A stretch of 64,000 nucleotides of DNA. Origin: Mobula hypostoma. Taxonomy: Eukaryota. The first letter of the stretch is position 1. Every line of letters starts with the position of its first letter. Where the stretch lies: NCBI RefSeq assembly GCF_963921235.1, contig NC_086108.1, forward strand, positions 16,616,001-16,680,000, read 5' to 3'. Made by a program: the position numbers and the translations under genes. Of this stretch, positions 1 through 64,000 are shown one piece after another. The notes beneath the pieces were generated by a model. The model did not search any database. It was not told where the DNA came from and was given only the letters and a program-made list of their open reading frames with translations.

Positions 1-377
1 GGTGTGCTGACAACAACCTGGCTCTTAACACCCAGAAGACCAAGGAGATCATTGTGGACTTCAGGCATGCTAGGAGCCACACTCATGTCTCTATCTACAT
101 CAACAGAGCTGTAGTGGAGTGTGTATCAAGCTTCAAATTCCTTGGTGTCCACATTTCTGAGGATCTCACCTGGTCCTGAACTCCTCCATCCTGATCAAAA
201 AGGCGCAAGATTAGATTAGATTAGATTAGGTTATGAGGATACGCAGTCCTCTTTTATTGTCATTTAGTAATATATGCATTAAGAAATGATACAATTTGTT
301 CCTCCAGAATGATATCACAGAAACACAAGACAAACCAAGACTAAAAAACCTGACAAAAACCACATAATTATAACATA

Positions 378-1353
378 TGTGACAAGAATACACATAGATG
401 ACGATGTAGCTGTCCTGTGCTGGCACCAGTGGAATCAGCAGTTGGTCTGCCACCTGTCTTCAGGAGAGAGAGATAAGGAAAACAATGGAGCAGCATTTGG
501 AGATGTTAATGAAGGAAGGAGAGCTGTCAAGAGCGGCTCACCCTTTGAACCCCGAACTGTTTGAAGTGATGGACAGGCGATACCCCAGCAGGGGGATAAA
601 AAGGGACAGGTTCGCTAAGGCGACACACACACGACACCCGAGGTAACAAGACCCTGGAAGCGGTGCGTCTCTCACAAGTCGGTGGGAAGTATCGGGCCAT
701 AGACGCACAGGGTGAAAAGGCACGATCGGCGGGAACCTGGTGTGCGTCCACCCTTGCCTGGGTGCCAGGTTCGCCGCAGAGAAACGATCGCATCTGGAAA
801 CGGAGGGGTCACGGTCGGTGACCTCAGATGACATCACAAAGGACTCGCCCGAAAGCTGACTGCGAAGGTCTGTGTGGAAGTCGTTTTGAATATTCATTCG
901 TTTTGCTCTCTCTCTCTCTCCTTCCCCCACACTGTCCATCTCCCACGGCAGCGATTACTGCGAACTGAACTGAACTAAATTGAACTGAACTTTGTGTCAC
1001 TTTGAAACTGGTCATTTACCCCTAGACAACGATAAAGCTTGATTGATCCTGTTATCTGAATTCTGTGTACATGTACATGGGGATCAGGGGGTATGGAGGG
1101 AAGGCTGGGGCGGGGTTCTGAGTTGGATGATCAGCCATGATCATAATAAATGGCCGAATGGCCTACTCCTGCACCTATTTTCTATGTTTCTATGTATGTT
1201 TATCATTGCTGAACTGTTGCATTCATTATCCTTTTGATTAGAGTACTGTGTTGCTTGTTTCTTTAATAAAACTTTCTTAGTTCTAGTAATCCAGACTCCA
1301 ACTGAGTGATCCATTTCTGCTGGGTTGGCAACCCAGTTACGGGGTACGTAACA
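378..1353 (+). mobile_element. Solo LTR
   Basis: TGTGAC...GTAACA termini; 4-bp TSD cata at 374-377 and 1354-1357; TATA-like gataaaaa near 596; aataaa near 1265. Confidence 0.85.
1080..1195 (+). mobile_element. CR1 3' tail fragment inside the solo LTR
   Basis: gatcagggggtatgg...ggccgaatggcctactcctgcacctattttctatgtttctatg; nearly the same tail as 50640-50777. Confidence 0.8.
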
Positions 1354-2774
1354 CATATAGTTACAACAGTGCAAGCAATACTGTAATTTGATAGAAGAAC
1401 AGACCATGGGCACGGTAAAAAAAAATCTCAAAGTCTCTCGAAAGTCCCATCATCTCATGCAGACTGTTGAAGGAAGAAAACTCTTCCTGCCATGAGTTTC
1501 CAGCGCTGCAAACTTGCCGATGCAGCATCCTGGAAACACCTGACCACAGTCCGACTCAGAGTCCGCCCGAAAACTTTGAGCCTCCGACCAGCTCTCCGAC
1601 ACCGAGCACCATCTCTGCCAAGCACTTCGACCCCGGCCCCGGCAATAGGCAAAGCCGAGGATTTGGGGCCTTCCCCTCCGGAGTTTCTCAATCGCACAGT
1701 AGCAGCAGCAGCGAAGCAGGCAGTTTCTCCATATGTTCCTCCATGCTTCTCATGGCTGTCTCCATCAAACCAGGATTGTGGATGGCATCCTACTTCACAA
1801 ATACGATATCAATTCGGAGCGGCTGCACGCACTGCGTCGCGTCGCCATCTTCTCCTCCCCTCTTATTTCCTGCAGAACATCAAGATAGCTCACCCCTGTC
1901 CCAGGATACTAACGGACTTCTACCGCTGTATCATTAAGAGCATATTCACCAACTGCACCTCAGTGTGGTATGGCAATTGTCCCATATTGGACCGCAAAGC
2001 ACTCCAGCGTGTGGTGAAAACTGCCCAGCGGATTATCGGCACCCAATTGCCCACCATTGAGAACATCTACCATAAACGCTGCCTGGGTAGGGTGAAAAGC
2101 ATTATCAAGGATGCATCTCACCCTATCCATGGACTTTTCACTCTCCTCCCATCTGGTAGGCACTACAGGAGCCTCCACTCCCGCACCAGTAGGCACAGGG
2201 AGAGCTTCTTCCCTGAGGCTGTGACCCTGCTGAATCTCCCATCACAGTGCTAAGCAGTATTGCACCCATATTGTACTGTCTCAGTACTTTCATATTTGTG
2301 TGCTGTAGCACTTACTTTTTATTCGCAGTTATTTTGTAAATAACACTATTCTTTGCATTTCTGGTCAGATGCTAACTGCATTTCATTGGCTTTGTATCTG
2401 TACTTGGCGCAATGACAATAAAGTTGAATCTAATCTAATCTAATCTAATTCAGGTTCATTGTGATCTCTTCTGGGCTAGAGATGACCTGTACAGGATGGA
2501 TGGATTGTATTTGAACCAGAAGGTGACCATTACTTTAATGCAGAAATTTGCTATGCCACCAGGGAGGTTTATACTAAATTGACAGAAGAGTGGGACCTGA
2601 GAGAGTGAAGTCAGTGAGAGACGGGGATGCATACAGCAACCAAAATGTGCAAGCCTGGCAATCAAGATAGCCACGTTTACTGCTTTAAATTGCATCCAGT
2701 TCAATGTATGTAGCTTAACAGGTAAGGCAGAAGAACTGAGGGTGTGGATTGCCTCTAGGGACTGAGATAATGCA

Positions 2775-3417
2775 GCCATAACTTTGACAAACTTTTATAG
2801 ATGAGTGGTGGACTGTATATTGACTGGTTGCATCACGACTTGGTATGGAAACACCAACACCCTTGAATGAAAAATTCTGCAAAAAAGTAAAGGATACAGC
2901 CCAGTCCACCGCATGTAAAGTCCTCCCCACCATTGAGCACATCTATATAGAGCGCTATTGCAGGAAAGCAACATCCATCATCAAGGACCTGCACCACCCA
3001 GGCCATGCTCTCTTCTTACTGCTGCCATCAGGAAGAAGGTACAAAACCCTCAGGACCCACACCAGCAAGTTCAGGAGTCTTCAACGATCAGGCTCTTGAA
3101 CCAGAGGGAATAACTTCACTCTCCCCATCACAGAACTCTTCCCACAACTTATAGACTTATTTTCTACGACTCTTCATCTCATGTTCTTGAAATTTATTGC
3201 TTATTTATTTATTATTTTTCCCTCTCTTTTGTATTTGTACAGTTTGTTGTCCTTTGTACATTGGCTGTTTGTCTGTCCGCCCTGTTGGGTGCAGTCTTTC
3301 ATTGACTGTACTGTCTTTCTTGGGTTTACTGTGTATGCCTGGAAGAAAATGTATCTCAGGATTGTATATGGTAACATATACTTACATTGATAATAAATTT
3401 ACTTTGAATTTTGAACA
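2775..3417 (+). mobile_element. Rex1/Babar-type LINE (family B) 3' fragment
   Basis: LPTIEHIYIERYCRKATSIIKDLHHPGHALFLLLPSGRRY; tail aataaatttactttgaattttgaac. Confidence 0.82.
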
Positions 3418-4509
3418 TAGTTGAGAAAAGAACAGTACTGGCAACTAAATGTTCTGAGATACTGATGCATTTGGCATGACAGAGGAACAGGTAGGGGTAG
3501 AACAGGTGTGACCCTTTTAATAAAGACAAAACAGCGGTGTTTAGAGAGGGTATTCTTGATGGATCATCTTATGAGGTCATTTGGGTAAAACTTAGAAATA
3601 AGAAGGGGATGATCACTTTGGTAAGACTATATTACAGAGCTGCCCCCAATAATCAACAGGAACTTGAGGGGCAGATGTGCTGGGAAATTACATATAGTTG
3701 TGAGAATAGTAGGGGTAGTGCTTGTGAGAGATTTCAGATTTCCTGGTATCGACTGGGTCATCCAGAGTGCAAAGGGCTTGGAAGAGGCAGAATCTATGCA
3801 GTGGGTTCAAGATAGTTGCCTCACGCAATACATAGAGGAACCTACTTGGTAGGAGCTATACTGGCCCTCCTCTTAGGGAAACAGAGAAGCCAAGTAACTG
3901 AAGTGGCAGCAGGGGAGCACTTTGGATCCAGTGACCCCAAATTTTTAGCTTTTGAGTAGTCATGGAAAAAAGACAGAATAGGTCCACAGGTTAACGTCTT
4001 GAACTGGAGAAGGCTAACTTTGAGAGCATGAGGCAGGAGGTAGCTGAGGTTGACTGAGTAACTCTATTTAAAGTCAAAAGGAACAGTTGACAAGTGGGAG
4101 GATTTAAAAGGGTCCAGGGGCAGCCTTTTCCTGTTAGGGTGAAGGGTAGGCATATGAAGTTAAATGAACCCTGGGCTAGCCTACTGAGGCTATATGAGCA
4201 GGATTATATTATTGACCTCCCCCCAACAGAAGGATTTAGAGGATTAAATTTGTATAGTAGTAGCATACAGTTGCAAGGAATATAAGCTTGTGATAGTAGG
4301 TGATTTTAACTTTCCACATATTGACTGGGACTCCTATACTATGAAAGGACTGGATGGGAGTTTGTCAAACGTGTTCAAGAAAGTTTCCCATATCAATATA
4401 TAGAGGTTTGAACTAGAGAGAGCGTGATAATGGGTTTCCTATCAGGGATTGAGGTACGGCAGGTGACAGAGGTGTGTCTTGTGGAACACCTTGGATCCAC
4501 TGATACATT

Positions 4510-5320
4510 AAGAGCAAAAGGGGTGGAGCTTAGGAGGCCATCGAGGAGGAGCTTAGGAGGATTAGTGGTGCCTAACAGTGACTCCTTTGCTTGTATCTTC
4601 GGAAACAGCTTTACTTCCATCTTTAATATCTCCATTTTCCCCTTTTAGGGTCCTTTTAAAGACCCTGACCTGGAGTAACACACTGACTACAGTTCTTTGT
4701 GGGAATGGGACCCGCTCTGGGGTTTCATGAATAACCGTTGTTTGGCACGCCAAGGACCTGGCCTAAGAGCTTTGCTCGCCTTTGTAGGACTGAGATTTTG
4801 TGGCTCTGGAATCGGAGGGATCGGAGGTCAGTGCCTCTGCAGGAGATTGGTGTGTTATTGGAGACAGAGGGTTCAGAAGTCAGTATCTCTGTAGGAGATT
4901 GGTGTGTCATTGGAGATGGAAGATCTCTGGCAGTGTGCCCAGAGACCTGAGATCTTTCTCACTTATTAGGGAGAGAGAGAGAGCCTGTGGTATGTCAAAT
5001 ACCAGGTGAACAAGTAATCTTTGGGTCAACTGCAAGTCTGTGTCTTTGCTGTTGCTTTGCTCACACTTGAGTGCTCGGTGGTAGTCAACGTTTCGGGCTG
5101 AGACCCTTCATTTCCACGGATGCTGCCTGACCTGCTGAGTTCCTCCAGCATTTTGTGTGTGTTGCTTTGACCCTAGCATCTGTAGAATATTTTGTATTTA
5201 ACTGTCATTTATTCTTTGTGGGCACTCCTCTGTTTTTGTGGATGGTTGTGAAGAAAAAAACATTGCAGGATATACATTGTATACATTTCTCTGACATTAA
5301 ATGTACCTTTGAAACTTTGA
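4510..5320 (+). mobile_element. Non-coding SINE-like element with a family-B-like tail and an internal ~50-bp tandem duplication
   Basis: Tail attaaatgtacctttgaaactttgaaa. Duplicated unit gtcagt..ctctg.aggagattggtgtgt.attggaga at ~4826 and ~4879. Contains a Penelope tail fragment at ~5083-5190. Confidence 0.55.
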
Positions 5321-7147
5321 AAAGGAAAGCAGGGGACAAAATTGGTCCAGCTGAAGATCAGCGTCGTCATCTATACTGGAGATGGATGAGATGGGGGAGA
5401 TCTTAAATGGACTTTCTGCATCTGTGTTTACTCAGGAGATGGATACAGGACCTATAGAACTGAAGCAAAACAGTAGTGAAGTGAAGGATTCTATCCAGAT
5501 TACAGAAGAGGAAGTGGGAGGCCAAGGAATAAATGGTGAAGGCCATTTCAGAGATATATGCTTCAGTGTTAGTCACTCGTAACATTTCAGAAAACTGGAA
5601 TGTGCCTAATATTGTTCCATTATTCTATAAGGGTAGCAAGGACATACCAGGGAAATAAAGGCCAGTGAGCCTGACTTCAGTTGTAAGGATGTTACAGGAG
5701 GGAATTCTGAGGGACAAGATCTACCATCTCTTGGAGAGTCAAGGCCTGATCAGGAATAGTCAGCATGTTTTTGTGCATGGGAGGTCACATCTGGAGAATG
5801 TTTGGGAGTTTTTTGACCAGGTAACTAAGAGGACTGGGGAAGTGGATGTTGTCGATATGGACTTTTGTAAGGCCTATTGACAAGGTTCCATACCTCTGGA
5901 AGATCAGGTCACATGGGATTCGGGGGAGCTAGCAAGGTGGATTCAGAATTTTCTCGATGACAGGAAGCACAGGGTGATGGTTGAAAGTCAATTTTCTGAC
6001 TGGAGGTCTGCGACTAGTGGGGTGTCCCAGGATTCAGTGTTGGGATGGCTGTTATTCATTACCTGTGTAAATGATTTGGAAATGAATGTACATTGCACAA
6101 GTTGATAGTCTTGTTGACAGTGAAGCAGGTTACAATGATTTGTAAAGACATCTTGATTGGTTAGGGAGATGGGCTGCAGAACGGCAAATGGATTTTAACT
6201 TAGATTAAGCGTGAGGTGATTATTCTGGACATTCAAACCAGGGTAAGACTTTTACAGTGAATAGCAGGGCACTCACAAGTATTGTGGAACAGAGGGACCT
6301 AAAGTACAAAAGCACAGAGTGGTAAAGAAGTGTCCAGCATGCTGCCTTTCATCAGTCATGGCACCGAATTTAGGAACATAATGTTGCAGTTATAAAAGTT
6401 TTTGGTTTGACTGCATTTGAGAGTATTGTGTCCAGTTTTCAACACCCCTTTATAGGAAATACATCGCCAAGCTGGAGAGGTTGCTGAAGAGATTTACAAG
6501 GATTATGTCTGGACCAGAATGCTTGAGTGGTGACTTCACTGAAGTTTATAAAATCATGAGGGGTATGGATAAAGAGGATGTTCTTTGTCTTTACCCCTGA
6601 AATGGGGAGTCCAAAACTAGAGGGCACAGATACAAGATAAGGAAGAAGTTATTTAAAGGAAATCTGAGAGGTAACTTCTTCATACAGAGGGTATTGGGCA
6701 CCTGGAATGTTCCAACAGTGGAAGTAGTCAAAGCCAGTTATTACCCTCTATGTACATTCCAAATGCCTCTTAATTGCAACATTTAAGAAGCATTTGGAAA
6801 GTACATAGAGGGTAATAACTGAATGCAGGCATTAGGGAAGATGCTGTAGTCAGCTGTTGAACTGAAGGGCCTGCTTCTGTCTTGTATTAATCATGGTCTG
6901 TGCCATGATTTTCCGTAACACAAACCAAGAAATGCGAGTTAGAAAAAAAAAATTCACTTTACCTACACGAAAGTGAATTTTATTTGAATCTCAATTTTTT
7001 GGATAGCGATTTGTGAATATTCAGTGTGGATGAATTATCATTACACAGGGGTCACTTGTGTTTGAATAAATCCTTTGCATCTCCAATTTCAGAACCCACT
7101 CTGAATTTAGGAAATAGTCCAGAACTTTGAGTGGTGGGATGGAGATA

Positions 7148-8087
<940 letters not shown>

Positions 8088-8307
8088 CCCCATCATTTCA
8101 ATCATTAATGTATAGAGTGAAAAACTGCCAGCCCAGCAGTAACCCTTGAAAATGGCCTCTTTATCCCCACTCCCTGACTTCTGCCAGTCAGCCAATCTTC
8201 TATTTAGCTAGTACCACGACTCTAACACAACAGGGTCTTATATTGTTTAGCAGCCTTCTGTGTTGCACCTTGTCAAATGTCTGAAAATTGAAGCAAATAA
8301 CATCCAA

Positions 8308-9225
8308 GAGAAAATCTACAGTTGTTGGAAGTCCAAGCAAACACAAAAAATGCTGGAGGAACTCAGCAGGCCAGGCAGCATCTATGGAAAAGAGTACAGT
8401 CGACATTTTGGGCTGAGACCCTTCATCAAAATTGGAGAAAAAAGATGAGGAGTCAGATTAAGAAGGTGGGGAGGGGGGAGAGGAGGAAGAAACACAAAGC
8501 AATAGGTGAAACGGAGGTGGAGGAGAAGGGTGAAGTTAAGAGCTGGGAAGTTGATTGGTGAAAGAGATACAGAGCTGGAGGAGGGAAGTGGAACTAAAAT
8601 GGGAGGCCACTGAGAAATCCCGCTTTTTCTGGTGGATGGAGTGTAGGTCCTCGGTGAAGTGGTCTCCCAATCTACGCAGGGTCTCACCAATATAAAGGAG
8701 GCCGCACCAGGAGCACCGGGTATAGTCGATGACCCCAACAGACTCACAGATATGCTTCGCCTCACCTAGAAGGCCTGTTTGGAGCCTTGAATGGAAGTGA
8801 GGGCGGAAGTGTAGGGCAGGTGTAGCACTTGTTCCACTTGCAAGGATAAGTGCCAGGAGGGAAATCAGTGGAGAAGGTCGAATGGACAAAGGCGTTGGGT
8901 AGGGAGCTATCCCTGTGGAAAGCAGAAAGTGGGGGGAGGGAAAGATGTGCTTGGTGGTGGGATCCTGTTGAGAGCTGGTGGAAGTTACAGAGAATTATGT
9001 GCTAGATGCAGAGGCTGGTGGGGTGTTAGGTGAGGACAAGAGGAACTCTATCCCTGATGGGGTGGTGAGAGGATGGGGTGAGAGCAGACATGCACAAAAT
9101 GGATGTGATGTGGTTGAGGTCAGTGTTGATGCTGGAAGAAGGGAAGCCCCTTTCTTTGAAGGAGGACATCTCCTTAGTTCTGGAATGAAAGGCCTCACCC
9201 TGAGAGCTGATGTGGCGGTGACTGA
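8308..9225 (-). mobile_element. Penelope-like element fragment (GIY-YIG endonuclease region plus terminal repeat), degraded
   Basis: GVIDYTRCSWCGLLYIGETLRRLGDHFTEDLHSI; terminal repeat with a decayed hammerhead at ~8398-8430. Confidence 0.85.
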
Positions 9226-9299
9226 CTCTCTTAACAAAATCATGCTGACCTCTCCCTATTTCATCATGTACTCTAAAATTTTATCTATAATGTGTCGCT

Positions 9300-10505
9300 A
9301 ATTGTTGAGACATACCTGGCAGACAAAACTATATGAATAGAAAAAGAGTAGAGATGGCCAATTGAGATAGAAACGGATAGCAATGGTTTGTTATTTGATT
9401 GCTTGTCAATCATGAAATCGATCTGTTAAGAAAGAGATTTAATGGTGCAACTATACCACTGAGACTTTACTGTAATTTGCCAATTAGTAGAAAAATACTG
9501 AGCAGCAAATTTGCAGGTCATAGGTAGTGATGATGAGGGATTTGAACTGTCTAAACACCGTCTGAAAGAGCAGTAGCACAAAAAGATAAGTGGGAGGACT
9601 TCCTTAAGCACATTTGGATTAACTCTGCTGATCAGTGTGTTTCTGGCCCAACGAAAAAAGAGGCAATGTTGCATAGTTATGGGAAATGAGCCAGAATAAG
9701 TGGAGTATGTTTCAGCAGGGATAAATCTAGGAATAGTCACCATGACATCATGGAGCTTAAAACAGCTACAGGAAAAGGTGTCGAACACAACAAATCAAAA
9801 AAGTACATCGGAGAAGAGCCAATTTCAAAGGGCGAGAATAGGGAATCAAAGTTTGGTAGATAAAACCGCGATTAAACAATTGAAGGCTTTTTAAAGTAGA
9901 GAAGTTTAGGCTAAATTGCAATCCTAGTATCCTACAAAATTGCAGCCAAATTATCTGGATGACTAAAGAGGTAAGGTAAAAATGAGCAGAAAAAATATGA
10001 AAGATGCAAAATGAGAATGAAGTAGACAATAGAAAGCTTGGAGGGGAAATAAAAGAATCAAAGAAATAGCTTGAGAAACATTGGCAGCAAAAAGAAACAA
10101 ATTCAATAAATAAACATCCAATAATGTGAATAGGAAAATGATTGTAAGAGGTAGGTTGCTGATCTGAAATAAAAAGAAAATATATTCAAAGAGGGAGTAT
10201 AATAAATAAATATTTAGTATCAGTTTTTTAACCAAAGATGATGATGTTGTTGGAGTCACAGTAAAGGAAGATGGAATTCTGGATGGACTATGGTGCCTTT
10301 TCCCTAGGCAGCAATGGCTAATACCAGAGGACATTCTTTTAAGATGAGTGGAGGAAAGTTTAATGGAGGAGTCAGAGGTAGCTTTTTTTTTTAACACAGG
10401 AAATAATAGGTGCCTGGAACACAATGCCAAGGGTGGTGGCTGAAGCTGACACGTGGGGAATATTTAACTCTTAGATACGCACATATTTGTTGGAAAAATG
10501 GAGGG
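9300..10505 (+). mobile_element. Very old CR1 remnant
   Basis: Residual similarity to CR1 endonuclease and 3' segments (accagaggacattcttttaagatg.gtggaggaaagttt...gcctggaac); no open frame. Confidence 0.55.
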
Positions 10506-10521
10506 CAAAAGGCTAAACTTA

Positions 10522-10680
10522 AACACAAGATATTCTGAAGATGCTGAAAATCCAGAGAACACACACAAAATGCTGAAGGAACTCAGCAGATCAGGCAACA
10601 TATATGCAGAGGAATAAACAGTTGCTGTTTCAGGCCTCGACCTTTCATCAGGACCGTAAAGGAAGGGGGAAGCAGCTTTA
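10522..10680 (-). mobile_element. Penelope-derived terminal-repeat fragment
   Basis: acacacaaaatgctgaaggaactcagcagatcaggca...gtttcaggcctcgacctttcatcagga (decayed hammerhead). Confidence 0.75.
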
Positions 10681-12272
10681 CTGTTCTATGTTCCATGTTA
10701 AAAAATGTCTAGGGATAAACTGAGTAACTACAGTTCTGTCAGCTTGACCTCAGTAGTGGGGTGATTTCTAGAAATAAAACAAATCAGTATCAGTATTAAC
10801 ACAGAAGGGTAGGGAAAGGAAGAGGAGGGCAGTAGTAATAGGGGACTCGATAGTTAGGGGGTCAGATAGGCAATTCTGTGGATGTAGTCAGGAGACCTGG
10901 ATGGCAGTTTACCTCCCTGGTGCCAGGGTCCGGGATGTTTCTGATCGCGTCCAAGATAATCCTGAAGTGGGAGGATGAGGAGCCAGAGGTCGTGGTACAT
11001 ATAGGTATCAATGACATAGGTAGGAAAAGGGAAGAGGTCCTGAAAGGAGAATATAGGGAGTTAGGAAGGGAGTTGAGAAGAAGGACGGGAAAGGTAGTAA
11101 TCTCGGGATTACTGCCTGTGCCATGTGACAGTGAGAATAGGAATGGAATGAAGTAGAGGATAAATGCGTGGCTGAGGGATTGGAGCAAGGGGCAGGAATT
11201 CAAGTTTCTGGATCATTGGGACCTCTTTTGGCACAGGTGTGACCTGTACAAAAAGGACGGGTTGCACTTGAATCCTGGGGGACCAATATCCTGGTGGGGA
11301 GATATGCGAAGGCTACTGGGGAGACTTTAAACTAGAATGGTTGAGGGGTGGGAATCAAATTGAAGAGACTCGGAGGGAGGAGGTTGGTTCACAGATGGAG
11401 AGAGCTGGTGGACGGTGTGTGAGGGAGGGTGGGCAGAGGACACAGAACGGGAGCACTCAGACCCAAGATGTAGGGGAGAAGGAAGAAAAAGATAACAAAA
11501 GTTGTTTGCACCATTAGGGATAAACAGAGAGTAAGAGGTGGAGAGTTTCTTAAATGCATCTATTTTAATGCTAGAAGCATTGTAAGAAAGGTGGATGAGC
11601 TTAGAGCATGGATTGATACTTGGAAATATGATGTTGTAGCTATTAGTGAAACATGGTTGCAGGAGGGGTGTGATTGTCAACTAAATATTCCTGGATTTTG
11701 TTGCTTCAGGTGTGCAAGAGGGGAAGGTGTTACGTTGCTTGTCAGAGAAAATATTACGACTGCGCTTTGGCAGGATAGATTACAGGACTCGTCTAGGGAG
11801 GCTATTTGGGTGGAATTGAGGAATGGGAAAGGTGTAGCAATGCTTATAGGGGTGTATTATAGACCACCTAATGGGGAGCGAGAATTGGAGGAGGAAATTT
11901 GTAAGGAAATAGCAGATATCTGTAGTAAGCACAAGGTTGTGATTGTGGGAGATTTTAATTTTCCACACATAGACTGGGAAACCCATTCTGTAAAAGGGCT
12001 GGATGGTTTGGAGTTTGTAAAATGTGTGCAAGATAGTTTTTTGCAGCAATACATAGAGGTACCAACTAGAGAAGGGGCAGTGTTGGATCTCCTGTTAGGG
12101 AATGAGATAGGTCAGGTGACAGAGGTATGTGTTGGGGAGCACTTCGGGTCCAGTGATCACAATGCCATTAGTTTCAATGTAATTATGGAGAAGGATAGGA
12201 CTGGACCCCAGGGTTGAGATTTTTGATTGGAGAAAGGCTAACTTTGAGGAGATGCGAAAGGATTTAGAAGGA

Positions 12273-12366
12273 ACACACATCAAAGTTGCTGGTGAACGCA
12301 GCAGGCCAGGCAGCATCTCTAGGAAGAGGTACAGTCGACGTTTCGGGCCGAGACCCTTCGTCAGGA
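12273..12366 (-). mobile_element. ~94-bp Penelope-derived mini-insertion (hammerhead plus tail) with TSD
   Basis: Duplication aggatttagaagga at 12259-12272 and 12363-12376. The paralogous CR1 at ~34152-34187 has the empty site. Confidence 0.92.
12333..12366 (-). ncRNA. Minimal type I hammerhead ribozyme motif (core intact, stem I shortened)
   Basis: Reverse complement: tc-CTGACGA-agggtctcggccc-GAAACGTC-gact. Confidence 0.7.
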
Positions 12367-14671
12367 TTTAGAAGGAGTGGATTGGGACAATTTGTTTTAT
12401 GGGAAGGATGTAATAGAGAAATGGAGGTCATTCAAAGGTGAACTTTTGAGGGTACAGAATCTTTATGTTCCTGTTAGGTTGAAAGGAAAGGTTAAAAGTT
12501 TGAGAGAGTCATGGTTTTCAAGGGATATTGGAAACTTGATTCGGAAAAAGAGAGAAATCTACAATAAATATAGGCAACTTGGAGTAAATGAGGTGCTCGA
12601 GGAATATAAAGAATGTAAAAAGAACCTTAAGAAAGAGATTAGAAAAGCTGAAAGAAGATATGAGGTTGCTTTGGCAAGTAAGGTGAAAATAAATCTAAAG
12701 GGTTTCTACAATTATATTAATAGCAAAAGGATAGTGAGGGATAAAATTGTCCCTTAGAGAATCAAAGTGGACAGCTATGTGTGGAGCCAAAAGAGATGGG
12801 GGAGATTTTGAACAATTTCTTTTCTTCGGTATTCACTAAAAGATAATCGAATTGTGTAAGGTAAGGGAAACAAGTAGGGTAGTTATGGAAACTATGATGA
12901 TTAAAGAAGAGGTAGTGCTGGCGCTTTTAAGGAATATAAAAGTGGACAAGTCTCCGGGTCCTGACAGGATATTTCCTAGGATCTTGAGGGAAGTTAGTGT
13001 GGAAATAGCAGGGGCTCTGACAGAAATATTTCAAATGTCATGAGAAACAGGGATGGTGCCGGAGGATTGGCGTATTGCTCATGTGGTTCCATTGTTTAAC
13101 AAGGGTTCTGGGAGTAAACCTAGCAATTATCGGCCTGTGAGTTTGACGTCAGTGGTGGGTAAATTGATGGAAAGTATTCTTAGAGATGGTATATATAATT
13201 ATCTGGATAGACAGGGTCTGATTAGGGGCAGCCAACATGGATTTGTGCGTGGAAAGTCATGTTTGACAACTCTTATTAAATTTTTTGATGAGGTTACTAG
13301 TAAAGTTGATGAGGGTAAAGCGGTGGATGTTGTATATATGGACTTCAGTAAGGCCTTTGACAGGTTCCACATGGAAGGTTAGTTAGGAAGGTTTAATCGT
13401 TAGGTACTAATATTGAAGTAATAAAATGGATTCAGCTGTGGCTGGATGGGAGATGCCAGAGAGTAGTGGTGGATAACTGTTTGTCAGATTGGAGGCTGAT
13501 GATTAGTGGTTTGTCTCAGGGATCTGTACTGGGTCCAATGTTGTTTGTCATATATGCTAATGATCTGGATGATGGGGTGGTAAATAGGATTAGTAAGTAT
13601 GCAGATGATACTAAGATAGGTGGAGTTGTGGATAATGAAGCAGGTTTTCAAAGCTTGCAGAGAGATTTAGGCTGGTTAGAAGAGTGGGCTGAAAGATGGC
13701 AAATGGAGTTTAATGCTGATAAATGTGAGGGGCTACATTTTGGTAGGACTAATCAAAATAGGTAAATGGTAGGGCACTGAAGAATGCAGAAGAACAGAGG
13801 GATCTCGGAATAATGGTGCATAGTTCCCTGAAGATGGAATCTCATGTGGATAGGGTGGTGAAGAAAGCTTTTGGTATGCTGGCCTTTATAAATCAGAGCA
13901 TTGAGTATAGGAGTTGGGATGTAGTTGAAATTGTACAAGGCATTGGTAAGGCCAAATTTGGAGTAAACTTGATAGAGGTATTTAAAATTATGAGGGGATA
14001 GATAGATTTGAATGGGGGAGATTCAAACAAGGGGACATGAGTAGAGAGTTAATAAGGGCAAAAATTTAGGGGTAACATGAGGGGGAACTTCTTTACTCAG
14101 AGAGTGGTAGCTGTGTGGAACGAGCTTCCAGCAGAAGTGGTTGAGGCAGGTTCGAAGTTGTCATTTAAAGTTAAATTGGATAGCTATATGGACAGGAAAG
14201 GAATGGAGGGTTATGGGCTGAGCGCAGGTCGGTGGGACTAGGTGAGAGTAAGAGCTCGGCATGGAATAGAAGGGCCGAGGTGGCCTGTTTCCGTGCTGTA
14301 ATTGTTATATGGTTATATAACAATCATTTGAACATAAGGATTGATTAGAAAATGGCAACTTAGATTTATTTCAGCAAACTGTGCCAAACTAACTTGATAG
14401 GGTTTTTTGATGATGTAACACGGTTGATGTTGGGAATGCAGTTGATATGGCATATTTGGACTTCTAAAAGGCATTTAATAAGGTGTCATATAGTAAGCTT
14501 GTTATCAATATTAAAGTCCCAAAATAAAAAGAGTTGTACCTGCATGAATAGTAAATTGCTCGGTAAGGTAACAGAGTAATAATACTAGGTTAACTGTCAA
14601 ACTACAGTCATTTGTATAGTACAGTTCTTCTGGTGTCAGCTATACATTTACTATACATTTTTATTTAATCT

Positions 14672-15526
14672 ACTTTTTCAATCTGTCCCTGGCCCAGGCA
14701 GTTGCCCCACAAGCTTCTAGATCACCACCATCGTGCCAGTGCTGAAGCATTCCACTGCCACGGGCCTGAAAGACTTCTGCCCAGTTGCACTCACCCCCAT
14801 CACAAAGTGCTTTGAGGGATTGGTTCTATCACATCTGAAATCCTGTCTGCCCTCTACCCTGGACCCCCATCAATTTGCCTATCGCACCAATAGGTCAACA
14901 GAGGATGCCATCTCCACGGCACCTCACTCTGCCCTGACCCACCTGGACAGCCTTTATTTCCTGCGGCGCATCAAGAAAGCTCAACTCTGTCCCAGGATAC
15001 TGACGGACTTTTACCGCTGTACCATTGAGAGCACACTCACCAACTGCATCTCAGTGAGGTATGGCAATTGTCCTGTATCGGACCGCAAAGCACTCCAGCG
15101 TATGGTGAAAACTGCCCAGCGGATTATCAGCACCCAATTGCCCACCATTGAGAACATCTACCATAAAAGCTACCTGGGCAGGGTGAAAAGCATTATCAAA
15201 GATGCATTCACGCCAACCATGGACTTTTTACTCTCCTCCCATCTGGTAGGTGCTACAGGAGCCTCTGCTGCCGCACCGGCAGGCACAGGAACAGCTTCTT
15301 CCCTGAGGCTGTGACCCTGCTGAACCTCACATCACAGTGCTAAGCAGTATTGCACTCATATTGTACTGTCTCAGTACTTTTATATGTGTGCTGTAGCACT
15401 TACTTTTTATTTGCAGTTATTTTGTAAATAACACTATTCTTTGCATTTCTGGTTAGATGCTAACTGCGTTTCATTGGCTTTGTATTTGTACTCGGCACAA
15501 TGACAATAAAGTTGAATCTAATCTAA
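14672..15526 (+). mobile_element. Rex1/Babar-type LINE family A with an internal deletion, inserted in an old CR1 remnant (~14330-16700)
   Basis: [33 protein letters not shown] is fused directly to [10 protein letters not shown]; (tctaa)n tail. Confidence 0.88.
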
Positions 15527-15805
15527 TGGCTATTGTTTTTAAAATATATTTCGATGACTTGGGCTTTGATGTTGAGGGCACAATATCTTAAATTTGCAGA
15601 TGACTCAGATCTTGGTGGTTTAGTAACTAATAGTATCAGACCTCAAAGAGGAATACGCAAGCCAGTGGTATAGGCTGATAGGTGCTAATGAACTTTGATG
15701 CAGAGGATTGTAAAGTGTTACATTACGGTGGGACAAATGAGAAAAGACATAATTGTAATAGTGGTACCAGGAACAAAGACATTGGGAGGGGGCAGGGTAT
15801 ATATA

Positions 15806-16343
15806 TACTCATTGACCACTTTATTAGGTTCAGGAGTGGAACCTGGTGAGGTGTTCTACTGCTGTAGCCAATCCACTTTAAGGTCTGGTATGTTATGCTT
15901 CCAGAACACTACATCTTCTGCACAACACTATTGTAACGTGTGGTTATTTGAGTTACCGTCGCCTTCCTGTCAGTTTGAATCAGTCTGGTCATCCTCCTCT
16001 GACCTCCCTCATTAACAAGGTGTTTTCTCCCACAGAGCTGCTGTTCACTGGATGTTGCACCATTCTCTGTAAACTCTGGATCCTGTTGTAGTTGAAAATC
16101 CCAGATTATCAGCAGTTTCTGAGATACTCAAACCACCCTGTCTGGCACCAACAATCATTCCATGGTCAAAATTATGAAGATCATATTTCTTCTCCATTCT
16201 AGTATTTGGTCTGAACAACAATTAAGCCTCTTGACCAAATCTTCATGTTTAATACATTGAATTGCTGCCACATGATTGGCTGATTAGATATTTACATTAA
16301 TGAGCAAGTGTACAGGTGCACCTAATAAAGTTGCCACTGAGTG
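15806..16343 (-). mobile_element. Tc1-derived non-autonomous element with both TIRs
   Basis: TIRs tactcattgaccactttattaggt and acctaataaagttgccactgagtg; the interior is the reverse complement of 22857-24282. Confidence 0.85.
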
Positions 16344-16884
16344 TGTATGTACAGTTGATTGAAAAGTGGCAAGGTAATATAAACTTATATTCTGTGTGTT
16401 GTCTGTGGCTACATGATGTTGCTGCGGACAAGATGTATATTGCACTAGGCATTCAGATTGAGAAAGTGGTTAAAAAGCATGACAAATGCTGGGGTCAGAA
16501 TACAGAAGCATAGAAGTCATGATGCACATTGGTTTGTAAACAATTGAAATCGAGCCTATTTCTGTGTGAACTATTTTCAGAGTGAAGTATATGCTTTGTA
16601 GAGGGTGCAGAAGATTTGCTAAAATGATTCTAGGTCTTTGGCAATGTGGATTTATTGGAAAAGCAGTAGTTCTTGGAACAGAGGCAGGGATAATGGAGAC
16701 TTCTCATGGCTACGGTCAGATACCCCTGTATTTTGAGTACTTTAAGTAACACTGTTTCAAAGGGTTAGAACAATCTGGGTGTTGTGAGAGAATATAACCA
16801 TACTTTTTTGGTAACACTTGCAAGAAATGTTGCAGTATTACTGGCTTCATTTGGGAGAGTGTTCCACTTTAAAGAAGACAATAA

Positions 16885-18075
16885 GGACCATAAGAGATGG
16901 AAGCCAAATTAGGCCATTTGGCCCATCAAGTCTGCTTAGCTATTATATCATGGCTCAGCACCCATCCTCTTCCCTTCTCCTAGCAGTCTTTGATAATCTT
17001 ACTAATCAAGAAGCTATCAACCTCCACTTTAAATATACCCAATAACTTTGCCTCTACAGCCATTCATAGCAATGAATTCCACAGATTCAGCGCCCTCATC
17101 TCTGTTCTAAAAAGATGCCCTGTTCTAAATGTGCTCTATGGTCCTAGACTCCCTAACTATACAAAACACTCTACGTAGGCCTTTCAATATTCAATAGGTT
17201 TCATCGAGATCCTCCCTCATTCTTCTGAATTCCAGCGAGAACAGACCCAGAGCCATCAAGTTGCTCCTCATACATTAACCTTTTCATTCCCAGGATCATT
17301 CTTGTGAACCTCCTCTGGACCCTCTCCAAAGCTAGCACATCTTTTCTTACGTAAAGGGCCCAAATTGCTCATAATACTCCAAGTGCAGTCTGATCAATGC
17401 CTTATAAAGCCTCAACATTATATTATTGCTTTTAAATTCTAGCCCTCTTGAAATGAATGCTAACATTGCATTTGCCTTCTTTAATGCATACTCAACTGCA
17501 AGTTAGCCTTCAGAGAATCTACACTAGGGCATCCAAGTCCCTTTGTACCTCTGATTTCTGAATTTTCTCTCCATTTACTACTTTACTACTTCTGCCAAAT
17601 TGCATGACCATACACTTCTCTTCACTGTATTCCATCTACTTCTTTGCCCATTCTCCCAATCTGTCCAAGTGCTCCTGCAGACTCCAGTTCCTCAATATTA
17701 CCTGCCCTTCCACCTGTTGTCAGTTTATCTTCAAACTTGGCCACAAAGTCATCAATTCCGTTATCCAGATCATTGACATAGAACATGGAAAGAAGTGGTC
17801 CCAACACCAACCCATGCAGAACACCACGAGTGAATGGTAGCTGATCAGAAAAGGACGCCTTTTCTGCAACTCTGCCTCCTGTCAGTCAGCCAATCTTCTA
17901 TCCATGCCAGTATGTTTCCTGTAATACCATGGGCTCTTACTTTGTTTAGCAGTGTGGTGCAGCAGCTTGTCAAAGGCCTAATGAAAATGCAAGTAAACAA
18001 CATCCACTGACTCTCCTTTATCTGTCTTGTTTGTTATTTCCTCAAAGAATTCCAACAGATCTGTCAGGTAAGATT
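16885..18075 (-). mobile_element. CR1 LINE RT and 3' end, degraded
   Basis: VLGPLLSMFYVNDLDNGIDDFVAKFED; CR1-type tail at ~16885-16940. Confidence 0.82.
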
Positions 18076-18079
18076 TTCT

Positions 18080-18552
18080 GATATTGGGGTGTGTGTGTGT
18101 GGGGGGGGGGGTGCGATGGTTACAGCCCAAGATCAAAATAAGTTGCAGAAACTTGTAAAATTAGTCAGCTCCATCATTGGTACTAGCCTCAGTAGTATTC
18201 AAGACATCTTCAAAGAGCAGTGCCTTAAGAAGGTGGCGTCCAATATTAAGAATCCCACCACCCAGGACATGCCCTCTTTATACTTCATTGAGAAGGAGGT
18301 ACAGAAGCCTGAAGGCACACATACAGTGATTCAGGAACAGCTTTTTCCCCTCTCCCATCCATTTCTAAATGAACATTGAACCCATGAACACTACCTCACT
18401 ATTTTTTTTGCACTACTTATTTTAACTTGTATATATACTTAATGTAACTCAGTTTTTTTTCTCTATATTTATGTATCATGTATTTAATTGTACTGTTGCT
18501 GTAAACTTAACAAATTTCACGACATATGCTGGTGATATTAAATCTGATTCTA
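18080..18552 (+). mobile_element. Rex1/Babar-type LINE 3' fragment
   Basis: NKLQKLVKLVSSIIGTSLSSIQDIFKEQCLKKVASNIK; tail ggtgatattaaatctgattct. Confidence 0.75.
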
Positions 18553-19534
18553 ATTCCCATTTCATTTTTAGTCGCCTTCTATTGATTTTTTAAAGCTTCC
18601 TACTTCTCTAACTTCCCACTAATTTTTGTGATAATATATTCCAGAAAAATTCTATTTAAGTTTGGAGATGACACATCCAGAAATATGTGTAAAATTGTTC
18701 TCATTGGATGAATCCAAATTTCAACCACTGTTTCTTTGGTTATTTGAACAAACTTCCAGTTCGTTGCATTTTAAAAATAAACATCCTGAATTGAAAAAAA
18801 TCTTTTTTCACCAATGAAACTCTTCCAGCAATGTGCAGAATATACATTTTGTTTTCAGGATGCTGTACATGGCTTCCAAAGTGCATATCCAAACCACTAA
18901 CCAGTCTGTGGAATGCATTGCAGAGTAGTTTAAGAGAAAATGAAGAGTAAAAGCTCAGGCAGAAATGGATTGGAAACCAAAACATGTGTGATGTTCTGAA
19001 AGAAAATGAAGATTTTGCTGTAAAATAAATTTAAGTGTAAACCAAAGCTAAACTGTAAATTACTTCTGTGGTTTTCACAAACCATCTGTCAAATTTCAGA
19101 GCATTTCAGCACATTGCACATAAGATTTAAAAGAAAATCAGTAACTTTATCATTGACACTGTTACCTAAAAGAAAGGCAAATGAAAGAAAATAAGCACAT
19201 ATGGATTTACTTAGGCAGTGATGCAATCAATGCCCACATGAAATCTTGTAATGACATAAAAGGAGGCTATTCAGCTATTGAGTCCCTGCTACCTTTGAGT
19301 GGTGCTATCCTATTAGTCTCATTCTCCTTTGTGTTCAGCTTTAGACATCTTGAATAGGAAAGATGCTCTTAAGCTGAGAAGACTGCTGAGATTTTCGAGA
19401 ATGTTGCCGGGATTCCAGAATTTGAGTTATAGGGATAAATTGGGCAGGCTAGGACTTTATTCAATGGAGCATATTAGAATAAGGTTGATGTTATAGAGGT
19501 GTATAAAATCATGATGGGTATAGACAGGACACTG

Positions 19535-20328
19535 GGTTTCCTTACTTGCAAACCCCAATCAGGTCGGATTGCCAAAAACATCTCCTCCACAATCTCCATC
19601 AGCACGGGTGCACCACATGGCTGTGTGCTTACCCGACCAGCTCTACTCTCTTTACAGCTATGAGTGTGTGGCTAGGCACATCTCCAACACCTTGTACACG
19701 TTTGCTGATGATACCACTGTTGTGGGCCATATCAAAGGTGGTGATGAATCAGCATACAGGAGGGAGATTGAAAATATGGTGGAGTGGTGTCATAACAACA
19801 ACCTCTCACTCAATGTCAGCAAGACCAAGGAACTTAACAAAGACATCAGGAAAGAGAAACCAGAAGTCCATGAGCCAGTATTCATTGGAGGATCAGAGGT
19901 GGAGAGGATCAGCAACTTTAAATTCCTGGGTGTCACTCTCACAGAGGACTGCCTGGACCCAACATATAATGTAATTACAAAGAAAGCATGACAGTATGTC
20001 TACTTCCTCAGAAGTCTCCGAAGATTCAGCATGCCGTCAAAAACCGCGACAAACTTCTACAGATGTGTAGTGGAAAGTGTACTGACTGGCTGCATTTTGC
20101 CCTTGTATGGGAACACCAATGCCTTTGAAGGGAAAATTCGACAAAAGGTAGTGGATCTGGCCCAGTACTTCACGGCTAAAGCCCTCCCAACCATTGAGCT
20201 GTTGTAGGAAAGCAGCATCCATCATCAAAGATTCTCACCACCCAGACAATGTTTTCTCACTGCTGCCATCAGGTAGAAGGTATAAGTGCCTCAGAACTCA
20301 CACCACCAGGTTCAAGAACAGTTACTAC
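19535..20328 (+). mobile_element. Rex1/Babar-type LINE family B RT fragment
   Basis: FADDTTVVGHIKGGDESAYRREIE..WCHNNNLSLNVSKTKEL..FKFLGV. Confidence 0.85.
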
Positions 20329-20925
20329 CCATAGAAACCACAGAAAAACTACAGCACAGAAACAGGCCTTTTGGCCCTTCTTGGCTGTGCCGAACCATTT
20401 TTTGCCTAGTCCCACTGACCTGCACACGGACCATATCCCTCCATACACCTCCCATCCATGTATCTGTCCAATTTATTCTTATATGTTAAAAAAAGAACCC
20501 GCATTTACCACCTCGTCTGGCAGCTCATTCCATACTCCCACCACTCTCTGTGTGAAGAAGCCCACCCTAATGTTCCCTTTAAACTTTTCCCCCCTCACCC
20601 TTAACCCATGTCCTCTGGTTTTTTTCTCCCCTTGCCTCAGTGGAAAAAGCCTGCTTGCATTCACTCTATCTATACCCATCATAATTTTATATACCTCTAT
20701 CAAATCTCCCCTCATTCTTCTACGCTCCAGGGAATAAAGTCCTAACCTATTAAACCTTTCTCTGTAACTGAGTTTCTCAAGTCCTGGCAACATCCTTGTA
20801 AACCTTCTCTGCACTCTTTCAACCTTATTAATATCTTTCCTGTAATTTGGTGACCAAAACTGAACGCAATACTCCAGATTCGGCCTCACCAATGCCTTAT
20901 AAAACCTCACCATAACATTCCAGCT
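20329..20925 (-). mobile_element. Young CR1 3' end (same subfamily as 49173-50442)
   Basis: LEYCVQFWSPNYRKDINKVERVQRRFTRMLPGLEKLSYRE...TRGHGLRVRGEKFKGNIRVGFFTQRVV. Confidence 0.92.
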
Positions 20926-22425
20926 AGTTGAATTCTTGCTGTGTAAACTCATTTAGTAAGTATCACACACGGTAATTCATTTGCATGGGACCATCGCAAT
21001 TGCAATCAATTAGAAGATATGCTTCCCAAAAAGAACACTAAGGTTGGAGTCTAACCTATTTCTACTTTTTCTAGTGCAAATGCACTGTCATAGCTGCGAC
21101 CCACAGCTATCTGTGTGCTTAGAAACTCATCCTTCACAATCACAAAGGAAAAGCAACAGAGTCTTCTTGCAAATATCTTTGTTCCCTTCTATGTCTATGA
21201 ATGATTAGGATAAAATGATATTGATGTGATAGGCTTTTGTTCATTTTAGGTTCTGCATTTCAGATCAATATTGGATACAATAATGGTCACTGGACGCACA
21301 TTGTTTTTATTAGTTTTTTCAATATCTATCTACCAAAAATTTGTTGTACTGATCAATACTAGGAATGAAATAGTTTTCTTAACCACTGCCAAGATCCCAA
21401 AGTCTCTCATCATAAACTTTAAAGCCAAAGAAGCATGCAGTTTCCTTTACTCTCTATCAACAAATCTTAGTCCCATTTACGTCAACCTGAATTTCCATCT
21501 TAATGCACCCAAGCAGCTTTCTTTACTCTTGATGAATCACATACAACTTTTTCATTGTGGAATATATTCAATGTGATCTGGGTTTAGACTCCTTCATGCA
21601 GTTGTGCATAACAGTACAGACAAGGGGATTGCACCTCATTGGTAAAACCCCTGGCTTATGCTTTCTAAAAGAAAGTTCACAGAATCCCAATGTATGCCCT
21701 TGAAGCACTAATACTATTATTAACGTCTTGCAAAATTAAAATGGAATTTGACTCACTTAATGGTCATTGTTCATACAGTAGCTATATTTTCATAATTAGA
21801 AGAAAATGAAAAAAATAATTTCTCACAAATTATACCACCAGGTCTTAGTATTACATTATTTAAAGTTACAAATATCAGCATAAGGCATGAGATCTCTTGC
21901 TTGGACATCTGTATCTAACAACATTACCATTTTTCAAAGCCACAAAATTCCTAACAAGCAAATGAAGATCAGCTGCTAAATTTGCTTAAAAGTAATGATG
22001 TAAAATATTGTTTGACCGTATCATGGAGTAGAAAGATGAAAAAAATGAACCCTTCCATAGCTGTGCAGATGAATATGAGTATCTTTTTAAAATGGAACAT
22101 TCTGTAACAGCATTATACGAGGCAATTAAATGTCATTAGCCATAATTACTAGGTGTGCGGATTCTTGTCTGCTGCTAATAAAATACCCCCCCAGAGACTG
22201 AATGACAGCTTTTAACTCCTCCAAATGGGAGCACTGTAATGCATGAGCAATAAAGCAAAAAAAAACAAATTTAGACTAAGTGAGCATGCTGTGGTCAGGC
22301 TCAGAAGGTGTTTGTTGTTTGCCTTTGTTTGGTTCTCCATTAATTTTTTTTGCCTTAAAGCCCAAAACATTTTGGATTTCTACAATGAAAAAGAAGGCCA
22401 TCAGCATAATCATCAGATGTTTTTA

Positions 22426-22630
22426 CTAGGAAGAGGTACAGTCGACGTTTCAGGCCGAGTCCTGACGAAGGGTCTCGGCCTGAAACGTCGACTGTATGTC
22501 CTGACGAAGGGTCTCAGCCTGAAACGTCGACTGTACCTCTTCCTAGAGATGCTGCCTGGCCTGCTACGTTCACCAGCAACTTTGATGTGTGTTGCTTGGA
22601 TTTCCAGCATCTGCAGAATTCCTGTTGTTT
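22426..22630 (+). mobile_element. Penelope-derived short insertion: inverted stub, two tandem hammerheads, tail
   Basis: Inverted piece at 22426-22458; hammerhead units at 22458-22493 and 22498-22532; family tail to ~22630. Confidence 0.88.
22458..22532 (+). ncRNA. Tandem dimer of minimal hammerhead ribozymes (39-nt period)
   Basis: agtc-CTGACGA-agggtctcggcct-GAAACGTC-gact, then gtc-CTGACGA-agggtctcagcct-GAAACGTC-gac. Confidence 0.8.
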
Positions 22631-23410
22631 GAAATGTTTTTACTGTTTTCCTTTTAAATGCGGTGTTATCTTAACATCAAACACAATCTATTGTAAGCAT
22701 TACCTTCTCTCCTTACAATTCCAGAGGAGTGCTTTACACAAACTGATACTTCAGGCACTTAATTGCATCCAGTTGTCATCTTTTTTAGGTACTTGCTAAT
22801 AAGCGATGTTTTACTTTTATATCTCTGTTGAGGACTCTAGGAGATATTGCTATATACACCCAGAGGCCACTTCATTAGGTACACCTGTACACCTGCTTAT
22901 TAATTGAAATATCTCATCAGCCAATCAAGTGGCAGCAACTCAATGCATAAAAACAGGCAGGCACGTTTAGTTGTTGTTCAGACCAAGCATCAGAATGGGG
23001 AAGAAATGTGATCTAAGTGACGTTGACCATGGAATAATTGTTGGTACCATACGGGATGGTTTGAGTATCTCAGAAACTGCTGATCTCCTGGGATTTTCAC
23101 ACACAACAGTCTCTAGAGTTTACAGAGAATGGTGCAAAACACAAAAACATCTAGTGAGCGGCAGTTCTGTGGGTAAAAATGCCTTGTTAATGACAGAGGT
23201 CAAAGGAGAATGTCCAGACTGGTCCAAGTTGACAAGAAGGTAACTCAAATGACCTCATGTTACATCAGTGGTGTGCAGAAGAGCATCTCTGAATGCACAA
23301 CACATTGAACCTTGACAAGAGGAATTCTGCAGATGCTGGAAATTCAAGCAACACACATCAAAGCTGCTGGTGAACGCAGCAGGCCAGGCAGCATCTGTAG
23401 TAAGAGGTAC

Positions 23411-23446
23411 AGTCGACGTTTCAGGCCGAGACCCTTCGTCAGGGCT
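23411..23446 (-). ncRNA. Minimal hammerhead motif (core intact)
   Basis: Reverse complement: agcc-CTGACGA-agggtctcggcct-GAAACGTC-gact. Confidence 0.68.
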
Positions 23447-24106
23447 AACTGAAGGAAGAGTTAGTAAGAGATTTGAAAGTGGGAGGGGGAGGGGGAGATC
23501 CAAAATGATAGGAGAAGACAGGAGGGGGAGGGATGGAGCCAAGAGCTGGACAGGTGATTGGCAAAGGGGATATGAGAGGATCATGGGACAGGAGGCCCAA
23601 GGAGAAGGAAAGGGGGGGGGGGGGGAAAACCCAGAGGGTGGGCAAGGGGTATAGTCAGAGGGACAGAGGGAGAAAAAGGAGAGTGAGAGAAAGAATGTGT
23701 GTATAAAAATAAATAACGGATGGGGTACGAGGAGGAGGTGGGGCATTAGCGGAAGTTAGAGAAGTCAATGTTCATGCCATACCCATGAACATTGACTTCT
23801 CTAACTTCCGCTAATGCCCCACTTCCCCCTCATACCCCATCCGTTATTTATTTTTATACACACATTCTGTCTCTCACTCTCTTTTTCTCCCTCTGTCCCT
23901 CTGACTATATCCCTTGTCCATTCTCTGGGTCCCCCCCAACTTTTCCTTCTCCCTGGGCCTCCTGTCCCATGAGCCTCTCATATCCCCTTTGTCAATCACC
24001 TGTCCAGCTCTTGGCTCCATCCCGCCCCCTCCTGTCTTCTCCTATCACTTTGGATCTCCCCCTCCCCCTCCCACTTTCAAATCTCTTACTAACTCTTCCT
24101 TCAGTT

Positions 24107-24142
24107 AGTCCTGACGAAGGGTCTCGGCCTGAAACGTCGACT
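24107..24142 (+). ncRNA. Minimal hammerhead motif (intact)
   Basis: agtc-CTGACGA-agggtctcggcct-GAAACGTC-gact. Confidence 0.75.
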
Positions 24143-24976
24143 GTACCTCTTCCTAGAGATGCTGCCTGGCCTGCTGCGTTCACCAGCAACTTTGAGGTAC
24201 ATTGAACCTTGAAGTGGAGAGACGACAGCAATAGAAGGCCACGAACATATACTCAGTAGCTACTTTATTAGGTACAGGAGGTAAATTGTGGGCATGCTAT
24301 GTTGGTGCTGGAAGGATGGCAACATTTGTGAGTTGCATCCAGAACACTATGTTGGTTGTTGATGCATATTTCATTGTATGTTTCAATATACACATCACAA
24401 ATAAAATTAACCTTTAGCTAAAGTTCAACACAAAAAATGTAAATGGATAAGTTTTCAAGAGAGAAAATACAGTTGAGAATGAATTGCAGAGCTCTGAAGG
24501 GGATGTGCAGTGGATCAGACAACAAGGAAAGAAACGAAAAACTAGAAAAAGTGTGCCTTTGCAGAGATGGACAGGTTTGCAATTTACTGCAGATACACTG
24601 ATAGGAAATTCTTATTAGTCAGTGCCTTCTGGCGTTTTATGATACATTTACACAATTCCCCGTTCTGATCTCAGGGGATAAGCCATGACAGAGAAACCTA
24701 TACAAATCCCATCTGCCTACAGGCACCAAATTAAAGGCTTTTCATCACATCAAAAGAAGGTTTAACAGTTGGAGCTTGCTGTTTGAACTGGAAGAAAAGC
24801 AGATTTGAAATGGTGTCTTGTCATAACACAGAGGAACATGATGAAGAATTAATTCAGTAATCACACTCCATCAAATATTTTGATTCTTACAATCAGAAAT
24901 GCATTTAAAAACATTTTTAAATTAGTTCCTTCAGTTCAGCATTTGAAGTTGCAATGAACAGGTATAACAATATTGT

Positions 24977-25145
24977 AACACAAAAGATTTTGCAGATGCT
25001 AGAAATCTTAAGCAACAAACACTAAATGCTGGAGGAACTCATCAAGTCAGGCAGCATCTATGGAGGGAAGTAAACTGTCGACATTCCAAGCTGAGACTCT
25101 TCATCAGCCTCGTGTGGCTGAGTTCCTCCAGCGTTTTGTGTGTGG
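24977..25145 (-). mobile_element. Old Penelope terminal-repeat fragment with a short inverted stub, next to the XPR1 exon donor
   Basis: tgctggaggaactcatcaagtcaggcagcatc...gagactcttcatcag, then inverted gctgagttcctccagcgttttgtgtg. Confidence 0.75.
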
Positions 25146-25175
25146 TGTTCATCAGTATGGTGGAGAGCAACTTAC

Positions 25176-25370
25176 CTTTGTGTGTACTGTACAGAGCAGC
25201 AAAAGTCACTACAAAGAATGTGGTAGAATACTTTCCGGCATTGACCAGGTGAGGGAATGCTCGCTTGGTGTCTCGGTAGCGGCGAAGGCACTGGGTGAAG
25301 CGTACCCATGCAGGCAGACACTGGATGATAGCTCTTACTCCATAGGAGTATTTGTTGCACGTAGAATCAC
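25176..25370 (-). CDS. XPR1: XPR1 internal coding exon (probably exon 11), 195 nt, phase 1-1
   Basis: Reverse complement translates (G)[64 protein letters not shown], recognisable as the XPR1 EXS-domain segment. Acceptor cttattgcag lies at 25380-25371 and donor gtaag at 25175-25171. Confidence 0.97.
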
Positions 25371-26725
25371 CTGCAATAAGTAGAAGGGAATGAGAGTGAG
25401 TAACAGCAATGGTTTGTCAAGGGACAGTTTGTAAGTCTTCCAGTTTCACTTGTGTTTAGACCAAACAACAAAACAACAGCACTATACAGTCAGTGGGCAC
25501 TTTATTAAGTACTCCTGTTAATGCAAATATCTAGTCATTTAAAATCTACAATGACAACTTCTATCCTAAGGAGGTTTACAGCTGCAGTATCACAATGCCA
25601 TACTCAAGATATATCTGAAATTCACTTATAAACAATGACTTTGTTGGTTCTTACATACTGGCAGATACTTTATTGAAATAGAATAGTTATCTCAACTGGA
25701 AGAGGATCTCAAAGCATCCTTTGCATCAATGATGGATGGTATCAAAGTTTGAAGGAGTAATGATAAATTTCCAACTGGAAGTGCTTCAGCTATAATAGGA
25801 AACAAACGTAAATATGAGAGATTCTCTTCAGCTTCCATGCATCTTCCCTTTCTCAGCACAAAGGGCAGCCTGAAAACTACATAAAAGAAACAAATGACAT
25901 CATCCTTAACTGAACAGCTGAAGGGGGATAGAACACGAGAACCACCGTTTCATATAGAAAGATACGGTTTCATAGATATTCGCAGCCCTCTAGCACCTTG
26001 ACCTAGTAGTACATATTCTCCCTCTGAGCTCTGCTTAATGAATATCACAGCATTAAGACTTGAAAGTTCAATTGTATATAAAATTGCAGTCTGTGTGTTT
26101 ATAAAGAATTTTATTTCCAGACCATACAAAGTGGATGTTACTTCTACCAAAATGGCCTTGTCCAACAAAACATGAATTGAGTTTAAACTAGAATCGCTGG
26201 CGGGGTGGGAACAGAACTGAAGAGACGGGGCGGTTCGCTCTCAAATCCAGAAAGCTTGTAGACAGTGTGAAAGGGTCGATAGACAAGTGATAGAGAAGGG
26301 ATGCGCTCAGCCTGATGGTTTGAGATGCATCTATTTTAATGCAAGAAGTATCATGAACAAAGTGGCTGAACTCAGAGCGTGGATCTGTACTTGAAGCATT
26401 GGATGGTTCAGGGGCAGGAATGGATACTTTAGAGTGCCAGGCTTTAGATGTTTCAGAAAGGACAGGGAGTGAGGTAAAAGAGGTGGGGGTGTGGCACTGC
26501 TGATCAGAGCTGGTGTCACGGCTGCAGAAAAGGAGAAAGTCATGGGGGGATTGTCTACTGTGGGTGGAAGTTAGGAACAGGAAGGGGTCAATAAGGCTAC
26601 TGAGTGTTTTTTATAGACCACTCAATAGTAACAGGGACATCGAAGAGCAGAGAGGGAGACAAATTCTGGAAAGATGCAGTAATAACGCGGTTATTGTGGT
26701 GGGAGATTTTAAATTCCCTTATATA

Positions 26726-27385
26726 TTAGAAACATAGAAAACCTATAGCACGACACAGGCTCTTTGACCCACAAAGCTGTCTGAATATGTCTTTACCTTA
26801 GAAATTACCTCGGGTTACCCATAGTCCTCTATTTTTCTGAGCTCCGTGTACCTAACCAGGAATCTCTTAAAAGACCCTATCATATCTGCCTCTACCACCG
26901 TTGCCCATTCCAAGCACTCATCACTCTCTACCTAAAAAACTTACCACTGACATCTCTTCTGTACCTACTTCCAAGCATCTTAAAACTGTGCCCTCTCATG
27001 CTAGCCATTTCAGCCCTGGGGAAAAAGCCTCTGACTATCCACACGATCAATGCCTCTCTTGTACACCTCTATCAGGTCACCTCTATCCTCCATTGCTCCA
27101 AGGAGAAAAGGCCGAGTTCATTCAACCCATCCTCATAAGGCATGCTGCCCAATCCAGGCAACATCTTTGTAAATCTCATCTGCACCATTTCTATGGTTTC
27201 CACATGCTTCCTGTAGTGAGGCGACCAGCACCAAGCACAGTACTCCAAGTGGGAACTGACCAGGATCCTATATAACTGCAACATTACCTCTTGGCTCCAA
27301 AACTCGATCCCAAGATTAATGAAGGCCAATGCACCATATGCCTTCTTAACCACAGAGTCAACCTGTGCAGCAGCTTTGAGTGTCA
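26726..27385 (-). mobile_element. CR1 3' fragment
   Basis: QVDSVVKKAYGALAFINLGIEF..HLEYCAWCWSPHYRK; tail (agaaacat)n on the + strand. Confidence 0.85.
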
Positions 27386-27394
27386 ATATTGATG

Positions 27395-29018
27395 TGCCCT
27401 TACACTTCCTCCCTCACCACCATTCAGGGATCCAGACAGTCCTCCCAGGTGAGGCAACACTTCAGCTGTGAGTCGGCTGGTGTGATATACTGCATCGGGT
27501 GCTCCCGGTGCAGCCTTCTATTGTTACGTAACCGGCAACAATGAATATCAATCGAGACAGGTTATATAAAAACAACCAAGCATTTATAAACACGGATAAA
27601 CAATAAAAAAAACGCGAATACCTGAACTGGAAGTTAACCACTATGCGGCTGTTCAACAAATCACCACTCAGTACTGGTTCTTAAAGCGATAAATGCGAAA
27701 ACAGTTCTTAAAGCGGTAAAGTCAAATAAAGTTCTTAAAATGGTAAATTTGAAAGTCCAATAGATTTATACGTTCAATTGGGAGAGACTTCTCTGGAGAA
27801 GGATTCTTCATAGATGTGACTTTCCTGCTAGTTCTGTCCAAAAGATTCACGATGAAGGAAATAAACGGCTTAAAACAACTGACCTTTCTTCTGGCGAGCA
27901 AATCCTGCATGAACTACCTTGCTCTTTCGGCAGGAGTTACCTTCGATGCAGGTTGCTACTTCTTCAACGAAGACTCAATAAGGTCGATCCTTTGTTAAAC
28001 TGCCAAACAATACCAACTTCTCTTAATCCTTCAGGTCCTGTACTTCGATAAAGTCTTCACTCTCCAATACCACTGAAAAGGTACATCAACAAATCTGGCA
28101 GAAATTGCCAATCCAGCACTATTGTACCTTACAATAGAACGTAACACTCCGTTTTAAAAATAAAACTGCGTCACAAAACAAATACGCAATGGAACGGAGA
28201 TACTGACGAATGTTCTAACTGGAAAACTAACTGCGTCACCAGAGGTCTTCACTTTTATACCTGTGGTGAACATGTCATCACGTGACCGCACATCAGTGGG
28301 AAAATTACATCAGGTGACCTCCAAAAGACCATTACATCATTCTCACCAGGAAGTCACAAGATCTCCTTGAGGTATGTAACACTATATATTGGCGACACCC
28401 GATGCAGACTGGGAGACCGTTTCGCTGAACACCTGTGCTTTGTCCACCAGAGAAAGCAGGATCTCCCAGTGGCCACACATTTTAATTCCACGTCCCATTC
28501 CCATTCTGATATGTCCATCCATGGCCTCCTCTACTGTCAAGATGAAGCCACACTCAGGTTGGAGGAACAACACCTTATATTCCATCTGGGTAGCCTCCAA
28601 CCTGATGGCATGAACATTGACTTCTCTAACTTCCGTTAATGCCCCTCCTCCCCTTCTTACCCCATCCCTTATTTATTTATTATCCCCCCCCCTTTTTTCT
28701 CCCTCTGTCGCTCTCACTATATCTTCCTCTGGTGCTCCCCTCCCCATTTCTTTCCCCCTCGGTCTCCCGTCCCATGATCCTCTCCCTTCTCCAGCCTTAT
28801 ATCCTTTTTGCCAATCAACTTTCCAGCTCTTAGCTGCATCCCTCCCCCTCCTTTCTTCTATCATTTTGGATCTCCGTCTCCCCCTCCCACTTTCAAATCT
28901 TTTACTATCTCTTCTTTCAGTTAGTCCTGACGAAGGGTCTAGGCCCAAAACGTCAACTGTACTTCTTCCTATAGATGCCGCTTGGCCTGCTGTGTTCCAC
29001 CAGCATTTTTGTGTGTGT
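27395..29018 (+). mobile_element. Penelope-like element 3' part (GIY-YIG plus terminal repeat), split by a solo LTR
   Basis: GVIYCIGCSRCSLL | YIGDTRCRLGDRFAEHL...LEEQHLIFHLGSLQPDGMNIDFSNF; hammerhead at 28923-28958 with GAAA mutated. Confidence 0.9.
27522..28381 (-). mobile_element. Solo LTR, 860 bp
   Basis: TGTTAC...GTAACA termini; 4-bp TSD ctat at 27518-27521 and 28382-28385. TATA-like gtataaaag on the minus strand at ~28260-28252, so orientation is inferred. Confidence 0.87.
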
Positions 29019-31190
29019 GACTTTACCATAGAATTGGAGAGGGATAAGAACAGACAAGTTAGAAAAGCATTTAATTGGAGTAAGGGGAAATATGAAGCTA
29101 TCAGGCAGGAACTTGGAAGCAGAAATTGGAAACAGATGTTTTCAGGGAAATGTACAGCAGAAATATGGCAAATGTTCAGGAGATATTTCTGTGGTGTTCT
29201 GCATAGGTACGTTCCAATGAGACAGGGAAAGGATGGTAGGTACAGGAACCACGGTGTACAAAGGCTGTTGAAAATCTAGTCAAGAAGAAAAGAAAAGCTT
29301 ACTAAAGGTTCAAAAAACTTGGTAATGATTGAGATCTTGAAAATTATAAGGCTAGCAGGAAGGAGCTTAAGAATGAAATTAGGAGAGCAAGAAGGGGCCA
29401 TGAGAAGGCCTTGGCGAGCAGGATTAAGGAAAACCCCAAGGCATTCTATGTCAAGAGCAAGAGGATAAAACGTGAGAGAATAGGACCAATCAAGTCTGAC
29501 AGTGGAAAAGTGTGTATGGAACCGGATGAGTTAGCGGAGGTACTTAATGAATACTTTGCTTCAGTATTCACAATGGAAAAGGACCTTGGCGATTATAGGG
29601 ATGACTTACAGTGGACTATAAAGCTTGAGCATATAGACTTTAAGAAAGGAGATGTGCTGGAGCTTTTGGAAAGCATTAAGTTGGATAGGTCACCGGGACC
29701 TGACGAGATATACCCCAGGCTACTGTGGGAGGTGAGGAAGGAGATTGCTGATCCTCTGTCAATGGGGATGGGAGAGGTTCCAGAGGATTGGTGGGTTGCA
29801 ATGTTGTTCCCTTGTTCAAGAAAGGGAGTAGAGATAGCCAGGAAATTATAGACCAGTGAGTCTAACTTCAGTGGTAGGTAAGTTGATGGAGGAGATCTTG
29901 AGAAGCAGGATTTATGAACATTTCGAGAGGCACAATATGATTAGGAATAGTCAGCATGGCTTTGTCAAAGGCAGGTCGTGCCTTATGAGCCTGAATGAAT
30001 TTTTTGGGGATATGACTAAGCACATTGATGAAAGTAGACCAGTAGATGCAGTGTTTATGGATTTCAGCACGGCATTTGATAAGGTACCCTTGCAAAGCTT
30101 ATTGAGAAAGTAAGGAAGCCTGGGATCCATGGGGACCTTGCTTTGTGGATCCAGGATTGGCTTGCCCACAGAAGGCAAAGAATGATCGTAGATGGGTCAT
30201 ATTCTACATGGAGGTTGGTGACCAGTGGTGTGCCTGATGGATCTGTTCTGGGACCCCCCCTTCTCTTCATGATTTTTATAAGTGACCTGGATGAAGAAGT
30301 GGAGGGATAGGTTAGTAAATTTGCTGATGACACAAAGGTTGGGGGTGTTGTGGAAAGTGTGGAGGGCTGTCGTAGTTTACAGTGGGACATCGATAGGATG
30401 CAAAACTGGGCTGAGAAGTGGTAGATGGAGCTCAACCCAGATAAGTGTGAAGTGGTTCATTTCAATAGGTCAAATAAGATGGCAGAATATAGTATTAATG
30501 GTAAGACTCTTGGCAGTATGGAGGAATAGAGGGATCTTGGGGTCCGAGTCCATAGGACACTCAAACCTGCTGCGCAGGCTGACTGTCTGGTTAAGGCAGC
30601 GTACATCAACCATGGGATTGAATCAAGAGCCGAGAGGTAATGATACAGCTGTTTAGGACCCTGGTCAGAACCCACTTGGAGTACTGTGCTTAGTTCTGGT
30701 TACCTCACTACAGAAAGGATGTGGAAGCTATAGAAAGGTTGCTGAGGAGATTTACAATGATGTTGCCTGGATTGGGGAGCATGAGTGAACTTGGCCTTTT
30801 CTCCTTGGAGCAACGGAGGATGAGAGGTGACCTGATAGAGGTGTACAAGATAATGAGAGGCATTGATCGTGTCAGAGGCTTTTGCTCCCAGGGATGAAAT
30901 AGCTAACACAAGAAGACACAGTTTTAAGGTACTTGGAAGCAGATACAGAGGAGATGTCAGGGGTAAGTTTTTTATGCAGAGAGTGGTGAGTGCATGGAAT
31001 GGGTTGCCGGCGACTGTGGTGAAGGTGGATACAATACAGTCTTTTAAGAGGCTCCTGGATAGGTACACGGAGCTTAGAAAAATAGAGGGCTATGGGTAAC
31101 CCTAGATACTTTCTAAAGTACGTACATGTTTGGCACAGCATTGTGGGACAAAGGGCCTGTATTGTGCTGTAGGTTTTCTATATTTCTATA

Positions 31191-31437
31191 GGAGGCAGGT
31201 GGTCAAGTGGTTAAGCCATTGGACTAGCGACCTGAAGGTTGTGAGTTCGAGCCCCAGCCGAGGGAATGTGTTGTGTCCTTGAGCAAGGCACTTAATCACA
31301 CATTGCGACAACACTGGTGCCAAGCTGTATGGGCAACTGCTGGTCTTCCATACAACCTTGCCCAGGCCTGCGCCCTGGAGGGAGAAGACTTTCCAGGCAC
31401 AGATCCATGGTCTCACAAGACTAACGGATGCCTTTAT
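31191..31437 (+). mobile_element. tRNA-derived SINE
   Basis: A-box-like tggtcaagtgg; B-box gagttcgagcc; then CORE-like tgtgtccttgagcaaggcacttaa. tataggaggca is repeated at both ends (31187-31197, 31435-31445). Confidence 0.82.
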
Positions 31438-32067
31438 AGGAGGCACAGAGCTTACATTTCAATTACATAGTATAAATGGCATAGCATGGTTAATGTTTAT
31501 ATTTAAAATCAATTTCCAGCATTAATCTTCTAAATTCACTCTGCAATCAAACCACTCTGTAATTTGGTAAAATTTCCCCTGGTTCTAGAATTCATAGTGA
31601 TTATGTTTTACAGTAAAATAAACAAACCTTGAAATAACTGGGATTATGTCATGTGCATATCAAAGTACATTTTTATGGGACGAACCAAGTTAAATTTACA
31701 TTATTTCTTGCTATTCACAATTTTTATTGGAAATTAACATATTTATTAGAAGTATTATTGGAATCATTTTATGTGCACTTGCAAAAGCAATTTCGAGTTC
31801 CAGAACAATATTACGTGTAGGAACGTCAATAAAAAAGCTGTAGATGCTGGAAATTTGAATGAAGAAAATAAAATGCCGAAAAAATTTGATGATTAGGCAG
31901 CATCTGTGGAATGTGAAATGAAGGCCAAAAGCAGACTTCTCTTCTCATTATTTCATCAGGACTGTTCCCATCATGACACCTTGATTCATTCATCCCTTTT
32001 CCATCAACGTTCACCTCATGGCAATTTTCATCCCAACTGCAGGAAATGCAACACCCACTCTGATACT

Positions 32068-35000
32068 TATAACCATATAACAATTACAGCACGGAAACAG
32101 GCCATCTTGGCTCTTCTAGTCCGTACCGAATTCTTACTCTCACCTAGTCCCACCGACCTGCACTCAGCCCATAACCCTCCATTCCTTTCCTGCCCATATA
32201 GCTGTCCAATTTAACTTTAAAACAACATCGAATCACTTCTGCTGGAAGCTTGTTCTACACAGCTACCACTCTCTGAGTAAAGAAGTTCCCCCTCATTTTA
32301 CCCCTAAACTCTTGCCCTTTAACTCTCAACTCATGTCCTCTTGTTTGAATCTCCCCCATTCTCGATGGAAAAAGCCTATCCATGTCAACCCTATCAATCC
32401 CCCTCATAGTTTTAAACACCTCTATCAAGTCCCCCCATCAACCTTCTACATTCCAAAGAATAAAGATCCAACTTGTTCAACAGGTAACATTCCAGTAAAT
32501 CTTCTCTGTACTCTCTCTATTTTGTTGACATCTTTCCTATAACTTGGTGAGCAAAACTGTACACAATACTCCAAATTCGGCCTCACCAATGCCTTGTACA
32601 ATTTCAACATTACATCCCAATTTCTATAGTCAATGCTCTGATTTATAAAGGCCAGCATACCAAAAGCTTTCTTCACATGAGATTCCACCTTCAGGGAACT
32701 ATGCACCATTATTCCGAGATCCCTCTGTTCTACTGCATTCTTCAATGCCCTACCATTTACCATGTATGTCCCATTTTGATTAGTCCTAACAAAATGTAGC
32801 ACCTCTCATTTATCAGCATTAAACTCCATCTGCCATCTTTCAGCCCATTCTTCTAACCAGCCTAAATCTCACTGTAAGCTCTGAAAACCTACTTCATTAT
32901 CCACAACTCCACCTATCTTAGTATCATCTGCATACTTATCCAATTTACCACCTCATCATCCAGATCATTAATATAGATGACAAACAACATTGGACCCAGT
33001 ACAGATCCCTGAGGTGCACCACTAAACATCGACCTCCAATCTGACAAACAGTTATCCACCACCACTCTCTGGTGTCTCCCGTCCAGCCACTGCTGAATCC
33101 ATTTTACTACTTCAATATTAATACCTAACAATTGAACCTTCCAAACCAACCTTCCCTGTTGGACCTTGTCAAAGGCCTTACTGAAGTCCATATAGACAAC
33201 ATCCACCGCTTTACCCTCATCAACTTTCCTAGTAACCTCATCAAAAAATTCAATAAGATTTGTCAAATGTGACTTTCCATGCACAAATCCATGTTGACTG
33301 TTCCTAATCAGACCCTGTCTATCCAGATAATTATATATACCATCTCTAAGAATACTTTCCATCAATTTACCCACCACTGACGTCAAACTCACAGGCCGAT
33401 AATTGCTAGGTTTACTCTCAGAACCTTTTTTAAACAATGGAACAACATGAGCAATACGCCAATCCTCTGGCACCATCCCCGTTTCTAATGACATTTGAAA
33501 TATTTCTGTCGGAGCCCTGCTACTTCCACACTAACTTCCCTCAAGATCCTAGGGAATATCCTGTCAGGACTCGGAGACTTGTCCACTTTTATATTCCTTA
33601 AAAGCGCCAGTACTACCTCTTCTTTAATCATCATAGTTTCCATAACTTCCTTACCTGTTTCCCTCATCTTACACAATTCAATATCCTTCTCCTTAGTGAA
33701 CACCAAAGAAAAGAAATTGTTCAGAATCTCCCCCATCTCTTTTGGCTCCACACATAGCTGTCTGCTCTGATTCTCTAAGGGACCAATTTTGTCCCTCACT
33801 ATCCTTTTGGTATTAATATAACGGTGAAACCCTTGGGATTTATTTTCACCTTACTTGCCAAAGCAACCTTGTATCTTCTTTCAGCTTTTCTAATTTCTTT
33901 CTTAAGATTCTTTTTACATTCTTTATATTTCTCAAGCATCTCATTTATTCCATGCTGCCTATCCTTTATTGTAGATACCTCTCTTTTTCCGAAACAAGTT
34001 TCCAATATCCCTTGAAAACCATGGCTCTCTCAAACTTTTAACCTTTCCTTTCAACCAAACAGGAACATAAAGATTCTGTACTCTCAAAATTTCACCTTTG
34101 AATGACCTCCATTTCTCTATTACATCCTTCCCATAAAACAAATTGTCCCAATCCACTCCTTCTAAATCCTTTTGCATCTCCTCAAAGTTAGCCTTTCTCC
34201 AATCAAAAATCTCAACCCTGGGTCCAGACCTATCCTTCTCCATAATTATATTGAAACTAATAGCATTTTGATCACTGGACCTGAAGGGCTCCCCAACACA
34301 AACCTCCATCACCTGATCTATCTCATTCCCTAACACTTCTCTAGTTGGTACCTCTATGTATTGCTGCAAAAAACTATCCTGCACACATTTTACAAACTCC
34401 AAACCATCCAGCTTCCCACTCTATGTGTGGAAAATTAAAATCTCCCACAATCACAACCTTGTGTTTACTACAAATATCTGCTATCTCCTTACAAATTTGC
34501 TCCTCCAATTCTCGCTCCCCATTTGGTGGTCTATAATACACCCCCATAAGAGTTACTACACCTTTCCCATTCCTCAGTTCCACCCAAATAGTCTCCCTAG
34601 ATGAGCCCTCTAATCTATCCTGCCAGAGCACTGCTGTAATATTTTCTCTATTACAAGCAATGCAACACCTCCCCGTCTTGTCCCTCTGATTCTGTCACAC
34701 CTGAAGCAATTAAATTCAGGAGTATTTAGTTGCCAATCACACCCCATGTTTCACTAATAGCTACCACATCATACTTCCAGGTATCAATCCATGCTTTAAG
34801 CTCATCCACTTTTCTTACAAATGCTCCTAGCATTAAAATAAATGCATTTAAGAATTTTTCCACCTCTTACTCTCTGTTCATCACTAACAGTGCAAACAAC
34901 CTTACTATTTTCTTTTTCTTCCTTCTTCCGTACATCTGTTCCTACACTCTGGTTCCTCTCCCCCCTTATATCTGGTTTAAATCCACCGGAGCTTCTTTAG

Positions 35001-36318
35001 CAAACCTACCTGCAAGAATATTTGTCCCCTTCCAGTTCAGATGTAGACCGTCCCGCCGGAACAGGTCCCACCTTCCCTGGAAAACTGCCTAATTACCTAT
35101 AAATCTGAAGCCCTCCCTCTTGCACCACGTCTTCAGCCACGTGTTGATCTGTGCTATCTTACTATTTCTAAACCCACCTTCACGTGGCACTGGTAGCAAT
35201 CTTGAGATTGCTATCCTGGAGTCCTGTCCTTTAACCTGGCGCCTAACTCTCTAAACTCACTTTTCAGGACCTCCTCACTCTTCCTACCCATGTCATTGGT
35301 CCCTACATGGACCACGACATCTGGCTGCTCACCCTTCCTCTTTAGAATACTGAGAATCCGATCCCAGATATCGCGGACCTTGGCACCAGGGAGGCAACAG
35401 ACCATCCAGGATTCTCGATCTCTTCCACAGAACCTCTTATCTGTCCCCCTAACTATCGAATCCCCTATCACTACTGCTCTCCTCTTTTCCTTCCTTCCTT
35501 TCTGAGTTGAAGATCCCATCTCAGTGCCAGAGACACAACCACTGCAACTTGTCCCTGGTAGGTCACTCCCATCAACAGTATTCAAAACGGTGTACTTATT
35601 ATTGGTGGGATCGGCCACAGGGGTGCTCTGTTCATTCTGTCTATTCCCCTTCCCTCTCCTGACAGTCACCTAGCTACCTATCTCCTGACTCTTAGGGGTG
35701 ACTATCTCCCTGTAACTCCTCTCTATTTCTGCCTCTGCCTCCCAAATTATCCGAAGTTCATCCAGCTCCAGCTCCAGTTCCCTAACTCAGTTTGTCAGGA
35801 GCTGCAGGCGGATGCACCTTTTGCAGGTGTCGTAATCAGGGACGATTGTGCTCGCCCTGACTTCCCACATCCTGCAAACGGAGCACTCAACTGCCCCAAT
35901 TGCTGCCTCCATTACCTACTCTTAAGGTAATTAGATTTATTAAAGGAACTTACCCAGCCTTACCTCACTTGGAGTGAAGCTCTTCCTCAGCCTCTGCTCG
36001 CTGAAGCCTCAGGAGCCAAAGCCTTCCTACTCTGTCTCCCTCTACAACATCGCCTGGTCTGTTAATCTGCCTTCTTTTAAATACTCCCGCTACCTCACAG
36101 TCCAATTTACACGCGCTTGCGCAGTCATACCCCGTTCAACTGCTGAAGAAAATGAGCGACTTCCACAAACTGCTCTCTTTTAAATACTCTCGCTGCCTCA
36201 CGGTCCAACTTACACGTGCTTGTGCAGTCGTGACCCATTCAACTGCTGAAGAAAATGACCGACTTCCACAAATTGCTTTCTTTTAAATACTCCCGCTGCC
36301 TCACAGTCTGACTTACAC
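32068..36318 (-). mobile_element. Essentially full-length CR1 LINE (5'UTR, ORF1 zinc finger/zipper/esterase, ORF2), disrupted
   Basis: ORF1 ATG at 35912, MEAAIGAVECSVCRMWEV..CKRCIRLQLL..ELELELDEL; VIGDSIVRG; VHVGTND; ORF2 YYRPP, YRPVSLTS, QGSVLGP. Same tail as 10795-14319. Confidence 0.93.
36074..36318 (-). repeat. 103-bp tandem monomers (2.4 copies) at the CR1 5' end
   Basis: Units start at 36074, 36177 and 36280 (cttttaaatactc.cgct.cctcac.gtc). Confidence 0.9.
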
Positions 36319-36319
36319 T

Positions 36320-36680
36320 TTTTCCCTTCCTAATAAAAGGACCTTCCAGGTGAATCAGAGATTTATTTAAGATTTACTGATGCATTTGTTGTTTACAATA
36401 GTTCGCAATGTGGTATCTTCATTCAGTTATGGACTGGCAAACAGTTTTGTGATGCTTTTGCTTTCATACTGTAGAGGTGGTCTTTAGCTTCTGGCTGCCT
36501 GAAGTTTAAATCTTCATTCTTTTCCCATTTTGACTTCTCTGTCTGTGGTCTCCTGCACTGTTATAAGAAAGCCCAATCGTGTTTGAAGATCAGCACCTCA
36601 TCATCCATCCAAGCACGTTACACCTCTACTAACACTATAACATTCAACAATTTCAGGTGATTTGTTAATTCTGTATTTGA
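36320..36680 (+). mobile_element. Very degraded Penelope GIY-YIG fragment
   Basis: ccttccaggtgaatcagaga...gaagatcagcacctcatc...caacaatttcag parallels the intact copy at 41783-42164. Confidence 0.55.
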
Positions 36681-36696
36681 TTTGGCCAGTCGATTT

Positions 36697-37166
36697 AACA
36701 TAGAACATACAATAGTACAGCACAGTACAGGCCCTTCGGCCCACAATGTTGTGCCGACCCTCAAGCCCTGCCTCCCATATAAGCCCCCATCTTAAATTTC
36801 TCCATATACCTGTCTAGTAGCCTCTTAAACTTCACTAGTGTATCTGCCTCCACCACTGACTCAGGCAGTGCATTCCACGCACCAACCACTCTCTGAGTAA
36901 AAAAACTTCCTCTAATATCCCCCTTGAACTTCTCACCCCTTACCTTAAAGCCATGTCCTCTTGTATTGAGCAGTGGTGCCCTGGGGAAGAGGCGCTGGCT
37001 ATCCACTCTATCTATTCCTCTTATTATCCTGTACACCTCTATCATGTCTCCTCTCATCCTCCTTCTCTCCAAAGAGTAAAGCCCTAGCTCCCTTAATCTC
37101 TGATCATAATGCATACTCTCTAAACCAGGCAGCATCCTGGTAAATCTCCTCTGTACCCTTTCCAAA
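36697..37166 (-). mobile_element. Young CR1 3' end
   Basis: Uninterrupted ERVQRRFTRMLPGLE...TRGHGFKVRGEKFKGDIRGSFFTQRVVGAWNALP; tail present. Confidence 0.92.
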
Positions 37167-37259
37167 TTTATTCAAAGGTCTGGAAAAATAGCAGCAACAC
37201 AGGCTCTGAAAAATCCTCCAAACTCACTGTAAGAATTAGTGAAACAATTATCAGTGTCT

Positions 37260-37415
37260 CACACAAAATGCTAGAGGAACTCACCAGGTCAGGCAGCATC
37301 TAAGGAAAATACTGTTTAATCTTTTCCATAGATGCTGCCTGACCTGCTGAGTTCCTCCATCATTTTGTGTGTGTTCATTTGTATTTCCAACATCTGCAGA
37401 CTTTCTCTTGTTTTT
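37260..37415. repeat. Inverted pair of Penelope tail fragments (hairpin)
   Basis: Arms ~37260-37309 and ~37322-37372 with a ~12-nt spacer. Confidence 0.8.
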
Positions 37416-37429
37416 AATATCAACTCACC

Positions 37430-37720
37430 AGCACCAAATTCCTGGTTATTCTCATTAAAATATATTGGGCTGGCTTCCTCATTTGCATAACTGACATCAG
37501 ACTTCTTAAACATGCACTCTTTTCCGAGTTCCGCTCTAGGAGGAGATTATCAGGCAGAAAAGTGGACAGAAAAAAAGATTCAAGGATGTGCTCAAATGCT
37601 TCCTGAAGAAATATGACATCTCCAATGACTTCTGGGAATTTCTGGGCCATAATTGTTCAAAGCGCAGGAGAAGAATTTGGAATAAGGCTCTGTATCAGAA
37701 GCAGCCATGAGCCCTGTATA
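37430..37720 (+). mobile_element. Degraded RTE-clade LINE C-terminal fragment
   Basis: Residual WAG..LFSE..GRR..KKRFKDVLK..LKK.DI..WE pattern across frameshifts. Confidence 0.55.
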
Positions 37721-38965
37721 TTATAATACTCTCACATCTGCCCCATCAGCTATTTGCTGCCATCTACAGAAGTTGCCAAATTGGCCTCATTAGAACCCAG
37801 AAAAATGAATGGACGCAAGTCATTCTCCATCCTGAGGGCACACATAAGGGTTTTTTTCAGCTTTCTTACATTATCCTGTTTCCAACAGAGGGCTGACTTA
37901 CAATTGCAGAAGTTATACACATAGTTCTGAGTCACATTATGATAAGCACACTGAAATTTAACAATTTCACATTAATTCAATGGTCACAGAAGATATGGAT
38001 AGCAACTTTCTTTAAAGCAGATTGGAACATGTTTTGAATCAGATAGGACGTATTTTGAAGCAGGGGCTCATATGACACTTGAAAGAATTCAGAAAAATAA
38101 CAAGAACATACTAATTCATTCCTCATCCTCCTGAAGATCAAAATATTGGGACCAAGTTAATGACCACTAAGCCATTTGACGCTCAAATAGTCATACTTAC
38201 TGTGTGAATTAAATTGGATATTATCAGTGTATGTTATCTGTGTATGTTATGAAGTTTATCTTTATATTCACATATTTCTAAGCATGGACCACAAGGTAGT
38301 AACCAACAGTTGAAACGCTGACACCTTTCTGACACACCAGCTAATTGTACATCCCATACTCGTAAAGCGTTCTCTCAAACCTTATCAGTTGAATTCAACT
38401 ACCTTGATATATATCACATCTGGAAATGTTATGGTTTTAGCAGTCATAGAGTTGTACAGCAAAGAAACAGGCCTTTTGACAGTGTCTATGCCAACCATAA
38501 TGCCTATCTGCACTAATCTACTTGCCTTCATGAACTCCACACCTCTATGCTCTGCTCATTTAAGTTGCTGTCCAGATGTTGCTTATTATATAATCACCAT
38601 TCCTGCCACCACCAGTACATTTGGTAGTTCATTCCTGATACACTACTCCTTAAATGAATAATTTATCCCTCAGTTCCCATTTAAACCTCATCCCTCTTAC
38701 CTTAGACATATACCCTCTGGTTTTAGACATACCTACCATGGGAAACAGATCCTAGCTATCTACCCTATTTATGACTTTGTAGGGACTCCTTAATTTCATT
38801 AGGCAGAATTCACGCAGACTGTTAAAGGTCAAGTTCACCATGTACGTGTTATGCTGTGAAGGGGCAGGGAAAAGTTCATACAATGTCGCCATTTGATTGT
38901 GGTTTGAATAAAGTGTACGTTAGAAGTAATTACACTTGTGTCAATTTATGTTGACACTCCTACAT

Positions 38966-38979
38966 TGGTGACCCTGATG
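38966..38979 (+). promoter_or_regulatory. Primer-binding site, tRNA-Trp type
   Basis: tggtgaccctgatg lies one base after the 5' LTR and resembles the Trp PBS TGGTGACCCCGACG with CpG decay. Polypurine tract gagggtgggagg at 46332-46343. Confidence 0.75.
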
Positions 38980-41392
38980 CTCCTCCGAACGATTCTAGAG
39001 TGATTTCCCTCAATTTACAATCATGGCTGCAAATGTCATTGCCCTCAAGTTCCCTGAATTCTGGCAGGAACATGCTGCAGTTTGGTTTACTCAGGAGGAG
39101 GTCCAGTTCACAGTATGTGGAATTTTGCAAGACGACACAAAATATTACTATGCCAAGCCCGAGTGTACTTGTCGGCTCCTGTCACTGCCTGGCTTAGGCG
39201 ACTCCAAGCTGTCGGAGTTGATGGACCACATGTTGACCCTCTCTGGCGGACATCAGCCATATTTCATTTTCAGAGAGCTTTCCCTACAACCAGGCAAAGT
39301 GTGGTTGGCTCTGATGGCTCTCCCCTCAAAGACCTCCAGGCTCTAGCAAGAGAGGCTGACAAGATGTTTTCTGTCACCAAACCTATACGATCATATGGCT
39401 GGATGACACTTCTGCCTCGCTGCCAGTTAAACATAAGACAATCGCCGTGGCTCAATGACAGTCTCCTACCCTGCATTCCTACCACATGAGGTTTGGGCCG
39501 AGAGCTAAGAAGTGCCACCCATCCTGTGGGTTCAAGGAGTTGGGAAACGGAATGGCCAGTGTCTGTGAGCTGCTGTGGGTGTCTGCGAGCTGCTGTGGGT
39601 GTCTGCAGGTCAGGCAGTTTGTTGTTTATTACAGACTCTTCTTCGGGACGCAATTTCCTCCGTGACACAGGCGCTCAGGTGAGCATCTTGCCCCTGTCTA
39701 AATTGGACATACGAACTGGGGAATATGGACCGTCTCTCAAGGTTGCAAACGGCAGCGCCATCCGGACTTTTGCTAAGTGTGAGATGGTGTTGTGCTTTGA
39801 CGGGCAGAAGTTCTGCATGAATTTTGTGCTGGCAATAGTGTTTACACTCTTGCTGGGGGCCGACTTCCTCTGTGCCAACAGTCTTCTCGTTGATGTCCAG
39901 AACCAGCACCTCAACGCAGAGAATTTCTACTCCCCCTTCAACACACTCAGCGCCACTGACACTTCAAAGTTGTCCAGCGCCCCTTACGCCTCCGACAACT
40001 TCCTCCGCCTCCTTGTTGAGTTCCTGGACCTGACTGAGTCCACCTTCTCCTCCCCCACCACTAAACACGGGGTGGAGCACCACATCCACACCACCAGCCT
40101 GCCTGTTCACGTTCCCACGAGGTGCTTCTCCACATTTGGAGAAGCTAGCTGGTGCCAAGGCTGAGTTTGATGCCATGGAGCATCTGGGCATCATCAGGTG
40201 GTCCAGCAGTCCATGGGCTTCCCCTCCGCATCATGTGAAAACCGGGGAGTGGGGGTGGGGGGTGGCATCAATGATCAATGCAGTGATTAGCATCACCTCA
40301 ACGATGCCACGGCACCTGACCGATATCCGATCCTGCACTTCCATGATTTCTCGGCCCGCCTAGCAGGAAAAGGTATTTTCTCAAAGGTGGACCTCGTTCA
40401 CAGTTATCATCAGGTCCCTATCTGCCTGAGTGACATTCCTAAAACTGCTGTTATTACATTGTTTGATTAGTTTGAGTTCCCTTGAATGCTATTCGGGTTG
40501 AAGAATGGGGCCAAGACATTTCAGCGCCTCACAGACAGTGTTCTCCGGGATTTGCTATTCATGTTTGTTTACCTAGTGACATTTTGGTAGCCAGCTCTCT
40601 AGGGACCAACATCTCTTACACTAGAGAAACCTTTTCCAAAGCCATAGTCAGCATAGTCTTATTGTCAATCTGGCAAAGTGTCAGTTTGGACTGTCTGTGG
40701 TCGAATTCCTTAGACATCGCGTCAAAGCACCATGGGCAGTTCCCCAGTCAGCAAAAGTTGAAGCCGTTAAGCGCTTCCCTCGGCCAGTCACTATTAAGAC
40801 CCTGTTGGAGTTTTTGGGCATGGAGATCTTTTATCACCACTTTATCCCCAAAGTGGTTCTTAAGGGCAAAGCGAAAGCATGTCATGGACTGGACAGAGGA
40901 AAGATCCAAGGCATTCTCGAACACTAAGCAGGCATTATCTAAAGCAACACTGCTGGTGCACCCCTCCCAGACACACTGATCACTCTCAGCACGGGCGTGT
41001 TGGATTGCGCGGTCAGTGAGATTCATGAGCAGTTGGTCGACGGTGTTGGGCAGCTTACTGTATTTTTCAGCCATCCGTGTTGCTCCTGTGAGTGCAAGTA
41101 CAACACGTTCGACTGAAAGCTTCTCAGCCTGCACTTGGCAGTGCAATATTTTTATTTTCTCCCAGAAGGCCGTCTATTTACGGCTTTCGTGGACCATAAG
41201 ATTGCAACAATCTTCAGTCAGAAGTGCCGAGTAGATGATCCGGCTCGGCCTCCTCCAGAAGTCCCCAGTACCCCAGATATCAGTATGTAGCCAATTCAAT
41301 TCACTCCACGTGATATCAAGAAATAGCTGAAAGCACTGTGATACTGCAAAGGCTATGGACCCAGACAAAATCCCGACAATAGTCTTGAAAAA

Positions 41393-42164
41393 CCACACAT
41401 CAAAGTTGCTGGTGAACGCAGCAGGCCAAGCAGCATCTGTAGGAAGAGGTGCAGTCGACGTTTCAGGCCGAGACCCTTCGTCAGGACTAACTGAAGGAAG
41501 AGTGAGTAAGGGATTTGAAAGTTGGAGGGGGAGGGGGAGATCCAAAATGATAGGAGAAGACCGGAGGGGGAGGGATAGAGCCAAAAGCTGGACAGGTGAT
41601 AGGCAAAAGGGGATACAAGAGGATCATGGGACAGGAGGTCCAGGAAGAAAGACAGGGGGGGGGGGACCCAGAGGATGGGCAAGAGGTATATTCAGAGGGA
41701 CAGAGGGAGAAAAAGGAGAGTGAGAGAAAGAATGTGTGCATAAAAATAAGTAACAGATGGGGTACGAGGGGGAGGTGGGGCCTTAGCAGAAGTTAGAGAA
41801 GTCGATGTTCATGCCATCAGGTTGGAGGCTACCCAGACGGAATATAAGGTGTTGTTCCTCCAACCTGAGTGTGGCTTCATCTTGACAGTAGAGGAGGCCG
41901 TGGATAGACATGTCAGAATGGGAATGAGATGTGGAATTAAAATGTGTGGCCACTGGGAGATCCTGCTTTCTCTGGCGGACAGAGCGTAGATGTTCAGCAA
42001 AGCGGTCTCCCAGTCTGCATCGGGTCTCACCAATATATAAAAGGCCACATCGGGAGTACCGGACGCAGTATATCACCCCAGTCAACTCACAGGTGAAGTG
42101 TTGCCTCACCTGGAAGGACTGTTTGGGGCCCTGAATGGTGGTAAGGGAGGAAGTGTAAGGGCAT
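41393..42164 (-). mobile_element. Young Penelope-like 3' segment: open GIY-YIG frame, terminal repeat, intact hammerhead
   Basis: FTCELTGVIYCVRYSRCGLLYIGETRCRLGDRFAEHL...GMNIDFSNF; TSD of at least gtcttgaa (41382-41389, 42165-42172). Confidence 0.92.
41453..41488 (-). ncRNA. Minimal hammerhead motif (intact), sense to the XPR1 pre-mRNA
   Basis: Reverse complement: agtc-CTGACGA-agggtctcggcct-GAAACGTC-gact. Confidence 0.75.
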
Positions 42165-43379
42165 GTCTTGAAGACTTGTGCTCCAGAACTTGCCACACCA
42201 CTAGCCAAGTTGCTCCAGCACAGCTACCTGACAATGTGGAAAATTGCCCTGTACACAAGAAACAGGACAAGTCCAACCCACCAATTACCACTCCATCAGC
42301 AAATTAATGGAAGGGGTCATCAACAGTGCTATCATGCAGCACCATAACCTGCTTACGGATGCCCAGTTTGGGTTCCATCAAGGCCACATCACCTCCTTGG
42401 TCCAAACAAGTACCAAAGAGCTAAATACCAGAGGTGAGGAGAGGGTGATAGCTCTCAACATCAAGGCAGCATTTGACCAAGTACAGCATCAAGGTGTCCT
42501 AGCTGAAATGGAGTCAATGAGAATTGGAGGGAAGAAGTGGGGATGTTCGCAGATGACTGCACAATTTGTGTCTCCTCAGATAGTGAAGCAGTTCATAGCC
42601 AAATGCAGCACGACCTGGACAATATCTAGGCTTGGGCTGGCAAGTAACATTCGAGCCTTGCAAGTGCCAGACAATGACCATCTCAAACCATCGTCCCTTG
42701 ACATTCAGTAGCATCACCATCACTGAATCCCTTACTATCAACATCTTGGGGCTTACTCTTAATAGGAAACTGAACTGTTCTAGCCATATAAACACCATGG
42801 CTACCAGAGCAGGTCAAAGGCTAGTCACTTCTTGACTCCCCAAAGCCTGTCCACCATCTACAAGGCTCAGGTCAGGAGTGTAATAGAATACTCACCACTC
42901 GCCTGGATGAGTGCAGGTCCATCAACACTCAGAAAGCTTGACACCATCCAGTACAAGGCAGCCCACTTGACTGGTATCTCTTCCACAAGCATCCAATCCC
43001 TCCACCATCGATGAACAGTTGCAGCAATGTGTACTATCTATAAGATGCACAGCAACAACACACCAAAAGTTCCGAAGGCAGCACCTTCCAGACCCACGAC
43101 CGCTACCATCTAGAAGGACTAGAACAGCAGATACCTGGGAACACCACCACTTGGAAATCCCCCTCCAAGTCACTCATCATCCCAACTTGGAAACATATCA
43201 CCATTCCTTCATTGTCGCTGGGTCAAAATCATGAAATTTCCTCCCTAACAGCACTGTGGGTGTAACTACACCTCAGGGACTGCAGCGGTTCAAGAAGGCA
43301 GCTCATTACCACCTTCTCAAGGAAACAAGGGATGGGCAATAAATGCTGGCTTAGCTGGCGATGCTCACATCACGTAAAT

Positions 43380-44904
43380 CAGCTGTCCCCAACCACTGGG
43401 CCGCAAAGCATGTGCTACCGGTCCACGAGGAAACGATATGAGTCAGCTGCATCTTTCCTCATTCCCTGACTCGCACTGTTGAACTTGATCATAGGGTTAC
43501 CAACTGTCCCGTATTTGCCGGGACATCCTGTGTATTGGGCTAGATTGGTTTGTCCCATACGGGACTGCCCTTGTCTCATATTTCCCCCGCTAAGGTAGAG
43601 CGTTCCTATGAAACCTTTCGTGCCGAAATAGCGTGAAGCGAAAATGCAGTTACCATTAATTTATATGGGAAAAATTTTGGAGCGCTCCCAGACCCAAAAA
43701 AATAACCTAACAAATCATACTAAAAACACATAAAACCAAAAATAAATAACACTAATATATAGTAAAAGCAGGAATGATATGATAAATACACAGCCTATAT
43801 CAGGGGTCCCCATCTTTTTTTGCACTGCAGACTGGTTTAATATTGACAATATTCTTGTGGACCGACTGACCGGCGTGGCGGGGGGTGTCCAAGTAGGGTT
43901 AAACGCACCTCAACATGTCTTTTACAGTTAGGGTTGCCAACTTTCTCACTCCCAAATAGGGGACAAAAGTAGCAGTCAAATCCCGGGACACTTTACTGCA
44001 GGAAAGACTACCATGACCTGAAGCCTTGCGTGGGCACCTGTGTGCGCATGCGTGATGTGCGCATGTGATGTGCACATGCACGTATGTGCTGATTTCCCCC
44101 CACAAATCGGTTTTGCCTTCATCTTCCCGACTATATTGTACATATATTATTTCTACTTTATATAGGCTGTGTACTTATCATATCATTCCTGCTTTTACTA
44201 TATGTTAGTGTTAATTATTTTCGGTTTCATGTGTTATTTGGTATGATTTGGTAGGTTATGTTTTGAGTCTGGGAACGCTCAAAAATTTTCCCATATAAAT
44301 TAATGGTAACTGCTTCTTCGCTTCACGCCATTTCAGCGCGAAAGGTTTCATAGGAACGCTCCACCTTAGCGGGGGAAATACGGGACAAACCAATTTAGCC
44401 CAATATATGGGATGTCCCGGCTAATACGGGACAGATGGCAACCCTATGTTCAAGTTCAACAGTGTGTGACAGGGAATGAGGAAAGGTGCAGCTGACTCGT
44501 ATCATTCCTTGCGGCTCGGTAGCACATGCTTTGCAGCCCGTGGTTGCGGACCGCTGGCCTATATAAAGTAGAAATAATGTATGTACAGTATAGTCCGGAA
44601 GATGAAGGCAAAACCAAATTGTGGGGAAAAAAAATCGGCATGTAGGCGCATGCGCATGTGCACACAGGTGCTCGCGCAAGGCTTCAGGTCACGGTAGTCT
44701 TTCCTGTGGTAAAGTGTCCCGGGATTTGACTGCTACTTTTGTCCCTTATTTGGAAGTGAGGAAGTTGGCAACCCTAACTGTAAAAGACATGTTGAGGTGA
44801 ATTTAACCCTACCTGAACACCCCCCCACCCCCCGGTCGGCCGGTCCGCAAGAATATTGTCAATATTAAACTGGTCCGCGGTGCAAAAAAGGTTTGGGACC
44901 TCTG
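43380..44904 (+). mobile_element. hAT (Charlie-like) MITE, outer copy
   Basis: TIRs cagctgtccccaacc and ggtttgggacctctg; 8-bp TSD acgtaaat/gcgtaaat. Confidence 0.9.
43801..44556 (-). mobile_element. Same hAT MITE inserted inverted into the outer copy
   Basis: TIRs caggggtccccatc and ggttgcggaccgctg; perfect TSD gcctatat at 43793-43800 and 44557-44564. Confidence 0.93.
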
Positions 44905-47900
44905 GCGTAAATGAATACATTATAAAAAGCCCCTAAAATTCGCCATGGCTAAGATCTCTGAACCTTGGTTTGCTTGACAGCAGTGCCATCTTTCTTTGAT
45001 TTCAAAGTTCACTACGGACGTTCACCATATCACAGAGAAGCATAACATCATGCTGACTGCCTTTCCCAGTCCTTCATCGGTGCTGTCAATTTGGGCATGG
45101 ACTACACTCAGATGGTGGCAGGCCAGGTTCTGGACCTGAGCGTGTAGATGCTGTGTTCCACAAACACTAGGGTTGAAATTGGTGGATGTTGCTTTCGGTG
45201 ACAGCGGTGTTTCACTATTGGCAGTGATGCGTTTTTGATGCAGTCCACGGGCTTTCTCACCCAGGCCAGAAGGCATTGCAGAAACTGATGTCAAAAAAGT
45301 TTCTATGGCATGGGCTTAAGAAGGACGTCAGGGACTGGGCTAGTGCTTGTTTGGCGTGTCAAGCATGAAGGTCCAAGGCTCCTTTAACTCTTTTTGAGGT
45401 GCCTGATTGGCGTTTCGACCATGTGAATGTGGATTAGCTTGGCCTGTTGCCCCCATCCCGCTGGTTTATTCGCCACCTCAGCATTGTTAATAGGACCACA
45501 TGTTGGCCAAAGGCAGTGCTGCTGTCGTCCATTTCAGCCGCAGAGGTGGCACGAGCGTACGTTGGCTCGTGGATCACTCGGTTTGGCCGCCTGTCAGATA
45601 TTTCTTCAGACCGAAGGATGCAGTTTGCATCCGAGCTTTGGTGTGTGGTTGCCCATGATCTGGGGTCAAACTGCAACGGACCACGGCTATCACCCTCAGG
45701 CCAACGATCTGTGCGAGTTGTTCCACTGTTCAATGAATGCTGCTCTCCGAGTATGCCTCAGTGACGGTTGCTGGGTGGACAGACTGCTGTGGGTCATGTT
45801 GGGCCTGAGGACGGCCCCTGAGGCCTCTTCAGTTCCCTTCTGCAAAGCTTGTTTTTGGGCAACCCCTGCAGATGCTGGAAAAATTTTTCCCAACATCCAC
45901 GGTCTTATTATCCGCTTTGCAGCAGCAGTCAGCATTTATAGGCAGCGCCAAAACTTTCACTCCAGTGCCCATGACGCAGCATGGCCTGCTATGGTCGCAA
46001 CTGTTGCGGGGTCTGTAGGAGGCAAAATATGTGTTTGTGCGTCATGATGGACATTGGGGTCCCCTGCGGCTGCCTTATGATGACCCGTTCCACATGTTGG
46101 AAGCAGGGGATAAGTTTTTTACACTGGACTTTGGAGTATTTCTGTGGATCGTCTCAAGTCTACCCATTTGGACCTGGACTCTCCAGTGGAAGTGGCACAG
46201 CCCCCACAGAGGACCCAGTCTCCCACCTCCAGACCTTCCGACATTGACTGTCTTTCCTCCCCCGTCACCTGCCCCTGAAGGCAGGAGTAGGTTCAGCCTG
46301 ATTGTTTGGCTTTTCTGCTAGGGTGAATTCTGAGGGTGGGAGGTGCGCGTGTGTAGGGACTCCTTAATTTTATTCGGCAGAATTCACCCAGACTATTAAG
46401 GGTTAAGTTGACCATGTATGTTATGTGTTACGTTATACATTGTTACGTTTTGGGGGGGGGGGGGATTTTTGTCGACACTCCTACAACTCTCATAATTTTA
46501 TATACCCTGTATCATGTCACCTCTCAGCCCCCTTTACTCACCTTGGTTATCCAATCTTTCCTGTAACTCAAGCCCTCCAATCCAGGAAACATCTTTGTCA
46601 ATATTTTCTGCAGCTTCCTAATTTATTTGCATCATCTGTGGTGACCAGAACTGTATGTAATATTTCACGTATAGCCTAACCACTGTTTTGTACAACTGTA
46701 ACATGTTATTCTAACTCTTACATTCATTATCTAGGTCAATGAAGGCAAGCATGCCATACACCTTCTTCACCATCCTGTCTACCTGTGTCGACATTTTCAT
46801 GAAACTATATACTTGCGCCCCTGGGCCTCTCTGTTCAGTTAAAAAAAAAACCTCCACGCTATTACCATTCACTGCATATGTCCTGCCTGGTTTAACTTAC
46901 CATAACATATCTTTTCTCAATTGTCCGTGTTAAATTTTATATACCTTTCCTTTACCCACTTTCCCAGATGATCCAGATCTTGCTGTAATCTTAGGCAACC
47001 CTCTTCACTGTCCACTACACCATCAGCTTTGGTGTCATCTGCAAACTTGCTAATCATGCCAGCTACATTCTGATTCAAATCATTAATATATGTTAAACAA
47101 CAGACAACATAGCACCAGTTCTGCAGCACACTACTGATCACAGGCCTCCAGTCTGAGTCCTATGTGTCCTAACCTTTTGGACCAACCTACCATATAGGAC
47201 CTTATCAAAAGCCTTGATAAAGTACATGCAGCCAATGTTTACCACCCTGCTCTTATCAATCCTTGTGGTCATCTCTTTAAAAAAAACTAAATCAAATTTA
47301 TGAAGCATGATTTCCCATGTACAAAGCCAAGCCATGCTGACTATTGTTAATCAATCTTCACCTATCCAAATGCAAATGAATCCTAACAGTCAGAATCCCT
47401 TCCAATTACTTTCTCACCAATGATGTAAGTCTAACTGATCTGTAGTTCCCTGGTTTATCCCTGCTGCCCTTTAAGCAAACGCACTAAATTAGCCAATGTC
47501 CAATATTCAGGTACTTTATCTGCAATTAACAATTTCTGCAGGGTCCTAGTAATCTGCTCCTTTGCTTCCCATAATATCCAAGGATAGACCTGGTCAGGCT
47601 CTAGGATGTATCTACTATTTTGTGTTTCAGAACCTTTAACATCTCTTTCTTTATAATGTTGATGTACATATCTATATCTGAATATTACCATTCTCTTCCC
47701 TGAATTCACTAGCTTCCATGTTCTTCTCCAATTTCAAGTATACATTTCAGACGTTGCCTATTTTCCAATGGCTTCTCATCTTAGATCCCACGTTGATCCT
47801 TAAGAGAACCTATACTCTCTTAAGCAAACTTTTTAATGTACAATGTACCTCTGGAATCATTAAGGGTTCTCAGTTATTTTATATGATAGAGATATCACAT

Positions 47901-48708
47901 ATTCCCTTTTTGCTCTCCTAATTCTCCTCTTAAGTGTGCTCCTATATCCCTTATATCTTTTCAGTATCCCTCATCACCAAGGTTCCCTAATCCTGCCAAC
48001 CTTGCTCTTCGCTCTGACAGGAAAGTTCTGACCCCAATTTCTTCTTACATCATTCTTAAAAGCCTCCCATTTGCTAATATGCCATTTACCTGCAAACAAC
48101 TTCTCTAAATTCACTTCAGAGTATTCTAATACGAAGTCACTGAAATAAGCTTCCCTCAATTTAGAACTTTCACTTAAGGATCGATTCTTTTTCATTAACT
48201 ATTTTGAAACTTACTGAATTAAGGCTTTTACAGCTCCCTCCCTATTGTGCCCCTGTCTATTGGACTTAATTGCTTTAACGTCCATATTTGCTTCATCTTT
48301 CTCATTTGATTTGCTACTACTTTGGGTCACCCTGCCAGACTAGTTTGAGCATTAATCAAATCGGGAACTTGCCAACAAAGAACACAATTCTGCTTTTCAT
48401 GTGTGCACGGCCATCCAGTTAGACTGCAACTGAGCAGTAGCTCAATTACATTATTTTTTGGCATTGCTGACAAAGCCATTATTTGTTCTCTTTCTCAAGG
48501 TGGTGTGGCAAGCCCCTTCTTAAACCACTGCAATCCTCTAGTGAGGGCACTCTTTTAGTGATAATGGACAAAGTTGTGACAATGAGAGGAAACTTGTCAC
48601 AGGTGGTGTTTTACACACATGCTGCCTGAGTCCTTCTTAGGCTTTAAACTGCAGACAATATGAACCAGAAACAGAAACCCACTGTGGCTACTGTGTATAC
48701 TAAATTAC

Positions 48709-48874
48709 CTGTAGATCTGATAAGGGCTTCATCTGTGCTCCAGTTCAGTTCAAAGCTATAAAAGCAGATCATGTACTCCAGATCCATCAGGATTGTTGCC
48801 AGGCTGTTCAACTGGTCAGCCAGCCAGAAATCTGCAAACTCTACTTTGTGGAATGGTGCTGTGAAGACTCTGAA
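48709..48874 (-). CDS. XPR1: XPR1 internal coding exon (probably exon 10), 166 nt, phase 0-1
   Basis: Reverse complement translates [55 protein letters not shown](G). Polypyrimidine acceptor tctctttttttctgtttcccccacag, donor gtaatt. The final G joins GT of the next exon to give an in-frame GGT. Confidence 0.97.
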
Positions 48875-49172
48875 CTGTGGGGGAAACAGAAAAAAAGAGA
48901 CTCATCAGGAAATAAGTTTAAAGCTAAAGCCTTTCACCTGTACCCACCACCCACTGCAGTCTATCCCCAACCTCTGGCACTCTGACCTCCATCATATTAA
49001 ATAATAATCGTTATCTGCAGCAAAAAACAAGCAATTAAGTAGAGAAGACTGATAGATTAAGCATAAAGAGGCCGACGTCTTCCTCTAAAATTAAGAAAAT
49101 CACTTTCTGACAATATCTAGACAATAAGAGATCATTTGTGCACCCAGGATTCACTCAAGCATTTTCAAAAAA

Positions 49173-50442
49173 ATGCGTGGTAAGTCATGTTTGACCAATC
49201 TGTTGGAGTTTTTCGAGGAGGTTACCAGGAAAGTGGATGAAGGGAAGGCAGTGGATATTGTCTACATGGACTTCAGTAAGGCCTTTGACAAGGTCCCGCA
49301 TTGGAGGTTAGTTAGGAAAATTCAGTCGCTAGGTATACATGGAGAGGTGGTAAATTGGATTAGACATTGGCTCGATGGAAGAAGCCAGAGAGTGGTGGTA
49401 GAAAATTGCTTCTCTGAGTGGATGCCTGTGACTAGTGGTGTGCCACAGGGATCCATTGTTATTTGTCATCTATATCAATGATCTGGATGATGATGTGGCA
49501 AATTGGATCAGCAAGTTTGCTGATGATACAAAGATTGGAGGTGTACTAGACAGTGAGGAAGGTTTTCAGAGCCTGCAGAGGGACTTGGACCATCTGGAAA
49601 AATGGGCTGAAAAATGGCAGATGGAGTTTAATACTAACAAGTGTGAGGTATTGCACGTTGGAAGGACAAACCAACGTAGAACATACAGGGTTAATGGTAA
49701 GGCACTGAGGAGTGCAGTGGAACAGAGGGATCTGGGAATACAGATACAAAATTCCCTAAAAGTGTCGTCACAGGTAGATAGGGTCGTAAAGAGAGCTTTT
49801 GGTACATTGGCCTTTATTAATCAAAGTATTGAGTATAAGAGCTGGAATGTTATGATGAGGTTCTATAAGGCATTTGTGAGGCTGAATCTGGAGTATTGTG
49901 TTCAGTTTTGGTCACCAAATTACAGGAAGGATATAAATAAGGTTGAAAGAGTGCAGAGAAGGTTTACAAGGATGTTGCCGGGACTTGAGAAACTCAGTTA
50001 CAGAGAAAGGTTGAATAGGTTAGGACTTTATTCCCTGGAGCGTAGAAGAATGAGGGGAGATTTGATAGAGGTATATAAAATTATGATGGGTATAGATAGA
50101 GTGAATGCAAGCAGGCTTTTTCCACTGAGGCAAGGGGAGGAAAAAACCAGAGGACATGGGTTAAGGGTGAGGGGGGAAAAGTTTAGAGGGAACATTAGGG
50201 TGGGCTTCTTCACACAGAGAGTGGTGGGAGTATGGAATGAGCTGCCAGACAAGGTGGTAAATGCGGGTTCTTTTTTAACATTTAAGAATAAATTGGACAG
50301 ATACATGGATGGGAGGTGTATGGAGAGATATGGTCCGTGTGCAGGTCAGTGAGACTAGGCAGAAAATGGTTCGGCACAGCCAAGAAGGGCCAAAGGGCCT
50401 GTTTCTGTGCTGTAGTTTCTATGGTATGGTTAGTTTCTATGA
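49173..50442 (+). mobile_element. Young CR1, RT through 3' tail
   Basis: CLTNLLEFFEEVT..YMDFSKAFDKV; 305-aa frame with FADDTK..LEYCVQFW..WNELP; one small frameshifting deletion near 49450. Confidence 0.94.
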
Positions 50443-50517
50443 GTAAATGGCCAATATTTGCTCATTAAATTGTAAAACCTCATCCATAGCCCTAAATAAA
50501 AACAAGTTAACAGCAAG

Positions 50518-50904
50518 CAACACACACAAAATGCTGGTGGAATGCAGCAGGCCAGACAGCATCCATAGGAAGAAGCACCCTTTCGTCACCCTCAACTGTT
50601 TCCTGTGGCAGAGAATTCCACAGATTCACCACTCTCTGAGATCAGGGGGTATGGAGAGAAGGCAGGTACAGGGTTCTGAGTTGGATGATCAGCCATGATC
50701 ATACTGAATGGCGGTGCCGGCTCAAAGGGCCGAATGGCCTACTCCTGCGCCTATTTTCTATGTTTCTATGTTTCCATGTCAGGACTCGGCCTGAAACGTC
50801 GACTGTGCTTCTTCCTATGGATGTTGTCTGGCCTGCTGCGTTCCACCAGCATTTTGCGTGTGTTGCTTGAATTTCCAGCATCTGCCGATTTCCTCGTGTT
50901 TGTG
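50518..50904. mobile_element. Inverted Penelope tail pair with a 14-bp TSD, holding a CR1 insert
   Basis: TSD aagttaacagcaag at 50504-50517 and 50905-50918; CR1 pieces at ~50591-50777. Confidence 0.85.
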
Positions 50905-52015
50905 AAGTTAACAGCAAGATGGTTTTTGATTTAAAAAGTCAGTGAATCATGGGGGTCAATTCACTATTGATGGGATAAAGAATGCACTATTTCTTGAATG
51001 TACATTTCTGGCTATTGCAGTGGTCTGTGTTTCAGCTGAAAAATGAACATCTATTTAAGCAACACACACAAAATGCTGGAGGAACTCAGCAGGTCAGGTA
51101 GCATCTTTGGAAATGAATGAACAGCTGGTGTTTCAGGCCAAGACCCTTCCTATGGACTGGGAAGGAAGGGGGAAGACGTCAGAATAAAAAGATGGGAGGA
51201 GAGGTAGCAAGGAGGTGATAAGTGAAGCCAGGTGGGTGGGAAAGATAAAGGGCTGGAGAAGAAAGAATCTGATAGTAAGGGAGAGTGGAGTGTAACAGAA
51301 AGGGAAGAAGGAGGGGAGGTGATAGGCAAGTGAGGAGAAGGGTAAGAGGCCAGAGCAGGGAATTGAAGAGGTGGGAAGGGGATTGGAAAAAAAACTCAGA
51401 AGGTATTTATTATTTAAGTAATACTATAAATATATTGTTTGATTAAGCAGTCTTGTTCATTTAAATAATTCACTATGGGTTATATCTAAAAACACATAAG
51501 TTGCATACGTCATGACGCTACCACATGATACGTGCATACCTCACTTAAAGTGAACACAAAGATTCGCATTTTTCAACTCTCCTGTTTTAAATTGAATTAG
51601 TTTAATGTTTTGTAGTTACAAAACATAACAGTGGTCTTTGGGGTATCTTAAAACAAACCTGAGACAGCTACCAACCTGTTGAAGCACAATAGGACAGCGG
51701 TCCCCAGGTACCGGGCCGCAAAGCATGTGATACCGGGCCGTGAGGAAACGATATGAGTCAGCTACACCTTTCCTCATTCTTGTTGAACTTGAACATAGGT
51801 TTCATAGGAACGCTCTACCTTAGTGGGGTAGAGCCCAATATATGGGATGTCCTGGCAAATACGGGACAGTTGGCAACCCTATGATCGCATCTTTCAACTC
51901 TCCTGTTTTAAACTGAATTAGTTTAATGTTTTGTAGTTACAGAACAAAACAGTGGTGATGCGGCATCTTTAAAACAAACCTGAGACAGCTACCAACCTGT
52001 TGAAGCACAATAAGA

Positions 52016-52694
52016 CAGCGGTCCCCAACCACCGGGCCGCAAAGCATGTGCTACTGGGCCGTGAGGAAACCATATAAGTCAGCTGCACCTTTCCTCATTC
52101 CCTGTCACGCACTGTTGAACTTGAACATAGGGTGGCCAACTGTCCCGTATATGCCAGGACATCTCGTATATTGGGCTCTATCCCACTAAGGTAGAGCGTT
52201 CCTATGAAACCGTTCGTGCCGAAATCGAGTAAAGCGAAGAAGCAATTACCATTAACTTATATGGGAAACATTTTTGAGCATTCCCAGACCTAAAAAATAA
52301 CCTACCAAATCATACCAAATAACACATAAAACCGAAAATATGATAAATACACAGCAGATATAAAGTAGAAATAATCTATGTACAGTGTAGTCGGGAAGAT
52401 GAAGGCAAAACCGATTTGTGGGGGAGAAAAATCGGCACATACACACACCACACAGGTGCTCGCGCAAGGCTTCATGGTCATGGTAGTCTTTCCTGGGGTA
52501 AAGTGTCCTGGGATTTGACTGCTACTTTTGTCCCTTATTTGGGAGTGAGAAAGTTGGCAACCTTAACTGTAAAAGACATGTTGAGGTGAGTTTAACCCTA
52601 CTTGAACACACCCCCCCCACCCCAGTTGGCCGGTCCGCAAGAATATTGTCAATATTAAACCGGTCCGCGGTGCAAAAAAGGTTGGGGACCGCTG
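52016..52694 (+). mobile_element. hAT MITE, third copy
   Basis: Perfect 15-bp TIRs cagcggtccccaacc/ggttggggaccgctg; TSD caataaga at 52008-52015 and 52695-52702. Confidence 0.94.
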
Positions 52695-53183
52695 CAATAA
52701 GACATTCAATTTAAAAAGAAGCTTAGTGAGGAACAGCCAAGTGGCTCATGTATACTGAGCTAATTCAACAGTATTTTGAAACAAATTAAATATCCAATGA
52801 CAAAACGAGTATCAATTTTGCTGAGTGAATTGGGTTTAAAAGTATACAGTTTGCTTCGCAGTTTGACTGCTCCAATCAAACCAGCCAAAATGAGCTTTGC
52901 TGATATCATGAAAACAATGCCGGACATTTAAAACCAAAACCATTGTTGATTGCAGAATACTTTAGGTTTCCATAAGCAGAACAAGGGAGGTCCATTGCAG
53001 CGTATGTGGCTGAATTGAAGAGATTATTTGAGCATTGTCAGCTTGGTGCACTGAGAGATTGTGTAGTTTTTGAAATCTTAAAAGAAAGCACTCAAAAATA
53101 GCTCCTAACTGAAGCATAATGCACATTTAAAAGAACAATCGAAATAGCAGTATCAGTGGAAATAGCAGACACAGACACAATTC

Positions 53184-53563
53184 AGGAGAATGAGGGGGGA
53201 TCTCATAGAAACATTACGAATGTTAAAAGGCCTGAACAGATTAGATATGGCAAAGTTATTTCTCATGGTAGCGGATTCTAGGACAAGAGGGCACGACTTC
53301 AGGATTGAAGGACGTCCTTTTAGAACTGAGATGCGGAGAAATTACTTTAGTCAGAGGGTGGTAAATCTGTGAAATTTGTTGCCGTGAGCGGCTGTGGAGG
53401 CCAAGTCATTGGGTGTACTTAAGGCAGAGATAGATAGGTTTTTGATTAGCCAGGGCATCAAAGGGTATGACTGGAAGAATTGGATCAGCCCATGACTGAA
53501 TGGCGGAGCAGACTCGATAGGCCGAATGGCCTACTTCTGCTCCTATATCTTATGGTCTTATGG
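53184..53563 (+). mobile_element. CR1 3' fragment inside the Gypsy gag
   Basis: MRGDLIETLRMLKGLNRLD..TRGHDFRIEGRPFRTEMRRNYFSQRVVNL; tail (tcttatgg)n. Confidence 0.87.
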
Positions 53564-56366
53564 CAGTTGAGTTGCAGTCAGGAATGAAAGTGAACGTGAA
53601 CAAATTGCAAATTCTAAACAAAAACCTGACTGGCCGAACAAATTGTGTTATCGTTGTGGCAGGGGCTCACATATATCAAACTAATGCAGGTTTAAAGACG
53701 AAACCTGTAAAAAAAAATGCAACGAACTAGGCCACATACAAAGTTGGACAATAATAAATGGACTGCGCAGAAAAGAGAAAAGGATAAGAAGTTGCAGTTT
53801 CAAAGAGCCCTAATCTGCACACTATTAATGAAAAATCTGAAAATGAAGAGAGATTCCCTTTTTATTGCTGGTGAGATCACTCTACTACAGAGAGGAGAGA
53901 CTATCTTTTTAATACTGGAGAGATTGCTCTGCTATGGAGAGGGGAGACTGCCTTTTTTTTAATCACTGGTGAGATCACTCTTCTATGGAGAGGGAGAATA
54001 CTGACCAGGTTTTCTGCATTTTGAATGTGGACTTGGGACTATGGATTTTTTTTTTCTGGCTTAGTTTTTTGTATTCTGTGTTTTTCAACTCATCTTTCTC
54101 ATATTTTTGTGTGTGGGGTAGGGGGATCTCTGGAGGGAGGGGTTGATGTGCCTGTTCTGTTTTTGTTTGTTTTATTATGCAGAGAGGAGGAATTTGGAGT
54201 TTGACTGTTTTTTACTTTCTTGGTTTTGTGGCTATCTGGAGAAGAAGAAGAGTTGTATACTTTGATAATAAATGAACCCTTGAGTCACACAGGACGGGTA
54301 ACCTTGAAATTTAGAAAGTGAAAACTAACGATAGACAAGCAATATAGCTTACATCAGAAGAGAATGGGAACTTAATTAATATGAAATTGGACATTGGCTG
54401 TATAAGTCAATCCATAAAAAGATACAGAACTGAAGCCTGTAGATATTCAGCTAAGAACTTACACTGGAGAAAAGATAACTCCTGTGGGAATGACATTTGT
54501 AACAGTGAGATACACAATCAACAAGTCACATTATGCTTGTACGTGGTAAGAACAGGAGGGCCAGCATTATGGGGGTGTGATGGGCTGAGACAACTACAAC
54601 TTGATTAGCGATCCATCCACCATTTGCATGCCACATCCCCTGCAACGCAGTCAACTAAAAGTGAATTAAGGAAGATACTTGTTCAGTTAAATCATTACGT
54701 CAGAACGAGAATGGGATTAGGAATTAAAATGGTAGGCCACTGGGAAATTTTGCTTTCGTTGGATGGAGCAGAGGTGCTCGATAAAGTGGTCCCCCATTTT
54801 ACGACGGGTCTCATGAATGTAGAGGAGGTCGCATCAGGAGCAATAGATAACCTCAGCAGATTTGCAGGTGAAGTGTTGCCTCACCTGGATGGACTGTTTG
54901 GAGTCCTGAATGAAGGTAAGGCAGGAGGTGAATGGGCAAGTGTAGCATAGACCTCCTAGATCTTGTGTGCTAGGAGGGGGATTAGTAGATGAAAGGAAGA
55001 ATGGACAAAGGCATCATGGAGGGAGTGATCCCTGTGGAAAGTAGAGAGTGCAGTTGGGGGTAGGTAAAGATAATGATTGGTGGTAGGATCCCATTGACAG
55101 TGGCAGAAGTTAAGCAGAATGATATCCCTTTTCTTCTATTCCCCAAACTGACCTCCTACCTCTTCTCTTCACCTGCCTATCACCTCCCCCGGTGCCCCTC
55201 CTTCTTCCCTTCCTCCCATGATCCACTCTCTTCTCCTATCAGATTTCTTCAGCCTTTAAACTTCCCCACCTACCTGGTTTCACCAATCACCTTCTAGGTA
55301 GTTCTCCTTCCCCTTCCTTCCCTGTACTGAGCATGGGTCTCCACCTGAAACATTGACTGTTTATTCATTTCCATCCATGCTGCCTGACCTGCTGAGTTCC
55401 TTCAGTATTTTGTGTGTATTGCTCTGGACTTCCAGAATCTACAGAATCTCGTGTTTATCCACTTAAGTAGATCTCATTAACAAAATGTTTCATAATTCTA
55501 AGAACTTAAACCTTCTAACAAAAAGTATGCTGCTTTAAGAAACTGAAATGATGTCATCCACACTTCTTTTACCAGATCTTTCTCCACGGCAGAATCTAGG
55601 TCAAGAGCACTCCAGTAGAACAGATAGATTTACAAACCAACAGAGATATGATTTCTATTAAAATACTAACTAGACTTCAGGACATAGACAGTGAAGTAGA
55701 TAATTTTGAGTTCTATCCTATGTTCTTTCAAATTATTTCCTGCCTGTATGGCATCCCCATGGAATCATGCCTGATATAAAATGTACTGTTAAAAAACTTA
55801 GATTAAATTAGGAATTTCAAGAGATATGGGTCTATGGAGCAGAGCAGTAAAGGATGAGGTAAGAGAGGAGCCACGATCTTAATGAATGGTGGAGCAGGCT
55901 GACTTCTGTTTCTATTACTTCTCAAATATTTAGGAAACCATGTCCTTACAAAGTCTTTGTGCATGTCACTGACTTATTTCTTTTGTCATTATATATTTTG
56001 CATGAGCAAAGTATAGTTCACACAGGATTATCTAGTTTCATAATATCTCTGAAAACAAAATGACATTTCCATTAATACCTGCACTCACTCCCAATACTCC
56101 TGCTTGAATCATTGAGAATTCCCTTTATAATACTGGAAAATACTGTGAGAATCTTTTTCATTCTGAGGTTTCCTACCTGATTTAGTGTTCTGTGAATTTC
56201 TTGACTCTTTACTACTACCAAACTTTTAAAGTGGACATTATAGCATAAAAGTCACAAAATGATGAAACTAGCCTAACTTTGTATATACTATACAAAGCTG
56301 GACAATCATTTCATATTTTACCTATTCAAATTAAAATTTCAATTTTGATTGGAAAAGGGCTTCTTG

Positions 56367-56495
56367 AGTCCTGAAGAAGGATCTCAGCCTGAAATGTTGA
56401 CCGTTTATTCATTTCCATAGATGCTGCCTGTCTACTGAGTTCCTCGAGCAGTCTGTGTGTGTTGCTTTGGATTCCCAGCATCTGCAGAATTTTAA
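56367..56495 (+). mobile_element. Old Penelope-derived hammerhead-plus-tail mini-element
   Basis: agtc-ctgaaga-aggatctcagcct-gaaatgtt-gac followed by the family tail. Confidence 0.75.
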
Positions 56496-56807
56496 TTCTT
56501 TAGATTTATTTGGCTACAGAGCTATCTACATCGTTTAACATTTCACAACAGATGATTAGGTAATTTTACTGAGTGTATTTACCATAAATTCTACCTGAAA
56601 AGAGAGAACTTAGATATGTGCACATCTTATATGACTTGAAATTTTCCATAACAAAGTGCTTCAGAATTGATAAGTATTTTGACAAACAATTAATTTTGAC
56701 AAAGGAAGTTCTTTTCTTCAAATGATGTTAACATCAAGTCAACATGGTAGACTCCCCTTCCCATTCAACATTCACACCATGACTCCCAGGTTGCTCTTAC
56801 ATCATTA

Positions 56808-58846
56808 AATGTTCCAACAGGAACTGTCCTTTGTTATTCAAATAACAAGCCATGGGTGACAAAGGACATTAAGGACATCCTGAACGCTAAAAAGAGGGTG
56901 CTTAGAGATGGAAATAGGGAGGAGCTGAGGGCAATACAGAGGGACATGAAAGCCAGGATCGGGGAGGCTAAAGACAGGTACAGGAGGGAGCTTGAGTGGA
57001 AACTCCAGCAGAACAACATGAGAGAGGTCTGGAGGGGGATGAGGACCATCACTGGGTTCCGGCAAACTAGCAACAGAGGAGCTGAAGGCAGTGTGGACAG
57101 GGCCAATGAATTTAACCTGTTCTTTAACAGATTTGACATTGTGGCCCCTGCCCATCCCCCACATGAGCCAACTGTTGTCGGCCCCCAACCAACACATATT
57201 CTACTCTCCCCTCCTACCCCTCCTCACAGTCCCCACCCTGCTCTCATGACTATACCCCTTCCCCACACGAAACCACCACGGTGGGCTTCACAGCTGAACA
57301 GGTGAGAAGACAGCTGAAACGTCTCAACCCAAGCAAGGCTGCAGGACCTGATGGTGTCAGTACTAGGGTGCTCAAAGCCTGTGCCCCTCAGCTATGTGGA
57401 GTACTTTGCCATGTATTCAACCTGAGCCTGAGGCTCCGGAGGGTTCCTGTACTGTGGAAGACGTCCTGCCTCGTCCCTGTGCCGAAGACGCCGCGCCCCA
57501 GCGGCCTCAATGACTACAGACCGGTGGTATTGACCTCCCACATCATGAAGACCCTGGAGAGACTTGCTCTGGAGCTGCTCCAGCCTATGGTCAGGCCACA
57601 CTTAGATCCCCTCCAGTTCACCTACCAGCCCCGACTAGGAGTTGAGGATGCCATCGTCTACCTGCTGAACCGTGTCTACGCCCACCTGGACAAGCCAGCG
57701 ACCACTGTGAGGGTCATGTTTTTTGACTTCTCCAGTGCGTTCAACACCATCCGCTCTGCCCTGCTGGGGGAGAAGCCGACAGCGATGCAGGTGGATGCTT
57801 CCCTGGTATCATGGATTCTTGATTACCTGACTGGCAGACCACAGTACGTGAGCTTGCAACACTGTGTGTCCGACAGAGTGATCAGCAGCACTGGGGCTCC
57901 ACAGGGGACTGTCTTGTCTCCCTTTCTCTTCACCATTTACACTTCGGACTTCAACTACAGCACAGAGTCTTGTCATCTTCAGAAGTTTTCGGATGACTGC
58001 CATAGTTGGATGCATCAACAAGGGAGATGAGGCTGAGTACAGGGCTACGGTAGGAAACTTTGTCACATGGTGTGAGCAGAATTATCTGCAGCTTAATGTG
58101 AAAAAGACTAAGGAGCTGGTGGTAGACCTGAGGACAGCTAAGGTACCGCTGACCCCTGTTTCCATCCAGGGGGTCAGTGTGGACATGGCGGAGGATTACA
58201 AATACCTGAGGATACGAATTGATGATAAACTGGACTGGTCAAAGAACACTGAGGCTGTCTACAAGAAGGGTCAGAGCCGTCTCTATTTCCTGATGAGACT
58301 GAGGTCCTTTCACATCTGCCGGACGATGTTGAGGATGTTCTACGAGTCTGTGGTGTCCAGTGCTATTATGTTTGCTGTTGTATGCTGGGGCAGCAGGCTG
58401 AGGGTAGCAGACACCAACAGAATCAACAAACTCATTCGTAAGGCCAGTGATGTTGTGGGGATGGAATGGGACTCTCTCACGGTGGTGTCTGAAAAGAGGA
58501 TGCTGTCTAAGATGCGTGCCTTCTTGGTCAATGTCTCCCATCCACTACATAATGTACTGGGTGGGCACAGGAGTACATTCAGCTAGAGACTCATTCCACC
58601 GAGATGCAGCACAGAGCGTCATAGGAAGTCATTCCTGCCTGTGGCCATCAAACTTTACAACTCCTCCCTTGGAGGGTCAGACACCCCGAGTCAATAGGCT
58701 GGTCCTGGACTTATTTCATAATTTACTGGCATAATTTACATATTACTATTTAACTATTTATGGTTCTATTGCTATGTATTATTTATGGTGCAACTGTAAC
58801 GAAAACCAATTTCCCCTGGGATCAATAAAGTATGACTATGACTATA
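56808..58846 (+). mobile_element. Rex1/Babar-type LINE family C, RT and 3' end, few disruptions
   Basis: [47 protein letters not shown]; tail aataaagtatgactatgactat. Confidence 0.92.
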
Positions 58847-58984
58847 AACAACTCTCCTTCTCATACCACTTTGCCATGCAATCATAGGAAGTGCTATATA
58901 CGTCCTTTTATCTCTTACCATTCTACCAACCAGACACTCTTAATAGTCCTTTAAGGTGAAGCAGTGACTCACTTGTACTTCTTC

Positions 58985-61885
58985 GACTACAGCTCATCAT
59001 TCATACCATCATCCCCTCAAAACTAATCAATAAGCTTTTAGACCTTGGCCTCTATACCTCCTTCTACAACTGGATACTTGATTTCCTCTCTTAGAGATCC
59101 CAGACAGTTGGGATTGGCAACAACGTCTCCTCCACAATCTCTATCAGCACTGATGCACCACAAGACTGTGTTCTTAGCCCCTTTTTCTACTTGCTTTATA
59201 CTTAAAACTGTGAGGTTAAGCATAGCTCCAACGCCATGTTTTAGATTAGATTCAACTTTATTGTCATTGTGCCAAGTACAGATGCAAAGCAATGAAATGG
59301 ATTTAGCATCTGACCAGAAATGCAAAGAATAGTGTTATTTATAAAATAACTGCAAATAAAAAAGTGCTACAGCACACAAATATAAAAGTACTGAGACAGT
59401 ACAATACTGCTTATCGCTGTGATGAGAGGTTCAGCAGTGTCACAGCCTCAGGGAAGAAGCTCTTCCTGTGCTTGCTGGTGCGGAAGTGGAGACTCCTGTA
59501 GCGCCTACCAGATGGGAGGAGAGTAAAAAGTCCATGGTTAGGGCGAGATGCATCCCTGATAATGCTTTTCGCCCTGCCCAGGCAGCGTTTATGGTAGATG
59601 TTCCCAATGGTGGGCAACTGGTTGCCGATAATCCGCTGAGCAGTTTTCATCACACGCTGGAGTGCTTTGAGGTCCGATACGGGACAATTGTCATACCACA
59701 CTGAGATGCAGTTGGTGAGTATGCTCTCAATGGTACAGCGGTAAAAGTCCGTCAGTATCCTGGGATAGAGGTGAGCTTTCTTCATGCTCCGCAGGAACTA
59801 AAGGCGCTGTTGCGCCTTTTTGATCAGGATGGAGGAATTCAGGTACCAGGTGAGATCTTCGGAAATGTGGACACCAAGGAATTTGAAGCTTGATACACGC
59901 TCCACTACAGTTCCGTTGATGTAGATGGGGACGTGAGTGTGACTCCTGGCACGCCTGAAGTCCACAATGATCTCCTTGGGCCAGATTGTTGTCGGCACAC
60001 CATGCAGCCAGGTGCTGGACTTCGTCCCTGTAGACCATCTCATCATCCCCTCTGATCAGACCAACCACCGTGGTGTCGTCTGTGAACTTGATTATGGAGT
60101 TAGAACCATGTACAGGAACACAGTCACAGGTGAAAAGGGAGTACAGAAGAGGGCTCAGCACACAGCCTTGAGGCACGCCGGTGTTCAGGGTGAGAGTGGA
60201 GGAGGAGAGGTTGTCTAACTTAACTGATTGGGGTCTGTTAGTCAGAAAGTCCAAGGTCCAATTGCAAAGGGATACCTTGATATCATGCTGGCAAAGTTTG
60301 GTGATCAGCTTGGAGGGGATCACAGTATTGAATGCCGAACTGAAGTCAATGAACAGCATTCTGACGTAAGCATTGGGGCTGTCCAGGTAGGTCAGGGCAG
60401 AGTGAAGTGCTGTGGAGATGGCATCCTCTGTTGACCTGTTGGTGCGGTAGGCAAATTGATGGGGGTCCAGGGTAGAGGGCAGACAGGATTTCAGATGTGA
60501 TAGAACCAGTCCCTCAAAGCACTTTGCAATGATGGGGGTGAGTGCAACTGGACGGAAGTCATTCAGGCCTGTGGCAGTGGGATGCTTTGGCACTGGCACG
60601 ATGGTGGTGATCTAGAAGCTTGTGGGGACAACTGCCTGGGCCAAGGACAGATTAAAAATGTCCGTGAAGACCCCGGCCAACTGCCCTGCACAGACTCTGA
60701 GCACACGGCCAGGTATTTCATCCAGACCAGCTGCCTTCCGTATATTCACCATGCTCAGTGTGGCGTAAACATCGGAGGTGGAAAGTGAGAGAGGCAGTTC
60801 ACCAGGTGGGAGATCCACTTTGAGGGTGACCTCCTTGTTCTCTCGATCAAAGCGAGCGTAGAAGTAATTGAGCTCATCAGGGAGGGAAGCAGAGCTGGAA
60901 GGGGGCACAGTACTAGAAGGTTTGAGGTCTGTAATGACCTGTATGCCATGCCACATGCTAGCAACAGCACTGTCACTGGCTGAATCAAAGGTGGTGACGA
61001 ATCAGCTTATAGGAGGGAGAATGAAAATCTGACTGAGTGGTGCCAGAACAACCACCTCTCACTCAATGTCAGCAAGACCAAGGAGCTGATTATTGACTTC
61101 AGGTGGAGAAAACCAGCAGTCCGTAAGCTCCAATGATCTCCCTCATTGGGGGATTGGGGTGGAAATGGTCATCAGTTTTATATTCCTTGGTGTAACAGTT
61201 TCAGACGATCTGTCCTAGGCCCAGCACATAAGTGCAATTATGAAGAAAGCAAAGCAGCATCTTTACTTCCTTAGAAGTTTGCAAAGATTTGACATGGCAT
61301 CTTAAACCTTTGACAGACTTCTATAGATGTGTTGTGGAGAATATATTGACTGGTTGCATCATATACTGGTATGGAAACACCAAAGCCCTTAAATGGAAAA
61401 TCCTACAAAAAGTAGTGGATACAGCCTAGTCCATAATGGGTAAAGTCCTCTCCACCATTGAGCTCAACTACATGGACAACAGTCGCAGGAAAGCAGCATC
61501 CACCACACAGGCCATGCTCTCTTCTTGCTGTTGCTATCAGGAAGGTACAGGAGTCTCAGGATCTACACCATCGGTTTAGGATCAGTTATTACCCTTCAAC
61601 CATTGGGCTCTGACCCAGAGGGGTCAACTTCACTGAACTATTCCCACAACCTATGGACTCACATTCAAGGACTCTTCATCTCATGTTCTTGATATTTATT
61701 GTTTATCTATTTATTATTATTAAATGTTTGCTGTCTTTTGCACATTGGCTGTTTGTCCATCCTGTTGGGTGCAGTCTTTCATTGGGTGCATAAATTTACT
61801 GTTTATGCTACAAAAAAGTGAATCTCAGAGTTGTATATGATTACCTCTATGTACTTTGATAATAAATTTATTTTGCACTTTGAAT
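58985..61885 (+). mobile_element. Rex1/Babar family B LINE, split by a family A copy and itself within an old Penelope fragment (~58850-58985, ~61885-62135)
   Basis: RT pieces on both sides of 59240-60957; tail aataataaatttattttgcactttgaa; flanking LVYCIQCLQSGLLCTGETKQRL. Confidence 0.78.
59240..60957 (-). mobile_element. Rex1/Babar-type LINE family A, RT and 3' end
   Basis: [40 protein letters not shown]; (tctaa)n tail. Confidence 0.93.
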
Positions 61886-62259
61886 CTAGTGTACTGCATA
61901 CAATGTTTACAATCTGGTCTCCTCTGTACTGGAGAAACCAAACAGAGATTATGCCATTGCTATGAGGAACACCTGTGTTTAGTCTGTAAGGGTGACCCTG
62001 AGCTTTCTGCTACCCATCAGTTTAATTCTCTATCCTTTGTCACATTGACTCTTCTGTATGTGACCTCCTGCATTGTTACAAGGAGACTCAACATAAACCT
62101 GAAGAACAACTTATCTTCTATCTGCGCATATTGACCTAGAACTCCCCATGACAAAATGCCTCAAAATGTATGTATAATTTAATGAACAACCCTAATCTAG
62201 ATAAGTCACTTATTATATGATAATGAAGCCAGCTTGTCTTCATGTGGGATGCGGGCTAG

Positions 62260-63600
62260 GGTTTATTCAAACTAATGACCTCATCCATCCAACCAACAGG
62301 AGCCATGTGAATCACATCTAGATAGTATTCAAATCAACCATAATTAGCACGCTCATGAAGACTTGTGGCTTCTCCAGCAAAATACACATTTTATTTGTTC
62401 AATATGTTTGATGACTGCAATGAGAAGATTCAGGAACTAATGAATAAAAAATGCAATGCATTCTTGGACTATAAAAGGAAAATTTGAACAGGCTGGAGTT
62501 CAACAGAGAACTGTAACTTTAAGCATAGATAACAAGTAGAAACAGCACAGGAGGTGCAGTAACTTGTACCATGACATGCAGTGTGCCTTCAGCAATGTCA
62601 AGGCCCAAATATTCAAGGACTCACTCCAATGACAGCTAAGAACAAAAGTAAACTTATCAAGCACAGAGACGCAGTTAGTGCTTGCAGGAGGAACAACTCA
62701 AACAACTCCTCATGAGTGTTCTTGATACATTTCCATCATTTGACTGGTAAGAGACTGAAAATACCAGATGCCAAACAGGCCCTCAAGAGCAGCTGAAGTT
62801 CTAATACTTGGCAGAGAGAAAGTTCCATCACAAATTCACAATCATAATTCCCATGTTTGGGAAGAGGAGAACATACGAGTGGATTTCAATAAATCTACAA
62901 TCATGACCATTTTCAACAAAGGAGAGAAGTCCAACAGTGTTGATTACAGAGGAACTCTGTTATCTGCCACAGGGAAAGTTTCACCAAGGTCTTCAACAGC
63001 TGTCTCCTTCCAGTGGCTCAAAGCTGCTCTCCATATTACAATGTGGGTTCTATCCCTCTAGAGACCCAACAAACGTGATTTTCAACATGTGTCAAATCCA
63101 AGAATAATGCATCAGCCACTACATATAGCTTTGGCCTCACAAGAGATTTAACTTCAGTTATCAAGTGGGATTGCAGAGCTTCATTCTCAAATTTGCCTAT
63201 CTGTAGAAATTCACCTCCATCTTACGTATACTTGCCATGATCGTAACCAGATTCTCGGTATTCCCAATCTCAGTGCAGATTGGCATCAAGCAAGGCTGTG
63301 TCACTACGCAAGATGTTTCTCAATTTTCCTAGCCACCTGCAGAGAGCTTCCCACTGGAGAGGAGCTAATCTACATGACCAACCAATATCAACTCTACACA
63401 AGTAACAAGTTCATGTCAACTTCAGCCATTGAGCTTGAGTTGTGCTCTTTAGGATGCTGACTTTCAAGCCATTGTTGATTCATTTACTGAAGCAAATGAG
63501 GGACTGGAGCATACACATAATATTTGTAAAGCTAGGCTCATTAATCCTGAAGGACTGCCTAATAAGGAAAAAAATATGCATAAAGTGCATAAAGAATGGA
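62260..63600 (+). mobile_element. Degraded RTE-clade LINE RT fragment
   Basis: IMTIFNKGEKSNSVDYRGTLLSATGKV; ggcatcaagcaaggctgtgtc (GIKQGCV). Confidence 0.65.
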
Positions 63601-64000
63601 TTGGGATCAGCTGTGATTACCAATAGTCAAAGTCAATGTCTCCTATGGACAATATTTATCTGGGTTGACACAAGACAAATAAACTGAATTCCAACAATGT
63701 CAATGCTTCACAGAGGAGCTGACAAAAACTGAAAGAGAAACAATAAAAATGACAGATTTTTAGTAATTCTATTCAACAAATGCTCATTTCAGTGGGTAAA
63801 TACCATTACTTGAACACATTACCAGGACAGTTTTTTGGTTTAGACATTTGATCTTCTCCTATGTGACATTACTGGCTAAATACAGCTGTGAGAAACATTC
63901 ATCAGCTTTTATCATTTCTGTGCTGCTTTATCAAGATAGTGTAATTACTGTTCTGTCAATCATCTACAAATGTGCAGTGTTACACTATTTCAAGTTTGGC

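Follow-up and report, generated by a model that had tools for sequence, protein, structure and literature searches.

Minimal hammerhead ribozymes (min-HHRs) have been described in the pseudo-LTRs of metazoan Penelope-like elements (PLEs) (Cervera and de la Pena 2014, PMC4209133). In the portions of that study considered here, thousands of solo motifs, together with opposite-strand pairs lying 100-700 bp apart, were already ascribed to truncated PLEs, a probable origin in the case of the solo motifs. Heavy 5' truncation, an adjoining inverted truncated copy and a tail are also known PLE traits, according to the parts used here of a survey of endonuclease-positive elements (Craig et al. 2021, PMC8557442). 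Furthermore, animal retrozymes have been proposed to originate from PLE terminal repeats (Cervera and de la Pena 2020, PMC7229834; Li, Clavereau and Pollet 2026, bioRxiv 10.64898/2026.07.22.740005).

The repeats found in the 64-kb window, the whole stretch of DNA analysed here, are the 3' ends of one PLE family, and their minimal hammerhead motif is of an already known kind. Like the min-HHRs covered in those portions of PMC4209133, it combines the CUGANGA and GAAA boxes with an extra nucleotide ahead of stem II and a short helix I, has a palindromic ACGU instead of helix III, and sits in the terminal repeat of an element encoding a reverse transcriptase (RT) and a GIY-YIG domain. An earlier note on this DNA had already assigned the repeats to a family of this kind, Penelope-like and carrying a minimal type I hammerhead, which our results support. 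In contrast with the same portions of PMC4209133, copy number is far higher here, with at least 23,006 exact cores in the genome (9,047 and 13,959 exact matches to two hammerhead 37-mers), and the two dominant variants have U rather than C at position 11.1, giving a G-U pair instead of the conserved G10.1-C11.1. The position of 5' ends relative to the motif, quantified below, goes beyond what those portions report.

As in Poseidon PAc of Anolis carolinensis (Frangieh et al. 2024, PMC11167929), the hammerhead lies at the junction of pseudo-LTR and ORF, both target strands appear to be cut and extended, and the ribozyme appears dispensable for insertion. However, the PAc ORF starts inside the hammerhead, whereas here the hammerhead lies ~140 nt before the first Met, and inspection by eye revealed a C-x4-C-x2-C motif of the Neptune type in the linker before GIY-YIG. 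The evidence for PAc is biochemical, whereas ours is genomic and consists of a 13-14-bp stagger and 56% inverted pairs. With animal non-LTR retrozymes (PMC7229834; bioRxiv 10.64898/2026.07.22.740005) the window copies share a type I hammerhead, a non-coding nature and dependence on a PLE; unlike them, they are single or inverted instead of tandem, their 5' ends are ragged, and they do not constitute a separate lineage.

A search for the pattern CTGACGA-N(4-30)-GAAACGTC returned six exact matches in the window, at 12337-12364 (-), 22462-22489 (+), 22501-22528 (+), 23415-23442 (-), 24111-24138 (+) and 41457-41484 (-), and none in 100 dinucleotide-preserving shuffles of the window. These are the six cores previously called intact; the coordinates given for them in the earlier note also take in the 4-nt agtc before each core. 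The nine places described there as decayed or partial were each found by blastn with a long copy as query, as were two further tail-only pieces, an old one at 37321-37413 (+, 78% identity), which begins ~8 nt past the cut site, and another at 50514-50576 (-, 83% identity). The flagged observation, a repeat with a hammerhead motif in intact and decayed copies, is confirmed. Rfam hammerhead models detected the motif neither at the gathering score nor at E values up to 10. By their identity to a full-length copy, the window copies fall into two or more age classes, one at 88-99% and another at 70-84%, as had been suggested.

The solo mini-copy at 12273-12364 (-) is young, has a short tail and stem II in its CCCG form, and is flanked by a target site duplication (TSD) of 13 nt (12260-12272 and 12364-12376). 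It begins with the first base of CTGACGA and therefore lacks helix I's native 5' strand. The region 22428-22633 (+) is a complex single insertion flanked by an 11-nt TSD (22417-22427 and 22634-22644), in which an inverted partial arm precedes two hammerheads, one at 22462-22489 and the other, 39 nt farther downstream, at 22501-22528; a long tail follows them. At 23316-24198, two arms form a head-to-head inverted pair surrounded as a whole by a 14-nt TSD (23302-23315 and 24199-24212). The left arm (23316-23780, -) contains ~336 nt of 3'UTR, the hammerhead at 23415-23442 and a long tail, and the right arm (23784-24198, +) ~332 nt of 3'UTR, the hammerhead at 24111-24138, with its predicted cut between 24138 and 24139, and a short tail. 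This pair interrupts a Tc1-like element. The young 5'-truncated copy at 41394-42166 (-), 97% identical to the full-length reference, retains the end of the ORF, the 3'UTR, the hammerhead at 41457-41484 and a short tail. Its open frame (41783-42223, -) confirmed the GIY-YIG frame reported upstream of the motif in longer copies, with a Pfam GIY-YIG match (E = 0.0022) under the curated cut-off. The copy at 50782-50902 (+, 85% identity) starts within the hammerhead, at a point 9 nt beyond the first base of the motif, and has a long tail.

Parts of the GIY-YIG frame also occur in three older long copies with decayed hammerheads. The first lies at 27395-29018 (+, 78-87% identity), in two pieces (27395-27521 and 28383-29018) comprising ORF C-terminus, 3'UTR, hammerhead and short tail. 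The second is a 5'-truncated copy at 8305-8821 (-, 71-77% identity) with partial ORF C-terminus, 3'UTR, hammerhead and tail; the blastn match at the place flagged earlier spans 8305-8428. The third, at 54699-55399 (+), consists of an ORF C-terminus piece (54699-54941) and hammerhead plus tail (55313-55399). Old copies reduced to hammerhead and tail lie at 24987-25107 (-, ~74% identity) and 56367-56491 (+, ~76%), and two such copies, at 10521-10666 (-, ~71%) and 51053-51168 (-, ~72%), belong to another subfamily. Two weak, oppositely oriented and decayed hammerhead/tail fragments occupy 5083-5150 (blastn matches of 27 and 32 nt, E = 5e-4 and 1.4e-4).

The parent PLE unit, whose layout was taken from two full-length copies, is 3518 bp long and contains a 1043-aa RT and GIY-YIG frame, a 305-bp 3'UTR, the minimal hammerhead and the tail. 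In full-length copies, a partial upstream unit and a hammerhead precede ~110 nt of 5'UTR, the ORF, the 3'UTR, a second hammerhead and the tail. Pfam placed RVT_1 at residues 534-696 and GIY-YIG at residues 946-1020, both with scores under the curated cut-offs. Of three full-length copies examined, L007 and L008 reach back ~870 nt beyond the 5' hammerhead, and L109 begins where the tail ends. None of them therefore starts in the hot zone of 5' ends described below, which speaks against the main reading given there. Exact genome matches numbered 57,460 for a tail 33-mer and 539 for an ORF-start 33-mer, and reversed-sequence controls of the k-mers gave none.

Every sample of copies was drawn from a single contig (C1), within its first 30-175 Mb. 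Among 98 evaluable insertions (the first 100 hammerhead matches listed), 55 were head-to-head inverted pairs (56%), 41 solo copies and 2 tandems. Flanking direct repeats of at least 8 nt surrounded 57 of the 98 versus 3 of 98 in a shifted control. Both outer ends of inverted pairs are tails, and a 13-14-bp duplication flanks the pair as one unit; a repeat of 13 or 14 nt enclosed the entire pair in 26 of 55 cases. Insertions terminate ~66 nt or ~101-110 nt past the predicted hammerhead cut, two classes ~35 nt apart (tails of 55-75 nt in 47, 95-111 nt in 47 and other lengths in 4), which match the two adjacent internal RT start sites and 30-40-bp optional tail of PAc (PMC11167929).

In this hammerhead-anchored sample, 49 of the 98 copies stop less than 50 nt upstream, and end density falls more than 10-fold farther out. 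A discrete short class was recovered, about half of the sampled copies ending within ~35 nt of the hammerhead and carrying their own TSDs. These 5' ends are ragged, ranging from -36 to +37 relative to the first base of the hammerhead, and in many short copies helix I has no 5' strand or the core is incomplete. In an unbiased, tail-anchored sample (27 evaluable among the first 28 matches listed), 13 ends fell between -36 and +32, 3 at 128-218 and 11 beyond 400 (p = 1.3e-8 versus a uniform spread). The hot zone also exists at the upstream hammerhead of copies spanning the whole ORF: in an ORF-start-anchored sample (37 of the first 41 places listed), of 32 resolved ends, 8 preceded the 5' hammerhead by 0-30 nt (p = 1.4e-6). 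This recurrence in unit-length copies suggests that an RNA 5' end or a barrier exists there; judging from DNA copies, an RNA 5' end may lie near the hammerhead.

We estimate a probability of about 0.75 that the ~16 window copies are 3' pieces of one abundant endonuclease-encoding PLE, the short ones being likely dead-on-arrival products of target-primed reverse transcription (TPRT) and no self-propagating mini-element. On this reading, the two target strands would be cleaved by the GIY-YIG nuclease with an offset of 13-14 bp, and each target 3' end would prime cDNA at an internal RNA site, as observed in vitro for PAc. Most template RNAs probably start about 0-37 nt upstream of a hammerhead, so that RT initiating at leader-proximal start sites would run off after ~100-170 nt and leave a copy made of hammerhead plus tail. 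Two short cDNAs, or a single fold-back, could be joined head to head to give an inverted pair. Since short copies would contain neither an upstream promoter nor RNA past the start site, they should not propagate. We infer that the hammerhead itself is unnecessary to explain any copy ends.

Because the hot zone extends into the hammerhead as well, a site-specific RT stop or template switch at a folded or dimerised ribozyme, or at a bound protein, fits it as well as a transcript start. Such an origin of the hot zone, without any transcript start, is a tentative possibility. RNA pairs held by the palindromic GUCGAC would favour head-to-head joining, and both arms were short in 29 of 30 short inverted pairs. 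In the unbiased sample, end density inside the hammerhead (7 of 27 ends in 36 nt) matches that just upstream (6 in 33 nt); template switches adjoin hammerheads in 22428-22633 and at loci L084 and L148, and the persistence of the hot zone after 3.5 kb of synthesis indicates site specificity. However, a structural block should halt RT on its 3' side, whereas most hammerhead-anchored ends lie beyond the motif; moreover, the hammerhead fold is not the one preferred in thermodynamic folding, and inverted pairs are about equally frequent among long copies (12/25). Self-cleavage could instead determine the copied RNA, with templates cut after GUC or circles of them. The cut-to-cut unit of 3518 nt equals the repeat unit, L109, L151 and L153 begin exactly at the tail end as a one-unit or rolling-circle product would, and 310-bp arrays found elsewhere resemble rolling-circle cDNA. 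Nevertheless, the cut site (-28) shows no accumulation of 5' ends (one of 27 is there, at -29, in the unbiased sample), partner arms scatter from -7 to -107, and the dominant variants carry the U at position 11.1. Furthermore, PAc insertion was unaffected by ribozyme mutants, and RNA-seq reads ending at the cut were absent (PMC11167929). This makes self-cleavage a very improbable determinant.

The earlier note had interpreted the short copies as a non-autonomous, retrozyme-like family mobilised by the Penelope machinery. In such a family, retrozyme- or SINE-like units would be transcribed on their own, might be cleaved by their ribozyme and closed into circles, and would be moved in trans by the Penelope enzyme. 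Its interpretation is partly supported: the short class with its own TSDs stands, and PLE-mobilised animal retrozymes have precedent in the proposals cited above, but a separate lineage does not. None of the 4 variable sites compared separated the 46 short copies from the 44 long ones (Fisher p 0.42-0.78), a comparison of low power given so few sites and copies preselected for an identical 37-mer. The tail-class split is equal in short and long copies, and divergence is likewise common to both. These shared variants speak against a retrozyme-like lineage, as do the ragged ends with incomplete ribozymes, the 30 of 49 short copies that are halves of inverted pairs and the scarcity of tandems (2/98). 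Moreover, by analogy with PAc (PMC11167929), short copies stop at the RT start site and would thus lack the downstream RNA that the enzyme requires. We consider such a family improbable; the variants and tail classes common to short and long copies suggest that the autonomous element gives rise to the short ones as dead ends.

True retrozyme-like arrays do exist in the genome outside the window but are rare. These are PLE-derived tandem mini-units with one hammerhead per unit, each array inserted as one piece, with TSDs of 13 nt at L146, L147 and L148 and at least 9 nt at L188. The 310-bp unit at L146 and L188 has, at the DNA level, the defining features of a retrozyme (unit of 150-450 bp, one hammerhead per unit, tandem arrangement); two other arrays were also found. 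The presence of these derivatives makes PLE-derived non-autonomous units possible in this genome generally. For the window copies, read as dead TPRT products, nothing essential differs from endonuclease-positive PLE insertions as presented in the parts of PMC8557442 used here, which share the heavy 5' truncation, the partial tandems that form pseudo-LTRs, the inverted truncated copy on the 5' side and a 30-40-bp tail; what is added here are the frequencies of these structures and the clustering of copy ends in a hot zone about the hammerhead.

A pattern search for CTGACGA-N(4-30)-GAAACGTC returned six matches in the window and none in 100 shuffles, the exact cores starting at 12337(-), 22462(+), 22501(+), 23415(-), 24111(+) and 41457(-). 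At every other place where the earlier note had reported the motif, blastn with a long copy of the Penelope-like element (PLE) found decayed or partial copies, and it also revealed two tail-only pieces absent from that list (37321-37413 and 50514-50576), the tail being the sequence after the hammerhead cut. The claim that the motif lies downstream of a GIY-YIG frame in longer copies was borne out by a minus-strand open frame (41783-42223) that lies immediately upstream of the copy at 41394-42166 and carries a GIY-YIG motif (Pfam GIY-YIG E 0.0022, under the curated cut-off).

Rfam hammerhead models, a check proposed with the original observation, gave no match at the gathering score or at E up to 10, as expected because the motif is without helix III. 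Read directly, it comprises the boxes CUGACGA and GAAA with the stem II hairpin between them (GGGU-CUCG-GCCU, with an extra A in front), and a GUC triplet precedes the predicted cut. The palindrome ACGU replaces helix III (GAA-ACGU-C, positions 15.2-16.2, dimer-type), the site also being part of a 6-nt palindrome, GUCGAC. In copies reaching at least 4 nt upstream, AGUC pairs with GACU in helix I (UUAGUC with GACUGU); the native AGUC strand is partly or wholly absent in 12 of 98 sampled copies, whose ends lie 0-3 nt upstream, and in the window copy 12273-12364. Both dominant young variants end stem II with GGCCU-GAAA (CCTG), giving a G-U pair at 10.1-11.1 where the minimal hammerhead has the conserved G10.1-C11.1, while copy 12337-12364 and many old subfamilies carry GGCCC-GAAA (CCCG) or CpG-decayed forms at that end. 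None of the minimum-free-energy folds of the monomer, the dimer, the 39-nt double motif and the fold-back was a hammerhead fold, a result that says nothing on activity. The motif shares traits of the minimal hammerheads in PLE terminal repeats, as these are described in the available excerpt of PMC4209133.

Near-perfect long hairpins at 6735-6821 and 37261-37370 match several plant and animal Rfam miRNA models below threshold on both strands, and are probably inverted-repeat transposon remnants. A broken retroelement frame with a DTG protease-like motif followed by reverse transcriptase (RT)-like sequence was observed at 39490-41000 (plus strand), and a LINE-type RT fragment at 42232-42711 (plus strand) adjoins the young Penelope copy. 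GC skew in 4-kb bins is strong and of opposite sign at 8001-16000 (+0.25 to +0.32) and 32001-36000 (-0.43).

A query with the GIY-YIG frame returned 193,173 first-look candidates across the genome (3.48 Gb in 200 contigs), and some copies retain 1043-aa open frames. The full-length copies L007 and L008 consist of a ~1.16-kb partial upstream unit, a hammerhead, a ~110-nt 5'UTR, the 1043-aa ORF, a 305-bp 3'UTR, a second hammerhead and the tail. The hammerheads are spaced 3518 bp apart, and one sequence follows both, as 5'UTR behind the 5' hammerhead and as tail behind the 3' one. This partial tandem forms pseudo-LTRs, as L007 1401-2562 repeats 4906-6080 at 97% identity, with L008 laid out alike. 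The frame matches Pfam RVT_1 at residues 534-696 (E 7.6e-5) and GIY-YIG at residues 946-1020 (E 0.0043), both under the curated cut-offs; the RT-then-GIY-YIG order is that of endonuclease-positive PLEs, and the GIY...YIG motifs are visible in the translation. A C-x4-C-x2-C motif can be seen by eye before GIY-YIG, and a CX2-5CxxC linker is listed as a trait of Neptune/Nematis in the available part of PMC8557442.

Exact genome matches numbered 9,047 and 13,959 for the first and second variants of a hammerhead 37-mer, 57,460 for a tail 33-mer and 539 for an ORF-start 33-mer, each reversed control giving 0. The suggestion of at least two age classes was upheld, with a young set at 88-99% identity to L007 and older sets at 70-84% that represent other subfamilies. 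The old subfamilies differ in their 3'UTRs; what they keep is a polypyrimidine tract and CAG before the core, the hammerhead itself and the first part of the tail. In many of them the tract and CAG stand directly before the core, e.g. at 10521-10666, 51053-51168 and 55313-55399 of the window. This arrangement resembles a 3' splice site, and the CAG also belongs to helix I. A comparable 3' splice site has reportedly been found for the Penelope intron of Drosophila virilis.

We then mapped where the 5' ends of copies fall, counting distances to the first base of CTGACGA. To do this, the first 100 genome matches of the first 37-mer, all on contig C1, were aligned to L007; 98 were anchored, while L009 and L070 failed the anchor rule. 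On this one contig, and with BLAST ends good only to a few bases, 16 of the 98 copies ended at 0-4 nt, 7 at 5-9 nt, 6 at 10-14 nt, 5 at 15-19 nt, 5 at 20-29 nt, 8 at 30-39 nt and 2 at 40-49 nt. Farther upstream, 5 ended at 50-99 nt, 8 at 100-199 nt, 11 at 200-399 nt, 8 at 400-799 nt, 13 at 800-1599 nt and 4 at 1600 nt or more. Short copies, i.e. those ending less than 50 nt upstream, thus make up 49 of 98, and the density of ends drops more than 10-fold past ~37 nt.

Because this sample demands an intact hammerhead, ends inside the motif are invisible to it, and a second, unbiased sample was therefore anchored in the tail (first 28 genome matches of the tail 33-mer, 27 evaluable). Here, 13 of 27 ends fell between -36 and +32, minus positions being those inside the hammerhead or on its tail side (7 inside the hammerhead, 6 at 0-32 nt upstream); 3 lay at 128-218 and 11 past 400. 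Ends scattered evenly from -36 to 400 would very rarely cluster in this way (p = 1.3e-8). In these samples, the copy-length histogram that the earlier note had called for therefore reveals a discrete short class and not a smooth distribution. The hot zone is wider than the ribozyme's front edge, taking in the whole ribozyme together with ~35 nt to each side.

Furthermore, the same zone was found at the other end of the element. In a sample of ORF-start matches (37 of the first 41 listed places, leaving out two in loci already covered and one tandem pair studied separately), 32 of the 5' ends were resolved, and 5 further copies extended beyond the start of the reference. Of the 32, 8 ended within the 0-30 nt that precede the 5' hammerhead (p = 1.4e-6), and 18 lay between -151 and +30. 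All three samples were drawn from one contig. The recurrence of the hot zone after 3.5 kb of cDNA synthesis indicates that it is site-specific and not a product of early fall-off.

Two possible artefacts were considered. In a bystander set of 72 copies, old copies piled up 4 nt upstream because the 3'UTRs of old subfamilies differ and the alignment halts at the conserved hammerhead; this pile-up was discarded, and only the 25 copies with at least 88% identity served as a cross-check. Chimeric or spliced upstream exons were rejected as a source of apparent 5' ends, as target-site duplications (TSDs) directly abut the ends in most solo short copies.

The short copies had been proposed to be a retrozyme-like lineage of their own. 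We compared 46 short copies with 44 long ones (ending 100 nt or more upstream) over the shared hammerhead and tail. The four sites with a minor allele in at least 6 copies showed no short/long difference (Fisher p 0.42-0.78), a comparison of low power because all copies had been chosen for one 37-mer. Mean divergence was alike (1.3% for short, 2.0% for long copies), as was the split between tail classes (23 to 22 vs 24 to 25). Retrozyme tandems consist of 150-450-bp units with a type I hammerhead each; the window holds only one double motif, at 22462-22528, its hammerheads 39 nt apart. With no sign of a separate master, ragged 5' ends and tandems in only 2 of 98 copies, the proposed lineage was not supported. 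On the same grounds, and given the shared variants, we take the short copies to be dead-end by-products of the autonomous element. In annotation, 'hammerhead plus tail' units belong under truncated PLE insertions, not under a new mini-element family.

The architecture of the insertions was examined in the same 98 copies. An inverted 5'-truncated copy beside the 5' end, a PLE trait, was present in 55 as head-to-head inverted pairs, 41 copies being solo and 2 tandem. Inversion affected 30 of 49 copies ending less than 50 nt upstream, 13 of 24 ending at 50-399 nt and 12 of 25 ending at 400 nt or more, and the partner arm was also short in 29 of the 30 short inverted pairs. Direct repeats of at least 8 nt flank 57 of 98 insertions; a control with a 60-nt shift gave 3 of 98. 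In 39 of the 55 inverted pairs, repeats of at least 8 nt flank the whole pair, 26 of them being 13 or 14 nt long, the modal length. A pair thus arose in a single insertion event, and both of its outer ends are tails. Wherever hammerhead or tail matches on C1 lie close together in pairs, their order is minus-then-plus (head to head), never tail to tail. Among tail matches on that contig, 3 of 6 close pairs leave too little room between them for complete hammerheads.

Tail length after the cut was 55-75 nt in 47 of 98 copies, 95-111 nt in another 47 and of other length in 4, defining classes ~35 nt apart; TSD positions put the 3' ends near +66 and near +101 to +104. These two 3'-end classes match the optional 30-40-bp tail of PLEs. 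A hairpin, AGCAAC/GUUGCU, lies at the first RT start site, and the tail folds no better than shuffles (z = -1.1).

The window itself holds examples of these structures. An inverted pair at 23316-24198 has a 14-nt TSD, and a Tc1/mariner-like element at 22860-23315 and 24199-24300 (transposase frame starting MGKKCDLSD...) is interrupted by the inverted Penelope pair. As had been claimed, a short copy has its own TSD: the solo copy at 12273-12364, flanked by 13 nt, begins at the first C of the core without the native 5' strand of helix I. In a complex insertion at 22428-22633 (11-nt TSD), an inverted partial arm is followed by two hammerheads with a spacing of 39 nt.

Why should ends cluster at the ribozyme? 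The simplest reading combines a transcript start near the hammerhead with run-off. Many template RNAs would begin ~0-37 nt upstream of a hammerhead, and an enzyme starting at the leader-proximal start sites would run off after ~100-170 nt. A serious rival is that the enzyme makes a site-specific stop or a template switch at the ribozyme, which would explain the same hot zone. Full-length copies do not help the case for a transcript start, as L007 and L008 begin ~870 nt upstream and L109 begins at the tail end. Long open frames were present in 20 copies, of which 19 have lost their 5' part up to a point within the ORF and only one spans exactly one unit, too few to decide where the transcript starts. 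No build-up of ends is seen at the predicted cut (1 of 27 at -29) and partner arms scatter, indicating that cleaved RNA is not the usual template. Summed word depth over contigs of four public runs, which show no starts, ends or strand, was ~thousand-fold lower right after the tail end and was set aside, depth being unsuited to ranking.

Taking a transcript start near the hammerhead further, we tentatively propose, at a probability of about 0.3, that RNA begins ~0-37 nt before the hammerhead and that copying starts internally ~66 and 101-110 nt after the cut. Because RNA would then start just before the hammerhead and copying just after it, the mRNA leader would be by far the piece most often retrotransposed, making up about half of the insertions, which number well over 50,000. 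A single cut by the ribozyme, given its position, would remove cap and leader from the coding RNA, so that it would act as a switch between message and template, and a splice acceptor at its front edge could yield 310-nt units copied round and round.

Such units were found through the ORF-start matches. L146 (G000:C2:157815000-157820000) holds 4.1 units of 310 bp with 99% identity, and a 13-nt TSD brackets the entire array. Each unit starts 6-9 nt before a hammerhead, takes in the 5'UTR and stops after ~47 codons of the ORF. The unit junction occurs at only one other locus, L188 (G000:C50:58411000-58414500), which has 1.5 units, flanks unlike those of L146 and its own TSD. Absent from the unit are 3203 nt of reference sequence, whose first bases are GT and whose last are the AG of a strong polypyrimidine-AG site immediately ahead of the hammerhead. 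This single junction fits a spliced RNA copied round and round, in a rolling circle. Two further loci (L147 and L148) carry short tandem structures with 13-nt TSDs, their junctions not being GT-AG. The arrays fit the definition of animal non-LTR retrozymes as worded in the available excerpts of PMC7229834 and bioRxiv 10.64898/2026.07.22.740005. Retrozyme-like arrays are rare, and there are none in the window. In contigs from four public runs (three studies), L007 position 2116 is joined to 2420, omitting the 303-nt 3'UTR. A GT-AG intron was rejected for this joint, as its ends are CG..TT; it is probably a subfamily in which the end of the ORF abuts the hammerhead.

According to the available part of PMC8557442, PLE copies in general are heavily 5'-truncated, form partial tandems, carry a tail and have an inverted truncated copy next to them. 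Most minimal hammerheads are solo and probably truncated PLEs, some forming opposite-strand pairs 100-700 bp apart, in the excerpt of PMC4209133. For PAc, the Poseidon element of Anolis carolinensis, the enzyme cuts and extends both strands, and RT starts at two adjacent internal sites that define a 30-40-bp optional tail; ribozyme mutants still insert, and no RNA-seq reads ended at the cut (PMC11167929). The young insertions studied here reproduce in vivo the two internal start sites and the both-strand priming seen for PAc in vitro. The pattern is thus the known PLE pattern, quantified at large scale in another vertebrate genome. To it, tens of thousands of young insertions add a measurable stagger of 13-14 bp and a 5'-end hot zone at the ribozyme, which gives a concrete place for an RNA 5' end or an enzyme stop. 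The element is of a known kind, and what sets it apart is how clearly the genome records its mechanism.
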